Source of the DNA: an uncultured Clostridia bacterium
Lineage (GTDB): Bacteria; Bacillota; Clostridia; Oscillospirales; Ruminococcaceae
Length of the DNA stretch: 64,000 nt
NCBI GenBank assembly: GCA_947089135.1
Contig: CAMUJF010000001.1
Span: 10,362 to 74,361, forward strand
Reading direction: 5' to 3'
The position numbers and the translations under genes were made by a program. The notes below the pieces were generated by a model that did not search any database, was not told the origin of the DNA, and saw only the letters and a program-made list of their open reading frames with translations. Positions 1 to 64,000 of the stretch are shown here, in pieces. Numbering within the stretch: position 1 is the stretch's first letter; each line of letters begins with the position of its first letter.

Positions 1-272
1 TGGATACCCGTAGGTATACCTCTTCCGTTGTCGGAAACGCGGATAACGTCTCCCTCCAAAATATCAACGGTTATCTGGGAGCAGTAGCCTGCCAAAGCCT
101 CGTCGATAGCATTGTCAACGATCTCATAAACAAGGTGGTGCAGACCCTTGGGACCCGTTGAACCGATATACATTCCGGGACGCTTCCGAACGGCTTCAAG
201 ACCCTCCAGCACCTGTATTTGATTTTCGTCATAGCTTTGATTGCTTTGAGTTTCGTTAAGGATATCAGACAT
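1..272 (-). CDS. gyrB: DNA gyrase subunit B, N-terminal fragment (runs off window edge)
   Basis: Own translation from ATG at 272 gives [62 protein letters not shown]..., the canonical GyrB N-terminus. Synteny is recF-remB-gyrB. It is absent from the ORF track because it is truncated. The listed 71..319 ORF is another frame. Confidence 0.93.
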
Positions 273-319
273 TGTTGTGCCTCCGTTTCAGAGATTAAAA
301 ATAGAAATTTTTTTAACAT

Positions 320-589
320 TTAACGCTTTGCATACAAAGATCCCGCCCGTCCGCGTTTTTTAAGAGTCGCGGCTGAAATAGGGGAAATATATACTGAACA
401 GGTTTTGTTCTCGGAGCAGATTATAAATGATTTCGGCATATCATAACTGACGTTTTTTACCGAACCGCTTTTTCCCGCTGCGGCAAGAAATTCCTTTGTG
501 TGCTTGCTTACCGAAGTGTTTTCTATATCGAAAATACCGATAATGCCGTCCGCTCTGACAGCCGTGTCCTCGCCCAGATGAAGATACAT
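320..589 (-). CDS. DUF370 / RemB-like small protein
   Basis: The 89-aa ORF sits between recF and gyrB, the position of B. subtilis yaaB/remB. Size and sequence style fit DUF370. Confidence 0.7.
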   Translation of the reverse strand: MYLHLGEDTAVRADGIIGIFDIENTSVSKHTKEFLAAAGKSGSVKNVSYDMPKSFIICSENKTCSVYISPISAATLKKRGRAGSLYAKR

Positions 590-611
590 TTTACCGCTCC
601 TGTTCTTTGGT

Positions 612-1733
612 TTATTTGATTTCGGCTCTGCCGTTTTTCATTCTGAAAATTTTTCCCTCAGCCATATCCGTGACCGATCTTTCGTCGCAGCAGGTTATTA
701 TCACCTGCATATCGTCAATATTGTTGAGAATGAACCGCCGTCTTTTTTCATCCAGCTCGGACAAAACGTCGTCAAGTAGCATTACGGGATATTCTCCCTG
801 CTCCGCTTTCAGTATCCTCGCGTGGGCAAGCTTCATTGACAAAGCCGCGGAACGGGCTTGTCCCTGAGAACCGAAGTCCCGGACGGAAAGACCGTTTATA
901 TAAGCTCCTATATCGTCCCTGTGTACTCCCACTGTCGTAAAGCCTGCACGAAAATCATTTTCCGCAGAAGATTTAAGCTTTTCCGCGTACTCGGCTTCAA
1001 GCTTTTCTGTATCGTTTAACCGTCCGTCAAGCGTATCGTAAACCGTGGAATGATAGTACAGATCAAGATTTTCTTTTCCGTCGGTTATGGAGCTATAGAG
1101 AAGTTTGGTATAATTATTAAGGGTTATGCAAAAAGCGTATCTTAAAACCGAAATATAAGTTCCTGCTTTGACAAGCTGTTCGTTCCACACGTCCATAAAT
1201 TCCGCGCCCGAACCGTCGCGCCCTACTGACTTTAATGCAGCGTTTCTTTGGGCAAGTATCATATTGTACTTGTTAAGGGCGCTGACATAGGACGGTTTCA
1301 CCTGCGCGATAGAAAGATCTGCAAAGCTTCTGCGGTTATCGGGAGAACCCTTTATCAGATCCAAGTCCTCCGGAGTAAATACCACACAACGGAAGCTGCC
1401 GAACAGCTTTGACAGTAACGGGAGCTTTACTCCGTTGAGTGTAACGATCTTGTCTTTTACAGAACCTTTTCTGACCTCGAATTCTATCCGCTGACTTCTT
1501 ACCGAATCGGTAAAATCCATACCGACTCTTGCAGCGTCCTTTGTGAAGCCTATAAAATCCTTGTCCCGCGTTCCCCGAAAGGAACGGCAGCCCGAACAAA
1601 GCCAGACCGCTTCCACAAGATTGGTTTTTCCCTGAGCGTTCTCTCCGCAGATGATATTCATTTTCGGATCGAGCTCAATATCTATTTCTTCAAGGTTTTT
1701 ATAGCCGTCGGCGGTAATACGGTCGATTATCAC
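612..1733 (-). CDS. recF: DNA replication and repair protein RecF
   Basis: 373 aa with Walker A GENAQGKTN and an SMC-like architecture. Synteny is dnaN-yaaA-recF. Confidence 0.93.
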   Translation of the reverse strand: MIIDRITADGYKNLEEIDIELDPKMNIICGENAQGKTNLVEAVWLCSGCRSFRGTRDKDFIGFTKDAARVGMDFTDSVRSQRIEFEVRKGSVKDKIVTLNGVKLPLLSKLFGSFRCVVFTPEDLDLIKGSPDNRRSFADLSIAQVKPSYVSALNKYNMILAQRNAALKSVGRDGSGAEFMDVWNEQLVKAGTYISVLRYAFCITLNNYTKLLYSSITDGKENLDLYYHSTVYDTLDGRLNDTEKLEAEYAEKLKSSAENDFRAGFTTVGVHRDDIGAYINGLSVRDFGSQGQARSAALSMKLAHARILKAEQGEYPVMLLDDVLSELDEKRRRFILNNIDDMQVIITCCDERSVTDMAEGKIFRMKNGRAEIK

Positions 1734-1764
1734 ATCAACAGTCCTTTACCTTATAAATTTAAAA

Positions 1765-1974
1765 TTATTCAACGGTAATATCCTGTCCGTTTACCGTAAC
1801 GGTGTCTCCGCTGCGTATTTTTTTCCCCCGCATGGTGCATACCTCGCCGTTGACCTTTACTTTTCCGTCAAGGACAAGTTCCTTTGCCTCCGAGCCTATA
1901 GCAGCCGCTCCCGCGAATTTAAGGAGCTGATCCAGCTTGATAAAATCGGTAGTGATCTTTACTTTTTCGTCCAA
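1765..1974 (-). CDS. yaaA: S4-domain RNA-binding protein YaaA
   Basis: 69 aa with an S4-like fold sequence (..LDQLLKFAG...[17 protein letters not shown]..). It occupies the conserved position between dnaN and recF. Confidence 0.8.
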
Positions 1975-2088
1975 ATTTATTTACCTCGCTTTGTAATCGC
2001 AAATCGTACGAGCGGATATGAAAATCCTCCACCACGAAAGGCATAAATTTATGATTATTTTTTCTGTATTATCTAAACAAACCCCATC

Positions 2089-2171
2089 GCCCCCTTGAGG
2101 GGGCATTGCCAACTATAAAATCAACAGTAAAGTAAAATAGGGGGTGACTCACGCTGCAGGGCGTTCCCTGC
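2089..2171 (+). repeat. GC-hairpin repeat family, copy 1 (full)
   Basis: GCCCCCTTGAGGGGGC (2089-2104), a 35-nt spacer, then GGGGGTGACTCACGCTGCAGGGCGTTCCCTGC. The last base is part of the dnaN stop codon. Confidence 0.85.
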
Positions 2172-3277
2172 TATTCGGACTTCAGTCTCATGGGAAGAAC
2201 AAGGAATGTGTATGTGTTTCCCTCCATGGGAACAATTTTCATGGGCGAAAGTCCGCCGTTGAGCTGAAGCCTTACCTTGTCCGACTCGGAAGCTTTCAGC
2301 GCTTCGGAAAGATAACGGCAGTTAAAGCCTATCTCCACCGGAGGACCGGACATATCCGCCTCCATTTCATCATTAAGCTTTCCGAGAACGGAAGAACAAG
2401 ATATCTTTACCATTCCGTCCTTGAAAAGACACTTTACGGGAGCCTTTGCTTTTTCGTTTATAAGAAGCATACATCTGTCCAGACAGGCTATAAGCTCTCT
2501 CGCGTTTATGATTATCTCGGTGCTGTGCTTTTCGGGTATAGAGCCCTTGTAGTTGTGGAACTCTCCCTCCAGCAGCCTTGACAGAACCATGTACTTGCCT
2601 ATCTCAAAGGTAATATGTTTTTTGGAAACGTGCATTGTAACGCTTTCGTTCTCGTCGTCCTTAAGAAGCTTTGAGACCTCGGACAAGGCTTTTGCCTTTA
2701 CAACAAAATTGTAGTGGTCGTCCGACTCGATATTTTCCGAACGTACCGCAAGACGGTAGCCGTCTATGGCGACAAGGTTGAAATTGTGGTCGATTATATC
2801 AAAAAGCTCTCCCATAAGGATAGGCTTGTTATCGGCGACTGCTACCGCGAAAATTGTCTCGTTTATCATATTTTTCAGCATAGGCTGACGGACTGTGAAA
2901 TTGTCACCCGTGTCGTGATCGGGAATAGAGGGATATTCGTCCGCAGGCATTGCAAGTATTTTATATTCCGCTTTTGAGCCTCTGATAGTTGTGGTGAGAT
3001 TTTCGTCCACCTCTACCTCTATTGTCTCGGAGGGCATTTTTCTGATTATTTCGTTAAACAGTCTGCTATTAAGAATACACTCTCCCACATCATCGGACTG
3101 TACCTCTATCTTAGTCTGGATACCCAGCTCCAAATCGTAGCCGGTAAGCTCCAGAGAGTTTCTGTTAAGATAAAGCTTTACGCCCTCCAAAGCGGATATT
3201 GTTGACTTAGGAGGTACAGCTCTCGATACGTTTGCCAGAGCCTCGTTGATCTCCGCCTGTTTACATATGAATTTCAT
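2171..3277 (-). CDS. dnaN: DNA polymerase III beta sliding clamp
   Basis: 368 aa with typical clamp length and sequence. It lies immediately downstream of dnaA and oriC. Confidence 0.95.
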   Translation of the reverse strand: MKFICKQAEINEALANVSRAVPPKSTISALEGVKLYLNRNSLELTGYDLELGIQTKIEVQSDDVGECILNSRLFNEIIRKMPSETIEVEVDENLTTTIRGSKAEYKILAMPADEYPSIPDHDTGDNFTVRQPMLKNMINETIFAVAVADNKPILMGELFDIIDHNFNLVAIDGYRLAVRSENIESDDHYNFVVKAKALSEVSKLLKDDENESVTMHVSKKHITFEIGKYMVLSRLLEGEFHNYKGSIPEKHSTEIIINARELIACLDRCMLLINEKAKAPVKCLFKDGMVKISCSSVLGKLNDEMEADMSGPPVEIGFNCRYLSEALKASESDKVRLQLNGGLSPMKIVPMEGNTYTFLVLPMRLKSE

Positions 3278-3798
3278 TTTGTATTGAACAGTCCTTTCCT
3301 AATTGAGGTTATAATTTTAAGAAACAAAAAATTAGAAATAAAGTTTTCTTGCGTAAATATCATAAATATGATAATAATAATACAGCAGCAGAAGCAGAAG
3401 AGTTTGAAATGTTGAAACAACCGTTATCCCCCGCAGGGGACTTGCTTTGCTGTTCTACATACTCTCAGGTAAAAACTTGTGGAAAAAAGGAAACATTTTT
3501 TCCTGTGTTGAACAGCTGTTGAATACTTCTATACAATGTCAAAAAAATCTTAAAAGCTTTGTTGAAACTTTTACGGATCAACAAAATGTTGAAAAATACT
3601 TTATACAAAAAGTAATGTAACGGATTTACACTGTATAAAAAGGCAGTTTGCTGTTTTTAACAATGTTTTCAACACCCTGTGGAAAACTGATTTTACAACT
3701 GACTGTAATTTTTGCTTTACAATTTAAACGAAGCTTTTACGTGAGAAAAATAATACCGTTACGGTGTAAAGTTTAAAATGTTGAAATGAGTTTAAATA
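3278..3798. other. oriC candidate (dnaA-dnaN intergenic region with DnaA-box-like repeats and AT-rich tracts)
   Basis: The 521-bp non-coding gap lies between dnaA and dnaN. Two TGTGGAAAA boxes (3478-3486, 3678-3686) are the complement of TTTTCCACA, one mismatch from TTATCCACA. Seven TGTTGAA(A/C/T) repeats occur at 3410, 3506, 3517, 3560, 3587, 3665 (inverted) and 3779. An AT-rich stretch spans 3361-3385. Confidence 0.7.
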
Positions 3799-5145
3799 TT
3801 AATTGCTGCGTATGTTGTTGATGATGTCCTCGATCATTTCCCTTGAACGCGTGTCCTTTTTCATAAGCTTCTCAATGTCGTCGCAGTAGTAGATAATAGT
3901 GCTGTGATCTCTTGCTCCCAGTTCCATTCCTATTGCCTTAAAGGACATATCCGTTACGGATTTCAGCACATAGCAGCTTACTTTCCGGGCAATGGATATC
4001 TGAGCGCTGCGCTTTTTGGAAATGATGTCTTCGGAAGTGACTCCGTAAACGCTTCCCACCTCGTTCAGTATCCTGTCAAAGGTTATTGGAGCGGAGTTTT
4101 CCTCGGAAAGTATCTCCATTACCGCAAGTCTTGCCTGAGCCATTGTGGGGGGAGTGCCCACAAGGTGCTGACCTGCTTTAAGTTTTTTTACGCAGCCTTC
4201 AAGCTGTCTGATATTGGTTTTCAGCTTGTTGGCTATGTACTCCGCAACGTCGTCTGGGAGCTGCAAATTTAAAAGCTCCGCTTTGCGGCGGATTATAGCT
4301 ACTCTTGTTTCAAAGTCTGGTATTGATATATCCGCTATCAGACCCCATTCAAAGCGTGTTCTGATGCGGTCCTCCAGAGTTTTGATATCCTTTGGCGGAC
4401 GGTCCGAGGTCAGCACTATCTGCTTGCCCACCTTGTGGAGCTCGTTAAAGGTATGAAAAAATTCCTCTTGTGTGGAATCCTTGCCGGCAATGAACTGAAC
4501 GTCGTCAAGAAGCAGGATATCCGCGCCCCGGTATTTTTTATGGAACTCGCTTGTGTCTTTTTTCTGCTTGATAGCGTCGATAAGCTCGTTTGTAAAGGTC
4601 TCGCCCGTGACATAGATGATATTCATTGAGGGATTGAGACGCTTTATCTCGTTGCTTATGGCGGTCATAAGGTGTGTCTTTCCCAGTCCCGATGGACCGT
4701 GTATGAAAAGGGGATTGTAGGTGCTTCCCGGTTCCTTTGCGACCGACGTGCAGGCGGCGTATGCAAACTCGTTTGAGCGTCCTACTATAAAGGTATTAAA
4801 GGTATAGTCGTATTCGGCGTTGGAAAAAGATTCTTCAAGTTCTATGCGGCGCTTGTTGGGATCGTCGTCCTCTTCGGCTGAGGAATCGTCGGTGATTATG
4901 CTTATATCCACATCGAAGCCAAGGACTCCCGCAAGAGCCTCTTTGAGTATGCCTGTATAATTTTTTGTAATGATGTTTGCCTGAAATTCGGAAGGTACCG
5001 AAAAACAAGCGACGTCTCCGTCGAGCTTAACGGGGATCAGGGATTTGATCCACAGGCGGTAAGCCACGTCGGTAAGCTCTCCGCGCTCAATTTTTTCCAT
5101 GCAGTAATCCTGCACTTTGTCAAAAACTTCCACAAAGGATTTCAT
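3799..5145 (-). CDS. dnaA: Chromosomal replication initiator DnaA
   Basis: 448 aa with an AAA+ Walker A GPSGLGKTHL and a C-terminal DnaA DNA-binding signature (..GARDHSTIIYY..). Confidence 0.97.
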   Translation of the reverse strand: MKSFVEVFDKVQDYCMEKIERGELTDVAYRLWIKSLIPVKLDGDVACFSVPSEFQANIITKNYTGILKEALAGVLGFDVDISIITDDSSAEEDDDPNKRRIELEESFSNAEYDYTFNTFIVGRSNEFAYAACTSVAKEPGSTYNPLFIHGPSGLGKTHLMTAISNEIKRLNPSMNIIYVTGETFTNELIDAIKQKKDTSEFHKKYRGADILLLDDVQFIAGKDSTQEEFFHTFNELHKVGKQIVLTSDRPPKDIKTLEDRIRTRFEWGLIADISIPDFETRVAIIRRKAELLNLQLPDDVAEYIANKLKTNIRQLEGCVKKLKAGQHLVGTPPTMAQARLAVMEILSEENSAPITFDRILNEVGSVYGVTSEDIISKKRSAQISIARKVSCYVLKSVTDMSFKAIGMELGARDHSTIIYYCDDIEKLMKKDTRSREMIEDIINNIRSN

Positions 5146-5568
5146 ATTTTTATCTTCCCCTTTAGGCGTTCAGGCATATAGGACAGCCCGTTTTGGTTTT
5201 CTTTTGTTCATAAAAAACTAATTCAATATACTATTTATTATAGCATAATTTCCGATTGATTGCAAGGGTTTTGCCATACTTTAAGATCTGTTTTTGTAAA
5301 ATTTTATGTAGTTGATATTGTAAAATTACGCAAAAAAATGCGAAATAATGCGGAATAATCAGAGTAATAGCTGTTTGGGAGATAAACAGAAGAAAATTAT
5401 CAATAAAACAATGAGGAAACGGGGGATAAACGTAATATTAAAGGCTGTGCGATGAAATTTAATTTAATACTTATAGTATATAATTAGCAATTATATACAT
5501 TAATTTAGTTTAAAAGGATAAAAAAGGAATAAATTTCTTTTGCAATTGTGAATTTTTTTTAAAACCTC

Positions 5569-5598
5569 TTGACAGATATAACAGGAGTGTTATATAAT
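5569..5598 (+). promoter_or_regulatory. sigma-A type promoter of rpmH-rnpA
   Basis: TTGACA (5569-5574), an 18-nt spacer and TATAAT (5593-5598), about 95 nt upstream of rpmH. Confidence 0.65.
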
Positions 5599-5694
5599 TA
5601 ATCCTTAGATGGGAGATGGGACAGGTGTGTCTTTGTTTCAAGGATGTTTCAAGCTGTCCTGACTGATCAAACCGCACAGCAAGGAGGAGAAACA

Positions 5695-5829
5695 ATGAAA
5701 AGAACTTATCAGCCCAAGAAGCTTCACAGAAAAAAAGAGCACGGCTTTATGAAAAGAATGTCTACAAGAAACGGCCGCAAGGTTCTTGCGAGAAGAAGAG
5801 CCAAGGGCAGAGCAAGACTTACTCACTGA
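5695..5829 (+). CDS. rpmH: 50S ribosomal protein L34
   Basis: [44 protein letters not shown]. The start is moved from the ORF-track 5644 to ATG 5695 behind AAGGAGG. Confidence 0.97.
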
Positions 5830-5854
5830 TTAGGTCTGAGCAAAACAAAATGAT

Positions 5855-5899
5855 AAGACCGCAGGGGGGTACAGTAACCTTTGTTGCGGTCTTTTTGTT
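5855..5899 (+). terminator. Rho-independent terminator after rpmH (partial, read-through to rnpA likely)
   Basis: Stem AAGACCGCA (5855-5863) pairs with TGCGGTCTT (5885-5893), followed by TTTGTTT. Confidence 0.6.
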
Positions 5900-5964
5900 T
5901 CAGTATTTTTACTTTATTGTTTTGCTGTTAATAAAAATATACTTTACTTCGGGTATTATTTTGT

Positions 5965-6348
5965 ATGAAATATACTGTTATTTTAAAGGAAAACAAGGAT
6001 TTCCTTAACGCCTATAAACGGGGCGGATATTCCGCGGGAAGAGTTGTTACGGTCTATTACCGCAGAAACGGCAGGGGAAAAAAGCGTTTGGGTATTACTG
6101 CCGGTAAAAAGGTTGGAAACGCTGTTGTCAGAAGCCGGTGCAGGAGGATAATCCGCGCCGCCTACAGAGAAAACGAGGAGCTTTTTCCGAAAGGCTTTGA
6201 TTATGTGATAGTTGCGCGTCCCGGCTGCGGAGACTGCAAGTCCACTCATATAAGCAAATTTCTGAAAAACAAGGCTTTGCCCTCAATTATCAAATCTATG
6301 GAGAAAAAAACGGAGGACAAAAGGTCTTCCGCAAGAGATAAAAAATAA
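5965..6348 (+). CDS. rnpA: Ribonuclease P protein component
   Basis: 127 aa and basic. It has the RNase P protein motif ..[28 protein letters not shown].., with rpmH-rnpA synteny. Confidence 0.92.
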
Positions 6349-6361
6349 TATACAAAATGTA

Positions 6362-6676
6362 ATGAAACAAATATTATTACTTTTAGTAAAATTTTATCGA
6401 AAGAAAATCTCGCCGCTTAAAAAGCCCTGCTGCAAGTATTATCCCACTTGTTCGGCATATGCGCTTGCCGCTGTTGAAAAGCACGGTGCGCTGAAAGGTA
6501 CGGCTTTGGCGGTATGGAGGATACTTCGCTGCAATCCTTGGAGTCTTGGCGGGGTAGACGAGGTTCCCGACAAATTCGGTTTCTATACGCTCAGTAAACG
6601 CTACGGAAAGGGCAGGACTGTCCCTCTGCAGGAAATGGATTCGCATAGTGCGGGTACTCAGGGCGGCAATCAATGA
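6362..6676 (+). CDS. yidD: Membrane protein insertion efficiency factor YidD
   Basis: Conserved [12 protein letters not shown] and RCNPW motifs. Confidence 0.9.
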
Positions 6677-6756
6677 AGCACTGAATTGTTAAAAAATAAA
6701 CAATATGTTGTTATATCAAAAAATTATACGCAAAGTAAACATCATCGGAGGTAAAA

Positions 6757-7938
6757 ATGAGCGAAATAATCGGCGTCCCTCTTGGGTACATCATGTGGCT
6801 GATGTACCAGATCACACATAACTACGCATGGGCTATAATTCTTTTTACACTTATCACAAAGATAATACTTTTTCCTTTATCCGTAAAGCAGCAGAAATCT
6901 TCCGCTGCAATGGCGGCTTTTCAGCCTAAGTTGGAAAAACTGAAAAAACAGTACGGCAACAATCAGCAGAAGCTTCAGGAGGAGCAGATGAAGCTCTACT
7001 CCGAAGAGGGCATAAACCCTATGGCCTCATGTCTGCCGCTTTTTATACAGTTCCCTATATTGTACGGTATTTTCGACGTTGTGTACCGTCCGCTGACACA
7101 CATTCTCCATGCCGGCAAGGACGCTATAACGGCGGCTACGGAAATAACCAGAAATATTTTTACCGCAGACGGAGGAGCTGTTCCCGCTTATTTTGAGCAC
7201 CGTCCCGAAATATATATAGTAAAGGAAGTCCAGAAGGATCCTTCCGCTTTTTCTTCAATGGCTGAGCAGTTCCCCGACTTTGCCGAAAAGGTAGTAAACT
7301 TTAACAACAAGCTTTTCGGTATTGTGGATCTGGGCGATATACCTACTATTCACCCTGAAGTATGGAACACTGCTGCCGTTATCCTGCTGATGATTCCTAT
7401 TATGTCCGGCGTTATACAGCTTGTCATGACGATCTATATGCAGATACGTAATAAGAAGATGAATCCCGACGCTCCGAATATGGGCGGCATGAATATCATG
7501 CTTTACGTTATGCCTTTGTTTTCCGTATGGATCGCTTTCAAGTATCCTGCGGGTATCGGCTTCTACTGGACTATGTCCTCACTGTTCAGCTTTGTACAGT
7601 CTATTGTATTGTACCATATCTATACTCCCGAATATGTGGCTTCGCTGGTGGAAAAGGATAAAAATAAACGTAAGAAGAAAAACCGTCCCAATATGATGGA
7701 GCGTTACCAAAAGATCATGGAGGAGCAAATGTCTTCTCAAAACGGTCAGAGCGGAAGCTACAAGCCTAAGAGCGGCGCGGTGACCGCTAAGGTCTCCGAC
7801 GACGATGAGGAAGAGGGTTCTTCCGAAATAAAGATTTCCAGAGCAAAGCAAAAGGAATACGAGAAAATGATAATCCGCGAAGCAAGACGCAGACAAGCGG
7901 AGAAGTACGGCGAAGAATTTATCGACGACGACGATTGA
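6757..7938 (+). CDS. yidC: YidC/Oxa1 family membrane protein insertase
   Basis: 393 aa and multi-TM with a charged C-terminal tail. Synteny is rnpA-yidD-yidC-jag. Confidence 0.9.
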   Translation: MSEIIGVPLGYIMWLMYQITHNYAWAIILFTLITKIILFPLSVKQQKSSAAMAAFQPKLEKLKKQYGNNQQKLQEEQMKLYSEEGINPMASCLPLFIQFPILYGIFDVVYRPLTHILHAGKDAITAATEITRNIFTADGGAVPAYFEHRPEIYIVKEVQKDPSAFSSMAEQFPDFAEKVVNFNNKLFGIVDLGDIPTIHPEVWNTAAVILLMIPIMSGVIQLVMTIYMQIRNKKMNPDAPNMGGMNIMLYVMPLFSVWIAFKYPAGIGFYWTMSSLFSFVQSIVLYHIYTPEYVASLVEKDKNKRKKKNRPNMMERYQKIMEEQMSSQNGQSGSYKPKSGAVTAKVSDDDEEEGSSEIKISRAKQKEYEKMIIREARRRQAEKYGEEFIDDDD

Positions 7939-7984
7939 TAATAATTGATAAAAAAGATAAATTAAAGCGAAAGGATGAGTCGGT

Positions 7985-8803
7985 ATGGCAGAAAAAAGAG
8001 AAATTTTTACTGCGAAAACCATAGAGGAAGCTAAGGCTATGGCGGCGCAGAAATTCGGTACGGAGGAAAGCAGGATAAGCTTCAGCGTTATCGAAGAACC
8101 TAAAAAGGGTATTTTCGGAAAGGTAAAAGGCGAGGCAAAGGTCGAAGCTGTCTATGAGCAGTCTAAGGCTGAGGCTGCGGGAGATTACATCAGAACGATA
8201 CTGAAAAATATGGGTATCGAAAATGAAGTGAAAGTCACCGAAACAGAGGAAGGCGCGGTTATCGAGATACTGGGAGATACAACCGGCGCGGTTATAGGCA
8301 GACGTGGAGAGACTCTTGACGCTATCCAGTACCTTGCTTCAATGGCGGCAAACCGCGGAGATAAGGATTACTGCCGTATTACTGTGGACTGCTGCGGATA
8401 CCGCGAAAAAAGAAAGGCTATTCTTGAAGAGCTTGCAGTCAAGATTTCTAAAACCGTTTTACGCACAGGCAGGACTTCCGCGCTGGAGCCTATGAATCCC
8501 TATGAGAGAAGAATTATCCATTCGGCTGTTGCAAACATAGAGGGCGTTGTTTCCAAGAGCGTGGGAGAGGAGCCGTACCGCAAGGTAGTTATTTCCTCAA
8601 CTGCTCCAAGACGTGAAAGAAGAGACGGATACAAGGGCGACAGAGGAGACCGCAGACCACCTCGCCGCGACAAAAAGCCCGGCGAGTATACGCCACGCTC
8701 CATGGATATGATGAAGACCTCCTTTGAAAAGGACTACAAGCGTCCAAAGCCTGAGGACAGCAATCTTGTTGAGGGCGATCTTTACGGAAAGATAGATATT
8801 TAA
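7985..8803 (+). CDS. jag: Jag/KhpB RNA-binding protein (KH + R3H)
   Basis: 272 aa with an R3H motif region ..NPYERRIIHSAV.. and synteny with yidC. It carries an extra basic C-terminal tail of about 70 aa. Confidence 0.88.
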   Translation: MAEKREIFTAKTIEEAKAMAAQKFGTEESRISFSVIEEPKKGIFGKVKGEAKVEAVYEQSKAEAAGDYIRTILKNMGIENEVKVTETEEGAVIEILGDTTGAVIGRRGETLDAIQYLASMAANRGDKDYCRITVDCCGYREKRKAILEELAVKISKTVLRTGRTSALEPMNPYERRIIHSAVANIEGVVSKSVGEEPYRKVVISSTAPRRERRDGYKGDRGDRRPPRRDKKPGEYTPRSMDMMKTSFEKDYKRPKPEDSNLVEGDLYGKIDI

Positions 8804-8826
8804 ACTAAGTAATTTTTTGCTGTAAT

Positions 8827-8842
8827 TGTTCCACGTGGAACA
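8827..8842. promoter_or_regulatory. parS centromere site
   Basis: TGTTCCACGTGGAACA, a perfect palindrome matching the Firmicute parS consensus TGTTNCACGTGAAACA. It lies in the jag-mnmE spacer. Confidence 0.9.
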
Positions 8843-8860
8843 ATTTAAAAATGTTCATGC

Positions 8861-8898
8861 GGGAGCATGGGAGAATTCCCGTGTTCCCTTTTTCTTTT
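8861..8898 (+). terminator. Rho-independent terminator after jag
   Basis: GGGAGCATGGGA-gaat-TCCCGTGTTCCC (2 mismatches) followed by TTTTTCTTTT. Confidence 0.6.
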
Positions 8899-8915
8899 GG
8901 AGGTTATTGATAATT

Positions 8916-10280
8916 ATGTCAACTGCTGCGGCAATCTCAACTCCCCGCGCTCAGGGGGGGATATCTGTTATACGCATTTCGGGAGAGAGCGCTCTTTCCG
9001 CTGCGGATAAAATTTTTCAGCCTGTCTCCTGCAAGATTCCGCCCTCAGAAATGGAGGGCTACACCTGTGCTTACGGAAAAATCGTAAACGGCTGTGAAAT
9101 TATTGACGACGGGATAGTGACTGTTTTCCGCGCGCCTAAATCCTACACCGGAGAGGACGTTGTTGAAATTTCCTGCCATGGCGGTATTTTTGTTACGGAG
9201 CAGATACTGAGGCTTATTTTTGACAGCGGAGTTGAACCTGCCGGAGTGGGGGAATTTACAAAGCGTGCGTTTCTGAACGGAAAGATGAGTCTTACTCAGG
9301 CGGAGGCTGTTATGGACATTATTTCAGCCGACGGAACCGCGGGACTTCGGTGCGCGGAATCTCTGCGTGACGGCGCATTGTTCCGCCGCATAAAAAAGGT
9401 TTCCGACGGAATGCTTAAGCTGCTCGGTTCTCTTGCGGCATGGGTAGATTACCCGGACGATGATATCCCTGCTGTTGAGGAATATGAGATAGCAGCTGTT
9501 CTCGAAGCGGGAATTGCCGAATTGGGAGGACTTCTTGAATCCTACGAAAGCGGACGTATCGTCAGAGAGGGTGCGGATACTGTTATTGCAGGACGTCCAA
9601 ACGTGGGAAAAAGCACGCTGATGAATCTTTTGGCAGGCTGCGAAAGAAGCATTGTTTCCGATACGGCGGGTACGACCCGTGATGTTGTTGAGGAATCCGT
9701 ACGCTTAGGGGACATTGTTCTGCGGCTTTCCGATACGGCAGGTATTCATGATACCGAAGATACCGTTGAAAGTATCGGTGTAGACAGGGCAAGAAAAAAG
9801 CTTGATTCCGCCGATCTTATTCTTGCGGTTTTCGACGTGGGAAGCATTATTACCGATGAGGACAGAGAGCTTGCGGAAAAGTGCAGAGACCGTAATTCTA
9901 TTGCAGTACTGAATAAGTCCGACTTAGAGCAGAAGTTTGATTTTGCGGAAATTTCCGAGTGTTTTAAAGACAGTGTGACTATTTCCGCCGAAAGGGGAGA
10001 CGGTCTTGATTCTCTTAAAGCAGCGGTTGAGAAGCTTTACGGAATACCCGGATTTTCGGCAGATGTGGGTATACTTGCAAACGAGCGGCAAAGAGGCTGT
10101 GCTCTGAAAGCAAGGCAGTGCTTCACAGAGGCTTTGGAGGCTCTCAAAGCGGGAGCGACCTTTGACGCGGTGACTGTTCTTATAGACGGCGGTGAAAATT
10201 CGCTGCTGGAGCTGACGGGAGAAAAGACCTCCGAAGCTGTTGTGGATGAAGTGTTCTCGCGTTTCTGCGTTGGAAAATAA
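8916..10280 (+). CDS. mnmE: tRNA modification GTPase MnmE
   Basis: G-domain GRPNVGKSTLMN and DTAGI, with the C-terminal CVGK. The start is set to ATG 8916 (RBS GGAGG). The ORF-track start at 8826 lies inside parS. Confidence 0.93.
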   Translation: MSTAAAISTPRAQGGISVIRISGESALSAADKIFQPVSCKIPPSEMEGYTCAYGKIVNGCEIIDDGIVTVFRAPKSYTGEDVVEISCHGGIFVTEQILRLIFDSGVEPAGVGEFTKRAFLNGKMSLTQAEAVMDIISADGTAGLRCAESLRDGALFRRIKKVSDGMLKLLGSLAAWVDYPDDDIPAVEEYEIAAVLEAGIAELGGLLESYESGRIVREGADTVIAGRPNVGKSTLMNLLAGCERSIVSDTAGTTRDVVEESVRLGDIVLRLSDTAGIHDTEDTVESIGVDRARKKLDSADLILAVFDVGSIITDEDRELAEKCRDRNSIAVLNKSDLEQKFDFAEISECFKDSVTISAERGDGLDSLKAAVEKLYGIPGFSADVGILANERQRGCALKARQCFTEALEALKAGATFDAVTVLIDGGENSLLELTGEKTSEAVVDEVFSRFCVGK

Positions 10281-10319
10281 CGGCGTGAAAACGTCAGAAA
10301 AATTGAAAGGACTATTACA

Positions 10320-10862
10320 ATGATAATCACTCTTAAAAAAATAAATTTGTTCAGTAAGGACTACGGAAAGATAAGCCGTCTTTATAAGACTGCTTTTCCT
10401 GTTAATGAAAGAGCTCCCATGTGGTTTATGACAATGAAGTCGGGAAATGAAAACGTCGATTTCTGGGGTATTTATTCCAACAGAAAATGGGTAGGACTTG
10501 CTTATGTGATAAATGAGGGCAGTGCGTCTTATTTGTTTTATCTTGCGCTTTCGGAAAGTATGAGAGGAAAGGGAATAGGCAGCAGGGCTTTGCAGTCGCT
10601 TTTGATACACTACGAGGGACAGCGGCTTTTCCTTGCATTGGAACAGCTTGACGAGTCCGCGGATAATTTTGATGAACGGCAGAAGCGCAGAAAATTTTAC
10701 ATGAAAAACGGTTTAAAGCCGCTGCCGCTGACTATCCGCGAAGCGACGGTGACATACGACGTAATGGGTACGGGGAACGTCAAGCCCGACGAGTACGAAA
10801 GTATGATGAAAAAGTATCTCGGAGCGGCAAGCAGGCTAGTGTCTATGGATATTACAGAATAA
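10320..10862 (+). CDS. GNAT family N-acetyltransferase
   Basis: 180 aa with an acetyl-CoA binding-type motif RGKGIGSRAL. It is inserted between mnmE and mnmG. Confidence 0.7.
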   Translation: MIITLKKINLFSKDYGKISRLYKTAFPVNERAPMWFMTMKSGNENVDFWGIYSNRKWVGLAYVINEGSASYLFYLALSESMRGKGIGSRALQSLLIHYEGQRLFLALEQLDESADNFDERQKRRKFYMKNGLKPLPLTIREATVTYDVMGTGNVKPDEYESMMKKYLGAASRLVSMDITE

Positions 10863-10926
10863 CGGGGATCAAGCTTTTCCGTGATGTTTTGCAAAGCAAA
10901 ACTCGCAGCTGCCGCCAAACGGCAGC

Positions 10927-10942
10927 TGTTCCACGTGGAACA
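10927..10942. promoter_or_regulatory. parS centromere site
   Basis: TGTTCCACGTGGAACA, perfect. It lies in the GNAT-mnmG spacer. Confidence 0.9.
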
Positions 10943-11082
10943 ATTTACGGTTCGGGTCTTCCCGATTTTTGGAGGTCAAGTTTTAAAAAACAAGTTTTTT
11001 AAAACTGCGAGTTTTGTTTCTTCGGCTGTCGCCTCGATTTCCTTGCGGAAACCACAAAACTCAGAAAGGAATGGTCATAAAA

Positions 11083-12954
11083 ATGAGTCATTATATAGAC
11101 AGCTACGACGTGGCTGTTATTGGGGCGGGACACGCCGGTGTAGAAGCCGCTCTTGCTGCGGCGCGGCTTGGAGCAAAAACGGTCATGTTTACAATATCGT
11201 TGGACAATATCGCAAATATGCCCTGCAATCCATCTATCGGAGGAACTGCAAAGGGACATCTTGTTCGCGAAATAGACGCTCTCGGCGGTGAAATGGGAAA
11301 AGCCGCCGACGCTTGTTTTATCCAGAGCCGTATGCTCAACAGGGGAAAAGGTCCTGCGGTACACAGCCTCAGGGTACAGGCGGACAGAGTAAAATACCAT
11401 AACCATATGAAAAAAATCTGCGAAATGCAGGAAAATCTTGACGTTAAACAGGCAGAGGTAACAGAAGTTCTTGCTGAAAACGGTAAGGTTACCGGGATAG
11501 TTACTCATTTGGGCGGAGAATATAAAGTAAAGACCGCAGTAATAGCCACAGGTACTTATCTGAAAGGACTTATCCATGTGGGGGACGTTTCCTATGAAAG
11601 CGGTCCAGACAGCACTTTGCCTGCAAGAGGGCTTTCAGACAGTCTGCGAAAGCTTGGCATTGAGATACGCCGTTTCAAGACCGGTACTCCCAGCCGTGTT
11701 CACCGCCGTTCAATTGATTTTGACAAGCTGGAAATTCAGCACGGGGACAGCGATATTCAGCCGTTTTCATTTGAGACGCCCCGCGATGGACTTGAAAATA
11801 TCGTGCCCTGTTATGTTGCCTACACAAATGAGGAGACTCACCGTGTTATCCGTGAAAATATTCACCGTTCGCCTATGTATTCGGGAAAAATTGAGGGTAT
11901 AGGTCCTCGGTACTGTCCGTCTATAGAAGATAAGATCGTGAGGTTTTCCGAACGTCCGAGACATCAGCTTTTTATAGAGCCGATGGGTCTGGATACGGAG
12001 GAATTTTATTTGCAGGGTATGTCATCTTCGCTGCCCGAAGATGTACAAATTGCATTTTTACGTACAATAAAGGGACTTGAACGCGTTGAAATAATGCGAA
12101 ACGCATACGCTATTGAGTATGACTGCTGCAATCCGCAGGATTTGCGCCATACATTGGAATTTAAAAATATCTGCGGACTTTACGGTGCGGGACAGTTTAA
12201 CGGTACGTCCGGTTACGAAGAAGCCGCCGCCCAAGGTCTTATTGCGGGAATAAACGCGGCGCGGTACTGCAAGGGACAGGATGGTATAACATTAAGCCGG
12301 TCTTCCTCCTATATCGGAACGCTTATCGACGACCTTGTGATAAAAGGCTGTCTCGATCCTTACCGCATGATGACCTCACGAAGCGAATACAGACTTTTGC
12401 TTCGTCAGGATAATGCGGACGAAAGGCTTACCCCTTTGGGATATGAGATAGGACTTATCTCGGAGGAGCGTTACAAATTGTTCCACGTGAAACAATTGCA
12501 GATAAAACAGGAGATTTCACGAGTTAAGTCGAAAACCTTATCTCCGACGGCAGAACTTAACGAGCTTTTGATTCGAAAGGGTACGGCGGAGATTTCCACA
12601 GGAGTGAAGATGAGCGATCTTATCCGACGTCCGCAGATATCCTATGAGGACTTGGCGGTATTTGATACGGGAAGACCGGAGCTTCCCTTTGAAGTTCGGG
12701 AACAGGTGGGTCTGCAAATTGAATACGAGGGATATATCGAACGGCAGCTTGCAGAGGTGGAGCACGTCCGTAAGCTTGAAAATAAACGTCTGCCGCAGCC
12801 CTTTGATTATAAGGAGATAAAGGGTTTAAGCCTTGAATCCCAGGAAAAACTGAACCGTATCCAACCGGAAAATATCGGACAGGCAAGTCGAATATCGGGA
12901 GTCTCGCCTGCGGACGTGAGCGTACTTATAATTTGGCTTTCCGCCAGCAAGTAA
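11083..12954 (+). CDS. mnmG: tRNA uridine 5-carboxymethylaminomethyl modification enzyme MnmG (GidA)
   Basis: FAD motif [12 protein letters not shown]. The start is set to ATG 11083 ([10 protein letters not shown]..), 12 nt after AAAGGA. Confidence 0.95.
12479..12494. promoter_or_regulatory. parS centromere site (intragenic, in mnmG)
   Basis: TGTTCCACGTGAAACA, an exact match to the B. subtilis consensus. Confidence 0.88.
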
Positions 12955-12966
12955 GGGGGAACAGAT

Positions 12967-13680
12967 ATGTCAGTATTACCCGAATTTGAAAAGTTTGCGG
13001 AGTTTTTTTCCGCGTTGAATTTTGAAATTACAGAAGAACAGTACGCACAGTTTTCATCGTATGCTTCTGCTCTTGTGGAGTGGAACGAAAAAATGAATCT
13101 TACGGGAATAACCGATCCCGATGGAATTGCGGTCAAGCATTTTCTGGACAGTATTCTGCCATTGAAATTTTTGGATATCCCAAAAGGCGAAAGCATTATA
13201 GACGTAGGTACGGGAGCGGGATTTCCGGGCGTGCCTATAAAAATATACCGTCCCGATGTGAGATTGACGCTGTTGGACAGTCTCAATAAGCGCATTAACT
13301 TTCTTTCGGCAGCTTGCAGCGAAGCAAATATTGAAGCAAAGTTTGTTCATGCAAGAGCCGAAGAGGGAGGACGGAACAATGCCTACAGAGAAAAATTCGG
13401 AGCAGCTTTTGCGAGAGCGGTTGCGGCAATGCCTGTGCTTGCGGAATACTGCCTGCCGTTTGTTAAGATGGGCGGAATATTTGCAGCAATGAAAGGTCCC
13501 AATGAAAATTACAGGGACGGAGAAAATGCCGTAAAGCTTTTGGGAGGAGAAATCGCGGACGTTAAGGAATATTCGCTTCCAAACGGAGACAAGCGCGTAC
13601 TTATAATAGTGCGTAAAATTATGCCGACAGCTGAGAAGTATCCAAGAAACGGCGGTCAGATATCCAAAAAGTCATTATAA
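12967..13680 (+). CDS. rsmG: 16S rRNA (guanine527-N7)-methyltransferase RsmG (GidB)
   Basis: 237 aa with SAM motif DVGTGAGFPG and synteny after mnmG. Confidence 0.93.
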   Translation: MSVLPEFEKFAEFFSALNFEITEEQYAQFSSYASALVEWNEKMNLTGITDPDGIAVKHFLDSILPLKFLDIPKGESIIDVGTGAGFPGVPIKIYRPDVRLTLLDSLNKRINFLSAACSEANIEAKFVHARAEEGGRNNAYREKFGAAFARAVAAMPVLAEYCLPFVKMGGIFAAMKGPNENYRDGENAVKLLGGEIADVKEYSLPNGDKRVLIIVRKIMPTAEKYPRNGGQISKKSL

Positions 13681-13684
13681 TAAT

Positions 13685-13700
13685 TGTTCCACGTGAAACA
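13685..13700. promoter_or_regulatory. parS centromere site
   Basis: TGTTCCACGTGAAACA, 5 nt after the rsmG stop. Confidence 0.88.
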
Positions 13701-13735
13701 TTTTTAAACAAAGCCGCGGCTATTTTTATGGAAAA

Positions 13736-13751
13736 TGTTCCACGTGGAACA
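13736..13751. promoter_or_regulatory. parS centromere site
   Basis: TGTTCCACGTGGAACA, 51 bp from the previous site and just upstream of the soj promoter. Confidence 0.9.
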
Positions 13752-13781
13752 TTTTTTTATTTGCTAAATTTGCAAAAATTA

Positions 13782-13810
13782 TTGCAATTGGTAAGAAAAT
13801 ATGGTATAAT
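13782..13810 (+). promoter_or_regulatory. sigma-A promoter of soj-spo0J
   Basis: TTGCAA (13782-13787), a 17-nt spacer and an extended -10 TGGTATAAT (13802-13810). Confidence 0.65.
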
Positions 13811-13841
13811 TAAAGCTACTGAAACTGAAAGGAAGACTGTT

Positions 13842-14639
13842 ATGGCAATTATAATTGCTGTCGCAAATCAAAAGGGCGGTGTGGGAAAATCCACCACTGT
13901 TGTTAATCTTGCGGCGTGCCTGGGACAGAGAAAGAAAAAAGTCCTTTGTGTGGACATGGACGCCCAGGGAAATACTACAAGCGGATTCGGTATCCGCAAA
14001 AAAAATGTGGGAATATCTACATACGACGCGCTTCTGGGGCTTCGGAGAATACAAGAAGCCGTTATAAAAACCGAATTTGAGAATGTATGGCTCGTACCCG
14101 CGACTTCTTCTCTTGCCGCTGCCGATATTGAGCTTATCGAGGTGGACAATATGCAGAAGCGCATGAAAATGCAGCTTCTCACCATAAAGCAGGATTACGA
14201 TTATATACTGCTTGACTGCCCGCCGTCGCTGTCGCTGATTCCTGTAAATGCGCTGTGCGCTTGCGATACGGTGCTTGTGCCGATGACCTGCGAATATTTT
14301 GCAATGGAGGGACTTTCCCAGCTTGTGGAATCAATTCGGCTGGTGAAGCAGCGGTACAACCCCACAATAGATATTGAAGGAATACTTTTTACCATGTTTG
14401 ACGGACGCCTCAACCTCACAAGTCAGGTTGTAAGCGAGGTAAAAAAGCATTTCCCGAAAAAGATGTTCAAGACCGTGATACCGAGAAACGTGCGCATATC
14501 AGAGGCTCCCAGTTTTGGAAAGCCCGTTGTGTACTACGATAAAAGCTCCCGCGGCGCGGAGGCTTACGAAATGTTTACGGAAGAGCTTCTTAAACGGCAC
14601 AAGGCTGCCGAAAAAGCTCTTGCCGCGTCGAAAAAATAA
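13842..14639 (+). CDS. soj: ParA family chromosome partitioning ATPase Soj
   Basis: Deviant Walker A KGGVGKST. The start is set to ATG 13842 (MAIIIAVANQKGG..) behind GAAAGGAAG. Confidence 0.94.
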   Translation: MAIIIAVANQKGGVGKSTTVVNLAACLGQRKKKVLCVDMDAQGNTTSGFGIRKKNVGISTYDALLGLRRIQEAVIKTEFENVWLVPATSSLAAADIELIEVDNMQKRMKMQLLTIKQDYDYILLDCPPSLSLIPVNALCACDTVLVPMTCEYFAMEGLSQLVESIRLVKQRYNPTIDIEGILFTMFDGRLNLTSQVVSEVKKHFPKKMFKTVIPRNVRISEAPSFGKPVVYYDKSSRGAEAYEMFTEELLKRHKAAEKALAASKK

Positions 14640-14655
14640 TGAAAAGGGGGTAAAA

Positions 14656-14671
14656 TGTTCCACGTAGAACA
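14656..14671. promoter_or_regulatory. parS centromere site (one mismatch)
   Basis: TGTTCCACGTAGAACA in the soj-spo0J spacer. Confidence 0.8.
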
Positions 14672-14731
14672 TTTTTGATCAAAACCGCGATGTTTTGCGA
14701 GGTAAAACACGCATCTGCTGCTTGGACAGTT

Positions 14732-14747
14732 TTTTTTACGTGGAACA
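14732..14747. promoter_or_regulatory. degenerate parS / half-site
   Basis: TTTTTTACGTGGAACA has an intact right arm and 3 mismatches in the left arm. It lies 76 bp from the previous site. Confidence 0.45.
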
Positions 14748-14755
14748 ATTGGAAT

Positions 14756-15628
14756 ATGGCAAAAAAAAGTTTGGGAATGGGTCTTGACGCGCTTTTCGGA
14801 GACAACGGAGCCGAGGGCGGCGATACTCATACCTTAAGAATTTCCGAGATAGAACCGAACCGCAAGCAGCCCAGACAGGATTTTGACGAGGCTGCTATCG
14901 CGGAGCTTGCGGACAGTATCCGTCAGCACGGACTTATCCAGCCGATAGTTGTCCGTCCAATGGAGGAGGGTTATCAAATCGTAGCGGGTGAGCGCCGTTG
15001 GAGAGCTTGCCGTATGTTGGGAATGAGCGACGTTCCGGTTGTGGTAAAGGATTTTACCGACGAAGAAACCGCTCAGATCGCGCTTATTGAAAACATTCAG
15101 CGGCAGGACTTAAATCCTGTGGAGGAGGCCGCTGCGTACCGCGCTCTTATGGACGAGTACGGCATGACTCAGGAGGCTCTTTCAAAGGCGGTGGGAAAAT
15201 CCCGCTCCGCAATTGCAAACTCCGTCAGACTGCTTAATCTTCCCGACGAGATTGTGGAAATGCTTCGTAAGGGAAAGCTTTCATCGGGACAAGCAAAGGC
15301 TATTGCTTCGGCTGATTCCGAGGAGACGATGCTGGAAATAGCAAAGCTTGCGGCCGACGGAAAGATCACTGTCAGAGGGATAGAAAAGCTTGCAGCGGAA
15401 AAGACGGATAAGGAAGCGGGGGGCTCGGAGGAAAAACAGTCCGTACCGAAAACTGCGGAAGAGCGGTCGAACATGAGCTACATAACCGAAATGCAGATAA
15501 GCCTTGAGGATCATTTGCAGAAAAAGGTGAAGATAACCTCAAAGGACGGAGAAAAGGGTACGCTTGTGATTGATTTTTACAGCAGGGACGAGCTTACCGA
15601 TCTTGCAGACAGGCTGACCTGCTATTGA
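14756..15628 (+). CDS. spo0J: ParB/Spo0J chromosome partitioning protein
   Basis: ParB box ..IVAGERRWRAC.. and an HTH. The start is set to ATG 14756 (MAKKSLGMGLDALFG). Confidence 0.94.
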   Translation: MAKKSLGMGLDALFGDNGAEGGDTHTLRISEIEPNRKQPRQDFDEAAIAELADSIRQHGLIQPIVVRPMEEGYQIVAGERRWRACRMLGMSDVPVVVKDFTDEETAQIALIENIQRQDLNPVEEAAAYRALMDEYGMTQEALSKAVGKSRSAIANSVRLLNLPDEIVEMLRKGKLSSGQAKAIASADSEETMLEIAKLAADGKITVRGIEKLAAEKTDKEAGGSEEKQSVPKTAEERSNMSYITEMQISLEDHLQKKVKITSKDGEKGTLVIDFYSRDELTDLADRLTCY

Positions 15629-15642
15629 TATCAGATATAAAT

Positions 15643-15681
15643 AATTCGCCTGCCTTAAATTAGGTATGGCGAATTTTTTTG
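15643..15681 (+). terminator. Rho-independent terminator after spo0J
   Basis: AATTCGCC (15643-15650) pairs with GGCGAATT (15668-15675), followed by TTTTTTG. Confidence 0.7.
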
Positions 15682-15711
15682 ATATTGTATGATTTTACGC
15701 ATTGTTTTCGA

Positions 15712-15740
15712 CATTTTCCAGAAAATAGAAATGGTATAAT
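15712..15740 (+). promoter_or_regulatory. extended -10 promoter of the noc-like gene
   Basis: TGGTATAAT at 15732-15740 is the same extended -10 as the soj promoter. The -35 is weak. Confidence 0.45.
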
Positions 15741-15773
15741 AACGCTGAGAAAAAATAAAGGAAGTGCGATGAT

Positions 15774-16568
15774 ATGCCGTTTCTCGTTAAAGAAAAAACT
15801 CTTAACAAGGTCATTCAGGTGGAGACCGCGAAAATAGACCCCAATCCATACCAACCGAGGCGGGAATTTGATGATATAGACGGACTGGCGCAAAGTATCA
15901 GTCAGAACGGAATTTTACAGCCGCTTACCGTCCGCAGAGTGGACGAGCGTTTTCAGCTTGTGGCAGGGGAGCGGAGACTTCGTGCGGCAAAGCTGTTGGG
16001 AATGGAGTTTGTTCCGTGTATCGCGGTTACAATGACGGAGCGTAATTCTGCGGTAATGGCTCTGATAGAAAATATTCAGCGGCGGGATCTGTCCGTTTTT
16101 GACGAAGCTGAGGCTATTGCAAGGCTTATAGATTTCTATGGAATGACTCAGGAGGACGCCGCAGTCAAGCTTGGAAAATCTCAATCTTCAGTAGCAAATA
16201 AGCTTCGGCTGCTGAAGCTGGACAAGTCCGTTCAGGGAAAAGCCGCCGAGTACGGTCTTACGGAACGTCATGCCCGCGCGCTTCTTAAGCTGGAGGATAC
16301 TCCGAAGCAGCTTGCCGCCATAGAGGTCATTCATGAAAGAAAAATGAATGTGGAAAACACCGAACGGTACATAGATAATATGCTTGAAAAGGAGCGTAAT
16401 TTTGCGGACATGAAGCGGCGCAGCGCGGCTTTCAGGGACGTGCGGTTGTTTGTCAATACCATAAACAAGGCTATCGAAATGATGAAAGCGGCGGGGATAA
16501 ACGCCGATTCCAAAAAAATTCAGGACGACGACTATATCGAGTACATCGTCAGAATACCCACAAAATAA
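15774..16568 (+). CDS. noc: Noc-like ParB paralogue (nucleoid occlusion protein family)
   Basis: 264 aa with ParB box ..LVAGERRLRAA... The C-terminal half mirrors B. subtilis Noc (..LTERHARAL.., ..RDVRLFVNTINKAIEMMK.., ending ..YIEYIVRIPTK versus Noc ..IQLTIRIPK). Confidence 0.75.
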   Translation: MPFLVKEKTLNKVIQVETAKIDPNPYQPRREFDDIDGLAQSISQNGILQPLTVRRVDERFQLVAGERRLRAAKLLGMEFVPCIAVTMTERNSAVMALIENIQRRDLSVFDEAEAIARLIDFYGMTQEDAAVKLGKSQSSVANKLRLLKLDKSVQGKAAEYGLTERHARALLKLEDTPKQLAAIEVIHERKMNVENTERYIDNMLEKERNFADMKRRSAAFRDVRLFVNTINKAIEMMKAAGINADSKKIQDDDYIEYIVRIPTK

Positions 16569-16570
16569 TG

Positions 16571-16610
16571 AAAAGCGGACGAAAAGACTGAGCCTTTTCG
16601 TCCGCTTTTT
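16571..16610. terminator. bidirectional Rho-independent terminator (noc-like gene / convergent secreted-protein gene)
   Basis: AAAAGCGGACGAAAAG-actgagc-CTTTTCGTCCGCTTTTT, with an A-run and a T-run on either side. Confidence 0.85.
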
Positions 16611-16616
16611 GTATAA

Positions 16617-16632
16617 TGTTCCACGTGAAACA
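16617..16632. promoter_or_regulatory. parS centromere site
   Basis: TGTTCCACGTGAAACA immediately after the terminator. Confidence 0.88.
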
Positions 16633-16633
16633 A

Positions 16634-17644
16634 TTAAAGTTCTTCGTTGTACGCATGGTCGTAAGCCATGTATGTACCGCTGTCTTCCTCGTATTTATAG
16701 TCAAACCAGCATTCCTCATAAACAAGCTTTTCGGTTTTGTAGCTGTAGCTGTAGCCGTAATCCGAAAAATAGCTGTAATTATTGTCGCGTTTGCCCTTGT
16801 AATTTTTCTCAAATTCCGCTGTGCGGTTCAGAATATCTTTTTCGGTATCCTTACTGTAGACCGTTTCAAGGTCGTAGGGCTTGCGGATAATTTTGGTTTT
16901 CTCTTTGTTCCTGTCCACTGTAAATTTGTAGGTGTAGTTTGTCTGCACGTCGTTTATGCAGTAGCTGAGGATCACGTCCGCATCACCGCCGCCTCGTCCG
17001 GACATATTGAGCGAGTAGTCGGAAAAATTAAAATTTTTATCGTATTTTTTAATGGACTTGAAAATGCCGTCCATATCCTTTTCGGAGTCAAGACAAAGTA
17101 TCTTGCCCTCGTTTTCGATATTTCCCGCGGCAGTGGAGTTAAGCGAACCGTTGCGGAAAACAAGCCTGCCATTTTTGCCGATCTTGATCGTTCCGAAGTT
17201 ATCCAAAGTTCCTCCGTGAATAAACACCGTGCCGTCCTCTATTTCCAAAACTCCGTCACGTTCAACGCAGACAGTTCCTATTATCTCGGCTGTCGCGCCG
17301 TCGCTTATGACAAGTCTGCCGCCGCTCCTTTCGCCTAAATCGTTTCCGATAGGCTCAATTCTCAGTTTCTGTCCGCTTTCAATGGTGAAGTCCTTATCAA
17401 AAATTCGTTTCTGCCATATTTCCATGTATTCCGAAGAGAAAAATTTTCCGTCATTGGTAGAAAAACCTACGTCTGTAAACGGTGGGGGAGAATCGTAATC
17501 AAAAAAGTAGTCGTAGTAATCGGTGCCCGTCAAGTCCCTTTCCGGGTCAAATTCCTTTTCGCTTGCCGATACCGCAACCGCTGAGACAGCCGATACCGCC
17601 ATAACTGCCGCCGATACTGCCGCAAAAATTTTACTCATTTTCAT
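16634..17644 (-). CDS. secreted hypothetical protein (signal peptide, beta-helix-like G-x-hydrophobic repeats, Tyr-rich C-terminus)
   Basis: The start is set to ATG 17644 (MKMSKIFAAVSAAVMAVSAVSAVAVSA-SEKE) behind GAAAGGA. I recognised no known domain. Confidence 0.6.
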   Translation of the reverse strand: MKMSKIFAAVSAAVMAVSAVSAVAVSASEKEFDPERDLTGTDYYDYFFDYDSPPPFTDVGFSTNDGKFFSSEYMEIWQKRIFDKDFTIESGQKLRIEPIGNDLGERSGGRLVISDGATAEIIGTVCVERDGVLEIEDGTVFIHGGTLDNFGTIKIGKNGRLVFRNGSLNSTAAGNIENEGKILCLDSEKDMDGIFKSIKKYDKNFNFSDYSLNMSGRGGGDADVILSYCINDVQTNYTYKFTVDRNKEKTKIIRKPYDLETVYSKDTEKDILNRTAEFEKNYKGKRDNNYSYFSDYGYSYSYKTEKLVYEECWFDYKYEEDSGTYMAYDHAYNEEL

Positions 17645-17765
17645 AAAAATCAATCCTTTCAAAAGCTTGCAAACATTTTATATAATAAATACAACTCAGA
17701 GCGGCAGAATTTTTCATGGAAAGAAAAATTTTTCAAAAAATTTGTGGGATATTAGCATTACACAT

Positions 17766-17795
17766 GGGGTGACTCAGCCTGCGGAGGCTCTACGC
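17766..17795 (+). repeat. GC-hairpin repeat family, copy 2 (module B only)
   Basis: GGGGTGACTCAGCCTGCGGAGGCTCTACGC ends exactly at the dnaJ stop codon (17796-17798). Confidence 0.7.
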
Positions 17796-18950
17796 TTACT
17801 TCTCGAATGCCTGCTTGATCTTATCAAAGAAATTGTTCCGCTTTTTGTAATTTTTGTTTTCGTCAAGGGACTCGTCAAAGGCTTTCAGCAGGTCTTTTTG
17901 TTTTTTGGTAAGATTGCCCGGAACTTCTATGGTAACATGAACGAACTGGTTTCCCCGGTCGCTGCGGTTTAGCTTTTTGATACCCTTGCCTTTGAAGCGG
18001 AAAACCGTTCCCGGCTGTGTACCCTCGGGAATAGTGTAGGAAACAGTTCCGTCGATCGTGGGAACTTCAACCTCGGCGCCCAGAGCCGCCTGAACAAAAG
18101 TTATGGGCATTTCGGTGTGAACATCGTAGCCGTCCCTCTCAAAGATAGCGTCTGGACGAACGGTAACGGTAATAAGCAAATCGCCAGAGGGACCGCCGTT
18201 TATTCCTCCGTGACCTTGACCGGAGGTGCGTATGGTCTGACCGTCGTCAATACCCGCAGGTATCGAAACGCTGATAGTTTTCTCAACGCTGACACGTCCG
18301 TTGCCATGACATTTCGAGCAGGGATTTTTTATTATAGTACCCTTTCCTCCACACCTTGTACATGGCTTCTGGGAGGATATCATGCCGAACGGCGTGCGCT
18401 GAGTTACCTTTATCTGACCCGTTCCGTGACAGTCGGGACAGGTATCTGCCGACGAACCCGCTGCCGCACCCGAACCGTTACAGTCTGGACATTTCTCCAT
18501 ACGAGAAATGTGAATGTCGGTGCTGATACCCTTGCAGGCATCCATAAAGCTGATAACAACGCTTTTCTGAATATCCTGACCGCGCCTCGGAGCGTTGGGA
18601 TTGCTTCTTGACGAAGAACCGCCGAAGCCTCCGAAAAAGCTGGAGAAAATGTCGCTGATATCGCCCATGTCTCCGAAGCCGCCGGAGAAACCGCCTCCGT
18701 AGCCTCCTCCGCCGTAGGAGGGGTCTACACCTGCGTGACCGAATTGATCGTACCTCGAACGCTTTTCTGGGTCGGACAGTACCTCGTAAGCCTCGTTGAC
18801 CTCCTTAAATTTTTCCTCGGCTTCCTTGTTGTCGGGGTTGAAGTCAGGGTGATATTTTCTTGACAGTTTTCTGAACGCCTGTTTTAGTTCGTCCTCGGAA
18901 GCCCCTTTCTGAAGCCCCAGCACCTCGTAATAATCTCTTTTATCAGCCAT
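17796..18950 (-). CDS. dnaJ: Molecular chaperone DnaJ
   Basis: J-domain with KYHPD, a G/F-rich region and four CxxCxGxG zinc motifs. The start is set to ATG 18950 ([12 protein letters not shown]). Confidence 0.96.
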
Positions 18951-19072
18951 ATGGGCATTTCCTTTCATGTAATGTAAGTATATATATTGTAAATTATTTC
19001 TAATTGTATATCCGTCATAAAACAGCTTTCGGGCGGAAATTTTCCGCCCTTGGCTTATTCCTGATTGATTTA

Positions 19073-19176
19073 CCCGCCCCCTTGAGGGGGCTTGATAAGG
19101 TTAAAATTTTTTGTATTTATCTTTGGGGGAGACTTTGTCAGCGCTTCGCTGCAGACTGCCGCGGGGCGTTCCCCGC
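19073..19176 (+). repeat. GC-hairpin repeat family, copy 3 (full)
   Basis: CCCGCCCCCTTGAGGGGGC, a 33-nt spacer, then GGGGGAGAC...GCGGGGCGTTCCCCGC. It ends at the dnaK stop (19177-19179). Module B has a 20-nt insertion. Confidence 0.85.
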
Positions 19177-21036
19177 TTATTTTTCTGTAAAGTCCGCGTC
19201 AACAAAATCTCCGCCGTTATTGTTATCATCGGAAGAAGAACCGCCCATGTCAGCGCCTGCCGCACCTGCCGCGCCGTCCTGCTGAGCCTGCGCTCCCGCA
19301 GCCTGATATATCTTCTGGGAAACCTCGTAGAACGCTTTCTGCAATTCCTCGGTCTTAGCCTTTATATCGTCGGTGTTGTCGGTAGCGTTTGCAGCCTTAA
19401 GGGCGTCTATCTTGGACTGGATATTAGCCTTTTCCTCCTCGGAAATCTTATCGCCGAAATCGGTGAGAGCCTTTTCGCACTGGAATACCATGTTTTCGCC
19501 CGCGTTCTTCGCGTCAACTGCGTCCTTGCGCTTCTTGTCTTCGTCGGCGTAGCGCGCAGCTTCGTCAACGGCTTTCTGAATGTCCTCCTTAGACATATTT
19601 GTAGACGCGGTAATGGAGATCTTCTGCTCCTTGCCTGTACCTAAGTCTTTTGCGGATACGTTAACGATACCGTTTGCGTCGATATCAAATGTTACTTCGA
19701 TCTGAGGTACTCCTCTGGGAGCGGGAGCGATACCGTCAAGACGGAAAACGCCAAGCTGCTTGTTGTCCTTTGCGAATTCGCGCTCGCCCTGAAGTACGTT
19801 GATGTCAACAGCGGTCTGATTGTCCGCATATGTGGAGAACACCTGCGACTTCTTTGTAGGAATAGTAGTGTTTCTTTCAATCATTCTTGTGCAAACGCCG
19901 CCCGCTGTTTCGATACCGAGGGAAAGGGGAGTAACGTCCAGCAGGAGGACAGCGTTTTCCTTGTCAACGTCGCCGGAAAGGATACCGCCCTGATATGCGG
20001 CTCCGAGAGCAACGCATTCGTCAGGATTGATTCCCTTAAAGGGATCCATGCCCATGAAGCTCTTTACAGCGTCCTGAACAGCGGGGATTCTTGACGAACC
20101 GCCAACCATGAGTACCTTTTTAATGTCAGAGGGCTTAAGACCCGCGTCGGAAAGAGCCTGCTTAACGGGACCCATTGTGGACTGTACAAGATCGCTTGTC
20201 AGCTCGTTGAACTTAGCTTGCGAAAGCTCCATGCTCAGGTGCTTAGGACCTGTCGCGTCCGCGGTAATGTAGGGAATGGAGATCGAAGCGGAGGGAGTAG
20301 CCGAAAGAGTGATCTTAGCCTTTTCAGCCTCGTCCTTAAGTCTCTGCATTGCAAGCTTATCGCCGGAAAGGTCGATTCCGTCGGACTTCTTGAATTCATC
20401 GATCATCCAGTTTATGATACGCTGGTCGAAGTCATCGCCGCCCAGACGGTTGTTACCCGCCGTGGCAAGAACCTCGGTAACGCCGTCGCCCATTTCGATA
20501 ATGGAAACGTCAAACGTACCGCCGCCTAAGTCGTAAACCATAATAGTCTGATCGTCTTCCTTGTCGATACCGTAGGAAAGAGCCGCAGCCGTAGGCTCAT
20601 TGATGATACGTCTTACAGTAAGACCTGCGATCTGACCCGCGTCCTTGGTAGCCTGTCTCTGAGCGTCGGTAAAGTATGCGGGAACGGTGATTACGGCTTC
20701 GGTAACGGTATCATGGAGATAAGCCTCCGCGTCCGCTTTCAGCTTCTGGAGGATCATTGCGGAAACCTCCTGAGGGGTGTACTTCTTGCCGTCGATATCT
20801 ACCTTGTAATCGCTGCCCATGTGTCTCTTGATTGAAGCAACGGTTCTGCCCGCGTTTGTAACAGCCTGGTTCTTGGCAACCTGACCAACAAGACGTTCGC
20901 CAGTTTTTGTAAAGCCAACAACAGAGGGAGTGGTTCTGCCGCCCTCGGCGTTTGTGATAACGGTAGCGTTTCCGCCCTCAACAACGGCAACGCAGGAGTT
21001 TGTAGTACCTAAGTCGATACCTATAATTTTAGCCAT
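19177..21036 (-). CDS. dnaK: Molecular chaperone DnaK (Hsp70)
   Basis: Hsp70 signatures IDLGTTNS and DLGGGTFD. The start is set to ATG 21036 ([10 protein letters not shown]). Confidence 0.98.
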
Positions 21037-21084
21037 AAAAATCATTTCCTTTCTGTTTTATCTATTATATTATAATTATTTTGA

Positions 21085-21167
21085 CCCGCCCCTTTGAGGG
21101 GGCTTGACAATGTTGAAATCTATTGTATTTTTCTTTGGGGGTGACATCGCCCGCGGGGGCTCCCCGC
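21085..21167 (+). repeat. GC-hairpin repeat family, copy 4 (full)
   Basis: CCCGCCCCTTTGAGGGGGC, a 33-nt spacer, then GGGGGTGACATCGCCCGCGGGGGCTCCCCGC. It ends at the grpE stop (21168-21170). Confidence 0.85.
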
Positions 21168-21743
21168 TTATGGATTTGCAACTACCACCATTGCGCATCT
21201 TATCACCTTGTCGCCCAGCTTGTAGCCCTTTTGGTAGACCTGCGAAACCGTGTTCTCGCCGAAATTCTCGTCCTCCACCTGACTTACCGCGTTGTGGAGG
21301 TTAGGGTCAAACTCTTTTCCGAGAGCCTCTATTTCCTCAACACCGAGCTTTTTGACCACTTCGGTGAACTGTCCGTAGATCATCTCCACGCCTTTTTTGT
21401 AGCTCTCGTCGGAACATTCCGCAGCCATTGCCCGCTCAAAGTTGTCTATTACGGAGATAACTTCGAGAGCAGCCTTTGCGGTAGCATCGGCGGAAGCGTC
21501 CAGCCGTTCCTTTATAGAACGCTTGCGGAAGTTGTCGTATTCGGCAAGGAGCCTCAGGTATTTGTCCTTGTCGGCAGCGGCAGCGTCCTCTAAGGTTTTT
21601 ATTTTAGCTTCGAGAGAAGCCACAGGGTCTTCCTCAGCTTCGGAAGCTTTTTCCGATACGGAAGTCTCTTCCGCATTTTCGGCTGCCGTTTCCGCTTCGG
21701 CCGTTTCCTCAGAGTTCAGACCGTCCTTTTCTTCATCTATCAT
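21168..21743 (-). CDS. grpE: Nucleotide exchange factor GrpE
   Basis: 191 aa with an acidic N-terminus and a conserved GrpE C-terminal domain. Operon position is hrcA-grpE-dnaK. Confidence 0.94.
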   Translation of the reverse strand: MIDEEKDGLNSEETAEAETAAENAEETSVSEKASEAEEDPVASLEAKIKTLEDAAAADKDKYLRLLAEYDNFRKRSIKERLDASADATAKAALEVISVIDNFERAMAAECSDESYKKGVEMIYGQFTEVVKKLGVEEIEALGKEFDPNLHNAVSQVEDENFGENTVSQVYQKGYKLGDKVIRCAMVVVANP

Positions 21744-21764
21744 TATTGGGAAAGCTCCTTTCTG

Positions 21765-22802
21765 TTAATCGTCGTTTTCATCGTCCGGGTCGTCTGATAT
21801 GATATCCGTTATCCTGTCGGTAAGATATTCAAGATAGGGAATGATCTTAGCGTAATCCAAACGCATAGGACCTATCACTCCCAGCGAACCCGCTGTTTTT
21901 CCGTCTTTTTTTATCTTCGAGACTATCATGCTGGAGTTTTCGATAATGAAGCCTCCGTCCTCGCCGAACAGTACCTGCAAGTCGCCAAAGCTGTCATCAA
22001 GCATATTTTTCACAACTTTGTTCTTGTTCTCAAAAAACTGCACGATCTGATCGGAATTTATATCCTGACGCGCAAGAAGATTTTTTTCGCCCTGAAGCTT
22101 TATCTCGATATCCTTGAAGCCCTCCGCAAGCTCGCACACACCCTGCAAAAGGGGAGCAAGGGTAACCATATAAGCCCCCATGGCAGACACAAGACGGTCG
22201 ATAGTGTCTCCGTCAAGATCCTCGATAGAGACTCCCTGTAGATTTTCCGCCATATAGCGGCTGAAAAATTCTATCTGCTCGTTGGTAAGGTCGAACTCCA
22301 GACGGCACACCTTGTTTTTGATGTTTCCTGAGGACGTTACCATAAGCAGCACATACATACGCCTGCCGGTAGGGATAAGCTCAACCTTGGTTATCACCGA
22401 AAACTTGGGAGCCACGTTTTTCACCACAGTAGCGCAGTGGGTAAGCTCCGCAAGAGCCTTTGACGCGCTTTCTATAAGAGCGTCCGCCGTGGGGACGTCA
22501 ACGTCCAGACAGCTGTCAAGGAGAAGCTTTTCCTCTTCTGACAAGACCTTTGCGCTCATAAGCTCGTCGATGTAAAGCCGGTAGCCGCTGTAGGTGGGGA
22601 TACGTCCCGCCGAGGTGTGGGGCTGTTCAAGGTAGCCCAGCTGTTCAAGCATTGCCATATCGTTTCTTATGGTAGCGGGGGAAACTCTTATGTCCGGCAG
22701 AGCTGCGACAGCCTTTGAGCCGACCGGCTCTCCGGTTGTGATATAAGCGTCAACCACCGCGGCAAGAATACGGCGTTTTCTTTCGTCCAGCAGTTCGATC
22801 AC
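21765..22802 (-). CDS. hrcA: Heat-inducible transcription repressor HrcA
   Basis: 345 aa with an N-terminal winged-helix (..PVGSKAV..). It has a GTG start and a CIRCE element upstream. Confidence 0.94.
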   Translation of the reverse strand: MIELLDERKRRILAAVVDAYITTGEPVGSKAVAALPDIRVSPATIRNDMAMLEQLGYLEQPHTSAGRIPTYSGYRLYIDELMSAKVLSEEEKLLLDSCLDVDVPTADALIESASKALAELTHCATVVKNVAPKFSVITKVELIPTGRRMYVLLMVTSSGNIKNKVCRLEFDLTNEQIEFFSRYMAENLQGVSIEDLDGDTIDRLVSAMGAYMVTLAPLLQGVCELAEGFKDIEIKLQGEKNLLARQDINSDQIVQFFENKNKVVKNMLDDSFGDLQVLFGEDGGFIIENSSMIVSKIKKDGKTAGSLGVIGPMRLDYAKIIPYLEYLTDRITDIISDDPDDENDD

Positions 22803-22864
22803 TTCCTTGAAAAAATCTGCGGCGGGTATTTTGCGTACGTATTAGCACTTGACCCGATCATGTG

Positions 22865-22891
22865 TTAGCACTCCTTTTCTTTGAGTGCTAA
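22865..22891. promoter_or_regulatory. CIRCE operator (HrcA binding site)
   Basis: TTAGCACTC-N9-GAGTGCTAA, a perfect match to the CIRCE consensus, between the promoter and hrcA. Confidence 0.95.
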
Positions 22892-22895
22892 TTAT

Positions 22896-22923
22896 ATTAT
22901 ACACCGCATTTTTGGTTTGTCAA
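22896..22923 (-). promoter_or_regulatory. sigma-A promoter of hrcA-grpE-dnaK-dnaJ
   Basis: On the minus strand: TTGACA (22923-22918), a 16-nt spacer and TATAAT (22901-22896), directly upstream of CIRCE. Confidence 0.8.
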
Positions 22924-23161
22924 GGGTTTTTGAGAAATTTTTTTATTTTATTGGGGAAACATTACAAAAACAACATAAACGCAAACGAACAAAAGAGAGG
23001 ATTATCTATACTGTAAATTGTTATTGGACTATTTGACATGGCTTTTATGGAAAAGTTTCGTCCACCTTTTCAAAGGTGGCGAGGGTCGAGGGAGCAGAGC
23101 CTTTGGAAACCGCGAGCTGTGCTCAGCTCGACCAGCTAAACAACAATTTATCGTGTATCAA

Positions 23162-23194
23162 TAAAAAAGCAGAAGCCGTTACAGCTCCTGCTTT
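23162..23194 (-). terminator. Rho-independent terminator after rpsR
   Basis: On the minus strand: AAGCAGGAGC-tgtaacg-GCTTCTGCTT followed by TTTTTAT. Confidence 0.75.
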
Positions 23195-23213
23195 AAAAAC
23201 ATATTCGTTCCAA

Positions 23214-23462
23214 TCAGTCGGAAACGTAGGGGATAAGAGCGATATATCTTGCGCGCTTGATAGCGGAAGTAAGCTCTCTCTGGTGGTAAGCGCAGGTACC
23301 CGTTACTCTTCTGGGGAGTATTTTAGATCTCTCGGTCATGCACTTCTTAAGTCTTGCAACGTCTTTGTAGTCGATCTTTTCAACCCTGTCGGCGCAGAAC
23401 ATACAAACCTTTTTACGGGTTCTTTTAGCGCCGCGGGGAGCTCTTTCTCTATCCTTTTCCAT
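23214..23462 (-). CDS. rpsR: 30S ribosomal protein S18
   Basis: 82 aa with ..RKKVCMFC...[21 protein letters not shown].. typical of S18. Confidence 0.96.
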
Positions 23463-23503
23463 AGTGAAACCTCCTTATTGTAAAATGCTTCAGTCCTCTA
23501 ATT

Positions 23504-23552
23504 TCCAGCCTCCAGCCTCTAGCTTCTAGTTTCTAACTTCTAGCCTCTAGAA
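23504..23552. repeat. tandem heptamer array (7 units) in the ssb-rpsR spacer
   Basis: The plus strand reads TCCAGCC TCCAGCC TCTAGCT TCTAGTT TCTAACT TCTAGCC TCTAGAA. The last unit contains the ssb stop codon. Confidence 0.9.
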
Positions 23553-24053
23553 GGGCAGATCGCCGTCTCCGATAACTTCCTCAAAATCGCCTAAGTCTCC
23601 GAAAGAGACAGAGGGCGCGCTCTGCTGGGTCTGAGCCTGCTGAGCATACTGTGGAGCGGGAGCGGGCTGGCTGTACTGAGGCTGGGCAAACTGCTGCGGA
23701 GCGTAATTTCCGTTAGCCTGTGCAGCCGCCTTTGTTTCGCCGAACATAACGTTTTCAGCCTGAACCTCGGTAACGTAGTGGCGCACGTCGGGATAACGCT
23801 TATCGTCATAGGTTCTTGTCCTGAGACCGCCCTCAACGATTATCATTCTTCCCTTTGCAAAATATCTGGAAATAAACTCGGCAGTCTGCCGCCATGCGAC
23901 AACTGTAATAAAATCCGTTTGTCTTTCGCCGCCCTGAGGAGTATAGTTCCTGTCCACAGCAACGGTTATCTGACAAGTGGAGACTCCCGACGGAGTCTGT
24001 CTGAGTTCGGGGTCGGCAGTAAGTCTGCCCATGATAATAACTTTATTCAACAT
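23547..24053 (-). CDS. ssb: Single-stranded DNA-binding protein
   Basis: 168 aa with an OB-fold N-terminus (MLNKVIIMGRLTADPELR), a Q/P-rich linker and an acidic tip DGDLPF. Confidence 0.96.
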   Translation of the reverse strand: MLNKVIIMGRLTADPELRQTPSGVSTCQITVAVDRNYTPQGGERQTDFITVVAWRQTAEFISRYFAKGRMIIVEGGLRTRTYDDKRYPDVRHYVTEVQAENVMFGETKAAAQANGNYAPQQFAQPQYSQPAPAPQYAQQAQTQQSAPSVSFGDLGDFEEVIGDGDLPF

Positions 24054-24073
24054 AAAGCGACACCCTTTCCGCG

Positions 24074-24364
24074 TTATCTTACTGTAGTAAGGGAACGCAT
24101 CACGCCGTCCGTGATCTTGAATACACGGTCAAGCTCAGCGGGAAAATCGGGCTTGCTTGTGAATGTGTAAAGCACGTAGTAGCCCTCTGTCTGGTCGTCG
24201 ATTTCGTAAGCAAGCTTTCTCTTGCCCCACTCGTCAACGGATTCCATAGTGCCGTTAGCCTCGATAAGCGCCTTGAACTTGTCGTTAAGAGCCTTAACGC
24301 CGTCCTCACCGTTTTTCAGGCTGTAAACCGCCATGGTCTCGTAAGCTTCACTGATTTTAGCCAT
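24074..24364 (-). CDS. rpsF: 30S ribosomal protein S6
   Basis: 96 aa in the rpsF-ssb-rpsR operon order. Confidence 0.95.
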   Translation of the reverse strand: MAKISEAYETMAVYSLKNGEDGVKALNDKFKALIEANGTMESVDEWGKRKLAYEIDDQTEGYYVLYTFTSKPDFPAELDRVFKITDGVMRSLTTVR

Positions 24365-24388
24365 TTTAAAACACCTCCTCTTGGATTA

Positions 24389-24410
24389 CGTCCGCGACTC
24401 TCCGCGGACG
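24389..24410 (-). promoter_or_regulatory. rpsF 5-prime leader hairpin (candidate S6:S18 autoregulatory element)
   Basis: CGTCCGCG-gagagt-CGCGGACG lies between the promoter and the RBS. A structured rpsF leader bound by S6:S18 is known in Firmicutes, but identity was not verified. Confidence 0.4.
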
Positions 24411-24423
24411 AGGATACCATAAT

Positions 24424-24452
24424 ATTATAACACCGCAAAAACCGCTTGTCAA
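24424..24452 (-). promoter_or_regulatory. sigma-A promoter of rpsF-ssb-rpsR
   Basis: On the minus strand: TTGACA (24452-24447), a 17-nt spacer and TATAAT (24429-24424). Confidence 0.85.
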
Positions 24453-24585
24453 CCTTTTTTCAAAATTTTTGGATATTTTGAGCAGTTAAGCGCATTAGGC
24501 GCGGGACATTTTGTCTGCATTGTCCTTTATGCGGTATTTTCTGCGTGAAGCGGCAGGGACGGCTGAAGCAACTGAAGACACTCGG

Positions 24586-25161
24586 TTAAAAATTGATAAT
24601 ACCCAGATGCTCCAATAGAATTTTCAGTCCGATAAGGATAAGGATAACTCCGCCCGCTATTTCGGCTTTGGTCTTGTATTGCGCACCGAAGCGGTTGCCG
24701 AGAAGTACTCCTCCGAGAGAAAGCGCAAAGGTAGTCACCCCGATAAGCAAAACGGACGGCAGTATATTCACCTTTAAAAAAGCAAATGTAATACCCACCG
24801 CAAGAGCGTCAATGCTTGTGGCTATTGCAAGGACGGTCAGTTCTCCCATACTGAGCGCGTCGGTTTTCTCTTCCTCTTCGCCGCCTTTTTCCCGTATGGC
24901 TTCAACGACCATTTTCCCGCCGATAAACGCCAGCAGAGCAAAGGCTATCCAGTGGTCGAATCTTTCGATGTACTCCGAAAAGCCCGTGCCCAGCAGGTAG
25001 CCGATAAGAGGCATTACCGCCTGAAATACCCCGAAAAACAACGCAATGATATAGGCATGCTTAAGGTTCAGCCTGCGCATATTCAGTCCCTTGCAGACCG
25101 ATACGGAGAACGCGTCGGCGGAGAGTCCCACCGCGATAAGAAGCAATTCCGCAAAGCCCAT
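24586..25161 (-). CDS. mntP: Manganese efflux pump MntP
   Basis: Six-TM protein with a duplicated ..GLSADAF.. / ..SIDALAVG.. pattern. The start is set to ATG 25161 (MGFAELLL). It is preceded by a Mn riboswitch. Confidence 0.88.
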   Translation of the reverse strand: MGFAELLLIAVGLSADAFSVSVCKGLNMRRLNLKHAYIIALFFGVFQAVMPLIGYLLGTGFSEYIERFDHWIAFALLAFIGGKMVVEAIREKGGEEEEKTDALSMGELTVLAIATSIDALAVGITFAFLKVNILPSVLLIGVTTFALSLGGVLLGNRFGAQYKTKAEIAGGVILILIGLKILLEHLGIINF

Positions 25162-25177
25162 TTTATCATATCCTTTC

Positions 25178-25337
25178 AAATAAAAAGAGACTTACAGACA
25201 ACAAAAGCTGCCCGTAAGTCTCGCCGATTAAGGTATTACCGGGCGGAAAAATTTCCGCCAATATGTCGATAATACCGCATAGTCAAAGCTGCAATAATTG
25301 CAGCAATTGCAATTTTATGCCGACTACTCCCTTATAG
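25178..25337 (-). promoter_or_regulatory. yybP-ykoY manganese riboswitch with terminator expression platform
   Basis: The minus strand carries AAGGGAGUAG..., ...AUCGACAUAUUGG... and ...CGGCGAGACUUAC, matching the conserved GGGGAGUAG / UUGACAUA / AGCAAGACC blocks. The terminator GAGACTTACGGG..TCTGTAAGTCTC+TTTTTATTT shares its 5-prime arm with P1. The downstream gene is mntP. Confidence 0.82.
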
Positions 25338-25344
25338 TAATACC

Positions 25345-25373
25345 ATTTTAGCATAGTTATTACAGCTTGTCAA
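25345..25373 (-). promoter_or_regulatory. sigma-A promoter of the Mn riboswitch-mntP unit
   Basis: On the minus strand: TTGACA (25373-25368), a 17-nt spacer and an extended -10 TGCTAAAAT (TAAAAT at 25350-25345). Confidence 0.8.
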
Positions 25374-25443
25374 GGTATTTTATGCGGACAAGTCTGCAAT
25401 TATGCCGTTAATTTTCGTACACCTTAATTATCTTGCCTATAAA

Positions 25444-25527
25444 GCGGGGAACGCCCCGCGGCGAAAGTCACCCTCGCAGATAATTACAGCATACTGTTAT
25501 TCCGCATAGCCCCATCAAGGGGGGAGG
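25444..25527 (-). repeat. GC-hairpin repeat family, copy 5 (full, inverted)
   Basis: The plus strand reads GCGGGGAACGCCCCGC..GTCACCC, a 35-nt spacer, then GCCCCATCAAGGGGGG. It lies 9 nt downstream of the stop of the 25536 gene. Confidence 0.8.
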
Positions 25528-25535
25528 GATAGATT

Positions 25536-26027
25536 TTAGTTTTCATAAACTTTAATAATCTCGCCCATAAAAAGCTTGTGCATAGGGTCTGTACCGTTGG
25601 CGGGTTTTACGTCCTCGGCAACGAGAGCAAGGTCGAAATCTTGGGCGTAAATTTTTCTGCAAACAAAGGTCAGCTTTGCCTCTTTAAAAGCAGTCGTACC
25701 GTCGGTAAATTCGGGAGTAAGTCCCGCCTCCTTAGCCTTGTCGCAGTCCCGTCCCGAATGGGAGCCGCAGAAGCTCAGAGCCTTTTTATATTCCTCATCA
25801 AAAAAGCTTACGGTGAAAAGGTCGTTTTTCTCCATAAATTCATAGGTGTAGCGGTTGGGGCGCACCATTGCGCTAATGACGTTTTTTCTCCACATAATTC
25901 CCATGGAAGCCCAGCCCACGGTCATTGTGTTGTAGCCGCTTTCGTCTCCGCTTGTGAGCAGGAACCAGTCTTTGCCGATCTTTGTCCAGGGGTTGAAGCT
26001 GAGGTTTTCCAATGCGATTTCTTTCAT
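25536..26027 (-). CDS. flavin reductase-like (FMN-binding split-barrel) protein
   Basis: 163 aa. ..YNTMTVGWASMG... and the overall pattern resemble the flavin reductase family. This is by recognition only. Confidence 0.55.
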   Translation of the reverse strand: MKEIALENLSFNPWTKIGKDWFLLTSGDESGYNTMTVGWASMGIMWRKNVISAMVRPNRYTYEFMEKNDLFTVSFFDEEYKKALSFCGSHSGRDCDKAKEAGLTPEFTDGTTAFKEAKLTFVCRKIYAQDFDLALVAEDVKPANGTDPMHKLFMGEIIKVYEN

Positions 26028-26076
26028 AGAATCAAGTCCTTTCCAATTTTATATAATTATATTTTTATCAAATAAT

Positions 26077-27117
26077 TTATATGATTTTTCCTCCGCCCAA
26101 AACAATATCTCCGTCGTAAATAACAAGAGCCTGCCCCTTTGTTACGGCTCGCTGGGGAACGTCAAAGGTTACCTTTATTCTGCTGTCCCCGACGCGTTCC
26201 AAAGTACCCGCCGTGTCGGTCATATTGTACCGAGTCTTCGCCGTAATTCTCACAGGTTCGGAAATATCGGGGACGGATATTAGATTAACGTCCTCGGCAA
26301 TCGCTTCAGTTGTAAACAAGTCCTCGCTGTCACCAAGAATTACGGTATTTTTCTGCACGTCCTTTCCGCAGACGTAAACAGGCTTGCCGAACGTTACGCC
26401 CAGACCCTTTCGCTGTCCCACGGTATAGCGGATAATCCCTCCGTGTCTGCCCATAACATTTCCCGACCTATCGACAAAATCTCCCTCGGGAAAAGTTTTT
26501 TCGGTGTGCTTCTCAATAAAAGCCGCATAATCTCCGTCCGGGACAAAGCATATATCCTGACTGTCCGGCTTTCCGGCGTTGGGAAGTCCGTACCGCTCCG
26601 CAAGAGCGCGGTTTTGCTCCTTGTTCCTGTCCCACAGCGGAAACAGCGTGTGGGACAGCTGAAACTGAGTCATGCCGTAAAGAACGTAGGTCTGATCCTT
26701 TTTGCGGTCGGCGGAACGGATAAGCAGATACCGCCCTGTTTTTTCGTCCCGACCGATTTTAGCGTAGTGTCCCGTTGCAATTCCGTCATAGCCGAGCTTT
26801 AACGCACGGTCAAGCATTTCCCCGAATTTGATATAGCGGTTACAGAAAATACAGGGGTTGGGAGTGCCTCCCTCAATATACCCTTCCGCAAATCTGTCCA
26901 TAACATCGGTGCGGAATTTTTCATACAAATCTATACTGCAGTGGGGTATGCCAAGCTTTTCGCAGACTGCCGCCGCTTCCGAAACTCCGTTTATATCGCC
27001 GCCGTTTCCGCAGAGCTTCAAGGTGCAGCCGCCCACTTCATAGCCTTGCTCTTTCAGTACCAGAGCTGCCGCGGAGCTGTCAACGCCGCCGCTCATTCCC
27101 ACAAGAATTTTTTTCAT
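26077..27117 (-). CDS. mnmA: tRNA 2-thiouridine(34) synthase MnmA
   Basis: 346 aa with PP-loop MSGGVDSS and conserved Cys residues. Confidence 0.94.
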   Translation of the reverse strand: MKKILVGMSGGVDSSAAALVLKEQGYEVGGCTLKLCGNGGDINGVSEAAAVCEKLGIPHCSIDLYEKFRTDVMDRFAEGYIEGGTPNPCIFCNRYIKFGEMLDRALKLGYDGIATGHYAKIGRDEKTGRYLLIRSADRKKDQTYVLYGMTQFQLSHTLFPLWDRNKEQNRALAERYGLPNAGKPDSQDICFVPDGDYAAFIEKHTEKTFPEGDFVDRSGNVMGRHGGIIRYTVGQRKGLGVTFGKPVYVCGKDVQKNTVILGDSEDLFTTEAIAEDVNLISVPDISEPVRITAKTRYNMTDTAGTLERVGDSRIKVTFDVPQRAVTKGQALVIYDGDIVLGGGKII

Positions 27118-27785
27118 TTTGCGTACTCCTTTAAAAGTTCCGTAAACGACATGACCGACAAGTCGGCATATTTTTGTATTTCTGTAAATTCATCCTTACA
27201 CAGCGGCTCGTATATTCCCACTATCCGAAATCCCGCCGATTTCGCGGATATTACCGCGTGTATGGAGTCCTCGAAAACCGCCGTGTTTTCAGGAGCAGCC
27301 CCCAGTATTTCCGCGGCTTTAAGGAAAATTTCGGGACTTTCCTTTCCGCAGCCCACATCGTCGGAGGTCAGCACAAATTCAAAATATCTCATTATACCCT
27401 TTGCCCTCAGAGCCGCCTCCGCAAGGGATTTTTTGTTGGACGTGGCAACGCACATTTTTATTCCCGCCTCATGAGCCGCCTTAAGGAATTCCTCCGCGCC
27501 GCATTTCAGGGGCACGCCGTTTATGTAGTGTTCCTCGACTATGGCAAGTATTCTTCTGCCCGTTTCCTCAGCGGAAAAGGGCAGGGAGTATTCTCTCACA
27601 AGATATTCGCAGGCGGAATCAAAGTGCATTTTTTTCATGGCAAGGGAGCACCTGAGATCATACTCAAGTCCCAGACCGTTAAGAAATTCCCTGTCGGAAT
27701 CCGCCCAGACGGAAAGGCTGTCAAGAAGCGTTCCGTCCATGTCGAAAATTATTGCTTTTATTTCAGTATCCATTGGTTTATCCAT
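27114..27785 (-). CDS. HAD-IA family hydrolase (phosphatase)
   Basis: Motif I FDMDGTLLDS. It overlaps the mnmA start by 4 nt (ATGA), implying an operon. Confidence 0.8.
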   Translation of the reverse strand: MDKPMDTEIKAIIFDMDGTLLDSLSVWADSDREFLNGLGLEYDLRCSLAMKKMHFDSACEYLVREYSLPFSAEETGRRILAIVEEHYINGVPLKCGAEEFLKAAHEAGIKMCVATSNKKSLAEAALRAKGIMRYFEFVLTSDDVGCGKESPEIFLKAAEILGAAPENTAVFEDSIHAVISAKSAGFRIVGIYEPLCKDEFTEIQKYADLSVMSFTELLKEYAK

Positions 27786-27912
27786 GCTCCTCTCATACCG
27801 TCCGTCCGGTAATTAAATTATATCAATTTCGGACGGGGTTGTCAAGAAAAAGCGGAATGCAGCGCCGTCCCGCAGGCTTTAAAATCACAAAGGAAAAAAT
27901 TTCAGGAAAACC

Positions 27913-27941
27913 TTGTTAAAATAATACAAATGTGTTATACT
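27913..27941 (+). promoter_or_regulatory. sigma-A promoter of the alpha/beta hydrolase gene
   Basis: TTGTTA (27913-27918), a 17-nt spacer and an extended -10 TGTTATACT (TATACT at 27936-27941). Confidence 0.6.
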
Positions 27942-27981
27942 AATAGAAATATTTCTGAAATTTGTAAAGGCGGGCAGTATT

Positions 27982-28923
27982 ATGAGTTTTGAAAAAATAA
28001 AAGGCAGCTTTAAAAGCTCCAACGGTACGGACAATATCGCATACTATATTTATACACCCGTGTCAAAGCCGAGGGCGGTCGTGCAGATAGTCCACGGAAT
28101 GTGCGAGTATATCGGACGGTATGAGGAATTTATTGCATTTCTCTGCGCGAACGGTATTGCCGTGTTCGGTCACGATCACTTAGGTCACGGAAATTCCGCT
28201 GTCAGCGACGAGTACTTAGGTTACTTCGCCCCCAAGCGCGGCTGGCAGTTTCTTGCAAAGGATACTTTTAAGCTTTCCTGCATGATGAAGAAAAAATTTG
28301 AGGGTATACCATTATATATACTGGGACACAGCATGGGTTCGCTGGTAACGAGAGCCGTTCTTGCAAAGCACAGCGATCTGTACAGCGGAGCGATAATCAT
28401 GGGTACTTTAAATATGAAGATAGGCGTAAACGCGGGACTTGCTCTATCACAGACCGTATGCAGGCTCAAGGGCGAAATGGCGCGCTCCAAAACAATGGAC
28501 GAACTTGTTTTCGGATTAAGCAATGCGAAGGTGGAAAATCCGGTCAACGAGTTTGCGTGGATATCCCGCGATACGGCGGTGGTCGAAGCTTATGAAAAAG
28601 ATCCGTGGTGCAATTTCCGCTTTACCGCAAGAGCCTATACCGATCTGATGTACCTTGTAAGCTATGTTTCCGCAAAGGACTGGGCGGAAAAGGTGGATAA
28701 CAGTCTGCCGATCCTTATTTGCAGCGGAGGGGACGATCCCGTGGGACTGTACGGACGTGGTCCCGAAAGAGTTTTTACGCGTCTCAGCGATTCGGGTCAG
28801 ACGGATATAGAGCTGGAGATCTACACCGGAGCAAGGCACGAGATACTCAACGAGACCAACCGCGCCGAGGTATACGAGGATATACTGAAATGGCTTGAAA
28901 GACACATTCCCGCGGGCGAGTAA
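27982..28923 (+). CDS. alpha/beta hydrolase (lysophospholipase / monoacylglycerol lipase-like)
   Basis: 313 aa with an HG oxyanion motif (VHGMCEY) and a nucleophile elbow GHSMGS. Confidence 0.75.
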   Translation: MSFEKIKGSFKSSNGTDNIAYYIYTPVSKPRAVVQIVHGMCEYIGRYEEFIAFLCANGIAVFGHDHLGHGNSAVSDEYLGYFAPKRGWQFLAKDTFKLSCMMKKKFEGIPLYILGHSMGSLVTRAVLAKHSDLYSGAIIMGTLNMKIGVNAGLALSQTVCRLKGEMARSKTMDELVFGLSNAKVENPVNEFAWISRDTAVVEAYEKDPWCNFRFTARAYTDLMYLVSYVSAKDWAEKVDNSLPILICSGGDDPVGLYGRGPERVFTRLSDSGQTDIELEIYTGARHEILNETNRAEVYEDILKWLERHIPAGE

Positions 28924-28978
28924 CGGAACGCGGAAGGTCTAACGAAAATAACGAAAAAAACTGCATGGAGGTATAATT

Positions 28979-30079
28979 ATGGCTTTTTCACACGAAATAT
29001 TTTACTGGTACGTACCTGACTCAGAAAATTCCGAGAGCAAAACGCCTGCCGAAAGATATCAGTATATAATTGATTGGGCAAGCCGTGCAAGAGGGACAAA
29101 TCCCAAAGCTTTTGACGAGCTTACAGTATGGCTTCTTGGAAGCGGTGAGTGGAGCGATAGGGAGTTATCCGAAAATAAAGATCTGTTTACGGATAAAATA
29201 TTAAAAAGATTTTTGGAACAGAACCGTATGTTGAGGGCAGAGCTGACGGAGCTTGAACCGTCCGGCGTTGTTAACCCGGCAGTGTTTGATGCGCTGACGC
29301 GGTTTGACGATGAATTGTCCGGCAATACCCGTGCGAATGAATTAAAGGAAGCCGTATCAAAGGTCTTTAACGACTTTTCTGCCATTAAAGATACTGAGAT
29401 AAGAAAAAGCTTTGCGGGTAATGCGACCGGTCCGGCGGGAACTGACAGCGTAGATGTTTTCGGATATATCAATTTCCTTAAGGACTGCGACGCTTCTGTA
29501 CAGTGGACTCTGTTTATGCCTGACGTTGCAAAGTACCAGCAAAACGGCTTCAGAGTCGAAAGCTTTGAATACTTAATGCTTTCCGATATGCGCTTTATAG
29601 GATCGGGAAATGATTTTTCAGACGACCCCGAGGGATTGAAAAGCCTCCTGGATACGCTTGATTCCATGAAAGAATACCGATGCGGCTTTGACCATGACGT
29701 GATACTGCTGCATCATTTCGGCAAAGGCGTTGACGTTGAACAGTGTCATGCTTTATGGGGACGTTTTATGTCGGCGGGAGCTCCTGTTCCAGACGGCTTT
29801 GAATATATTGATTTTATTCCTAAAAACGACGGAAAAGCCGGCGCGCCTTACATATCTCAGTTTGCCTTTGCAAAGTTTACCGGGGATTCCGATTCTATGC
29901 ACAGCAGCGACGGATTTGACTGTGACGCTATGTATGATGTAACAAGAAATATCATACTCGGTCAGAATGTGCCGATACCGTATCCTGCAAAATATTGGAC
30001 GGCCGAGGTATATCTTAACGGCTTGGGAGAGGACAGTACGGCATATTTATTCAGTATTGAAAAAAATGCGGAAGAATAG
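28979..30079 (+). CDS. hypothetical protein (possible GyrI-like / effector-binding C-terminal half)
   Basis: A 366-aa ORF with a good RBS (GGAGG). I recognised no catalytic motif, and the C-terminal resemblance is weak. Confidence 0.5.
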   Translation: MAFSHEIFYWYVPDSENSESKTPAERYQYIIDWASRARGTNPKAFDELTVWLLGSGEWSDRELSENKDLFTDKILKRFLEQNRMLRAELTELEPSGVVNPAVFDALTRFDDELSGNTRANELKEAVSKVFNDFSAIKDTEIRKSFAGNATGPAGTDSVDVFGYINFLKDCDASVQWTLFMPDVAKYQQNGFRVESFEYLMLSDMRFIGSGNDFSDDPEGLKSLLDTLDSMKEYRCGFDHDVILLHHFGKGVDVEQCHALWGRFMSAGAPVPDGFEYIDFIPKNDGKAGAPYISQFAFAKFTGDSDSMHSSDGFDCDAMYDVTRNIILGQNVPIPYPAKYWTAEVYLNGLGEDSTAYLFSIEKNAEE

Positions 30080-30123
30080 CTTTTCTGCAAGAACAGGATC
30101 AACCTTTGAAAGGATTCACTATT

Positions 30124-31650
30124 ATGTTCGCAAAGATTAACAGCCTCGGACTTTTCGGTCTCAACGCTTTTGCTGTGGATGTGGAAATAGAAACAAGCAA
30201 GGGAACTCCCGCGTTCGATATAGTGGGTCTTCCCGATACAGTGGTAAAGGAAAGCCGCGAACGTATACGCTCCGCGCTGCGTGAAAACGGCGTAGCCTTT
30301 CCGCTTGCAAAGGTGATAGTGAATCTTGCTCCCGCGGACACGAAAAAATCGGGCAGCGTTCACGATCTTGCTATTTTTGTGGCTCTTCTGTGCGTTACGG
30401 GAAACATTACCGAGGACATTTCAAAGTCCGCGTTTATCGGAGAGGTGTCCCTCAACGGCGACGTAAGACCTGTTAACGGAGTTCTGCCCATGGTTCTGCT
30501 TGCGGAAAGGGCAGGCTTCGAGAACGTGTTCGTACCTGCCGAAAACGTCCGCGAGGCAAGCGTCGTCAGTGGGATAACCGTTTACGGAGTGGAAAGCGCG
30601 GGACAGCTTATAAGGCATTTTTGTCGCGGCGAGATGATACTTCCCCAAAAGTCCTATGAGGCAAAGCCCGAAGAATATTTTGACGCAGTGGATTTTGCGG
30701 ACGTAAAGGGTCAGTATGCGGCGAAAAAGGCTTTGGAGTATGCCGCCGCGGGCGGACATAACGTACTTATGATAGGCAGTCCCGGTTCGGGAAAATCCAT
30801 GCTTGCAAAGCGGCTTACCACCATACTTCCCGCCATGACCTTTGAGGAGTCCATAGAAACTACAAACGTCCATTCGGTAAGCGGACTGGTGAGCAAGGAT
30901 TCGCCGCTTGTTACGAGGAGACCGTTCAGAAGTCCCCACCATACCATTTCGGCAGCGGGACTTGCGGGAGGGGGAACAGTCCCAAAACCGGGGGAGATCT
31001 CCCTTGCGCACAACGGACTGCTTTTTCTGGACGAGCTTGCGGAATTTGACAGGCGTACTCTGGAGATACTCCGCCAGCCTATGGAGGACAAGCAGGTCAC
31101 CATATCGAGAGCGGCGGGAACGGTGACGTACCCGTGCAGCTTTATGCTTGTGGCGGCAATGAATCCATGTCCATGTGGATACTACGGACACCCTACAAAG
31201 AAGTGTATATGCGGAAAAAAGCAGGTTGCCCAGTATCTTTCAAAGATAAGCGGACCTCTGCTGGACAGGTTCGATATACATATAGAAGTGCCGCCCGTGG
31301 AGTTTGAAAGGATATCCTCGGCGGAAAAGGAGGAAAGCTCCGCGGCTATAAGGGAGCGTGTGCAGGCTGCAAGGGAGATACAGAACAAGCGGTTCAGGGG
31401 TACGGGTATTTCCTGCAACGCAAAGATAACCCCCGAGCTTTTGCCTCAGGTCTGCGAAATGACGGACGCGGCGCGGGATACCCTCAAAAACGTGTTTGAG
31501 AGAATGGGACTTTCCGCAAGAGCCTACGACCGCATTTTAAAGGTGGCGCGGACTATCGCCGACATGAGCGGCGCGGAGACTATCGACAAGCCTCACATTG
31601 CTCAGGCGGTGCAGTTCAGAAGTCTCGACCGTAAATATTGGGCAGGATAA
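30124..31650 (+). CDS. comM: YifB/ComM family Mg-chelatase-like AAA+ ATPase
   Basis: Lon-protease-like N-domain, Walker A GSPGSGKSM and a ChlI-type AAA+ core. The start is set to ATG 30124 (MFAKINSLGLFG). Confidence 0.9.
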   Translation: MFAKINSLGLFGLNAFAVDVEIETSKGTPAFDIVGLPDTVVKESRERIRSALRENGVAFPLAKVIVNLAPADTKKSGSVHDLAIFVALLCVTGNITEDISKSAFIGEVSLNGDVRPVNGVLPMVLLAERAGFENVFVPAENVREASVVSGITVYGVESAGQLIRHFCRGEMILPQKSYEAKPEEYFDAVDFADVKGQYAAKKALEYAAAGGHNVLMIGSPGSGKSMLAKRLTTILPAMTFEESIETTNVHSVSGLVSKDSPLVTRRPFRSPHHTISAAGLAGGGTVPKPGEISLAHNGLLFLDELAEFDRRTLEILRQPMEDKQVTISRAAGTVTYPCSFMLVAAMNPCPCGYYGHPTKKCICGKKQVAQYLSKISGPLLDRFDIHIEVPPVEFERISSAEKEESSAAIRERVQAAREIQNKRFRGTGISCNAKITPELLPQVCEMTDAARDTLKNVFERMGLSARAYDRILKVARTIADMSGAETIDKPHIAQAVQFRSLDRKYWAG

Positions 31651-31671
31651 TGACAGACGATAGATAAAAAT

Positions 31672-31712
31672 AACCGTCCCGAACGTGTTGAAGCGTTCGG
31701 GACGGGTTTTTA
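31672..31712. terminator. bidirectional terminator between comM and the convergent cell-wall-binding protein gene
   Basis: CCGTCCCGAACG-tgttgaag-CGTTCGGGACGG, flanked by an A-run and a T-run. Confidence 0.85.
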
Positions 31713-33116
31713 TTAAAAGCAGTCAATAGTGTCAACTGCAACGTCATCGCCGTCATCAACAACAGGAACAATAACCCCGATCTCAATGGAAATAATGTTA
31801 GGGTCGTCCAAAGAATCTATATAGGCTTGTAATTCGTCGGTCACTCTGCCGACGGTTACACTCACACAGTTGCTCATTGTTGATGTGCCCCAAGCGTTTA
31901 GTGAGTATTTCTTGCTGTTTTTGTCAAGATCGTTTATGACAGCTTCAAGTTCGTTTAAGGAGAATTTGCAGTCTTGCATGATTATTGGAGCATAGGTTTC
32001 CCGCATTTTTTCCACAATGGGAGCGACCTTTTCCCTGTTTACGGTCATGACGACAAGCACGCCGTCGTTGGTGTAAACTCCTGCGTAATCGTCTCCCGAA
32101 AGCTTTTTTTTCAGCGACGAATACGCGGAATAATATCCGTTTTCGCTGCCGTCCCATACGCCGCTTTCCGAGAATGTGTAGGACTTTCCGTAAAGCTCGG
32201 CAGTACCGATAGTGTTCGCGCCTGTTTTTTCGTCCAGATAGTGCCAGCCGTCGGAAAGCTTGCACCAGCCCTTTTGCTTTACCCCGTCAATGAAGTAAAA
32301 GCGGTCTCCGCCCGATTTTGTCCAGCCTGTATAGGTTCCCGCGCATACCCCGTCCTTGCCGAACCTGTAGCGCACGCCGTTTATAGATTTGCTTTTGGTT
32401 ATTGCTTCGCCGCTTTTTTGAAAGTAGTACTTTTTGCCGTCAACGGTTTTCCAGCCCGACGCAAGCGTTCCGTCGTCATTTACAAAGAAAGTTTTGCCGC
32501 CGTCCTTTACAAGTCCTTTGTCAAAGCTTCCGCAGCAAACGACAGAGCCGTCAGGGGAGCTGCTCTCCGCGCGGAGCTTTTTTATATCCTCGACTTCTTT
32601 TTTCGCGGTTTCTTCGCTGTATGGATATCCCTCACGGAAAAAGTGTTCTTCATTGTCGGTAAAGAAGTAAAAGCCGTTGTCGGACACGTATATTTCCATA
32701 GGGTCGTCAAGAGAGGTCTTAAGCGCGTCTAGATTGTCCGACAGTACGTTTGCGCCGATGCCGCAGCCGTATTCGCCGTCGTCCAAGCTTACGCTTATCA
32801 TGAGCTTCGGACTGTCGCCGCACATGATCGGATAGTAATAAAGGTTGTCTCTTACGCTGCCGTCCAAATTGTTTACACAGAAGCCCGCGCCGAGGTACGC
32901 GCTTTTGGCTTCGGCGGAGGTAAGACCGAGAATTACAAGTCCGCTGCTCTCCGACTGATTTTCAAATTGATCCATCGCGTATTCGTCCGCACTTTTGGGA
33001 GTATCGGCAGTCCTGATATAGACCGAGGATCCGTCCGCATAAACGTTAAACGAAAGAACCGCCGCAGTCACAGCCGCCGTGATACAAGCCGCAAAAATTT
33101 TTTTCTTGATAAACAT
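31713..33116 (-). CDS. secreted protein with cell-wall/choline-binding (CW_binding_1-type) repeats
   Basis: The start is set to ATG 33116 (MFIKKKIFAACITAAVTAAVLSFNVYA), a signal peptide. It has repeated GW..(D/S)GK.YYF..(S/D)G motifs. Confidence 0.8.
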   Translation of the reverse strand: MFIKKKIFAACITAAVTAAVLSFNVYADGSSVYIRTADTPKSADEYAMDQFENQSESSGLVILGLTSAEAKSAYLGAGFCVNNLDGSVRDNLYYYPIMCGDSPKLMISVSLDDGEYGCGIGANVLSDNLDALKTSLDDPMEIYVSDNGFYFFTDNEEHFFREGYPYSEETAKKEVEDIKKLRAESSSPDGSVVCCGSFDKGLVKDGGKTFFVNDDGTLASGWKTVDGKKYYFQKSGEAITKSKSINGVRYRFGKDGVCAGTYTGWTKSGGDRFYFIDGVKQKGWCKLSDGWHYLDEKTGANTIGTAELYGKSYTFSESGVWDGSENGYYSAYSSLKKKLSGDDYAGVYTNDGVLVVMTVNREKVAPIVEKMRETYAPIIMQDCKFSLNELEAVINDLDKNSKKYSLNAWGTSTMSNCVSVTVGRVTDELQAYIDSLDDPNIISIEIGVIVPVVDDGDDVAVDTIDCF

Positions 33117-33267
33117 CGCAAAACCATTCCTTTCCCCATTTGAAGTTTTCTGTAAGGAATACAATTCAAGTCGGCAAAATTTTTCACCGCAGGAAATATT
33201 ATGCGTTTTATACAATTTAAAGAATGACAATTTGTACGTTATGCTCAACATTTGTTAAAAAATAAAG

Positions 33268-33306
33268 AATACCCGTATCCGTTTTCAGGCGGATACGGGT
33301 ATTTTC
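33268..33306. terminator. orphan bidirectional terminator hairpin upstream of the rpoB promoter
   Basis: AATACCCGTATCCG-ttttcagg-CGGATACGGGTATT has T-runs on both strands. No gene ends here on either strand. Confidence 0.6.
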
Positions 33307-33326
33307 AAAAAATCTCCAAAAAAGGC

Positions 33327-33355
33327 TTGACAAGCCAAAGAGTTTGGTGTATAAT
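33327..33355 (+). promoter_or_regulatory. sigma-A promoter of rpoB-rpoC
   Basis: TTGACA (33327-33332), a 17-nt spacer and TATAAT (33350-33355), followed by a 156-nt leader. Confidence 0.8.
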
Positions 33356-33511
33356 AATATACTGTATCATAATCTATTCTTATGCCGTTTTGACGACTTT
33401 TACCGACTTTTTTATTAGTATAACACATTACGGCTAAGATTGCAACAGTTCCGATAAAATTTTTTTCGGACTCCATCAAATTCCCGCAAAAATACAAGGA
33501 GGGACCCGCCT

Positions 33512-36500
33512 ATGGTGAATGTCAAGCCGGTGCAGCTCGGTAAAACTACGCGCATGAGCTTCGGAAAGATCAACGAGGCTCTTGAAATGCCGAACCTTAT
33601 CGAGGTGCAGAAAAATTCCTACCAGTGGTTTCTGGAGGAAGGACTTAAAGAGGTTTTCCGCGACGTTGCGGCTATTACCGATTACAACGGCAATCTGGTG
33701 CTGAACTTTGTGGATTACTCTATCGACGATACACCTAAATATTCCGTTGCGGAGTGCAAGGAGAGGGACGTTACCTACGCCGCTCCCCTGAGAGTAAAGG
33801 CTACGCTCTGGAACAAGGAAACAGGCGTCGTTAAGGAAAACGAAGTGTTCATGGGCGATTTCCCGCTTATGACCGACAGCGGAACCTTTGTTATCAACGG
33901 CGCGGAGCGCGTTATCGTTTCTCAGCTCGTTCGTTCCCCCGGCGTTTACTACTCTTTTGAAAAAGACAAGACCGGCAAGGATCTCTTCAAGGCTACCGTT
34001 ATCCCCAACAGGGGCGCGTGGCTCGAATACGAAATGGACTCCAACGACGTTGCTTACGTCCGCATAGACAAGAACCGGAAGATCCCTCTTACCACCTTTG
34101 TCCGTTCCCTCGGCTGCGGAACGGACGTTGAGATAGAGGAGCTTTTCGGTACTGACGAAAGGCTCAATCAGACTATCCTCCAGAAGGATACCACTAAGAA
34201 CCGGGAGGAAGCCCTCCTTGAAGTTTACAAAAAGCTCCGCCCCGGCGAGCCCCCTACGGTGGAAAGCGCGGAGAATCATCTTAACGGTCTTTTCTTCGAC
34301 GCAAAACGCTACGACCTTGCGCGTTTCGGACGTTACAAATATAATCAGAAGCTCGGTATCAGTTCGCGAATTACCGGTCATTACCTGTCCAGACCCGTCG
34401 CTAATCCGTTAACCGGCGAAATAATTGCCGACGAGGGCGAGCTTGTCACCTACGAAAAGGCTCGTGAGATCGAGCAGGCGGGCGTCGGCGAGGCATGGCT
34501 CACGGTAGAGCATAAGGAGACCTATACCACTCCCACAGGCGAGACGGCTCACAGCGTTGAGGAGCGGGAGGTCAAGGTAATAGGCAACCGCATGGTGGAC
34601 ATGGCTCCCTATGTGGATTTCGATCCCGCAAAGTACGGCGTAAACGAAAAGGTATGCTTCGGCGTTCTTAAAGAAATTCTCGAAAGCGCTTCCGACAAGG
34701 AGGAGCTGGAGGAAATGGTCAAGGCGCGCGCCGAGGAGCTTGTTCCCAAGCACATCATTCTTGACGATATATATGCTACTATCAGCTATTTTATTAATCT
34801 CTGCGAGGGCGTGGGTACGGTGGACGACATCGACCACCTTGGCAACAGACGTATCCGCTCGGTGGGCGAGCTGCTCCAGAACCAGTTCAGGATAGGCTTC
34901 TCCCGTATGGAACGCGTTATCCGCGAAAGAATGAATATCCAGTCTCAGGATATGGACGTTATCACCCCTCAGGCTCTTATCAATATCCGTCCCATTACGG
35001 CGGCTATAAAGGAATTTTTCGGTTCGTCGCCGCTGTCCCAGTTCATGGATCAGACTAACCCTCTTGCGGAGCTTACCCATAAGAGACGTCTTTCCGCGCT
35101 GGGTCCCGGAGGTCTGTCAAGAGACCGGGCGGGATTCGAGGTCCGCGACGTACACTATTCCCACTACGGAAGAATGTGTCCTATCGAGACTCCTGAAGGT
35201 CCTAACATCGGACTGATCTCATATCTGGCTTCCTTTGCCCGTATCAATGAGTACGGCTTTATTGAAGCTCCTTACAGAAAGGTGGATAAGGAGACGGGAG
35301 TGGTTACTACGGAGGTAGTTTACATGACCGCCGACGTAGAGGATAACTTCACTATAGCTCAGGCAAACGAACCGCTTACCGAGGACGGAAAGCTTGCGCG
35401 TCCCATAGTAAACGCGCGCTACCGCGACCAGATCCTGGAATGCGAAAGAGAACGCATCGACTACATGGACGTTTCCCCGAAAATGGTTGTGTCCATTGCT
35501 ACGGCGATGATACCGTTCCTTGAAAACGACGACGCGAACCGTGCCCTCATGGGCGCGAACATGCAGCGTCAGGCTGTTCCTCTCCTTAAGACCGAGGCTC
35601 CTATCGTGGGAACCGGCATGGAGTACAAGTCCGCTGTTGACTCCGGCGTATGCGTTATTTCCAAGCACAACGGCGTCGTTGAAGCGGTCTCCGCGGACGA
35701 GGTCGTTATCAAGGAGGGTACGGGAGCTACTCATTCGTACAAGCTTACAAAGTTTAAGCGTTCCAACCAGGGTACTTGCGTAAATCAGCGTCCTATAGTA
35801 AATAAGGGCGAGGAAGTCCGCGCGGGTCAGGTGCTGGCGGACGGTCCCGCTACCTGCAACGGCGAGATATCAATAGGCAAGAACGCTCTTATCGGATTTA
35901 TGACATGGGAGGGCTATAACTACGAGGACGCCGTTCTCCTTAACGAGAGAGTCGTCCGCGAGGATATTTACACCTCCATTCATATAGAGGAATACGAGAT
36001 CGAAGCCCGCGACACCAAGCTGGGTCCTGAGGAAATAACAAGGGATATCCCCAACGTGGGCGAGGACGCTCTCAAAGACCTTGACGACCGCGGAATTATC
36101 CGCATAGGCGCGGAAGTACGCGCGGGCGATATTTTGGTAGGAAAAGTCACCCCCAAGGGCGAGACCGAGCTTACCGCCGAGGAAAGACTGCTCCGCGCCA
36201 TATTCGGCGAAAAGGCAAGAGAAGTCCGCGACAATTCCCTTAAAGTACCTCACGGCGAGGCGGGAGTTATCGTTGACGTTAAAATATTCACAAGAGAAAA
36301 TTCCGAGGAGCTTTCTCCCGGAGTAAATATGCTGGTAAGATGCTACATCGCCCAAAAGCGTAAAATTTCCGTGGGCGATAAAATGGCCGGCCGTCACGGA
36401 AACAAGGGTGTTGTTTCTCGTATCCTCAAATCCGAGGATATGCCTTTCCTGCCTGACGGTACGCCCCTTGACATCGTTCTTAATCCGCTGGGCGTTCCGT

Positions 36501-37303
36501 CCCGTATGAACATCGGTCAGGTGCTTGAGGTTCATCTGGGAATGGCTGCCAAGAAGCTGGGCTGGAAGATAATGACTCCCGTATTCGACGGCGCTCACGA
36601 GGACGATATCCGCGCCTGCTTCAATGAAGCGGGTATGCGCGAGGACGGAAAAACTACGCTTTACGACGGAAGAACCGGCGACAAGTTCGACAATCCCGTT
36701 ACCGTTGGCTATATGTACTACCTCAAGCTCCACCACCTTGTTGACGATAAGATCCACGCACGTTCGGTAGGACCTTACTCGCTGGTTACACAGCAGCCTC
36801 TGGGCGGTAAGGCTCAGTTCGGCGGTCAGCGTTTCGGAGAGATGGAAGTTTGGGCGCTGGAGGCTTACGGCGCGGCTTACACCTTGCAGGAAATTCTTAC
36901 CGTCAAGTCCGATGATACTGTGGGACGTGTTAAGACCTACGAGGCTATAGTTAAGGGTCAGAACGTTCCCAAGCCGGGAATACCCGAATCCTTCAAGGTT
37001 CTTATCAAGGAACTCCAGTCCCTTTGTCTGGACGTTAAAGTCCTTGACGAGCTTGGCGAAGAGATCGACCTTAAACAGACCTTTGAGGACGACGACGATA
37101 TCATACCGCAGCCTGTTTCCGACGCTGAGGATATGGACGACAGCCTTATTGCCGACGGCGACCTTGACAGCGGCTTCTCCATTGAGGATATGGAGGACGG
37201 CGATTATGATGATTTCGACGATGAAGACGATGAGGACGACGGAGATGATGAGGACGGCGGCGACGATTTTTCATTCGGCGGCGATGACGACGATCTTATC
37301 TGA
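33512..37303 (+). CDS. rpoB: DNA-directed RNA polymerase subunit beta
   Basis: 1263 aa with universal beta motifs, for example ..[15 protein letters not shown].. It has RBS AAGGAGGG and a 74-aa polyacidic C-terminal tail. Confidence 0.99.
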
Positions 37304-37407
37304 TAACCGGGCAACCGGGTAACCGAGCTTACGGTTTACGACAGGGCGCAGGACGTTTTTGCTCCTGCTCCCTTTACCGCTTACTTCTAAAAAAGGAGTG
37401 TTTATAT

Positions 37408-40400
37408 TTGGAATTCAACACCTTTGAATCTATAAAAATCGGTCTGGCGTCCCCCGAACAAATCAGAGCATGGTCCCACGGCGTTGTGGAAAGACCGGAG
37501 ACCATAAACTACAGAACTCAGAAGCCCGAACGCGACGGTCTTTTCTGCGAAAGGATATTCGGACCTACCAAGGACTGGGAATGTCACTGCGGAAAGTACA
37601 AGAAGATACGCTTCAAGGGCAAGATATGCGACCGCTGCGGCGTTGAGGTAACGCGTGCAAAGGTTCGCCGCGAGCGCATGGGTCATATTGAGCTTGCAGC
37701 TCCCGTGTCCCATATATGGTACTTCAAGGGTACTCCCTCCCGTATCGGTCAGGTAATCGAGGTCTCCCAGAAGCGTCTGGAGGAAGTTCTGTACTTCACA
37801 AAGTATATCGTTATCGACTCCGGCAACACGGAGCTTGTCAAGAAGCAGCTCCTGACCGAAAAAGAATACGCGGATATGCGCGAAAAGTACGAGGACGATT
37901 TTGTCGCCGAAATGGGCGCGGAGGCTGTTAAGGAACTGCTTGACGAGTACAATCCCGACCGTTACGACAATTATATCATGAAGCATCTTGGCGAATTTTC
38001 CAAGGTGACGGGCATTGACGAGGACGATATCAGGGACTTTTTGGCAAAGCGTCTTTATGTGATAACCGACAACGCGGAAAACGAAAGCTTTGCCGTAGGC
38101 GACGTTATTTCCAGGACTAAATACACCGAAGAAGTTCTTTATATCAACCGCAAGAACGAGGAGGCAAGACGTCCTCAAATTACGGTTGAAACAGGCTCTC
38201 AGTATATCGAAAAGCGATTCTTTGAGAATATCGAAGCTGCCAACGCGAACGGCGAGTACAACGAAATTGCCGATAAGGAAAACTGGGTAAACAACCTTGT
38301 GTGGGCCTCCGACGAGCTTAAAGCAGAGCTTTCGGAGCTTCCTCCGGGTCAGAAGAAGATCAAGCTGCTGAAAAGGCTTGAGATCATAGAGTCTTTCCGC
38401 CTTTCGGGAAACAAGCCCGAATGGATGATACTGGACGTTGTTCCCGTTATTCCTCCCGATATCAGACCTATGGTTATGTTGGACGGCGGCAGATACGCCA
38501 CCTCCGACCTTAACGACCTTTACAGACGCGTTATCAACAGAAACAACCGTCTCAAAAAGATGCTGGAACTTGAAGCTCCCGACATCATCATAAGAAACGA
38601 AAAGAGAATGCTCCAGGAGGCCGTTGACGCTCTTATCGACAACGGCAGACACGGCAGACCAGTTACGGGTCCCAACAACCGCGCCCTGAAATCCCTTTCC
38701 GATATGCTTAAAGGTAAGCAGGGACGTTTCCGTCAGAACCTGCTTGGTAAGCGTGTCGACTATTCGGGACGTTCCGTTATCGTTGTAGGTCCTGAGCTGA
38801 AAATGTTCCAGTGCGGACTTCCTAAGGAAATGGCTCTGGAGTTGTTCAAGCCTTTTGTTATGAAGCGCCTTGTGGACACAGGCAAGGCTACCAATATCAA
38901 GTCCGCCCGCAAAAAGGTGGACAGAGCCGAGAACGACGTTTGGGACGCACTGGAAAATGTTATCAAGGATCACCCCGTGTTCCTGAACCGTGCTCCTACG
39001 CTGCACAGACTGGGTATTCAGGCATTCGAGCCTATACTTGTAGAGGGTCGTGCCATTAAGCTCCACCCGCTGGTTTGTACCGCGTTCAACGCCGACTTCG
39101 ACGGAGACCAGATGGCTGTCCATCTGCCTCTTTCCGCGGAGGCTCAGGCGGAGGCAAGATTCCTTATGCTTGCGGCGAACAACCTGCTTAAACCCTCCGA
39201 CGGACGTCCCGTGGCTGTTCCGTCTCAGGATATGGTTCTGGGTTCTTACTACCTGACAATGAAAAAGGACGAAAAGGACGAGAACGGCAACTATCTTGAA
39301 AAGGGCGGCGGAAAGGTGTTCCGCGATGTGAACGAGGCTCTTATGGCTTACAGCAGCGGAGCGGTGTCCATTCACGCTCCTATCAAGGTGAGAGTTTCAA
39401 AGGACATCGGCGGCAGAACCGTTTCCAAGCTGATAGACTGCACAGTGGGCAGAATAATCTTCAACGAGAATATTCCTCAGAATTTGGGTTATGTTGACAG
39501 AACAAGCTCCGACAGGCAGTTCGATCTTGAAGTTGACTTCCTTGTTAAAAAGGGTCAGCTTTCCGATATCATTGAAAGATGTATCCGTATCCACGGTACA
39601 ACGACTACCTCCGAGGTTCTTGACAGAGTAAAGGCTTTGGGCTTCAAGTTCTCCACAAGAGCGGCTATCACCGTTGCGGTATGCGACGCGGAGATACCGG
39701 AAGCTAAAAAGGATATCCTTGCGGAAGCCGACGCTAAAGTCGAGAAAATCAACAAGCTCTATAAGCGCGGCTTCATTTCCGCCGCGGAGAAATCAAAACG
39801 CTTTATCGAAATATGGAACGCCGCCACCGACGACGTTACCACAGCTCTTAAAAACGGTCTTGATAAATACAATCCTATCTTTATGATGTCCGACTCCGGT
39901 GCGAGAGGTTCTATCAACCAGATGCGTCAGCTTGCGGGTATGCGCGGACTTATCGCCAACACTTCGGGCTCTACTATCGAGATGCCTATTCGTGCTAATT
40001 ACCGTGAGGGTCTTAACATTCTGGAGTACTTCATTTCGTCCCGAGGTGCGAGAAAGGGACTTGCCGATACCGCCCTGCGTACCGCCGACTCCGGTTACCT
40101 TACAAGACGTCTTGTTGACGTTTCCCAGGAGGTAATTATCCGCGAGGAGGACTGCGGCACAGACGAGGGTATTGAGATCTACACTATCAGAAACGGCAAC
40201 GAGATGATCGAGCCTCTTAAGGAAAGACTTCTCGGACGTTACCTTATGGAAGATCTCCGCGATCCCGAAACGGGCGACCTTATCATGAGCCATAACAAGC
40301 TCATGAACGAGGCGGACGCTCAGAAAGTCGTTGACAGCGGCGTGGAAAGAATCACTATCCGTTCCGTACTCAACTGTAAAGCTAAGCACGGCGTATGCGC

Positions 40401-41328
40401 AAAGTGCTACGGCTCCAACCTTGCCAACGGAAATCTTGTTGCAGTGGGTGAAGCTGTCGGCGTAATTGCCGCTCAGTCTATCGGCGAGCCCGGTACCCAG
40501 CTTACTATGAGAACGTTCCATACAGGCGGTATCGCTTCTGCGGAGGATATCACGCAGGGTCTTCCCCGTGTTGAGGAACTGTTCGAGAGCAGACGTCCCA
40601 AGAATGCTGCAATTATTTCCAGAATTGCGGGAACAGTCCGCATGGAGGAAATAAAGAAGATACGCAACGTTATAATTACCGATCCCGAAACAGGTACGGA
40701 TGAGTACTATCCCGTTCCTTACGGCTATAAGATAAGAGTCCGCGAGGGCGATACCGTTGAGGCGGGTACGCCGCTTACCGAGGGCTCTATCAATCCGGGC
40801 GACATTCTTGCGGTAAACGGTCAGCAGGCTGTTCAGAACTATATCATCACCGAAGTTCAGAAGGTTTACCGTTTACAGGGTGTTGACATCAACGATAAGC
40901 ACATTGAGGTAATCGTACGCCAGATGCTGCGCAAGGTCAAGGTGGACGACAGCGGTTCAAGCTATCTGCTTCCCGGTTCGCTTATCGACAAAAAGGATAT
41001 CGACGAGATCAATTCGGAGATCAAGCGCAGAATGGACAGCGGCGAAGAGGGACTCAGCTTTGCAACGACGATCCCTGTTCTTCAGGGTATCACAAAGGCG
41101 TCCTCTAATTCGGACAGCTTCCTGTCGGCGGCTTCGTTCCAGGAAACTACACGTGCTCTTACAGACGCTGCTATCAAGGGCAAGAGCGACTACCTGCAGG
41201 GTCTTAAAGAAAACGTTATTATCGGTAAGCTTATACCTGCCGGTACGGGTATGGACGTTTACAACAATATTCAGATCGTCAAGAACGAAAGCTCTCAGGA
41301 GCATATGCCCGCTCCCACGACTCTGTAA
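37408..41328 (+). CDS. rpoC: DNA-directed RNA polymerase subunit beta-prime
   Basis: 1306 aa with a TTG start 9 nt after AAAGGAG. It has the catalytic NADFDGDQM and a zinc finger CHCGKY..CDRCG. Confidence 0.99.
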
Positions 41329-41348
41329 TTGACCGACAGACAGAAAAT

Positions 41349-41399
41349 AAAAGCTCCGCGGGATTCTGCCGAAAGGCAGGGATTTCGCGGAGCTTTTTG
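41349..41399 (+). terminator. Rho-independent terminator after rpoC
   Basis: AAAAGCTCCGCG...CGCGGAGCTTTTT with an inner CTGCC-gaaa-GGCAG stem. Confidence 0.85.
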
Positions 41400-41433
41400 A
41401 AATTACCTATGAAAGTATGAAAGGCTGATAAAA

Positions 41434-42207
41434 ATGCTTGAATATATTGATTCCCACGCTCACTACGATGCGGAGCAGTTCGATCCCGACAGGGAAGAGC
41501 TGCTGAACCGTTTGCATGAGGGCGGCGTGCGGAATATCATTAATATGGGCTGCAACCTTGAACGCTCGCGGCTCTCGGTGGAGTATGCCGAAAAGTATCC
41601 GTTCATGTATGCCGCCGTGGGTATTCACCCGGAGGACGTTGAGGGTACTCCTGATGATTACCTCAACACTCTGAAAAAATGGGCGATAATGCCTAAAACC
41701 GTTGCTGTAGGAGAGATCGGTCTGGATTACCATTACGACGGCTATGATCCCGATCTGCAAAAACGTATTTTCAGGGAACAGCTTGATCTGGCGGAAAAGC
41801 TTTCGCTGCCCGTGGTTATCCACTCCCGCGACGCGACGGAGGACACCATGTCTGTCCTGAGAGAGCGGGGAACTGTCAACGGCGTAATGCACTGCTTTTC
41901 GGGCTCCGCCGAGACGGCAAAGCAGGTGCTTGCTCTGGGAATGAATATCAGCTTCACAGGAGTCCTGACATTTAAAAACGCCCGTAAAGCCATTGAAGCG
42001 CTGGAGGTTGTCCCTATGGACAGGCTCATGCTGGAAACGGATTGTCCCTATATGGCACCCGAACCCAACCGCGGCAAACGCTGCGACAGCGGAATGATAG
42101 TTCATATCATTGAAAAGATCGCGGAGGTCAAGGGAGTCTCTCCAGAGCTTGTTGCAAGGCAGACAACCGAAAACACCCTGAAGCTTTTCTGGAAAATGGG
42201 CGGTTGA
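41434..42207 (+). CDS. tatD: TatD family metal-dependent DNase/hydrolase
   Basis: 257 aa with an N-terminal DSHAHYD metal-binding motif and the TatD pattern. Confidence 0.88.
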   Translation: MLEYIDSHAHYDAEQFDPDREELLNRLHEGGVRNIINMGCNLERSRLSVEYAEKYPFMYAAVGIHPEDVEGTPDDYLNTLKKWAIMPKTVAVGEIGLDYHYDGYDPDLQKRIFREQLDLAEKLSLPVVIHSRDATEDTMSVLRERGTVNGVMHCFSGSAETAKQVLALGMNISFTGVLTFKNARKAIEALEVVPMDRLMLETDCPYMAPEPNRGKRCDSGMIVHIIEKIAEVKGVSPELVARQTTENTLKLFWKMGG

Positions 42208-42222
42208 TACCAAAAATAAAAG

Positions 42223-42264
42223 AAAAGTACCTGCGGTATCCAATATACCACAGGTACTTTTTTA
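42223..42264. terminator. bidirectional terminator between tatD and glgP
   Basis: AAAAGTACCTGCGGTAT-ccaat-ATACCACAGGTACTTTT. Confidence 0.85.
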
Positions 42265-42276
42265 TGATCGTTAAAT

Positions 42277-44673
42277 TTATTTAAGCTTCCAAATATCCCG
42301 CGCGTAGTCCTCGATAGCTCTGTCGGCGGAGAAAATTCCCGCTCCCGCAATATTGTGGAGGGACATTCTGTTCCACTTTGCAGGGTCTTTATAGCACTCG
42401 GAAACATACTGCTGCGCGCACTGATATGCGTCGAAATCCGCAAGAACCATATAGGGATCCTTAAATTTCAGAGAATTTGCGACCTCTTCAAAGGTGCAGC
42501 CGTTTATGCCGTGGTACATCTTGTTTATAGCCTTGTCGATAACGTCGTTGTTTTTGCAGTACTCCTCGGGACGGTATCCCTGAGCCTGCTTAGCAAGCAC
42601 CTCGTCGGCTGTCATGCCGAAAATGAAGATATTGTCGATACCTACCTGATCCTTGATCTCAATGTTTGCTCCGTCAAGAGTACCCAGCGTAAGCGCGCCG
42701 TTGAGCATGAGCTTCATGTTGCCCGTACCCGAAGCCTCCTTGCCCGCGAGGGATATCTGCTCCGACACCTCGGAAGCCGGCATGAGCAGTTCGGAAAGGG
42801 ATACGCGGTAGTCCTCAAGGAAGAACACCTGAAGCTGCTTGCTGATCTTGGGGTGCTTTTTGATCTCCTCGCCCAAAGCCCAGATCATCTTGATTATCTG
42901 CTTTGCAAGATAGTAGCCGGGAGCAGCCTTTGCCGCAAAGATGTAGGTCTTGGGAACAAAATCCGCGTCGGGGTTTTCCAGCAGACGGTTGTATTCCGCA
43001 AGGATATTGAGCACATTAAGGTGCTGTCTCTTGTACTCGTGGAGACGCTTTACCTGAACGTCAAAAATAGCGTCGGTGTTGAGAACGGTACCGAAATTGG
43101 TCTTTACGTACTTGGCGAAACGCTCCTTGTTTTCCTTTTTGATCTCGGCAAGACGCTTTATAACGTTCTCGTCATTTTCATATTTTGTGAAGTTGTAAAG
43201 CTCCGCGCCGCTCTTTTTGAAGCCGTCCCCGATAGTGCTTTCAAGCAGAGAGGTAAGTCCGGGGTTGGACTGGAGCAGCCATCTTCTGTAAGCGATACCG
43301 TTGGTAACGTTCTTGAACTTGTGGGGAGTGTCGGCGTACTCGTTCTTGAACACGTCCTTTTTGATGATGTCGGAATGAAGCTTTGAAACGCCGTTTACGC
43401 TGTGGGAAGCGCACACGCAGAGCAGAGCCATGTGTATCTGGTTGTTCTGGATAATGGACATTCTCGTTACCTTTGCGCTGTCGTCAAGACGCTCCATAAG
43501 CTCCGCGCAGTAACGGTTGTTTATCTCAACAATGATAGAGAATATACGGGGGATAACCTGCTTTACAAGGTTAACGTCCCACTTCTCCAGAGCTTCGGCA
43601 AGGACGGTGTGGTTCGTATAGGCAAAGGTATTTGTAACGATATGCCATGACTTGCCCCAGCTGTAGCCGCAGTCGTCCAGCAAAATTCTCATAAGCTCCG
43701 GTATAGCAAGGGTGGGGTGAGTGTCGTTGATATGGATAGCAACCTTTTCGTGGAGGTTATCCAGCGTGCCGTAAACCCGCATATGTCTGTCAACTATATC
43801 GCCCACGGAAGCGGCGCACATAAAGTACTGCTGACGGAGACGGAGGCTCTTGCCCTCAAGGTGGTTATCGTTGGGGTACAGCACCTTTGAGATGGCCTGA
43901 GCCACGGTGTTCTGGCTGAGAGCCTTTGCGTAGTCTCCCTGATTGAACATAGCCATATCAAAGGAGGGAGCTTTTGCCTGCCACAGTCTGAGAACGGATA
44001 CCGCCTCGTTGCCGTAGCCGGGAACGTACATATCGTAGGGTATAGCCTGAACGGTGTTGTAGTTTGTATAGGAAATGTGGTGGTACTTGTCGTCCCAGTA
44101 CTCGGTGAGGTCGCCCTCGAAGTGAACGTCGATGACGCGGTCGGACTTCTGAACCAGCCAGCTTTCGCCGCCGGGGAGCCAGTTGTCGGGAAGCTCTGTC
44201 TGCCAGCCGTCCTCGATCTTCTGCTTGAAGATGCCGTACTCATAACGGATAGAGTAACCCATAGCGGGATATCCGTCGGTGGCAAGACCGTCCAAATAGC
44301 AGGCGGCAAGTCTGCCCAAACCGCCGTTTCCGAGTCCTGCGTCAGGCTCGTACTCGTAGATACGGTCAAGGTTGATATCCCATTTCTTGAAGATATCCTC
44401 AACCATGCCGTTGATATTGAGGTTGAAAAGGCTTGTTTTCAGGGAACGTCCCATAAGGAACTCCATAGAAAGGTAGTATACCTCTTTTTTGCCCGCGGAA
44501 TGGGTCTTTGCACGGAACTTGCGCCGTCTTTCGCGGAGCATCTCGACCACTACCGCTGAAAGGGACTTATAGATCTGCATATCCGAAGCGTCCACGGGAG
44601 TAACGCCGTACTCGGTCTGGAGCACCTTTCGGAGTCTTTCTTCAAATTCGTCTTTAGATATAACAGGGATCAT
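42277..44673 (-). CDS. glgP: Glycogen/starch/alpha-glucan phosphorylase
   Basis: 798 aa with the PLP-lysine region EASGTGNMKLMLNGALTLGTLDGANIE. Confidence 0.96.
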   Translation of the reverse strand: MIPVISKDEFEERLRKVLQTEYGVTPVDASDMQIYKSLSAVVVEMLRERRRKFRAKTHSAGKKEVYYLSMEFLMGRSLKTSLFNLNINGMVEDIFKKWDINLDRIYEYEPDAGLGNGGLGRLAACYLDGLATDGYPAMGYSIRYEYGIFKQKIEDGWQTELPDNWLPGGESWLVQKSDRVIDVHFEGDLTEYWDDKYHHISYTNYNTVQAIPYDMYVPGYGNEAVSVLRLWQAKAPSFDMAMFNQGDYAKALSQNTVAQAISKVLYPNDNHLEGKSLRLRQQYFMCAASVGDIVDRHMRVYGTLDNLHEKVAIHINDTHPTLAIPELMRILLDDCGYSWGKSWHIVTNTFAYTNHTVLAEALEKWDVNLVKQVIPRIFSIIVEINNRYCAELMERLDDSAKVTRMSIIQNNQIHMALLCVCASHSVNGVSKLHSDIIKKDVFKNEYADTPHKFKNVTNGIAYRRWLLQSNPGLTSLLESTIGDGFKKSGAELYNFTKYENDENVIKRLAEIKKENKERFAKYVKTNFGTVLNTDAIFDVQVKRLHEYKRQHLNVLNILAEYNRLLENPDADFVPKTYIFAAKAAPGYYLAKQIIKMIWALGEEIKKHPKISKQLQVFFLEDYRVSLSELLMPASEVSEQISLAGKEASGTGNMKLMLNGALTLGTLDGANIEIKDQVGIDNIFIFGMTADEVLAKQAQGYRPEEYCKNNDVIDKAINKMYHGINGCTFEEVANSLKFKDPYMVLADFDAYQCAQQYVSECYKDPAKWNRMSLHNIAGAGIFSADRAIEDYARDIWKLK

Positions 44674-44905
44674 TTAAATCTTCTCCAATCTGTAAGTCTG
44701 TAGGGTATCAAATATCAAATGCAGCGTATTACGCAGACCTGCAATATGTAATGCACAACACACAATGCAGACATTATATCATTTATTATACAGCATTCTG
44801 CCGTTTAAAGCAATCGTAATAATAAACAAATTTAATCGTTTTCGTCATAATTTGCTGTAATTTTGCAACAAATTTTTGCTAAAATTTTATGCAATTTTAC
44901 GAAAA

Positions 44906-47647
44906 CTATGCAAAAATTTTATCAAGCTCTGCAATATCCGCCGTCGCTGCGGGTTTAAAGTTCTCCGAAGCGGCGTAACCGGCAAGGCTTTTCAGAAGCT
45001 GTTTGCAGGGGAGGGAACCGTCCGCAGAGGTTAAAACGGAAGAGCATACAAGAAGCTTTCCGCCGCCTGTTTTCACCTCGAAAACTGTTCCAAGATTATG
45101 ATTCCGCTCGCAGTTGTCAATGGTGCGGACAATGGGGTCAATATCGAGACCGTCCAGAATAACCGACCTTGAGCGGTTCACTATATCGTACCACTGGGCG
45201 GTGGAGTAGCTTTCCGAGGGAAACTCCGCAAGAGCGGGGTGAGCCTTGTCAACAAGCAGACCGAGAGTTCCCACAGGCACAGGCTTTTTCATGGACTCGG
45301 ATATGGAGCGGAACATGGGGTAGTTCCAGAAATCGGTGCAGTACGTACCCTCTATCGAGTTAGCATCGTTCAGTCCCGTCGGCATGAACAGAACGTTTCC
45401 GCCGTCCGCAAGAGCTGTTTTGGCGGCGTTCCAGTCTTTTGTTACGGTGACATTTTCCGAAATTTCCGCCCGAACCTCCGGATACACCCACAGTATGTAC
45501 TTGTTGCAGACGTCCTTGCAGTTTATGGTAAGAGTCACCTTTTCAGGTTCAGAGCAGTCCGGCATAATTATCTCTGCTGTACCTAAATCGAAAAGTCCGC
45601 CTTTAAAGCTGCCCTTTGCGGATACGGTATACTCGGCAAGAGTTTCTCCGCCTGCTGTAAGGCGCACCTCGGCAGTCGGGTCTGTATCGGGTTTTGCAGC
45701 GTACTGATAAAGCTTAACGGGCATGGAAGCCTTTTCTCCCGCTGCGAAAACAAATTTCGGCAGACAGCCTAAAATTACTCTGTCCGAGCAGAAGCTTCTC
45801 CACTCCACGGAGGTTATTACCCCCTTGCTTTCCATAAAGGCGTTGAGTACTCCCACAAGAGCGGTTCCCTGTCCCGAAAAGTCCTGAATATCCAGAAGCT
45901 GGAATCCCGAAAGTTCCCTTGAGCGCAGAGCCGTTTCTATCTCGTTTTTGTAGCATTCGGCGGCAAAGCGTCCCGAAGCGCGGAAAAACTTATCCGCAAG
46001 CTTACCCAGTCCCGCATTTTCCAGACGTTCGCGGAATATCTCCAGATTGTAAGGCTTCAGCACGCCTGTGTACTTCTGTATCTCGCCGTAGTCGGGGTAC
46101 ATGAAATACTGTCCCACCTCGTGGCTTACAACAGGTACTGCGGAAATAAATTCACCGCTGTCTCCTACGGAAACGGTCTTGACCCCGGTACCGTACTGTA
46201 TTTCGATAGTGCCTCCGCCGCCATGCTCGGTATTTACCGAGGCGGGACGGATATGTCCGTCATAGGTGTAATCAGAGTTCGGCGCGTCTGTCTGGATATG
46301 TCCCAAAGGCGCGTCGCACATGGCGTATGAACCGCGGAAAAGCCTTTCCTTTGAAAAGCGAACGCCCACAAAGAAATCGTCGTTGTCCAGCACGCAGGGC
46401 CAAAACTGAAAGTTGTTGGATCCCTGAGTATAGAGCGGACGGGGATCGTGCTTCTTGTAACCTCCCAGAATATCGTTAAGCCGCTCTTTGCTGCCCCAGA
46501 GCTCGTTTCCAAGGGACATTGCGAAGAACGAGGGGTGGTTTGCAAATTCGTCAAGGATACGGAAACCCTCGTCGATAAGGTACTGCTGACCCTCGGTTAT
46601 TTCGTCCTCGACAGTGCCCCAGAAAGGAAGTTCGGGTTCCATGTAGATGCCAAGCTCGTCGGCGGCGCGAAATGCAGCGTCGGGAGGACAGCAGGTATGA
46701 AAACGGTAGTGATTTATGCCATGCTCCTTTGCGGTCTTCATGACCGTGAGCCAGCCCTCGGTATCTGTGGGAGCCGCTCCCGTCAGGGGGAATATCATTC
46801 CGTCGTGCTTGCCACGCAGGAATATCTTCTCGCCGTTAAGCAGGAAATCCGTACCGCGGGTCTCAAATTTCCGCATACCGAAAGGAATATTCACGGTATC
46901 TCCGCCTGAAACTATTTTCATTGTATAGGTAACCGGGTTATGCTCACTCCAAAGCTCTGCGTTCGGCATTTCGTACACAAAGGTCGGGCTTTCGGAAGTA
47001 AGAACGACCTCTTTCGGCTTGAACCCGTTTACCTCGGCGGTCAGGGAGATGCTGTCCCCGCCTGTTATTGTACCGCTTACGGAGACAGTTCCCGCTGTAA
47101 CGTCGGGGGTAAGCCTTATATTTTCAAAGCGCAGGCGGCTTCTGAATTCGATAAATATTTCCCCGGTAATACCCAGCCAGTTTGTCTGGGTATCCTGAGA
47201 GGTCATATGTCCTCCCGGAACAGGGCAGGAAACGTTATCCACCGCGATTATTATTTCATTTTCACCGTTCTGCACGAGCTTTGTTATATTATAGCGGTGA
47301 GCAGTGCAAAGGCTGTTACAGGAGCCCGCTTTTTTTCCGTTTACCCATACGGACGAGGTGCGGGTGCGTTCCAGTGACAGAAAGACCTCACAGTTTTCAC
47401 AGTCAGGCTTTTGAGGCGAGACAGTGACCGTTCTGCGGTAAACTGCGTACCCCTCGAAGCGGTACGGATCGGTAAGAAAGCCGTCGCTGCGTTCTTTGGT
47501 AACAGGCGGCTTTTTCATCTGCTGGACTGTAGATGGAAGCGTTATCGTATCGGTAAAGCAAACGTCCGAAATATCGGGCATACCCTCCTCCTTTGAGCGG
47601 AGAGCAAAGTCCCATGACGATCCCGCAAGATTGATCTTTTCTACCAT
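44906..47647 (-). CDS. glycoside hydrolase family 2-like enzyme (beta-galactosidase/mannosidase class)
   Basis: The start is set to ATG 47647 (MVEKINLAGSSWDF) behind GAAAGGAA. It has a sugar-binding domain plus a TIM barrel with the acid/base region SLGNELWG. Confidence 0.65.
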   Translation of the reverse strand: MVEKINLAGSSWDFALRSKEEGMPDISDVCFTDTITLPSTVQQMKKPPVTKERSDGFLTDPYRFEGYAVYRRTVTVSPQKPDCENCEVFLSLERTRTSSVWVNGKKAGSCNSLCTAHRYNITKLVQNGENEIIIAVDNVSCPVPGGHMTSQDTQTNWLGITGEIFIEFRSRLRFENIRLTPDVTAGTVSVSGTITGGDSISLTAEVNGFKPKEVVLTSESPTFVYEMPNAELWSEHNPVTYTMKIVSGGDTVNIPFGMRKFETRGTDFLLNGEKIFLRGKHDGMIFPLTGAAPTDTEGWLTVMKTAKEHGINHYRFHTCCPPDAAFRAADELGIYMEPELPFWGTVEDEITEGQQYLIDEGFRILDEFANHPSFFAMSLGNELWGSKERLNDILGGYKKHDPRPLYTQGSNNFQFWPCVLDNDDFFVGVRFSKERLFRGSYAMCDAPLGHIQTDAPNSDYTYDGHIRPASVNTEHGGGGTIEIQYGTGVKTVSVGDSGEFISAVPVVSHEVGQYFMYPDYGEIQKYTGVLKPYNLEIFRERLENAGLGKLADKFFRASGRFAAECYKNEIETALRSRELSGFQLLDIQDFSGQGTALVGVLNAFMESKGVITSVEWRSFCSDRVILGCLPKFVFAAGEKASMPVKLYQYAAKPDTDPTAEVRLTAGGETLAEYTVSAKGSFKGGLFDLGTAEIIMPDCSEPEKVTLTINCKDVCNKYILWVYPEVRAEISENVTVTKDWNAAKTALADGGNVLFMPTGLNDANSIEGTYCTDFWNYPMFRSISESMKKPVPVGTLGLLVDKAHPALAEFPSESYSTAQWYDIVNRSRSVILDGLDIDPIVRTIDNCERNHNLGTVFEVKTGGGKLLVCSSVLTSADGSLPCKQLLKSLAGYAASENFKPAATADIAELDKIFA

Positions 47648-47816
47648 AATGCTGCATTCCTTTCTGCAAATAATTATACATATAAGAGCAGTACTGTTAT
47701 GAAACATTATAGCACATATTTCACGAGATTACAACCAAATATTTCTAAAGGTAAAAATCAATTTTATGTGAATTTTTGCGGACGATCTTTTCTGTTATTA
47801 AATCGGGAACAATTCG

Positions 47817-48077
47817 CTAAAACACGCATACGGCAAGAAAGATCACCAGCAGTATAAGCACAAGTATAATCGAGGCTGCCGCAAGCTTGAACACGAGCGG
47901 TATTTCCCGCCGCCTTCCCACGGGAACTATTTTTCCCAGATACATCCGAGCCTCTTCTCCCAGCCGTTCTGCCGGAACGTCGCTTTTGTCGGATTTAACG
48001 TAAAGAACTGCTTTTTCAAAATACTCGTGATCGGTGCTCGTTATTTCGACCACCCTTTTATTTACTCCCTTTATCAT
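47817..48077 (-). CDS. small membrane-anchored hypothetical protein (86 aa, C-terminal TM helix)
   Basis: RBS AAAGGAAAGG. The soluble N-terminal part of about 55 aa is followed by LVFKLAAASIILVLILLVIFLAVCVF. No homology was recognised. Confidence 0.6.
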   Translation of the reverse strand: MIKGVNKRVVEITSTDHEYFEKAVLYVKSDKSDVPAERLGEEARMYLGKIVPVGRRREIPLVFKLAAASIILVLILLVIFLAVCVF

Positions 48078-48184
48078 AAAGGAAAACCTTTCCTTTCACA
48101 GTGTTTTTAACCGATTTTCAACGTTGATATTTCTTTTAGTATAGGCAGCTTCGGGACTTTTTATACCAAATGTAATAGCATTAT

Positions 48185-48298
48185 GGTGGAAAACTATGTT
48201 AAAATCCCGGATTTTTTTAAAATTATGTGGAAAACTCGGTGGAAAAGGTGTAAAAATCAGGCGGTTAAACGTTTTTTACTATGCAGATGTGTGGAAAA
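48185..48298 (+). promoter_or_regulatory. cluster of same-orientation DnaA-box-like sites
   Basis: GGTGGAAAA (48185), TGTGGAAAA (48226), GGTGGAAAA (48238), GGTGTAAAA (48247) and TGTGGAAAA (48290). TGTGGAAAAC(T) is identical to the oriC box at 3678. Confidence 0.6.
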
Positions 48299-48419
48299 CT
48301 GCTTTACAGTCAGTATTATAGGCGCCAGTCTGATTTGCAGACCGATTTTTATACGCTAAATGGATACTGCGAGTACATGGAAATCAATTTTTACAGCCGC
48401 CGCTGTAAGTGTCAAATAA

Positions 48420-48455
48420 AAATACCGCACAAGACAGACTTGTGCGGCAGGCTCT
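48420..48455 (-). terminator. Rho-independent terminator about 155 nt downstream of mgsA
   Basis: On the minus strand: GCCGCACAAG-tctgt-CTTGTGCGG followed by TATTTTTATTT. Confidence 0.7.
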
Positions 48456-48608
48456 CACACGCATAAATACAACATGATCCTTTTTAATTTTAAACTAAAA
48501 GCAGGGTCGGCGGCAAAATTGTAAATTTTGCAATAGAGTCTAGTATAAACGCAATGCGCGCCGAAGCACGCATTAACTGTCGAATATATGCTGTAACCTA
48601 TGTGTCCT

Positions 48609-49010
48609 TTAGGCGGGATTAACGATCTGCCGCCAGTCAAGGTCGCCTCTTTCAAGCGCATGGATAAGAGCCTCCGCAGTGGCGATATTGGTACCCACCG
48701 GAATGTTATGAACGTCGCAGAGCCTGAGCAGGTCGCGTTCGTTCGGCTCATGAGCCTTAGGCGTTAGAGGATCCCTGAAAAAGAGGAGCAAGTCGATTTC
48801 ATTGCAGGAAATGCGCGCGCTTATCTGCTGCGCTCCGCCCTGGGAGCCGCTCAGATACCGCTGTATGGTGAGTCCCGTAGCCTGTTCTACCATTTTTCCC
48901 GTCGTACCTGTGGCGCAGAGATTATGTCTTGACAGTACGCCGCAGTACGCAATACAGAACTGTACCATAAGTTCTTTTTTAGAATCGTGCGCGATCAAAG
49001 CTATATTCAT
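48609..49010 (-). CDS. mgsA: Methylglyoxal synthase
   Basis: 133 aa with [12 protein letters not shown]... and ..ATGTTG.. active-site region motifs. Confidence 0.93.
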
Positions 49011-49138
49011 TATTTATCATTCCTCCCCTGTAAAAACTAAAGTAAAAAAGCGCGGAACAAATGCAGGATCGCATAATTTAAGCAGGAACGGTTATCCGCG
49101 GATAACGCGCCGCTGCGTCCCCCGACCGCAGTTTTCCG

Positions 49139-49885
49139 CTACTGGAGAAGTATCTTGAAGCTGAGGGGAACGTCCTCTCCCTTTATCCTCTTGGAGATAG
49201 CGTCAAAGGCCTTGAAAGCCAGTGAAGCCGACGGAAGCGGGATACCCTTGCCCGTGGAGACCACAACGTCGTTGTCGTTGGGGATAACGCCGATAAGCTG
49301 AACGCCTACGGTGTCTATTATAGAGTCAAGGTCGGGAATAAGATCCGCCTTGAAGATATCGGGATCTACCTTGTTTATGATAAGGCGCTGCTTCTTGTTG
49401 CCCCTCTTGTAGAACTCGTCGGACATAAGCCTTGCGTCGCGGACGCATATGGGGTCGGGAGTAGTGTTTATCAGGATAAGGTCTGATTGTTCAACAACGT
49501 CGAAAACGCTTTCGTTGGTACCTGCCGAGGTGTCTACGATTATGTATTCGTAGTACTTTCTCATCTCGTTGCAGATGCTTGAAATAGTTTCAGCGTCCAC
49601 CTTTGCAAAGGGGTCTTCGGGAGCGCAGACTATGCTCAGGTTGTTTGCGAGCTTTACCTGCGTGGTAGCCTTGTAAATATCGCATTCTCCCTTGAGAACA
49701 GAGCCCAGATCGTATTTAACGTCGTCCTTAACTCCCAGCATGATATCCAGGCAGCGGAGACCGAAATCCAGCTCTATGATGAGAGTTCTGTGACCCTGTT
49801 TAGCCAGTGCAAAGCCCAGCTCGGCGCATATAGAAGATTTGCCTGTGCCTCCCTTACCGGAGGTTATCGCAATGATTTTTGACAT
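49139..49885 (-). CDS. MinD-like ParA/MinD family ATPase (orphan)
   Basis: 248 aa with deviant Walker A SGKGGTGKSS and MinD-like ..DFGLRCLD... It has no C-terminal amphipathic helix, and no minC or minE is adjacent. Confidence 0.75.
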   Translation of the reverse strand: MSKIIAITSGKGGTGKSSICAELGFALAKQGHRTLIIELDFGLRCLDIMLGVKDDVKYDLGSVLKGECDIYKATTQVKLANNLSIVCAPEDPFAKVDAETISSICNEMRKYYEYIIVDTSAGTNESVFDVVEQSDLILINTTPDPICVRDARLMSDEFYKRGNKKQRLIINKVDPDIFKADLIPDLDSIIDTVGVQLIGVIPNDNDVVVSTGKGIPLPSASLAFKAFDAISKRIKGEDVPLSFKILLQ

Positions 49886-49967
49886 AAAAAAGCTCCTTTC
49901 CGAAACAGCGCAGTACTCAAAATTGGAATGAGCAAATTGAGCAGCAAAATAATATCAGCTAATTTAT

Positions 49968-49995
49968 ATTTTACCACAAAATGCGGATTTGTCAA
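49968..49995 (-). promoter_or_regulatory. sigma-A promoter of the MinD-like gene
   Basis: On the minus strand: TTGACA (49995-49990), a 16-nt spacer and an extended -10 TGGTAAAAT (TAAAAT at 49973-49968). Confidence 0.75.
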
Positions 49996-50174
49996 AGCGT
50001 TTTTAAACATTCTGCACAATTTTGTTGAGATGTTGATAAATGATTTGTGATTTTTGTGCAAATTCAACAAAACCCAAAGCAGCCTTTCAAACGGTATTGA
50101 AATAATTTCGCAAAGTGTGTAAAACGGCATATAAAACCAAATGATCCGCCCTGTCAGACATATACCGCCGTCAG

Positions 50175-52244
50175 TTAATCCGCAAGTCCCGCCATATCCT
50201 CTTCGGTCTTTGTTATGACAGGCTTCGGAACAACATAGTTCTTATTATAATATGCTTCAATAAGCTGTCTTATCATAAATTTGGAGTATTCGCCGTGCTC
50301 TACCATACCCGCAAACGCTATTTCGGGATCGTCGGCGGGATAGAAGCCTATGAACGCCGAGCTTGTGTCCTCCGCCGACGTCACCTGCGGAGTACCTGTT
50401 TTTATCGCCGCTTCTTTCGGCAGGTCGGTCAGCAGGTACGGCGTGTAGTAATCCCTCTGAGTCGGGTAGCCGTACTGAAGAAACGCCGCCGCCTGCTTCA
50501 TTCCCTGAGTAACAAGATCAAAGGTCTCTCCGGTCTTGTCGGGGATAGTCAGCGTTACCTGAGGTTCCGTTACCGAAACGACCTCCTCCATATTGTAGGT
50601 ATAAACGCTGTCCACAAGATGAGGCTGATATCTCACGCCCTTGTTTGCGATAGTGCTTGCCTGAACTGCCATTTGCAGGGGAGTGACCGCCGTTTCCGAC
50701 TGACCTATGGCTACCTGCACCACAAGTCCCGCCTGCCATTCCAGATTGGCTTGCTGCATGGTCTCGGGAGTAGCTATTTTGCCCTTTGCGCCGCCTGTTT
50801 CAAGATAGCAGTCGTCTCCCAGACCGTACTGATTGGCGTAGCTTTCTATCATATACGGCCCCATAAGCCTGCCCACTTCGTAAAAAAAGATATTGCAGGA
50901 CTTTTCTATAGCCGTAACAACGTTTATGCTGCCGTGCCAGCCTGTGCACCTGGGCTGGTAATCGTCCCAGTAGGTGTATTTGTTGCCGCAGAAAATGATA
51001 GTGCTTTTGTTTACAAGACCCTCGTTAAGGGCGGCGGTGGCAGTGACCGTTTTGAACGTTGAGCCGGGACGGTACAGACCGTTCGTTGCCCTGTTCACAA
51101 GAGGGGTATTCTCACGGTTTATGACCGAAGCGTAATCCGTAAGGTAATCGTTAAGGTCGTATGTGGGAGCGGTGGCGGCGGCAAGAAGCGCGCCTGTTTT
51201 AACGTCCAGCACAACGATAGCTCCCGCGTTGGCGTTTTCGCCCTTTTTGTTGTAGGAGGTCTGGTTGTTGAGCCAAAGAATGTGATTTTCCAGTATTGAC
51301 TGCACCTTTCTCTGGTAGTTCATATCAAGAGTGAGCTTTATGGTGTTTCCGGGAATTGCCTCCTCCGTTACCATATCGGAGACCACCGCGCCGTTTAAAA
51401 GCTCCAGCGTGCGCGTGCCTTTTGTGCCCCGGAGCTTGCTCTCCATAGCCTTTTCGATTCCCGACTTTCCTATAACGTCGTTGAGGGCGTAGCCGTTGGC
51501 TTTGTTTTCAGCGTACTCCTCCGCGTTTATTGCGCCTACCGTTCCTATAAGATGCGGAGCCACGTCTCCCGCGGCGTAAACCCTTATAGCCTCCTCGACA
51601 ATGTCCATGCCGTCAAGTGTATAGGCGGCCTCTTTCAGGCGGACAACCGTGTCCATGGGGATATCCTCCGCAAAGGTGTAGCGGTTGGAAAGCGAAAAGC
51701 TCCTGAGGAACATTTCGTACCGTACTCCTGCGATAATGCGCTTTTCCTCGTCGCTGAGGTTTTCGTCTATGCCGTATCGCTTATACATTTCGATAAGGCA
51801 GTCCTCTGCGGTGGCATAGTGCTGAAGCTCGATGTTTGTTCTCAGCTTTATAGCGTCGCCGTCTCTTGCCTCAAGGTAGCTGTAGGGACTTTCCTGCGTT
51901 ATGGGGAGCGTGTCTATCCACGCCACGCCGTCCTCTTTAAGAATGTTTGCGATACCGAGGATAACTCGGTTTATTTCGGCGTTGTCCGAGGGAAAGAACG
52001 CTTTTTCAATTACGACGTTGAAGCCTGTTTTGTTGCTGACTATCTCGTTTCCGTTCACGTCGACTATCTCTCCGCGCGGGGAGGTTATTATCTGGGACGC
52101 CTGTCGGGTGGTCTTGGCTTTTTCAAGGTATTCAGCGCCGTCTACCACCTGTATTTTCATAAGGTCTACCGCGCACAGTCCCATGGCTGCAAGGATTATT
52201 ATAAAGAAAAACGCCGCTCTCAGGCGTTCAAAAAATTTTCGCAT
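50175..52244 (-). CDS. mrdA: Penicillin-binding protein 2 (elongation transpeptidase)
   Basis: 689 aa with an N-terminal TM helix. Transpeptidase motifs are STFK, SCN and KTGT, with position after mreD. Confidence 0.92.
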   Translation of the reverse strand: MRKFFERLRAAFFFIIILAAMGLCAVDLMKIQVVDGAEYLEKAKTTRQASQIITSPRGEIVDVNGNEIVSNKTGFNVVIEKAFFPSDNAEINRVILGIANILKEDGVAWIDTLPITQESPYSYLEARDGDAIKLRTNIELQHYATAEDCLIEMYKRYGIDENLSDEEKRIIAGVRYEMFLRSFSLSNRYTFAEDIPMDTVVRLKEAAYTLDGMDIVEEAIRVYAAGDVAPHLIGTVGAINAEEYAENKANGYALNDVIGKSGIEKAMESKLRGTKGTRTLELLNGAVVSDMVTEEAIPGNTIKLTLDMNYQRKVQSILENHILWLNNQTSYNKKGENANAGAIVVLDVKTGALLAAATAPTYDLNDYLTDYASVINRENTPLVNRATNGLYRPGSTFKTVTATAALNEGLVNKSTIIFCGNKYTYWDDYQPRCTGWHGSINVVTAIEKSCNIFFYEVGRLMGPYMIESYANQYGLGDDCYLETGGAKGKIATPETMQQANLEWQAGLVVQVAIGQSETAVTPLQMAVQASTIANKGVRYQPHLVDSVYTYNMEEVVSVTEPQVTLTIPDKTGETFDLVTQGMKQAAAFLQYGYPTQRDYYTPYLLTDLPKEAAIKTGTPQVTSAEDTSSAFIGFYPADDPEIAFAGMVEHGEYSKFMIRQLIEAYYNKNYVVPKPVITKTEEDMAGLAD

Positions 52245-52312
52245 AGCGTTTTATCCTTTCGGGTATTTTAAATTGCCTGACTGCAAAACGCGGCAGGCGC
52301 GGATATGATAAA

Positions 52313-52357
52313 GCGGGACGGGAGCGCCGTCTCCTGCGTGTGTTCCCTGTCCCGCTA
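52313..52357 (-). repeat. GC hairpin overlapping the mreD stop codon (possibly related to repeat module B)
   Basis: On the minus strand: TAG-CGGGACAGGGAAC...TCCCGTCCCGCTTTAT. This is a 12-bp stem whose first base pair uses the G of the stop codon. Confidence 0.5.
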
Positions 52358-52930
52358 CTCTCTTACTATGTCGTCGGACTTTTCCTCGATGTAACTCTCG
52401 TCGATAAGACCGAAATGTCGTGAAAGAAATCTGATAAGAAAGAAAAAGGGTATTACCGCTATAGAGGTATAGATCATAACGGGCAGGAATTCGCCGGTGA
52501 AAATTTTTCCCGCCGAATCATACTCCCATATGGCGTAGTAAAAAAAGTAGTGTATAAACCCCTGCACAAGAACCGCCGCCGCGTTCAGCGCGATAATGTT
52601 AAGGATATGCCTGCGCATGAAAAAGTGGAAAAGCAGGGAAGCCGACAGACAGCACCACATCATAATAATACCGCTCAGACCGATAAGCGTGCCTTGGGCG
52701 GTGTCAAGGAGAAGTCCCGCCGCGCAGCCCATAAGCGCGGAATCAAAGGGTTCCTCAAACATTGCTATGCACATTGCCGCGGGAATGACAAAAAGCGGCG
52801 TGCGGAGCATAAACTGCTTCTGAGGCGCCGTTGTCATATATATATAGGATATCACAGTCAGCAGACCGTACAGTATCCATCTGATGACCGTGTTCCTTTT
52901 TTCCTTTTTTCGTTTCAGATCTATATTCAC
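52355..52930 (-). CDS. mreD: Rod shape-determining protein MreD
   Basis: Polytopic membrane protein downstream of mreC. The start is provisionally set to GTG 52930 (RBS AAAGGG 8 nt upstream). The ORF-track ATG at 53029 would add a low-complexity leader. Confidence 0.7.
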   Translation of the reverse strand: MNIDLKRKKEKRNTVIRWILYGLLTVISYIYMTTAPQKQFMLRTPLFVIPAAMCIAMFEEPFDSALMGCAAGLLLDTAQGTLIGLSGIIMMWCCLSASLLFHFFMRRHILNIIALNAAAVLVQGFIHYFFYYAIWEYDSAGKIFTGEFLPVMIYTSIAVIPFFFLIRFLSRHFGLIDESYIEEKSDDIVRE

Positions 52931-52943
52931 ATTAAGCACCCTT

Positions 52944-52978
52944 TTAGATGATAGAGAATAGAGGTTAGAGGATAGAAA
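52944..52978. repeat. tandem heptamer array (5 units) in the mreC-mreD spacer
   Basis: The plus strand reads TTAGATG ATAGAGA ATAGAGG TTAGAGG ATAGAAA. This is the same GAGGNTA-type unit as at 23504-23552, in opposite orientation relative to the operon. Confidence 0.8.
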
Positions 52979-53080
52979 ACAGGGCTTCACAAATTTGCAT
53001 GGGACGGATCTCCCGTTCCGTATCGGCATTTAGAGAATATGCGGGAGTGGACATCCTTTCCCTACAAACCCAATACCTAC

Positions 53081-53109
53081 GGTGCATGCGCCTGCGGGGA
53101 CTCCCCGCC
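53081..53109 (+). repeat. GC-hairpin repeat family, copy 6 (module B only)
   Basis: GGTGCATGCGCCTGCGGGGACTCCCCGCC ends 0-1 nt from the mreC stop codon (53110-53112). Confidence 0.65.
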
Positions 53110-53970
53110 TCAGCCCGCAGGGGCTCCCTGCCCGCCCTGCCCGTTGAAGCTGGTTATTACGAATACCGTTGAAACGTTGTCGGGGTCTATGGCAGGCTTT
53201 ATTACTGCGTACTTTGATAAGCCGCTGTCCTCCATACCTACTTCGGTAACCGTGCCGATAAGCTGATTTGCGGGAAAGGTCTCGCTTCCCGAGGTAACGA
53301 TTATGTCCCCCTCTTTAACGTCGGCGTTCTTGCTGATATAGCTCATGCGGCAGCAGCCGTTTTCGGCAAGCTCATAGTCCCCCTCGATGATACCTGTCGC
53401 CTTTGTGCGGACGATAGTCACTCCCACAGCCGTTTTCGGGGAGTACAGCGTGCGCACCCTGCTTGTGCTTCTTGCCACGTCGTAGCAGATACCCACCAGT
53501 CCCGAGGAAGTGATAACAGGATCATAGGGAGCGATCCCGTCGTCGCTGCCCTTGTCAATGGTAAATGAATGATACGGGTCGTTCGTGGTACGGGCTATTA
53601 CCGTGCATGGGGGAGAAAAAACGTAATCGTCGTATTCCTCCTTAAGTCCCAGCAGTACGCGGAGCTGCTCGTTCTCGCGGGTTATTTTGTCATAGTCTAT
53701 GATGTCGTTGTAGACCTCGTTAAGGGTCTCTTTAAGCTCAATGTTTTCTTTGTAGTACTTTTCCGCGTTGAAAAGCATATCCAGCGTAGAGGTCACCTTG
53801 TCTGATATCTGAGTAGATATCTTCTGAAAGGGCTCGAACAGAAAGCTGAACACCGACGCGCTGTCGGGGCTGTAGCCTCCCTGAGTGAGGCTGTAGACCG
53901 CTATGCCCAGAATCACAGCCATAAGCGCGGCAAGGATCTTAAATTTTGTTGTTTTAAAAAAATCCTTCAC
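53110..53970 (-). CDS. mreC: Rod shape-determining protein MreC
   Basis: 286 aa with an N-terminal TM helix, a coiled coil and a beta-barrel domain. It has a Gly-rich tail. Confidence 0.9.
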   Translation of the reverse strand: MKDFFKTTKFKILAALMAVILGIAVYSLTQGGYSPDSASVFSFLFEPFQKISTQISDKVTSTLDMLFNAEKYYKENIELKETLNEVYNDIIDYDKITRENEQLRVLLGLKEEYDDYVFSPPCTVIARTTNDPYHSFTIDKGSDDGIAPYDPVITSSGLVGICYDVARSTSRVRTLYSPKTAVGVTIVRTKATGIIEGDYELAENGCCRMSYISKNADVKEGDIIVTSGSETFPANQLIGTVTEVGMEDSGLSKYAVIKPAIDPDNVSTVFVITSFNGQGGQGAPAG

Positions 53971-54017
53971 CGCAGACTGCTCCTTTTCAGATGTTAAGGT
54001 ATCCGGTTGTCGTATAT

Positions 54018-54599
54018 TCAGCTGAAATACATGACCGCAAAAACGTCTGCCGCAAGACCGGCAGCGGACGCTATTGAGGAAAACGCCACCGTTTTTGTAC
54101 GGCTCAGCTTTTCCGAAAAAAATATTTTCTTTACCGCAAAGGCGATAAGAAACGCAGTGGCAGTTCTTATCAAAGCCGCCGCGATAAACGCTCCGGGACT
54201 GCGGTACCGCACCTTTTCATAATGGCAGGCGCAAACGTCGGGACTGCCGATATGCATTATCTCGTCAATTGACAAGGCAGCCCAAAAAGCCTGGAACGCA
54301 AGGAAAAGCTGTGATATCCCCAGGGACAGCAGCAGCGCTTCGGTGCCGTCGAGACAGCCGGAAAAGTATATTCCGCACATCAGAGCAAAAGCCGGGGGCA
54401 GAATCACAAACGCAAACTGCATGGTCGTTATTGCCAGCACCAGCGTTATCGCTCCGGTCAGAAAAGCCGCCGCAATGCCCATGGCAAAAAATTGAATTTT
54501 TGCGGTTTTCCCGATCGTAAGAAGAACAGCCACCAAAGCGGGCAATACAGCGCATATTACCCACAATATCTTTGCCGCCGTAAATAAAGCCCTGTCCAT
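54018..54599 (-). CDS. hypothetical polytopic membrane protein inserted between mreB and mreC
   Basis: 193 aa with about 5-6 hydrophobic helices. No motif was recognised. Confidence 0.55.
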   Translation of the reverse strand: MDRALFTAAKILWVICAVLPALVAVLLTIGKTAKIQFFAMGIAAAFLTGAITLVLAITTMQFAFVILPPAFALMCGIYFSGCLDGTEALLLSLGISQLFLAFQAFWAALSIDEIMHIGSPDVCACHYEKVRYRSPGAFIAAALIRTATAFLIAFAVKKIFFSEKLSRTKTVAFSSIASAAGLAADVFAVMYFS

Positions 54600-54646
54600 T
54601 TTGCGTCCCTCCGTTTGTCCCTATACCGACCGTGTACCGGAATAAA

Positions 54647-55663
54647 TCAGTAATACTTTGAATCGTCGTTAAGAACCTCGCGGAGCTTCTCAATGTCCTC
54701 CAGAACCTTGCCCGTGCCGTCCGCAACGCAGTCAAGGGGAGTCTCCGCAACGTTTACGGGCATACCGGTCTCCTTGTTGATAAGCTTGTCGAGACCGCGG
54801 ATAAGCGCTCCGCCGCCCGCAAGGGTAATGCCCTGGTCGATGATGTCCGCCGCAAGCTCCGGGGGAGTCTTTTCAAGAGTGACCTTTATAGCCTCCACAA
54901 CGTGGGAAAGGGGTTCTGCAAGAGCCTCCCGTATTTCCGCGGAGGTAACGTTGATATTTTCGGGCAGACCGTTCAAAAGGTTACGTCCCTTTATCTCCAT
55001 GTCGGACTCCTGCTCCATGGGGAAAGCCGAGCCGATAGCGATCTTAACGTTTTCGGCGGTGCGCTCGCCTATGAGCAGGTTGTATTTCTTCTTAATGTAG
55101 TTGATGATAGCGGTATCGAAAGCGTCTCCCGCCACTCTTACGGAACGGGAGGTAACGATTCCGCCGAGAGAGATAACGGCGACCTCGGAGGTACCGCCGC
55201 CGATATCCACGATCATGGAGCCCTGAGGTTCGGATACGGGCAGACCCGCGCCTATAGCGGCAGCCATAGGTTCTTCGATAATGTTTACTTTTTTTGCGCC
55301 CGCGTTTTCGGCAGCTTCCTTAACGGCGCGTCTTTCAACGGCTGTAACTCCAGAGGGGATACAGATGATAACGTGAGCCTTTGCGAACATAGACCCTTTG
55401 AGAGCTTTTTTAATAAACTCCTGGAGCATGGTGGTAGTTATCTCGAAATCGGCAATAACGCCGTCCTTAAGGGGTCTTACCGCGATGATGGAGCCGGGGG
55501 TACGTCCGATAACGTCCTTTGCCTCCTGACCCACGTATTTTGCGCGGTCTGTGCGGGTATCCACCGCAACTACCGACGGTTCGCGGATAATAATGCCCTT
55601 TCCTCTCATATATACAAGGGTATTCGCCGTACCCAGGTCTATGCCTATTTCTTTAGTAAACAT
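54647..55663 (-). CDS. mreB: Rod shape-determining protein MreB
   Basis: 338 aa actin-like ATPase with GIDLGTANT and DIGGGT. Confidence 0.97.
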
Positions 55664-55903
55664 TTTTTAACCTCCAATTTTATTTAAAACGTCGGAAATT
55701 CACAGCCGACGTGCAATCTGCCCGTTAACGCACTGTTAGTCCGTAAAATCGTCATATATACTATTATATCACGGAAAAGCCGTCTCTACAAGATTTTTTT
55801 AAACTTTTTTATCAAATTGTAATTTTTGTTTCCAATGTTAAACATTTTTTGTAGATTATCAATAATAGAAAATATTTATAGTACCTCTGGAGCGTCACAC
55901 ATA

Positions 55904-56125
55904 AAAAAGTGCCCCTGTCGGGGGAGACAGGGGCGGAGATCATGATATAGGATTATTGGGGGTTACCTCGGACCGTAGGGGTAAGCGATCCGAGGCTGAG
56001 GTCTTTTATATGGTTTTCACCTGACAGGCTTACGGGGTAAATAAGCCTGCATATAAAAGCACTTTTGGGGGGATCGTACCCGTTCTTTTGGGTACGGTTA
56101 TATAATACCCCGCATTTGTGTAAAT
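55904..56125 (-). ncRNA. candidate structured small RNA with C-rich loops (5-prime end uncertain)
   Basis: It lies between two minus-strand intrinsic terminators. Four hairpins are present, including CGTACCC/GGGTACG, CTTTTATATG[CAGGCTTA-TTTACCCCG-TAAGCCTG]..CATATAAAAG and CCTCGGA-..CTTACCCCTACGG-TCCGAGG. The terminator is GCCCCTGTC-TCCCCC-GACAGGGGC+ACTTTTTT. Confidence 0.5.
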
Positions 56126-56164
56126 TATGTGAAAAACCGCTGAAATCAAGGCGAAAAAATTGTG

Positions 56165-56209
56165 CAAAAAAGAAAACCGTACCGACAGTCTGCAAAACCG
56201 CCGGTACGG
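56165..56209 (-). terminator. Rho-independent terminator after the M23 peptidase gene
   Basis: On the minus strand: CCGTACCG-gcggttttgcagactgt-CGGTACGG followed by TTTTCTTTTTT. Confidence 0.8.
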
Positions 56210-56217
56210 CATAAATA

Positions 56218-58128
56218 TCAATACTGAGAAACATAGTCAAGAGGATTTGCATAAGTTCCGTAGCTGCGCACCTCAAAGTGAAGGTGGTTGCCTGTGGAAT
56301 CGCCTGTGCTTCCCACATAACCGAGAAGCTGTCCCTTTACCACATAGTCTCCGTAGCTTACCGCTATAGAGCTCTGATGAGCGTAAACAGTAACGTTTCC
56401 ATCGTCGTGCTGAACTCTTACACAGTTTCCGTAACCGCCGTTCCAGCCGTCGCCTGTCTCGATAACCGTACCCGACTCTGCGGCGTAAATGGGAGTTCCG
56501 TAGGGAGCCGCGATGTCTATGCCCTTATGACCTCTTCCGTCGCCCTGATAAGCGGAAATATAACCTCCGTCAACAGGCCAGAAATAATCGCCCGATCCGC
56601 CGGTGCCTGTGCTCACAGGAGTAGTGGTCTCTCTTGTACCAACGCGCATATACTTTGTAACGGGTTCGGAAACGACCACTTCGTCAACGACCTCGGTGGA
56701 AACAAGAACGTCTCCTCTGTAAGTTGCCATTGCGCGGACTTTCTTTTCACCCTCGACGCCGGGAACGTCGACCTCGGAATCGCCCTTGTACATATCCGGA
56801 TCCTTGGTCTTAACTATCTCGTAGTCGATTGTTTCGGTATATTCGATCTCTCTCGTGGTAAGCACCTGGAGGTAAGGAACCTCCTCGCTGAGCTGAACTA
56901 TTGCTCCTACGGGGCAATACTGGGTAAGATCGTCGATCTTTTCGCCCTTGAATGTTATGTTGCAGTCAATAAGCTCGTCGGTAGTCATACCGTTGTTGCG
57001 TGCAATGTTCCAAGGGTTGTCGCCTTCGCGTATCTCATAGTAAAGAGGCTCGGAAACAATTGAATCAAGCTTGTCGATAACATCGTTCTGGTCGATTATC
57101 TCATCGGGGTCAACGTACTGCTCGTAGGTGTACTCGATATCCTTGTCGAAAGAGACCTCAACGATATCGTCGGTAAGGTATTCCTCTTTCTTTTCTTCAA
57201 GGAAATCCGTGATCTCATCGTTTGCCTTTACAGCTCCGATGACTTCTCCGTCAACGGTAACAACGAAAGCACGTTCTCTGCCGTCCTGTTCGCTTCCGGG
57301 GACAGCGGGAACTGTTTCGTTCGGATCTATGGCTTCACCGTAAATATTAAGCTCAACGCCTGCATCGTTTTCCGCACTGATTTCCGCATTCTCAGCTTCG
57401 GGAACAACTTCGTTTTCCGCGGGGGCCTGAATATCAATCTGCTCCTGAATAGCGTCGGCAAGAGTCATTTCGTCAATGATCTCGTCCTGCGCGCCGAGAG
57501 GCTTTAGGGACAGCGTTGCGGTAATATAGGTATCGCTGTTTGTATCATAGTAGATCGATCTTTCGGAAATAACCTCCTGAGCGTTGTTCAGAACGGCTTC
57601 TTCGGAAACCACTCCTATCTCCTGACCGTTATATTCGACCGTAACGCCGTAATCCGCGGACGCTTTATCGGCAACAACGCATACAAGAAATGCAACGCAA
57701 GCAACGGGTACAGCGTAATTTATAAGTGAAACCGCGATCTTTCTGCCGTTTCCGATAGATTCCGCCATATCGGAGAGCTGAAGAGACAGCGCCTTTACCA
57801 GTCCCGCTTCTGCTTTTCTTTCCGCAAATTTTTTCTTGCTGTCCGCAAATTTTTCTTTTGTCCTGCGGGCGGCAATTTTTATTTTAGCTATCCGCTTCGC
57901 ACCTGAAGCAAGAATTTTCATGGGAGCTGCGCTGCTTACAGCTTTTACCGCGGCTTTTTTCAGGAAGAAAGCCGTTCTTTTTACGGCTGCGGCGGCAAGA
58001 TATGTAACAAGCGAACCCACGTTGACCATTGCCGATTCGAAGCTTATATTTTTTTTGTCCGAAACGGCGTTGTCCGTTAGCTTCGCAGGTGTGCTATACC
58101 CGCAGGAAGCGTTGGAAAACAGGTCCAT
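56218..58128 (-). CDS. M23 family metallopeptidase with LysM and G5 domains
   Basis: M23 motifs HKGIDIAAP and GNHLHFEV. LysM is YEIREGDNPWNIARNNGMTTDELIDCN, with a G5-like segment before the catalytic domain. The start is set to ATG 58128 (MDLFSN) behind GAGAGGAG. Confidence 0.85.
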   Translation of the reverse strand: MDLFSNASCGYSTPAKLTDNAVSDKKNISFESAMVNVGSLVTYLAAAAVKRTAFFLKKAAVKAVSSAAPMKILASGAKRIAKIKIAARRTKEKFADSKKKFAERKAEAGLVKALSLQLSDMAESIGNGRKIAVSLINYAVPVACVAFLVCVVADKASADYGVTVEYNGQEIGVVSEEAVLNNAQEVISERSIYYDTNSDTYITATLSLKPLGAQDEIIDEMTLADAIQEQIDIQAPAENEVVPEAENAEISAENDAGVELNIYGEAIDPNETVPAVPGSEQDGRERAFVVTVDGEVIGAVKANDEITDFLEEKKEEYLTDDIVEVSFDKDIEYTYEQYVDPDEIIDQNDVIDKLDSIVSEPLYYEIREGDNPWNIARNNGMTTDELIDCNITFKGEKIDDLTQYCPVGAIVQLSEEVPYLQVLTTREIEYTETIDYEIVKTKDPDMYKGDSEVDVPGVEGEKKVRAMATYRGDVLVSTEVVDEVVVSEPVTKYMRVGTRETTTPVSTGTGGSGDYFWPVDGGYISAYQGDGRGHKGIDIAAPYGTPIYAAESGTVIETGDGWNGGYGNCVRVQHDDGNVTVYAHQSSIAVSYGDYVVKGQLLGYVGSTGDSTGNHLHFEVRSYGTYANPLDYVSQY

Positions 58129-58638
58129 TTTGATCTCTCCTCTCGTTTTTTCATGTTGTTCACACATATATTTCAAATTGACGTAAATTTACATAAACCG
58201 CAAACAGTTACAAAACAGTTACATTGATATTATTATACCGCATTTTTTTCAAAAAGCAACACTTAATCCCTTTTAGTCACATTTTCTTAATCTTTTTTGT
58301 AGAATAGCACAAATTTATTCTTGATTTTATGTCGTTATTCATATAAATTTACGGAGATTTTGCTGGAATAATATTCCTTGTAAATGTTTCCTCACATTTA
58401 ATTACATATTTTTACAGTTACAATTTGTAATTATTTTTAATTGGGATTTTTTGCAAACCATTTCTACAGCTCAATTTCGCGGCTGCACAAAAGGTTACAA
58501 AACAGTAACAAGATTCGTAAGATTTTTACTTTGTCTGTAATATTTGTTTTTGATTTTCCTGCCGAAAATAGTTTTTGAAGAAATAAACATAAGCTTGCCG
58601 CGCTAAAAATTTACCCTTTCGGAAAAGTCAAAAAGTTA

Positions 58639-58676
58639 AAACAGTGAGAAAACAATAACCGTTTTCTCACTGTTTC
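58639..58676 (-). terminator. Rho-independent terminator after the AGCS transporter gene
   Basis: On the minus strand: AAACAGTGAGAAAAC-ggttatt-GTTTTCTCACTGTTT followed by TAACTTTTT. Confidence 0.8.
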
Positions 58677-58691
58677 CTGTGTTTTTACAAA

Positions 58692-60515
58692 TTACTCCTC
58701 TTCAGCAAGCTTTGCCGCCTGCTCCGCCTGAATATCGGTATAGACCGAAAGCATAGGCGTTTCGTCGGGATTTGTCTTTCGGATCTTTCTTCTGACGTAA
58801 TTTCCGGTGATCTTGACAACGGTCGCCGAAAGCAGCAGCACGCCGATAAGGTTGGGCACAGCCATAAGTCCGTTGAGAGTGTCCGCAATATCCCATGCAA
58901 GGCTGAGGTTCATTGTGCAGCCTACTATAACAAACAGCACAAATATCACCTTATAAACAATAGTAGCCTTTGTGCCGAAAAGATACTCCAGAGCCTTTGT
59001 GCCGTAGAACGACCAGCCCAGCACCGTTGAGAACGCAAACAGCAGGATAGCTATTGCGAGGACTTTTCCCGCGAACGAGCCGAGACGCAGACTGAACGCA
59101 TAGGTAACAAGGGGTACGCCGTTCACTTCGGATATTTCCACCGATGTGATAACAGGGTTTCCGTTTTCGTCGGTCATAAGAGTTCCGTCAGCATTTTTGC
59201 CTTGAACGCCCCGTATCTCCATAACATTTGCGTACGTAAAATCACTTTCGCCGCTTGCCGTATCCGTATTAAGAAGCTTTACGGTCAGATCCTGTCCGTA
59301 AACGGTTTTCGCCGCATACTCGGTGTAAGTGCCCTCCGCTGCGTCTGCGGGAGCTGCCTTATAGAGCGCGTTTACGTTATCGTCGATAAGATTTACAACG
59401 CTTCCGTCACTTGTCGTGTGTATCTCGAAATACTGAGCCTCTGTGGAAATGCTCTGCATAGCCTCGTTAAATGTTTTGGACTCCGCGGGGCTTGAAAGAA
59501 TTACAAACGATGTGAGGGTGCAGACGATAATAGTGTCAAAGAATACCTCAAAAATTCCCCACATGCCCTGTACCACAGGTTCCTTTACGTCAGAAGCGGA
59601 GTGAACCATTACCGACGAACCGAGACCAGCTTCATTTGAGAAAACGCCTCTTTTGAAGCCCATAGTAACTGCGCGCTTTATTATGTAGCCGCCTATGCCT
59701 CCGGCGATAGCGCCGAAATTAAAGGCGTTGCTGAAAATGCTTGAAAAAACGTAGGGTATCTGGTGAAAGTTAGAAAAGAAGATTATCAGGCAGCCTATGA
59801 TATAGAACAGCGCCATAAAGGGTACGAGCTTTTCGGTAACGCTTGCTATGCGCTTGATGCCGCCTACGATTACAAGAGCGGCAATGACTGCCAGAACGAT
59901 ACCCGTCACAATCGTGGGAATGTTGAAGTTGGACTTCATTGCGCTGGAAATCGAATTCACCTGGGTCATGTTTCCGATACCGAAAGAAGCCAGCACGCAG
60001 AAAACGGAGAACAGCACCGCCAGCGGCTTGGCTATATGCTTGAAGCCCTTGCGGTCTTTAAGTCCCTCGTTGATGTAGTACATCGCGCCGCCCGACCATT
60101 CTCCGTGGTCGTTTTTCTTCCGGTAGAAAATTCCCAGCACGTTTTCGGAATAGTTAGTCATCATTCCGAAAAATGCGGAGAGCCACATCCAGAACACCGC
60201 TCCGGGACCGCCCACCGCAATAGCCGTCGCAACGCCTGCAATATTTCCCGTACCGATAGTGGCTGCAAGAGCGGTGGATAAAGCCTGAAACTGGGAAATG
60301 GCTTTTTTCTCCTTGGTTTTTGTTACCGATCTTTTTTTGAAAATAGCAAGAAACGTTTCGTTTGCCCAGTACTTTATCTTGGTGATCTGGAAAAATCCCG
60401 TCCTCACCGTCATGTAAATACCTGTTGCAATGATAAGCACGAGCATTGGTATTCCCCAGACAACGCCGTTTACCGCACTGTTGACCGAGGTTATGATCTC
60501 TACGATCCTGTCCAT
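58692..60515 (-). CDS. alanine/glycine:cation symporter (AGCS family)
   Basis: 607 aa with AGCS signature ..GGPGAVFWMW... It contains an extra soluble segment of about 125 aa (residues about 343-470). Confidence 0.88.
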   Translation of the reverse strand: MDRIVEIITSVNSAVNGVVWGIPMLVLIIATGIYMTVRTGFFQITKIKYWANETFLAIFKKRSVTKTKEKKAISQFQALSTALAATIGTGNIAGVATAIAVGGPGAVFWMWLSAFFGMMTNYSENVLGIFYRKKNDHGEWSGGAMYYINEGLKDRKGFKHIAKPLAVLFSVFCVLASFGIGNMTQVNSISSAMKSNFNIPTIVTGIVLAVIAALVIVGGIKRIASVTEKLVPFMALFYIIGCLIIFFSNFHQIPYVFSSIFSNAFNFGAIAGGIGGYIIKRAVTMGFKRGVFSNEAGLGSSVMVHSASDVKEPVVQGMWGIFEVFFDTIIVCTLTSFVILSSPAESKTFNEAMQSISTEAQYFEIHTTSDGSVVNLIDDNVNALYKAAPADAAEGTYTEYAAKTVYGQDLTVKLLNTDTASGESDFTYANVMEIRGVQGKNADGTLMTDENGNPVITSVEISEVNGVPLVTYAFSLRLGSFAGKVLAIAILLFAFSTVLGWSFYGTKALEYLFGTKATIVYKVIFVLFVIVGCTMNLSLAWDIADTLNGLMAVPNLIGVLLLSATVVKITGNYVRRKIRKTNPDETPMLSVYTDIQAEQAAKLAEEE

Positions 60516-60695
60516 TGGTATCCCCTCCGATTAAATTTTTCAGTATTAAGTACATTATACGGCTGCCGTCGGAGACAGCCGATAACTGCAAAATCAAAAA
60601 ATTATCCGCCGAAACGGATTTAGGAGCATTTGCCTATTGAAAAACCCGAAAAAGTGTGCTATATTTAAATAGTTAAGCGAAGAACGTTTTCTGTT

Positions 60696-61391
60696 TTATT
60701 TGTCGGAATTTATTATCATCTGCATACGGGCTTCGCTGTTCTTTATAACGTTGAGCAGCGACGACGCGGAGCTTGGGTATTCCTCCGACAGGGAGTTCGC
60801 CGTAATAAGAGTTGCGTCCCCGGCTTCGCCCGAAGCCGCTGCCGACGCAGAAGCTGCCGCCGCGTTTGCTTCGCACATTGCCATTGCGGCAGCGGAGGAA
60901 CCCATGGCGGGTATCTCCTCAACGGTAAAAAATCTTTTGTCGTTTTTGGAATTGGCTGAATGCACCACGCGGAACATTTTATATACCGCCAGCATGAGGT
61001 AGGCGGAAACCTCCTTTAAAACTATGGAACTTCCGGTTTTCCGCACGAGAGAGAACAGCACCGTTACCGCGTTCACAACAAGCTTTTTGTTGAACGCAGC
61101 CATTACCCCTCCGGGATCCATTTTTTCCTTTCCGCTCATGTCAGGTTCGGGAATATCCTCATAGGAAATAGTTTTCCCCGCAGGCTCGGGGGAGCGTCCC
61201 AGCAGATAGTCGCAGGACACATTATAGTAATCCGCAGTTTTTACGAGAAATTCAAGACCGCATTCTCTTATACCCTTTTCGTAGTGAGAGAGCAGCGCCT
61301 GGGAGATACCCAGATCGGCGGCGGCTTTTTTCTGACTTACGCCGCGTTCCTTTCTCAGCAGGGTAATTATTCTCGGAAAGTCCGAATTCAT
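60696..61391 (-). CDS. XRE family helix-turn-helix transcriptional regulator
   Basis: N-terminal HTH ..LRKERGVSQKKAAADLGISQALLSHYEKG.. with a C-terminal domain of unknown function. Confidence 0.85.
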   Translation of the reverse strand: MNSDFPRIITLLRKERGVSQKKAAADLGISQALLSHYEKGIRECGLEFLVKTADYYNVSCDYLLGRSPEPAGKTISYEDIPEPDMSGKEKMDPGGVMAAFNKKLVVNAVTVLFSLVRKTGSSIVLKEVSAYLMLAVYKMFRVVHSANSKNDKRFFTVEEIPAMGSSAAAMAMCEANAAAASASAAASGEAGDATLITANSLSEEYPSSASSLLNVIKNSEARMQMIINSDK

Positions 61392-61519
61392 CGTGTCACC
61401 TCCTGAAATTTGTTTCTACATACAGTAAATTATACAGCATTGCGTACAATTTGTAAATAGTTTCGTGTAAAAAAAGTCGATAAATGTTTCATAAGTTTTT
61501 CTGTAATTGTACACAAATC

Positions 61520-61606
61520 GGGGCGGGGAAGCCCCCGCAGGCTGAGTCACCCCCAATGTAACGTCACTGCAATTATTTACAAATCGAGCCCCCTCAAGGG
61601 GGCGGG
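61520..61606 (-). repeat. GC-hairpin repeat family, copy 7 (full, inverted)
   Basis: The plus strand reads GCGGGGAAGCCCCCGCAGGCTGAGTCACCCCC, a 33-nt spacer, then GCCCCCTCAAGGGGGCGGG. It lies between divergent genes. Confidence 0.85.
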
Positions 61607-61672
61607 CAAATTTTGCTTAAACCTATATTTTTACGCAATTTATCTTATCCGCAGCCGTTGAAAGGAGTTTTT

Positions 61673-62302
61673 ATGAAAGGTTATCACATAAGCATTTTCC
61701 GTCACGGAATCACCGACGCCAACGAAAACGGGGTCTACATAGGGAAGACCGATCTGCCCCTTTCCGAAGCCGGCAGGGAAGCTCTGATGGACAAGTACGA
61801 GCAGCTTGATTACCCCAAGGTGCAGCGGGTCTATTCCAGTCCGCTGGAAAGAGCGGTGCAGACTGCGGAGATAATTTTCCCCGACAGAGAAATAGTTATA
61901 GTCGACGACCTGCGGGAAATGGATTTCGGCGTTTTCGAGGGACTTCCCGCCGAGGAGCTTGTCCGTCTGGACAGCTTCAAAAAGTGGCTCAAGGGCGGAC
62001 TTGACAATCCTCCGCCCAACGGCGAGACCCTGCGGAGTATGATGCTACGGTGCTATTCCGCGCTGAATCTGATGATACTCGACATGATGAAGGAGGGCTT
62101 CACCCACGCGGGAGCGGTCACTCATTCGGGCATACTGATGAATATGCTGTCCTGCTTCGGACTGCCGAAAAAGAAGCCCATGGAATTCGCCTGCGAGCCG
62201 GGAGAGGGCTACGAGATACTTGTCACCGCCATGATGTGGCAGAACGGAAACACCTTTGAGATATTGGGAAAGATACCCGCAAATGAAGCTGATGGAGAAT
62301 AA
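61673..62302 (+). CDS. histidine phosphatase family protein (phosphoglycerate mutase / CobC-like)
   Basis: Catalytic RHG motif (FRHGITDANE). The start is set to ATG 61673 behind AAAGGAG. Confidence 0.85.
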   Translation: MKGYHISIFRHGITDANENGVYIGKTDLPLSEAGREALMDKYEQLDYPKVQRVYSSPLERAVQTAEIIFPDREIVIVDDLREMDFGVFEGLPAEELVRLDSFKKWLKGGLDNPPPNGETLRSMMLRCYSALNLMILDMMKEGFTHAGAVTHSGILMNMLSCFGLPKKKPMEFACEPGEGYEILVTAMMWQNGNTFEILGKIPANEADGE

Positions 62303-62306
62303 TTCC

Positions 62307-63071
62307 TCAGCGGGAGTTACGGAAGAAAAGCGACCGAGAGTTCTTTTTCCGGTACTCCGCGGGAGTTAAACCCGTTTCCTCCCTGAAGCATTTGATAAAA
62401 TGGCTTTGCGACGCAAACCCGAAATATTCCGCGATATCGGAGCAGGGGCATTCGGAAAAAATCAGCATATTTGCCGCCGCTTTCAGCTTCTCGGAACGGA
62501 TATAATCGCTTATCGGCATACCCGTTTCCTTTTTGAAAAGAGTTGAAAGATAGCTTCTGTTCAGACCGAGAGCTTTCGATACTGCCGCCGCTGTTATCTT
62601 TTCGGTGCGGTGGCGGCAGATATAATTGATCGCTTTTACCGCGTGTATCGAATATACTTCCTGTTTGGGCAGAACGGACATTTTTTCCGTAAAGACAAGC
62701 AGCATTTCATTGTAGAGAGCCAGAACCTTTTCTGCAGTTTGAAGCCTGTCCATTTTCTCGATGTAAAGATCGCTGAGAGTATAGGCAAGTTCACGGTCAA
62801 GACCTTTTTCAACGCACATCCGAGTTATAAGAGCGGCAGCCACCACAAAGTGATAGCGGATATTTCTCAGCCTGTCTTTGGAGAGAGTGCCGTATTCTCC
62901 GTTCTCGTAAAGACTGACGTTATCCGTTCGGACAAGGACTTTTTTCACGGCTTCGATATCACCGTCCGCCACCGAGCCGTAATATTTGTATTCGCTGTGG
63001 TATTCAACGTGTACCCGCTGCTCCTCGGCGTTTTCAAAGAGACGGGCGTTAAGCTCTTTTGAAATGTTCAT
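62307..63071 (-). CDS. AraC family transcriptional regulator
   Basis: C-terminal double HTH (..SQSHFIKCFREETGLTPAEYRK). The start is set to ATG 63071 (MNISKEL) behind GGGGAGG. Confidence 0.85.
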   Translation of the reverse strand: MNISKELNARLFENAEEQRVHVEYHSEYKYYGSVADGDIEAVKKVLVRTDNVSLYENGEYGTLSKDRLRNIRYHFVVAAALITRMCVEKGLDRELAYTLSDLYIEKMDRLQTAEKVLALYNEMLLVFTEKMSVLPKQEVYSIHAVKAINYICRHRTEKITAAAVSKALGLNRSYLSTLFKKETGMPISDYIRSEKLKAAANMLIFSECPCSDIAEYFGFASQSHFIKCFREETGLTPAEYRKKNSRSLFFRNSR

Positions 63072-63180
63072 GTGTCGTACCTCCCCGGCATTTTCGAGAT
63101 AATTATACAGCAAACAGCGAGTAATTGCAATATGGCGTGCGCGTTGTTCTATCTGCGGGTTATCCGCCGGAATTGTCCTT

Positions 63181-63341
63181 AGAGCCTGTTCAGTATCTTT
63201 TGACGCACGTCTTTTCGACTGCTTTTTGTCGTTGACTGTGTTAAAAATCCTTGCAATACGGCAAGTATTCCTGCGGATTTTTGCCTTGTCACCGACAAAA
63301 TTCTGCCAAAAATCCGCACATAAAAATACTGAACAGGCTCT
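63181..63341. repeat. 161-bp nested palindrome
   Basis: The perfect 16-bp outer arms are AGAGCCTGTTCAGTAT (63181-63196) and ATACTGAACAGGCTCT (63326-63341). The inner 12-bp arms are TGCGGATTTTTG (63272-63283) and CAAAAATCCGCA (63307-63318), and further small hairpins are present. Confidence 0.85.
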
Positions 63342-63405
63342 TACATATTTGGCTTGCTGTAATAGATCTGTTCGATAATAATTTTACATATAAAGGAGAA
63401 AAATT

Positions 63406-64000
63406 GTGAAAACCGTTAAGGAATTAAAGCAAACCGTTCTTCAGCGTTTGAGATACTGCTGGGGAGAAAATACCGCTGTTTTCTTTATCTCCGCAGGGGG
63501 AGCAGCCGCAGTCGCTCTGGCATGGTTCATGACTACGGATTTCCTGATAGCTTCGGGTGCGGCCGATCAGACAAGACCGCGGGCAGACCTTTCAAACGGG
63601 GCGGTACTTGCCGTTACGGCGGCTGCACTGATATTGCTGTTCTGTATCGCCGAGCCGTTCCGCTACGGTGTAAAATGGTACAGACTCCAACAGGTGCGGG
63701 GAAACGCCGTTCACGCACGGAGCATATTCTCATGCTACGGTTCATGGAAAAGAGCGGGACAGATATTCAGACTGGACGCATATCTTTTTGTCAGACGTAT
63801 GTATTTTACAGTTCCGCTTATCGCTTTGTTCGCGGCGGGGGTCTATCTGGCAAGCAGGATAGAGGCTTCGGAAAACATGGCGGCATACAGCGCGGCTGCG
63901 GTATTGGTGCTGCTTCTTGCAGGAAGCGTTATATGCGCGTCCGCGGCTTTCAACTGTAAATATTCAGCCGCCGGGTATCTGTTCGTGCTTGACCCCGACG
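63406..64000 (+). CDS. hypothetical integral membrane protein (3-prime truncated by window end)
   Basis: Own translation from GTG 63406, 7 nt after AAAGGAG, gives VKTVKELKQTVLQRLRYCWGENTAVFFISAGGAAAVALAWF... This has several hydrophobic helices and is open to the window end. I prefer it over the Arg-rich ORF-track frame 63522..63959. Confidence 0.6.
   Translation, partial: MKTVKELKQTVLQRLRYCWGENTAVFFISAGGAAAVALAWFMTTDFLIASGAADQTRPRADLSNGAVLAVTAAALILLFCIAEPFRYGVKWYRLQQVRGNAVHARSIFSCYGSWKRAGQIFRLDAYLFVRRMYFTVPLIALFAAGVYLASRIEASENMAAYSAAAVLVLLLAGSVICASAAFNCKYSAAGYLFVLDPD

Follow-up and report, generated by a model that had tools for sequence, protein, structure and literature searches.

Family of Two-Hairpin Repeats in Gut Oscillospiraceae

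Repeats of ~90 bases with two GC hairpins are a real and previously undescribed family in the genomes of uncultured gut Oscillospiraceae. They were analyzed from a window of 64,000 nucleotides (the whole stretch of DNA studied), for which an earlier note had proposed a dispersed repeat family; the many copies in related genomes bear this out, and the pattern is not due to chance. The core is composed, in this order, of AAAyTTACCC, the hairpin GCCCCCTTGAGGGGGC (hairpin A, GCCCCC-TTGA-GGGGGC), an AT-rich spacer of 31-36 nt, the 9-mer GGGGGTGAC (G-box), a linker, and a second GC hairpin (hairpin B). The core scan revealed at least 137 copies in at least 116 loci and the window, collapsing to at least 103 independent sites, and these totals are lower bounds; the scan of the collection demanded hairpin A and the G-box. 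The core is carried by at least 14 MAG species, which are Oscillospiraceae/"Ruminococcus" MAGs. No Rfam family was matched by the repeat core and nothing was found in the literature for the hairpin sequence; the earlier note had likewise recognized no described family.

Hairpin A and the G-box at a fixed distance are the invariant parts, and the sequence of hairpin B varies freely. Among the matches listed, the G-box follows every hairpin A (137/137), although this invariance is partly by design since the scan required both. Independent of the scan design are only the presence of hairpin A or its variant ahead of 126 of the 128 G-boxes among the matches listed, and a few variants of hairpin A reached via the G-box. 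The proposal that the terminal hairpins alone are recognized is incomplete, as the G-box is also invariant and hairpin B is not. The constant spacer of 33-35 nt described earlier is true of the window; among the 131 non-redundant copies listed it is 31-36 nt, with the mode at 33-34, and no consensus structure was detected in it. A semi-conserved yTTAC occurs on the 5' side of both hairpin A and the G-box, each time at a distance of 3 nt. The per-base conservation of the tetranucleotide is only 58-76%, and young subfamilies differ at that motif (TTCAC, TCTAC, CATAC, and CTTCC).

Young copies, near-identical at unrelated loci of one MAG (JAAVHI, JAIEDQ, and Lapin-025), indicate recent spread. 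Long mosaic arrays of the core and other GC hairpin modules are seen in other MAGs, and fit the likeness to BIME suggested earlier. The genome of the window appears to have an old, inactive set of these repeats, its 64 kb containing three remnants besides the five diverged copies:

2079..2173, plus strand: full copy 1; hairpin A 2089-2104, 35-nt spacer, G-box GGGGGTGAC 2140-2148, hairpin B GCAGGGCGTTCCCTGC 2156-2171
17753..17796, plus strand: partial copy without hairpin A; spacer end, G-box variant TGGGGTGAC 17765-17773, linker TCAGCC, decayed hairpin B GCGGAGGCTCTACGC
19064..19176, plus strand: full copy 2; hairpin A 19076-19091, 33-nt spacer, G-box variant GGGGGAGAC 19125-19133, extra hairpin 19139-19151, hairpin B 19161-19176
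21081..21167, plus strand: full copy 3; hairpin A variant GCCCCTTTGAGGGGGC 21088-21103 (one G.T pair), 33-nt spacer, G-box 21137-21145, hairpin B 21153-21167
25444..25528, minus strand: full copy 4, partly decayed; hairpin A CCCCCCTTGATGGGGC 25509-25524, G-box variant GAGGGTGAC 25467-25475, hairpin B 25444-25459
52313..52354, plus strand: remnant; B-arm repeats (..GTGTTCCCTGTCCCG)
53094..53131, plus strand: remnant; tandem B-type hairpins GCGGGGACTCCCCGC 53094-53108 and GCAGGGGCTCCCTGC 53117-53131
61521..61614, minus strand: full copy 5; hairpin A 61588-61603, 33-nt spacer, G-box 61546-61554, hairpin B 61523-61538

The five full copies known from the earlier note were all recovered, including by an nhmmer profile trained solely on copies from outside the window (21081-21168 with the E-value 7e-21, 61524-61614, 19068-19143, 2079-2171, and 25444-25528). 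The profile also recovered the partial copy at 17753-17796 (E-value 4e-5), which had been reported as a B-only copy at 17766-17795, and nothing else in the whole window. The other B-only copy (53081-53109) was missed by the profile; B-type hairpins are present there, but they are two in tandem, and the site is regarded as a remnant because L108 carries a full element at the orthologous position. When three mismatches are allowed, hairpin A gives 9 strand-matches at 5 window sites, versus 0.34 expected by chance. Copies 2 and 3 are 83% identical over 75 nt, close to the ~85% estimated earlier. The 20-nt insertion reported in copy 2 is a third hairpin (19139-19151), at whose position other genomes carry a different hairpin, CTTGCAC-n-GTGCAAG. 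No terminal inverted repeats (TIRs) were found on the window copies, as the earlier note had described, but the core lies inside TIR-bearing MITEs in several MAGs.

Compensatory Changes in Hairpin B

The pairing of hairpin B is maintained by compensatory changes. There are 31 different stems among the 126 non-redundant copies listed; 116 stem cells are compensatory, and 741 of the 756 are paired, versus 570 with shuffled arms. At one orthologous site, genomes 95-97% identical have GCGGGG/CCCCGC and GTGGGG/CCCCAC, respectively. An alternative hairpin of the B region is kept in 72/87 copies through covariation of the linker with the B loop (AGCC is found where the loop is GCT, CGCC where it is CGTT, and a terminal G where the arm is GCGGCG), although this covariation traces back to just two or three founders of subfamilies. 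On the element's own strand, not the gene's, there are 17 G.T pairs and 5 A.C mismatches, which is weak and non-independent evidence.

Position and Orientation Relative to Genes

The family sits mostly just behind genes and is oriented against them. In the window, the last base of hairpin B of copy 1 is overlapped by the dnaN stop TAG (2171-2173), and hairpin B is directly followed by the dnaK stop TAA (19177-19179) in copy 2 and by the grpE stop TAA (21168-21170) in copy 3, while the decayed hairpin B of the partial copy abuts the dnaJ stop TAA (17796-17798). All four genes are on the minus strand, and thus these copies are antisense and directly behind genes; copy 1 separates dnaN from recF and is antisense to the two genes. 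The abutment of hairpin B to stop codons in the window had been missed in the earlier note. The remnant at 52313-52354 abuts the minus-strand ORF 52355-53029 at its stop codon (52355-52357). The tandem hairpins at 53094-53131 are on either side of the mreC stop (53110-53112, minus strand), and the second is inside the mreC ORF and translated as the MreC C-terminal tail. Copy 4 is between a flavin reductase gene and mntP, co-directional with both, and the likely mntP promoter (25373-25345) is downstream of it. Copy 5 is flanked by divergent genes, for an HTH regulator (60696-61391, minus strand) and a histidine phosphatase (61613-62302, plus strand), consistent with its earlier description.

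Among the matches listed, 58 independent sites have a convergent gene, and at 19 of these a stop codon falls exactly on the B end, typically as TAA followed by GCGGGG or TAG followed by CGGGG. Genes for tmRNA, tRNA-Ser, and tRNA-Thr likewise have their 3' ends at the outer end of hairpin B. Abutment is specific to the B end (24/74 versus 2/34 at the A end, p = 0.003), and copies between co-directional genes are antisense in 35 cases and sense in 12 (p = 0.001); about a quarter of the sites are between divergent genes (all among the matches listed). The replichore bias considered in the earlier note was not seen in the window, where orientation follows the neighboring gene (4 antisense, 1 sense) and the replichore split is 3 to 3, with the origin taken between dnaA and rpmH. 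Copies inside operons (hrcA-grpE-dnaK-dnaJ and dnaN-recF) cannot be strong terminators. An intrinsic terminator was rejected, as T-tracts are found in 0-15% of copies across the family, extending to the family what the earlier note had seen in the window.

Turnover between Related Species

Related species differ at orthologous gene ends, where copies have been gained, lost, or replaced. At the dnaN end (copy 1), an orthologous element is present in L020 and absent in the closer L042. No element is found in L088 and L071 at the grpE end (copy 3), and L089 has merely a short unrelated hairpin at the site of copy 4. At the dnaK end (copy 2), the L088 copy shares the G-box variant, but by the author's count its spacer is just about half identical while the adjoining intergenic DNA is close to 90% identical, which indicates replacement and not in-place divergence. 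At the dnaJ end, where the window has the partial copy, the element of L088 is full and its hairpin B is present twice in tandem. The site 52313-52354 corresponds to a full element in L108 and to a native hairpin only in L114, and the hrcA gene end is also subject to turnover. A filled site in L026 and empty sites in L065 and L082 have flanks of 95-98% identity. What distinguishes filled from empty sites is replacement accompanied by further small deletions, as opposed to clean insertion, and no target duplication was found in these comparisons. Thus, presence varies between orthologous loci; neither fixation everywhere nor any other observation that the earlier note had named as contrary to a dispersed repeat was encountered.

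Comparison with Known Repeats

On balance, the family is best explained as a non-autonomous mosaic palindromic repeat, comparable to REP/BIME and small MITEs, which probably spread through the chromosomes of an Oscillospiraceae clade. Like REP/BIME of Enterobacteria and Pseudomonas, these are short GC-rich extragenic palindromes, many per genome, often located behind genes and within operons, forming mosaic arrays with other motifs, with no TIR or target duplication, with compensatory stem changes, and with hairpins lacking T-tracts. The REP hairpins of E. coli protect upstream mRNA. The present family differs in having two unlike hairpins 31-36 nt apart, a 9-mer that is invariant and not palindromic, a Firmicute host, and one end exactly at stop codons or tRNA ends. 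It has neither inverted REPIN doublets nor a GTAG-type invariant tetranucleotide, and no RAYT was found among the 2395 ORFs of the window and 0.88 Mb of loci with a set of Y1 query sequences.

ERIC/IRU and Correia (CREE) elements are MITEs co-transcribed with neighboring genes, and ERIC has orientation-dependent effects on mRNA. They are similar as non-coding repeats of ~100-190 nt near gene ends, and in some MAGs the units that enclose the core carry TIRs of 14-20 nt and end in TA. However, TIRs are lacking from the window copies, conservation is internal (hairpin A and G-box) and not terminal, and insertions replace flanking DNA with no target duplicated. Miniature IS200/IS605 elements (PATEs) share subterminal hairpins, a short motif 5' of a hairpin, and the lack of TIRs and target duplication, whereas here the left and right hairpins are unlike, there is no constant target sequence or sign of replication-strand bias, and no TnpA was found in 0.88 Mb and the window. 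BOX, RUP, and SPRITE from Streptococcus and bcr1 from Bacillus cereus are also modular small repeats of Firmicute intergenic regions; some are transcribed within 3' UTRs, and bcr1 and RUP behave as MITEs. The present family has another module set and no sequence relation to them (nothing in Rfam, no literature match), and stop-codon abutment is not known from them.

Possible Origin and Role

In JAAVHI, JAIEDQ, MGBC124430, and Lapin-025, the core is within MITEs of 188-290 nt with TIRs of 14-20 nt, bounded by TAAATTTTGATTTA(GCGGGG) ... (CCCCGC)TAAATCAAAATTTA with TA at both outer ends. This setting points to a different kind of mobilization there, and the window copies could be old remnants, without TIRs, of a decayed MITE whose mobility depended on a transposase of the DDE type (Tc1/IS630-like, TA target). 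In the core, the conserved left flank AAAyTTACCC agrees with the end of the MITE motif, and motif-like left flanks are retained by window copies 2, 3, and 5. Such an origin is nevertheless rather improbable. The motif is missing from the window (one 2-mismatch match versus 1.3 expected) and from one or both sides of many copies in the same MAGs, and it varies between lineages while the core does not. The boundaries are ambiguous as the sequence outside the TIRs is itself partly palindromic, the 0.88 Mb of loci yielded neither a transposase ORF nor a full-length element, and the core is possibly a mere passenger or neighbor of another repeat. The earlier note favored an IS200/IS605 derivative or REP units moved by RAYT, a Y1 HUH transposase acting on single-stranded hairpins. 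The two different hairpins with no TIR or target duplication in the window, the yTTAC motifs, and the loop context CTTG|A, which may resemble nick sites of HUH Rep proteins, would fit this. Group 1 RAYTs were reported from Clostridia (PMC5581495). Yet no Y1 transposase was found, with a set of Y1 query sequences, among 2395 ORFs from the window and 0.88 Mb of element-bearing loci, and these loci include no multi-copy ORF near elements. Hairpins A and B are unlike each other, the tetranucleotide is only 58-76% conserved and differs between young subfamilies, orientation in the window follows the gene and not the replichore, and there is no constant flanking tetranucleotide of the IS200/IS605 target type, no copy cut off at the hairpin loop, and no REPIN-type inverted doublet. 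Nothing in this analysis supports the IS200/IS605 or RAYT link, which is doubtful.

A host function is also unlikely: a cis-acting RNA element, possibly a domesticated repeat, serving as a 3'-UTR or intercistronic device for mRNA ends, stability, or processing. On the gene's strand, B' comes after the stop codon, followed by the C-rich box GUCACCCCC and A', and the two mutually exclusive hairpins of the B region would be a switch. The compensatory changes even between genomes 95-97% identical, the linker-loop covariation, the exact meeting of only the B end with stop codons and tRNA/tmRNA 3' ends, the orientation bias, and the persistence of copies in essential operons agree with such a device. 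Close relatives, however, do not conserve presence at a given gene end, sites between divergent genes are not 3' UTRs, the spacer has no consensus structure, the covariation comes from few founders, and the G.T excess is on the element's strand. A small RNA gene or promoter cassette, in which hairpin A ends upstream transcription, the spacer is a sigma-70 promoter, the RNA starts from GGGGG, and hairpin B terminates it, is extremely unlikely. A spacer of 33-34 nt has room for -35 and -10 boxes 17 nt apart plus a short discriminator, and copies 1 (TTGCCA-16-TAAAGT) and 3 (TTGACA-16-TATTTT) are promoter-like, but genuine promoters of the window are canonical TTGACA-17-TATAAT, and a T-tract follows hairpin B in just 9% of copies. 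The sigma-70 promoter was rejected as a family-wide feature, with 2 of the 131 copies listed qualifying versus a mean of 3.2 for shuffled spacers, and none on the other strand.

The mosaic repeat itself has to accommodate the lack of a mobilizing enzyme in the window and the 0.88 Mb of loci; hairpin recombination or template switching could give the same pattern without a transposase, and the interspecies conservation of hairpin A and G-box with the compensation in hairpin B could mean a host function. For such a mosaic repeat, a trans-acting protein would recognize the pair of hairpin A and GGGGGTGAC held 31-36 nt apart, and hairpin B may be a structural module of any sequence provided it pairs. 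New copies would replace DNA immediately behind a gene without target duplication. They would survive mainly in the orientation where the transcript reads B' first, after a stop codon or a mature tRNA/tmRNA 3' end. Two GC hairpins would thereby enter the 3' UTR or intercistronic RNA, where they may act as barriers to 3' exonucleases as in REP, and not as terminators.

Layout of the element and its copies in the window

The window represents Firmicute core chromosome, with recF, dnaN, dnaA, rpmH, gidA/B, parA/B, hrcA-grpE-dnaK-dnaJ, rpoB/C, and mreB/C. Five sites in it had been claimed in the earlier note as full copies of a repeat family. Read individually, they share one common layout, and a profile built only from copies in other genomes recovered these five full copies and the partial copy at 17753-17796, and nothing else in the window. 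With at most 3 mismatches, hairpin A is found at 5 window sites, against 0.34 matches expected by chance.

Layout of the window copies, from 5' to 3'
Foot 5' of hairpin A: C-rich, usually (A)CCC
Hairpin A: GCCCCC-TTGA-GGGGGC
Spacer: AT-rich, 33-35 nt
G-box: the 9-mer GGGGGTGAC
Linker from the G-box to hairpin B: 6-7 nt
Hairpin B: a second GC hairpin, the 3' end of the layout

Copies and remnants in the window
2079-2173: copy 1, behind dnaN
17753-17796: partial copy, behind dnaJ
19064-19176: copy 2, behind dnaK
21081-21167: copy 3, behind grpE
25444-25528: copy 4
52313-52354: further remnant
53081-53109: two tandem B-type hairpins
61521-61614: copy 5, between divergent genes as originally described

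Hairpin B reaches the minus-strand stop codon of dnaN (copy 1), dnaK (copy 2), grpE (copy 3), and dnaJ (partial copy), abutting or overlapping it; thus, these copies are antisense and lie directly behind genes. The extra sequence in copy 2, described before as a 20-nt insertion in B, is present and is read here as an optional extra hairpin, which can form between the G-box and B. Two sites had been described as B-only copies. The one at 17766-17795 belongs to the partial copy found with the profile, while the other is the pair of tandem B-type hairpins at 53081-53109, which the profile misses. In a related MAG (L108), full elements are located at the gene ends matching this pair and the remnant at 52313-52354.

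Two other palindromic features were observed in the window. Seven copies of the palindrome TGTTCCACGTG(G/A)AACA are located in and between mnmE, gidA, gidB, and parA/parB near the origin (8826-16643). As the palindrome matches what we take to be the Bacillus parS consensus, TGTTNCACGTGAAACA, this stretch is probably a dense ParB-binding cluster. At two loci from other MAGs (L092 and L118), parS-like sites directly flank copies of the hairpin element. On the minus strand, a 16-bp hairpin followed by TTTTTATTT (25187-25222) is located between a canonical promoter (25373-25345) and the mntP start codon, just 5' of the latter. It resembles a terminator of the kind found in leaders or riboswitches, yet no Rfam family, yybP-ykoY included, was found there at the gathering score.

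Distribution in other genomes

In GTDB species representatives, at least 116 stretches have hairpin A and the G-box separated by 28-40 nt. The window and the listed loci together contain at least 137 copies, at least 131 of them non-redundant, which represent at least 103 independent sites in at least 14 MAGs. Among the matches listed, all MAGs are classified as Oscillospiraceae, Ruminococcus sp., or Clostridia and originate from animal guts, with a single exception. This MAG, labelled Prevotella sp. (JAMPIC01), includes three element-bearing contigs (L035, L046, and L075), and because all other matches listed are from Clostridia, a binning error or a wrong label on the MAG is the probable explanation. 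Among representative genomes, MGBC124430 (uncultured Oscillospiraceae) is the closest, with 81-91% nucleotide identity over aligned segments. A search of IMG/VR for phage or viral carriage gave no match.

No Rfam covariance model matched in the window at gathering thresholds, and nothing relevant was found at three element-bearing loci with E-values up to 1. With both Rfam modes and ARAGORN giving nothing, a known RNA family, a tRNA-like element, and a tmRNA-like element were rejected; the earlier note had not recognized a described family either. None of the papers searched contained the hairpin sequence, and keyword searches of the literature were uninformative.

Constant and variable parts of the element

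The G-box follows every hairpin A (137/137 among the copies listed), and A or a variant of it stands before 126 of 128 exact G-boxes, a count that does not depend on the selection of loci. In the 131 non-redundant copies listed, the spacer measures 31-36 nt (mostly 33-34 nt); it starts with TTnACAAAgTTAA and ends with ATyTTACnTT. The left flank of the core has the consensus AAAyTTACCC. A yTTAC motif 3 nt 5' of hairpin A has a conservation of only 58-76% per base and differs between subfamilies.

Hairpin A (GCCCCC/GGGGGC, loop TTGA) is unlike hairpin B (mostly GCGGGG/CCCCGC, loop GCT or CGTT). Of 134 copies, 127 have hairpin B, which is variable in sequence; it shows 31 stem types and 116 compensatory cells, and 741 of 756 cells are paired, versus 570 with the arms shuffled. 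The linker covaries with the loop of B, based on only two or three subfamily founders, so that 72 of 87 copies can form a second hairpin that excludes B. REPIN-type inverted doublets were found for neither A nor B. Mutual information and RNAalifold recovered only hairpin A, on either strand, and no conserved spacer structure; whole-copy MFE z-scores are modest (-0.6 to -2.1). G.T pairs exceed A.C mismatches by 17 to 5, favouring the element's own strand, but this evidence on the strand of folding is not relied on, since many cases share ancestry. In the best-supported reading, sequence-specific constraint acts on hairpin A and the G-box, and B is a structural module.

Inverted repeats and arrays around the core

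Four MAGs (JAAVHI, JAIEDQ, MGBC124430, and Lapin-025) carry a 14-nt AT palindrome after the core, either TAAATCAAAATTTA or a variant of it, and often another before the core. Many copies in these MAGs are inside units of 188-290 nt with terminal inverted repeats (TIRs) of 14-20 nt. The units have TA at both outer ends, which is indistinguishable from the TIR itself. Around the window copies, neither AT palindromes nor TIRs are present.

The core also constitutes the end of long arrays of other GC hairpin modules in Lapin-025 (L030, L038, L051, L067, L079, L096, L019, L053, L106, L109, and L120) and JAAVHI (L013, L025, L040, and L113), while the window includes no such array. Modules preceding the core include CGAGCTGGGCTCAGCTCG, GGCGGCTTCGCCGCC, AAGGGGCGCTGCCCCTT, and CGCCGTCTGCGGACGGCG. 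Many array contigs have one of their ends no more than 100-200 nt away from the core, indicating that the arrays break assemblies.

A different tandem arrangement was observed in L050 (7300-7700, minus strand), where three 140-nt units, each composed of a full element and about 55 nt repeating the 3' end of the upstream gene, immediately precede the ribosome-binding site of the gene that follows. Spacers of this lineage are not AT-rich. In MGBC124430, the dnaA-rpmH origin region includes a 2.5-kb segment with two element copies (L042, 1380-3893), where the window has 150 nt (5306-5458); judging from its translated ORF, the segment appears to carry an aspartate-oxidase-like gene.

Position at gene ends

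Between co-directional genes, the independent sites listed are antisense in 35 cases and sense in 12 (p = 0.001). Of the 58 listed sites with a convergent downstream gene, 19 have that gene's stop codon exactly at the end of B, typically with the junction TAA/GCGGGG, or TAG/CGGGG with the G shared; the TTA seen at the B end is this stop codon of the neighbouring gene. Hairpin B also abuts the 3' ends of tmRNA (L016, 4323-4339), tRNA-Ser (L049, 1253-1269), and tRNA-Thr (L086, about 4095) genes, convergent as at stop codons, and the B stems at the two tRNA genes are unique sequences. Exact abutment is specific to the B end (24/74, against 2/34 for the A end, p = 0.003). Among the sites listed at which genes were called on both sides, 21 of 83, roughly a quarter, are between divergent genes. 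In the window, three copies are on the leading and three on the lagging strand, yet they are 4 to 1 antisense to genes, in a small sample and with the origin position inferred.

Some genes extend into the element. In L088 (about 1530-1600) and L071, HrcA reads into it, and its tail, ...GEPPQAESPP (...GEPPQAESPPSEKQ), is encoded by element DNA; the window HrcA ends with ...DDPDDENDD. The window MreC is translated through one B hairpin (3' end 53110-53140) and has the tail ...GRAGREPLRA. At several loci, B or its 3' arm is tandemly repeated on the gene side. The gene-side region of B evidently changes fast and may grow until selection stops it at the gene boundary. The G-box GGGGGTGA is one base off what is presumably the ideal Firmicute Shine-Dalgarno sequence, GGAGGTGA, and selection against such a box in mRNAs could explain the antisense bias.

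Turnover at orthologous sites

The presence of the element varies at orthologous loci, which is in line with the dispersed repeat proposed in the earlier note. In the dnaK operon, the window and two related genomes (L088 and L071) have it at different gene ends.

The element at gene ends of the dnaK operon
hrcA end: absent in the window, present in L088 and L071
grpE end: present in the window, absent in L088 and L071
dnaK end: present in the window and L088; in L071, a remnant and a copy after the native terminator
dnaJ end: partial in the window, full in L088, only a decayed hairpin in L071

L020 (80% identity) has the dnaN copy, which unrelated sequence replaces in the closer L042 (88%). 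L026 is filled, and L065 and L082, whose flanks are 95-98% identical, are empty; rather than inserting cleanly, the element replaced sequence there, with a small additional deletion. The two dnaK copies of the window and L088 are about half identical in their spacers, versus close to 90% in the adjacent intergenic DNA (counted manually on the alignment), which speaks against divergence in place and for re-insertion or conversion involving another member of the family. No target-site duplication was seen in filled/empty pairs, where the element had replaced sequence, nor by eye between the left and right flanks of the listed copies, and the one recent core insertion (L026) has no duplication. 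An apparent CTCCCCGC repeat in L026 did not hold up as a target duplication. The copies have no constant flank.

Search for a mobilizing enzyme

No Y1 transposase was detected among the ORFs of the window and 0.88 Mb of loci (0.94 Mb) with approximate sequences of IS608 TnpA, ISDra2 TnpA, and E. coli RAYT as queries, a single-copy RAYT elsewhere in the genome being outside this sample. In the same 0.94 Mb, there is no multi-copy ORF near elements, all clusters being orthologues. The 29 largest ORFs of the window include no transposase; they are housekeeping genes or have no Pfam match. Copies truncated at the loop of hairpin A, as predicted for an HUH nick there, were not convincingly found.

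Nature of the family

The family belongs to a known kind of element, of which it is a variant not described before. One unusual feature needs explanation: one end of the element is exactly at gene 3' boundaries. The earlier observation stands, and its interpretation holds in part. The five readings compared below partly overlap and are not exclusive. The best-supported one, favoured with modest confidence, is a REP/BIME-like, non-autonomous mosaic repeat family. As in REP/BIME, short GC-rich palindromes, here hairpins A and B, are highly repeated outside genes. At the 5' foot, where REPs have a GTAG-type tetranucleotide, lies the variable yTTAC; inverted doublets like REPINs were not found, and mosaic arrays occur in Lapin-025 and JAAVHI. 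REP/BIME units are accompanied by a single-copy RAYT gene flanked by the repeats; the window and loci searched gave no Y1 ORF with the approximate queries. In this reading, copies persist mainly where the transcript of the neighbouring gene reads B', hairpin B on the gene's strand, first. Recognition by a trans-acting enzyme is suggested, and by analogy with REP the element may serve as an RNA 3' barrier.

Derivation from IS200/IS605 or RAYT, the proposal of the earlier note, has a plausible architecture, and RAYTs were reported in Clostridia (PMC5581495), but nothing found supports it, and the orientation in the window appears to follow genes, not the replichore; this origin is considered improbable. 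In PATEs, one TnpA binds subterminal hairpins that are alike at the two ends, whereas A and B are unlike. PATEs insert 3' of a fixed tetra- or pentanucleotide without duplication; duplication is likewise lacking here, but so is a constant flank. The orientation of PATEs is tied to the replication strand; the small window sample, with its inferred origin position, is evenly split. A decayed TIR-type MITE is similarly doubtful: TIRs, the mark of IS630/Tc1-like MITEs, surround the core in some other MAGs but not the window copies. The spacers of copies 1 and 3 resemble a sigma-70 promoter, yet they are the only two of 131 with -35/-10 at 16-18 nt, against 3.2 in shuffled spacers, and a promoter or sRNA cassette was rejected as very improbable. 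An intrinsic or bidirectional terminator was rejected; T-tracts, counted per hairpin and strand, follow in 0-15% of 125 copies, in line with the lack of a consistent T-tract in the earlier note. As copies also lie within operons, the element is not an ordinary terminator.

The exact abutment of B at stop codons and at tRNA and tmRNA ends is due to either a targeting mechanism or an RNA function at the 3' end. That the element is an RNA device of the host, in 3' UTRs or between cistrons, is unlikely. It is also possible, if rather unlikely, that the core is a new, gene-end-seeking kind of element. Its B end would then be placed precisely at gene 3' boundaries (stop codons and tRNA/tmRNA 3' ends) by hairpin-directed HUH nicking, template switching at hairpins, or another process. 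The native terminator region would be overwritten and sometimes the last codons as well, as the HrcA and MreC tails may illustrate, and the paired alternative hairpins with the Shine-Dalgarno-like box could confer a strand-specific RNA function.

Dispersed palindromic repeats are well studied in Proteobacteria; to our knowledge, few repeat families have been described in gut Clostridia, themselves known mostly from MAGs. The present family marks a clade, breaks MAG assemblies, with Lapin-025 contigs repeatedly ending at arrays, and changes how housekeeping genes end, as in hrcA and mreC, whose last codons it rewrites. These genomes would be better annotated with a covariance or profile model of the core. 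The abutment of the B end is a clean, testable signature, and a targeting mechanism or a 3'-end RNA function, if true, would either way be new for Firmicutes.

Follow-up and report, generated by a model that had tools for sequence, protein, structure and literature searches.

Why does a short GC-rich hairpin stand directly at the stop codons of several genes, and does the stop codon belong to the gene or to the hairpin? An earlier note described such junctions on the minus strand of the window, by which we mean the whole 64,000-nt stretch of DNA that was analysed, at the ends of dnaK, grpE, dnaJ, dnaN, mreC and mreD, and all six had been read correctly. The hairpin and its linker had been called module B. 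We consider it somewhat probable (about 55%) that module B forms the 5' part of a mosaic repeat which belongs to the REP/BIME/MITE kind, is non-autonomous and confined to one genus, and is docked at gene 3' boundaries.

Structure of the repeat and its junctions in the window

Module B consists of a GC hairpin, H1 (15-16 nt; consensus GCGGGG-loop-CCCCGC), and a 7-nt linker (GGGCNGA-like). It is the 5' part of a full repeat of ~82-100 nt in which H1, the linker and a 60-nt core follow one another from 5' to 3', the core being composed of GTCACCCCC, an AT-rich spacer of fixed length and GCCCCCTCAAGGGGGCGGG. The repeat carries its own stop codons near its 5' edge: TAG at the edge itself, and TGA both in the linker and in one variant of the loop. 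Units occur singly or as head-to-tail tandems, with no inverted pairs. Mosaics with repeat units are found in genomes G020 and G024, and other hairpin families are present in the genome with 9-11 copies each.

More than 10 pairs of the H1 arms are altered on both sides, so that the hairpin is maintained. H1 is as intact in copies away from stop codons as in flush copies, and hairpin integrity is therefore a property of the element and not of its location. RNAalifold support is restricted to H1 and an invariant GCCCCC/GGGGGC hairpin, and the core as a three-way-junction RNA was rejected for this reason. The middle spacer of the core is not a conserved hairpin (mean z -0.46, with 14% below -2, among 113 distinct copies). 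A middle-spacer hairpin does form in certain orthologous copies, at L23 and L2. A minority of copies retain the outer stem GTCACCC/GGGTGAC, and old copies in G000 show no terminal inverted repeats beyond this stem, GTCACCC/GGGTGA(C). With the covariance models of Rfam 15, self-cleaving ribozymes, riboswitches and CRISPR repeats included, nothing in the window reached the gathering score; matches in 18950-21250 were at chance level only (E>1), and four loci with young composites gave none at E<=0.1. A literature search found no description of this H1-core repeat family.

In the window, the pattern GCGGGGANNCCCCGC occurs 9 times with up to 2 mismatches, against 1.8 expected. The copies are listed in Table 1.

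Table 1. Copies of the repeat and adjoining features in the 64-kb window.
Feature	Position	Strand	Remarks
Full copy after dnaN	2087..2171	-	H1 2156-2171
Truncated copy after dnaJ	17757..17795	-	Imperfect H1 17781-17795, linker, first 8 nt of core only
GC hairpin and T-run between repeat and dnaJ	19019..19049	-	Found throughout the genus, whether or not the repeat is present
Full copy, dnaK-dnaJ spacer	19070..19176	-	H1 19161-19176, core 19074-19133
dnaK TAA stop	19177-19179	-	Junction TAA, then GCGGGGAACGCCCCGC
Full copy, grpE-dnaK spacer	21082..21167	-	H1 21153-21167, linker, core 21086-21145
grpE TAA stop	21168-21170	-	H1 starts directly after
Full copy away from stop codons	25444..25523	+	Co-oriented with downstream plus-strand gene
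Longer GC hairpin of a different repeat type, at mreD stop	52313..52357	-	First G is the G of TAG
Two tandem H1-linker units without core, mreC end	53094..53131	-	First unit 53117-53131 translated
Full copy, divergent intergenic region	61523..61609	+	Co-oriented with downstream gene

The H1 after dnaJ is imperfect (5 of 6 pairs) and adjoins the TAA stop at 17796-17798; nhmmer matches this copy over positions 5-54 (E 2.9e-4). The dnaN stop is a TAG (2171-2173) whose G is the first stem base of H1, and the mreD TAG (52355-52357) overlaps its hairpin (52313-52355) in the same way. The mreC frame reads through one unit, which makes up its final ~7 codons, and stops at the TGA of the linker (53110-53112), followed by one G and the second H1 (53094-53108). 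The copy in the dnaK-dnaJ spacer has an additional 22-nt hairpin within its linker. Since the hairpin with a T-run ahead of dnaJ does not depend on the repeat (Table 1), it is the ancestral dnaK-dnaJ terminator or attenuator and lies outside the repeat. The copy at 25444..25523 is flanked by an imperfect ~34-nt direct repeat, and the G021 orthologue of the copy at 61523..61609 has an internal 62-nt deletion between two C5 runs.

Docking at gene ends across the genome

Searching with nhmmer gave ~32 core-bearing copies in the genome, with H1-only copies in addition. Gene calls were made with a crude longest-ORF caller and the counts were curated by eye. For 12 of the ~32 copies the stop of an ORF of at least 60 aa lies at 0 or -1 nt from H1 (binomial test against random intergenic placement, P 2e-17), which bears out the view of the earlier note that the juxtaposition is not due to chance. 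The stop lies within H1 or in the linker TGA in 7 further copies, and 4 of the H1-only copies are also flush with stops. All flush copies are sense-oriented and none is reversed (orientation P 1e-6); non-flush, antisense and reversed copies exist. The distances between stop and H1 form a spike at -1/0, with nearly nothing at 2-30 nt. G013, a second species, has the same pattern, with ~14 of 31 copies flush and one at a tRNA CCA end, so that the genome-wide enrichment at stop codons for which the earlier note had asked is found in both species.

The hosts are housekeeping, operon-internal genes (S10, L23, L2, IF-2, RNase Y, AtpG, TpiA, GrpE, DnaK, DnaJ, DnaN and MreC), and downstream genes begin 40-100 nt past the unit. 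The same gene ends have been occupied recurrently in separate lineages; the carB stop, for example, is held by differing H1 subfamilies in G000 and G013. When hairpins of any family were scanned at all gene ends, the excess at -1/0 was modest (8 and 8, against 2-6 per offset), which indicates that the gene-end effect is carried by this H1 family and not by hairpins in general. Of 35 tRNA genes, 6 have an H1-like hairpin 0-1 nt after CCA (P 2e-9). These hairpins are diverged in sequence, and their position shows that the junction rule is not specific to translation.

As to whether the stop codon belongs to the gene or to the element, which the earlier note had proposed to settle with orthologues, both cases occur. 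Orthologues of dnaK, grpE, L2 and L23 without the element end in the same residue and TAA, so these stops are native. At dnaN the empty sites have TAA or TGA, and the filled sites in four species have a TAG that overlaps H1. By this comparison the dnaN stop is element-derived, and the repeat at times supplies the stop codon itself. TAG accounts for 6 of 16 flush stops, an enrichment over its genome-wide share of 13% (P 0.011), and never precedes a complete GCGGGG. Several ORFs terminate at a TGA inside the element.

Spread and decay within one genus

The repeat is specific to one genus of gut Oscillospiraceae. Of 24 genomes sampled from the genus (0-67 copies each), 16 contain its core, which was found in 0 of 120 other genera of the family and in 0 of 17 further families in the order. 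H1-like hairpins flush with grpE and dnaK stops are also present in more distant Oscillospiraceae.

Young bursts are seen in G024 and G020 as near-identical, species-specific copies at contig ends. Their composites are bounded by inverted repeats of 30 nt (G024) and 36 nt (G020) that include the H1 5' arm, and old flush copies are without the AT-rich outer part of these inverted repeats. G013 contains a tandem array of 82-nt units. Target duplications flank some copies: direct repeats of 14-62 nt were found in 5 of 28, including duplicated carB 3' and tsaD 5' coding ends. No clean pair of filled and empty sites with a fixed-length target duplication was found, the loci examined being old, decayed or with rearranged spacers. 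Presence at a given gene end differs between close species, many copies are decayed or deleted, and sequence is lost by deletion between short internal repeats. The L23 and L2 copies have been retained in ~10 species at orthologous positions, and their H1 arms are altered on both sides. Taken from these patterns, the element appears to have spread and decayed like a mobile repeat.

Does the hairpin act on RNA?

A T-rich tail follows none of the 16 sense-oriented hairpins at -1/0, and the canonical terminators of these spacers, behind tRNAs and behind dnaK, are found further downstream. A REP-like 3' hairpin effect on RNA, which the earlier note had suggested, is plausible. One explanation for the junction is that the flush position itself is selected: H1 would act on the transcript as a hairpin that defines or protects the 3' end, or as an endonuclease site cut at its 5' base, and exact placement at cistron and tRNA ends would set differential stability in operons, mobility being only the delivery. 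The uniform sense orientation of flush copies, their position inside transcription units and upstream of the canonical terminators, and the choice of housekeeping, operon-internal hosts all favour this explanation. So do the L23 and L2 copies with their two-sided arm changes, the diverged hairpins at tRNA CCA ends and the H1-like hairpins at grpE and dnaK stops outside the genus. Against it, the variable presence between close species and the decay of many copies suggest that any benefit is weak, copies that are non-flush, antisense or reversed exist, and H1 is just as intact away from stops. In quasipalindrome mutagenesis, templated correction can change both arms without selection, and the two-sided arm changes could have arisen in this way. 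A stable hairpin that abuts CCA would also be expected to hinder exonucleolytic trimming of the tRNA. We hold selection of this kind to be possible but rather unlikely as the main cause of the junction.

It is improbable, in our opinion, that H1, by itself or together with the core, serves as RNA 'punctuation', the transcript being cut at the 5' base of H1 by self-cleavage or by a host endonuclease with specificity for the hairpin. If this were true, upstream RNAs would end exactly at the stop codon or the tRNA CCA, the system would be a bacterial counterpart of tRNA punctuation in mitochondria, or of the ribozymes at the 5' ends of co-transcribed retroelements, and the element would spread since it is harmless or useful in that register only.

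Even less probable is that we see ordinary intrinsic terminators or attenuators which lie near stops by chance, or that zero distance is the endpoint of deletional erosion of a neutral spacer. In favour are that the elements are GC hairpins at gene ends, that members of the family have undergone deletion between short repeats, and that the dnaK H1, when read on the opposite strand with the reverse of AAAAATAA behind it, has a terminator-like score. Yet the sense H1 at -1 or 0 has no T-run, as an intrinsic terminator would have on the transcribed strand, the same spacers contain real terminators further downstream, the distances form a spike without a decaying tail, and the dnaN stops are replaced and not merely approached.

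Which enzyme might move the repeat?

Y1 transposase (PF01797) is absent from G000, G024, G020, G009, G019 and G008, and is present in genus members without the element. TnpB was not found, and the recent-burst genomes lack reverse transcriptase, IS110 and DDE_Tnp_1; retro-insertion was dropped for want of a reverse transcriptase in them. IS630-like DDE_3 was rejected as the mobiliser, as it is present as fragments in G000 and its ends (..GCTATA) are unrelated to the repeat. No transposase with matching ends was found, and no candidate mobiliser follows the distribution of the element. The absence of a mobiliser is weak evidence, since the genomes are draft MAGs that break at repeats.

The strand of the copies changes with that of the neighbouring genes: those at dnaN, the dnaK operon and mreC are on the minus strand, and those at 25444 and 61523 on the plus strand. 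Such flips within 64 kb next to the origin argue against the single-strand rule predicted by lagging-strand targeting. GC skew on the 258-kb contig tracks gene strand, not replication, and thus gives no replichore map. The left neighbours of copies are TAA, TA, TGA(G) and CCA, with G-rich runs in non-flush copies, and a TAA/TAG triplet target alone would place ~5% of copies at real stops, against the ~50% seen. Least probable is that the copies are single-strand DNA elements of the IS200/IS605 or RAYT type (PATE/REP) that insert 3' of a target containing TAA/TAG, a reading whose IS200/IS605 form the earlier note had put forward: the hairpin ends, the old copies without terminal inverted repeats, the left junction always after TA(A/G) or A and a GTAG/GTAA head ahead of some copies that resembles a REP head speak for it, and the missing Y1 and TnpB, the orientation that follows genes, a triplet target that would place too few copies at stops, and long variable flanking duplications and 30-36 nt inverted repeats, which do not belong to the features of that family, speak against it.

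Comparison with known systems and proposed mechanism

Like the REP/BIME elements of enterobacteria and pseudomonads, the repeat is a short imperfect palindrome, rich in GC and present in many copies, which are transcribed although extragenic, lie at gene 3' ends and between cistrons, form mosaics with other hairpin modules, are species- or genus-specific and vary widely in number among relatives. It differs in that no RAYT/Y1 gene was found and no inverted pairs (REPIN) occur, in the exact (0/-1 nt) and always sense-oriented junction with stop or CCA where the element can supply the stop, and in the coupling to a 60-nt core with conserved ends and fixed spacer. An exact gene-end junction is unusual for a REP/MITE-like repeat. 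RAYT-associated REP/REPIN typically flank their Y1 gene, whereas PF01797 is absent from G000 and all high-copy genomes, which are draft MAGs. PATE derived from IS200/IS605 have a replication-tied strand bias and use a fixed target of 4-5 nt on the 5' side of the left end, neither of which is seen here.

MIRUs reportedly lie in intercistronic spacers, gene-oriented, and overlap the upstream stop codon, in which they resemble the small repeats described here. However, MIRUs are tandem 40-100 bp units whose small ORFs overlap both stop and following start; in the present repeat the unit is not spanned by any start codon or ORF, no start is overlapped, and the junction element is a GC hairpin. The young composites, bounded by 30-36 nt inverted repeats, without coding capacity and in species-specific bursts, may be compared to MITEs (Correia/NEMIS). 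IS1634-type insertion is reported to give long target duplications of variable length, and the 14-62 nt direct repeats of several copies resemble those of the IS4 family (IS1634/IS1549 group). Differences from both are that old flush copies are without the outer arm, no fixed-length duplication or matching transposase is found, and the IS630-like ends are unrelated. Integron attC sites start at the stop codon of the gene before them or overlap it, always in one orientation, and are also structured sites with conserved ends and a variable middle; unlike them, the repeat has no RYYYAAC/GTTRRRY core sites or cassette arrays and adjoins core housekeeping genes and tRNAs.

At the exact junction, the 5' G of the element directly follows, in sense orientation, the final A of the functional unit upstream. 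Three joints are seen: after TAA or TGA; after TA, where G completes TAG; and after the CCA of a tRNA. Because the element carries stops at its own 5' edge, the host gene end can be kept, replaced or slightly extended harmlessly. In the proposed mechanism, the junction would reflect directed acquisition at the gene 3' boundary followed by purifying selection, and the mobilising enzyme may have been a DDE-type transposase that these draft genomes failed to capture. On the mRNA, the docked copy would be a stable GC hairpin without a U-tract, placed at the 3' edge of the cistron and covered by the terminating ribosome's footprint. REP elements stabilise upstream mRNA, as between malE and malF, and are said to lower translation when within ~15 nt of the stop. 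H1 may act similarly, as a barrier to 3' exonucleases or as a modulator of termination or of the yield of the upstream gene. Against docking by such a repeat stand the missing mobiliser, the old flush copies without an outer inverted-repeat arm, the lack of a clean filled/empty pair with a fixed-length duplication, and a triplet target that alone cannot give ~50% at true stops. The long-kept L23/L2 copies and the tRNA CCA hairpins fit a selected role at the RNA level at least as well.

If the junction rule holds, a small repeat colonises the most constrained spacers of these bacteria, those of ribosomal-protein, chaperone and tRNA operons, and exact docking at boundaries together with own stops would be a natural example of how intragenomic parasites become tolerable. 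For annotation, the repeat explains odd C-terminal tails (the mreC tail GQGAPAG is translated repeat), lineage-specific changes from TAA to TAG and contig breaks in MAGs of the genus. Since the hairpin would lie inside the footprint of the terminating ribosome, the family may serve as a natural series on the influence of an adjoining 3' structure on termination, ribosome rescue, mRNA decay and tRNA 3' maturation in Clostridia.

Structure and distribution of the repeat

The repeat begins with H1, a GC hairpin of 15-16 nt (consensus GCGGGG-loop-CCCCGC) followed by a 7-nt linker in GGGCNGA, AGGCNNA and GGCGANN forms. H1 and linker form the 5' part of a larger unit, whose core starts with GTCACCCCC, continues with a spacer of 74% A+T and ends with GCCCCCTCAAGGGGGCGGG; across 113 distinct copies, 107 have a core of 59-63 nt. 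The whole unit measures 82 nt in a head-to-tail array of another species (genome G013), where three full units follow each other with this period, starting flush after a 457-codon ORF (flush meaning a stop 0 or -1 nt from H1) and with GCGG common to the 3' end of one unit and the H1 of the next. The dnaJ copy is truncated past the first core bases. The 6-bp H1 stem is perfect in 82 of the 113 copies, and its arm pairs have changed on both sides into more than 10 versions (GCAGGG/CCCTGC, GCACGG/CCGTGC, GCGGAG/CTCCGC, CAAGGC/GCCTTG and others). RNAalifold support is limited to H1 and an invariant GCCCCC/GGGGGC hairpin, the spacer of the core has no conserved hairpin overall, and no Rfam family matches the repeat. 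One loop variant of H1, GGCTGAGCC, carries TGA, and in this subfamily stops can be read directly in all three frames within the first ~19 nt. The reverse strand of the core has a sigma-70-like signal (TTGACA, 16 nt, TATTTT in the grpE copy) that would fire antisense across H1 into the 3' end of the upstream gene; its hexamers are only ~50% conserved across copies.

The source belongs to an uncultured MAG lineage of Oscillospiraceae ("Ruminococcus sp.") found in animal guts; carriers of the genus include vole, rabbit, mouse and ruminant. Of 24 genomes sampled in the genus, 16 contain the core, and copy numbers across the sample span 0-67 per genome; searches of 17 other families of the order and of 120 other genera of the family gave no core. 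In each of two genomes, G020 and G024, near-identical copies have multiplied in a species-specific burst and cause breaks in the assembly. These young copies sit in composites of 300-430 nt together with other GC-hairpin modules, bounded by inverted repeats of 30-36 nt that consist of an AT-rich palindrome (TAAAT..ATTTAG) and the H1 5' arm. They are mostly away from gene ends, and where they do lie at a gene end the host stop coincides with a TAA of the bounding arm. Multi-copy GC hairpins other than H1 also occur in G000, the genome of the window (for example on contigs C1 and C26; GCGCTCCGCAGAGCGC in 11 copies and GCCGCCAATGGCGGC in 9), and the same modules are found in long mosaics beside the young copies of both burst genomes.

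Old copies decay as deletions remove the DNA between short internal repeats. In G000, 5 of 28 copies still have direct repeats of 14-62 nt at their flanks; among these are duplicates of the final carB codons and of the 5' ends of tsaD and a flavoprotein gene. Insertion can thus occur away from stops, and it goes with long, variable target duplications. At locus L073 a tsaD-like gene (MKILAIESSC..) has taken up a copy just past codon ~10; its RBS and first ~30 nt are duplicated downstream, giving an intact gene start after the element. Clean pairs of filled and empty sites that fix the exact ends and a fixed target duplication were not found at the loci compared.

Coordinates of the junctions and neighboring features
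Feature	Position	Strand	Basis
grpE stop, H1 from next base	window 21168-21170	minus	read from sequence
dnaK stop, H1 from next base	window 19177-19179	minus	read from sequence
dnaJ stop, H1 from next base	window 17796-17798	minus	read from sequence
dnaK H1, antisense strand	window 19161-19176	plus	
sigma-70-like signal, grpE copy	window 21104-21131	plus	
parS-like palindromes	window 8824-16644		
copy in tsaD-like gene (L073)	G000:C13:30984-31148		
three-unit array (L172-L174)	G013:C9:23017-23240		
motif upstream of rpsS (L305; L306-L335)	G000:C1:114300-118600		
IS630-family fragments	G000 C15:198-514; C22:77-265; C45:53-289; C12:12426-12743		

Enrichment at gene ends

A profile search of the 2.52-Mb draft genome G000 gave ~32 copies, which were curated against ORFs of at least 60 codons. 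A stop lies at 0 or -1 from H1 in 12 of them and at +3 in one; in 7 it falls within H1 (the loop-variant TGA) or at the linker TGA, and 12 copies are away from stops. The earlier note had called repeated juxtaposition with stops improbable by chance, and genome-wide enrichment bears this out: 12 of 32 copies at two offsets gives P ~2e-17 against random intergenic placement, and G013, another species, whose genome is 100% complete, is similar (~14 of 31 copies flush). None of the flush copies in G000 is in reverse orientation. Four copies consisting of H1 only are flush as well (after spoVG, atpG, an ABC ATPase gene and mreC). The effect belongs to the H1 repeat family, since a family-agnostic scan for GC hairpins at -1/0 of all gene ends shows a modest excess only. 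All of the hairpins at these two offsets lack a T-rich tail and are therefore not intrinsic terminators; this identity was also rejected because the real terminator of the dnaK-dnaJ spacer lies further downstream than H1, where all members of the genus keep it, whether the repeat is present or absent. The antisense strand of the dnaK H1, continued by TTATTTTTC (the A-rich final dnaK codons plus TAA, reversed), does score as an intrinsic terminator, a score that is not general among other copies.

Within the window, the junctions are as the earlier note had read them. In the hrcA-grpE-dnaK-dnaJ operon three stops abut H1 with zero spacer, the G of the dnaN TAG is the first stem base, and mreC ends in TGA, one G and then H1; its final seven codons are a translated H1 and linker unit and its TGA is the linker's own. 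The mreD TAG also overlaps a hairpin, which is longer and of another type than H1.

The host genes are housekeeping genes, mostly operon-internal, and encode S10, L23, L2, IF-2, RNase Y, BipA, AtpG, SpoVG, TpiA, Asd, CarB, PyrF and a hydrogenase in addition to GrpE, DnaK, DnaJ, DnaN and MreC. Three or more clades of the genus, and one more distant genome, have H1-type units flush with the dnaK stop, and the carB stop carries different H1 subfamilies in G000 and G013. About 10 species share orthologous copies after L23 and L2, and the H1 arms of these copies are changed on both sides; some species have remnants only, and in G013 the copy after L2 is reversed and non-flush. The flush-hairpin habit may be wider than this genus, because hairpins of similar design and different sequence lie flush with grpE and dnaK stops at three loci of other Oscillospiraceae genera (L139, L141 and L142; for example GTGGGTAGCACCCAC then GGGC).

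The juxtaposition is not only about translation, as tRNA genes are also involved. An H1-like hairpin lies 0-1 nt past the encoded CCA in 6 of 35 tRNA genes (P ~2e-9), usually with the linker and with a canonical terminator downstream, and in G013 the CCA end of one tRNA runs straight into a full copy. Common to both kinds of site, stop codon and CCA, is that a gene product has its last constrained base there.

Other conserved structures lie near these genes. A hairpin motif upstream of rpsS (GAAATGTTGCGTAAT .. ATTACGTTTCAC) is found in element-bearing members of the genus and is absent from the element-free clade, and a GGAAG..CTTCC hairpin upstream of rplB is conserved in most members; both are candidates for leader or regulatory structures of ribosomal-protein operons. 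Near the origin, seven to eight parS-like palindromes (TGTTCCACGTGGAACA and variants) occupy nearly every spacer around soj/spo0J.

Origin of the stop codons

Does the stop belong to the gene or to the element? Orthologous gene ends show both. DnaK ends in ...DFTEK (in other clades ...FTENN or similar) before its stop with the repeat present or absent, GrpE in ...VVANP before TAA in nearly all relatives, and L23 (...FDGMM) and L2 (...RRNGK) before TAA across the genus. These four stops are native, with the element beginning at the following base. At dnaN the stop changes with the element: sites lacking it read TAA or TGA, occupied sites in G000, G012, G013 and G014 read TAG overlapping H1, and G008 and G024 have one additional codon and then TGA-GCGG-H1. 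In both species examined each junction TAG is TA+GCGGGG, with no case of TAG ahead of a complete GCGGGG; TAG accounts for 6 of 16 flush stops vs 13% of all stops (P 0.011). The ORFs of mreC, an ABC exporter, IMP cyclohydrolase, a SpoU methylase and an aminotransferase enter the element and end at its TGA.

Possible mechanisms

The reading that we favor, with a probability of roughly 55%, is a mobile, mosaic repeat of the REP/BIME/MITE-like kind, whose acquisition would be targeted to the exact 3' boundary of genes and tolerated there, its own stop codons helping to make it tolerable. The main rival, which we consider possible but rather doubtful, is that selection keeps the flush register because H1 would act on the RNA, either as a 3' barrier or as a processing site. 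The strict sense orientation, the tRNA ends and the long persistence of copies in the S10 operon speak for such a role, yet presence is patchy among close species, decay is frequent and H1 is equally intact off stops; the both-sided arm changes could also arise from palindromes without selection.

Insertion of the IS200/IS605 type, offered in the earlier note, and with it a RAYT route, find no support: a Y1 gene is absent from G000 and every high-copy genome (it is present in genus members without the repeat), TnpB was not found, and within the window copies change strand along with their genes. GC skew along the 258-kb contig mirrored the strand of genes instead of replication. The other idea of the earlier note, that the hairpin would act on transcripts as REP elements do, is plausible. 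The burst genomes lack reverse transcriptase, IS110 and DDE_Tnp_1; the genomes are draft MAGs that break at repeats, so failure to recover a transposase carries little weight. The diverged IS630-family (DDE_3) fragments at G000 contig ends, one with an internal stop, were rejected as mobiliser, since they end in ..GCTATA, which has no relation to the repeat.

What gives this repeat family its interest is its base-exact, sense-only docking at stop codons and tRNA ends, together with the donation of stop codons.
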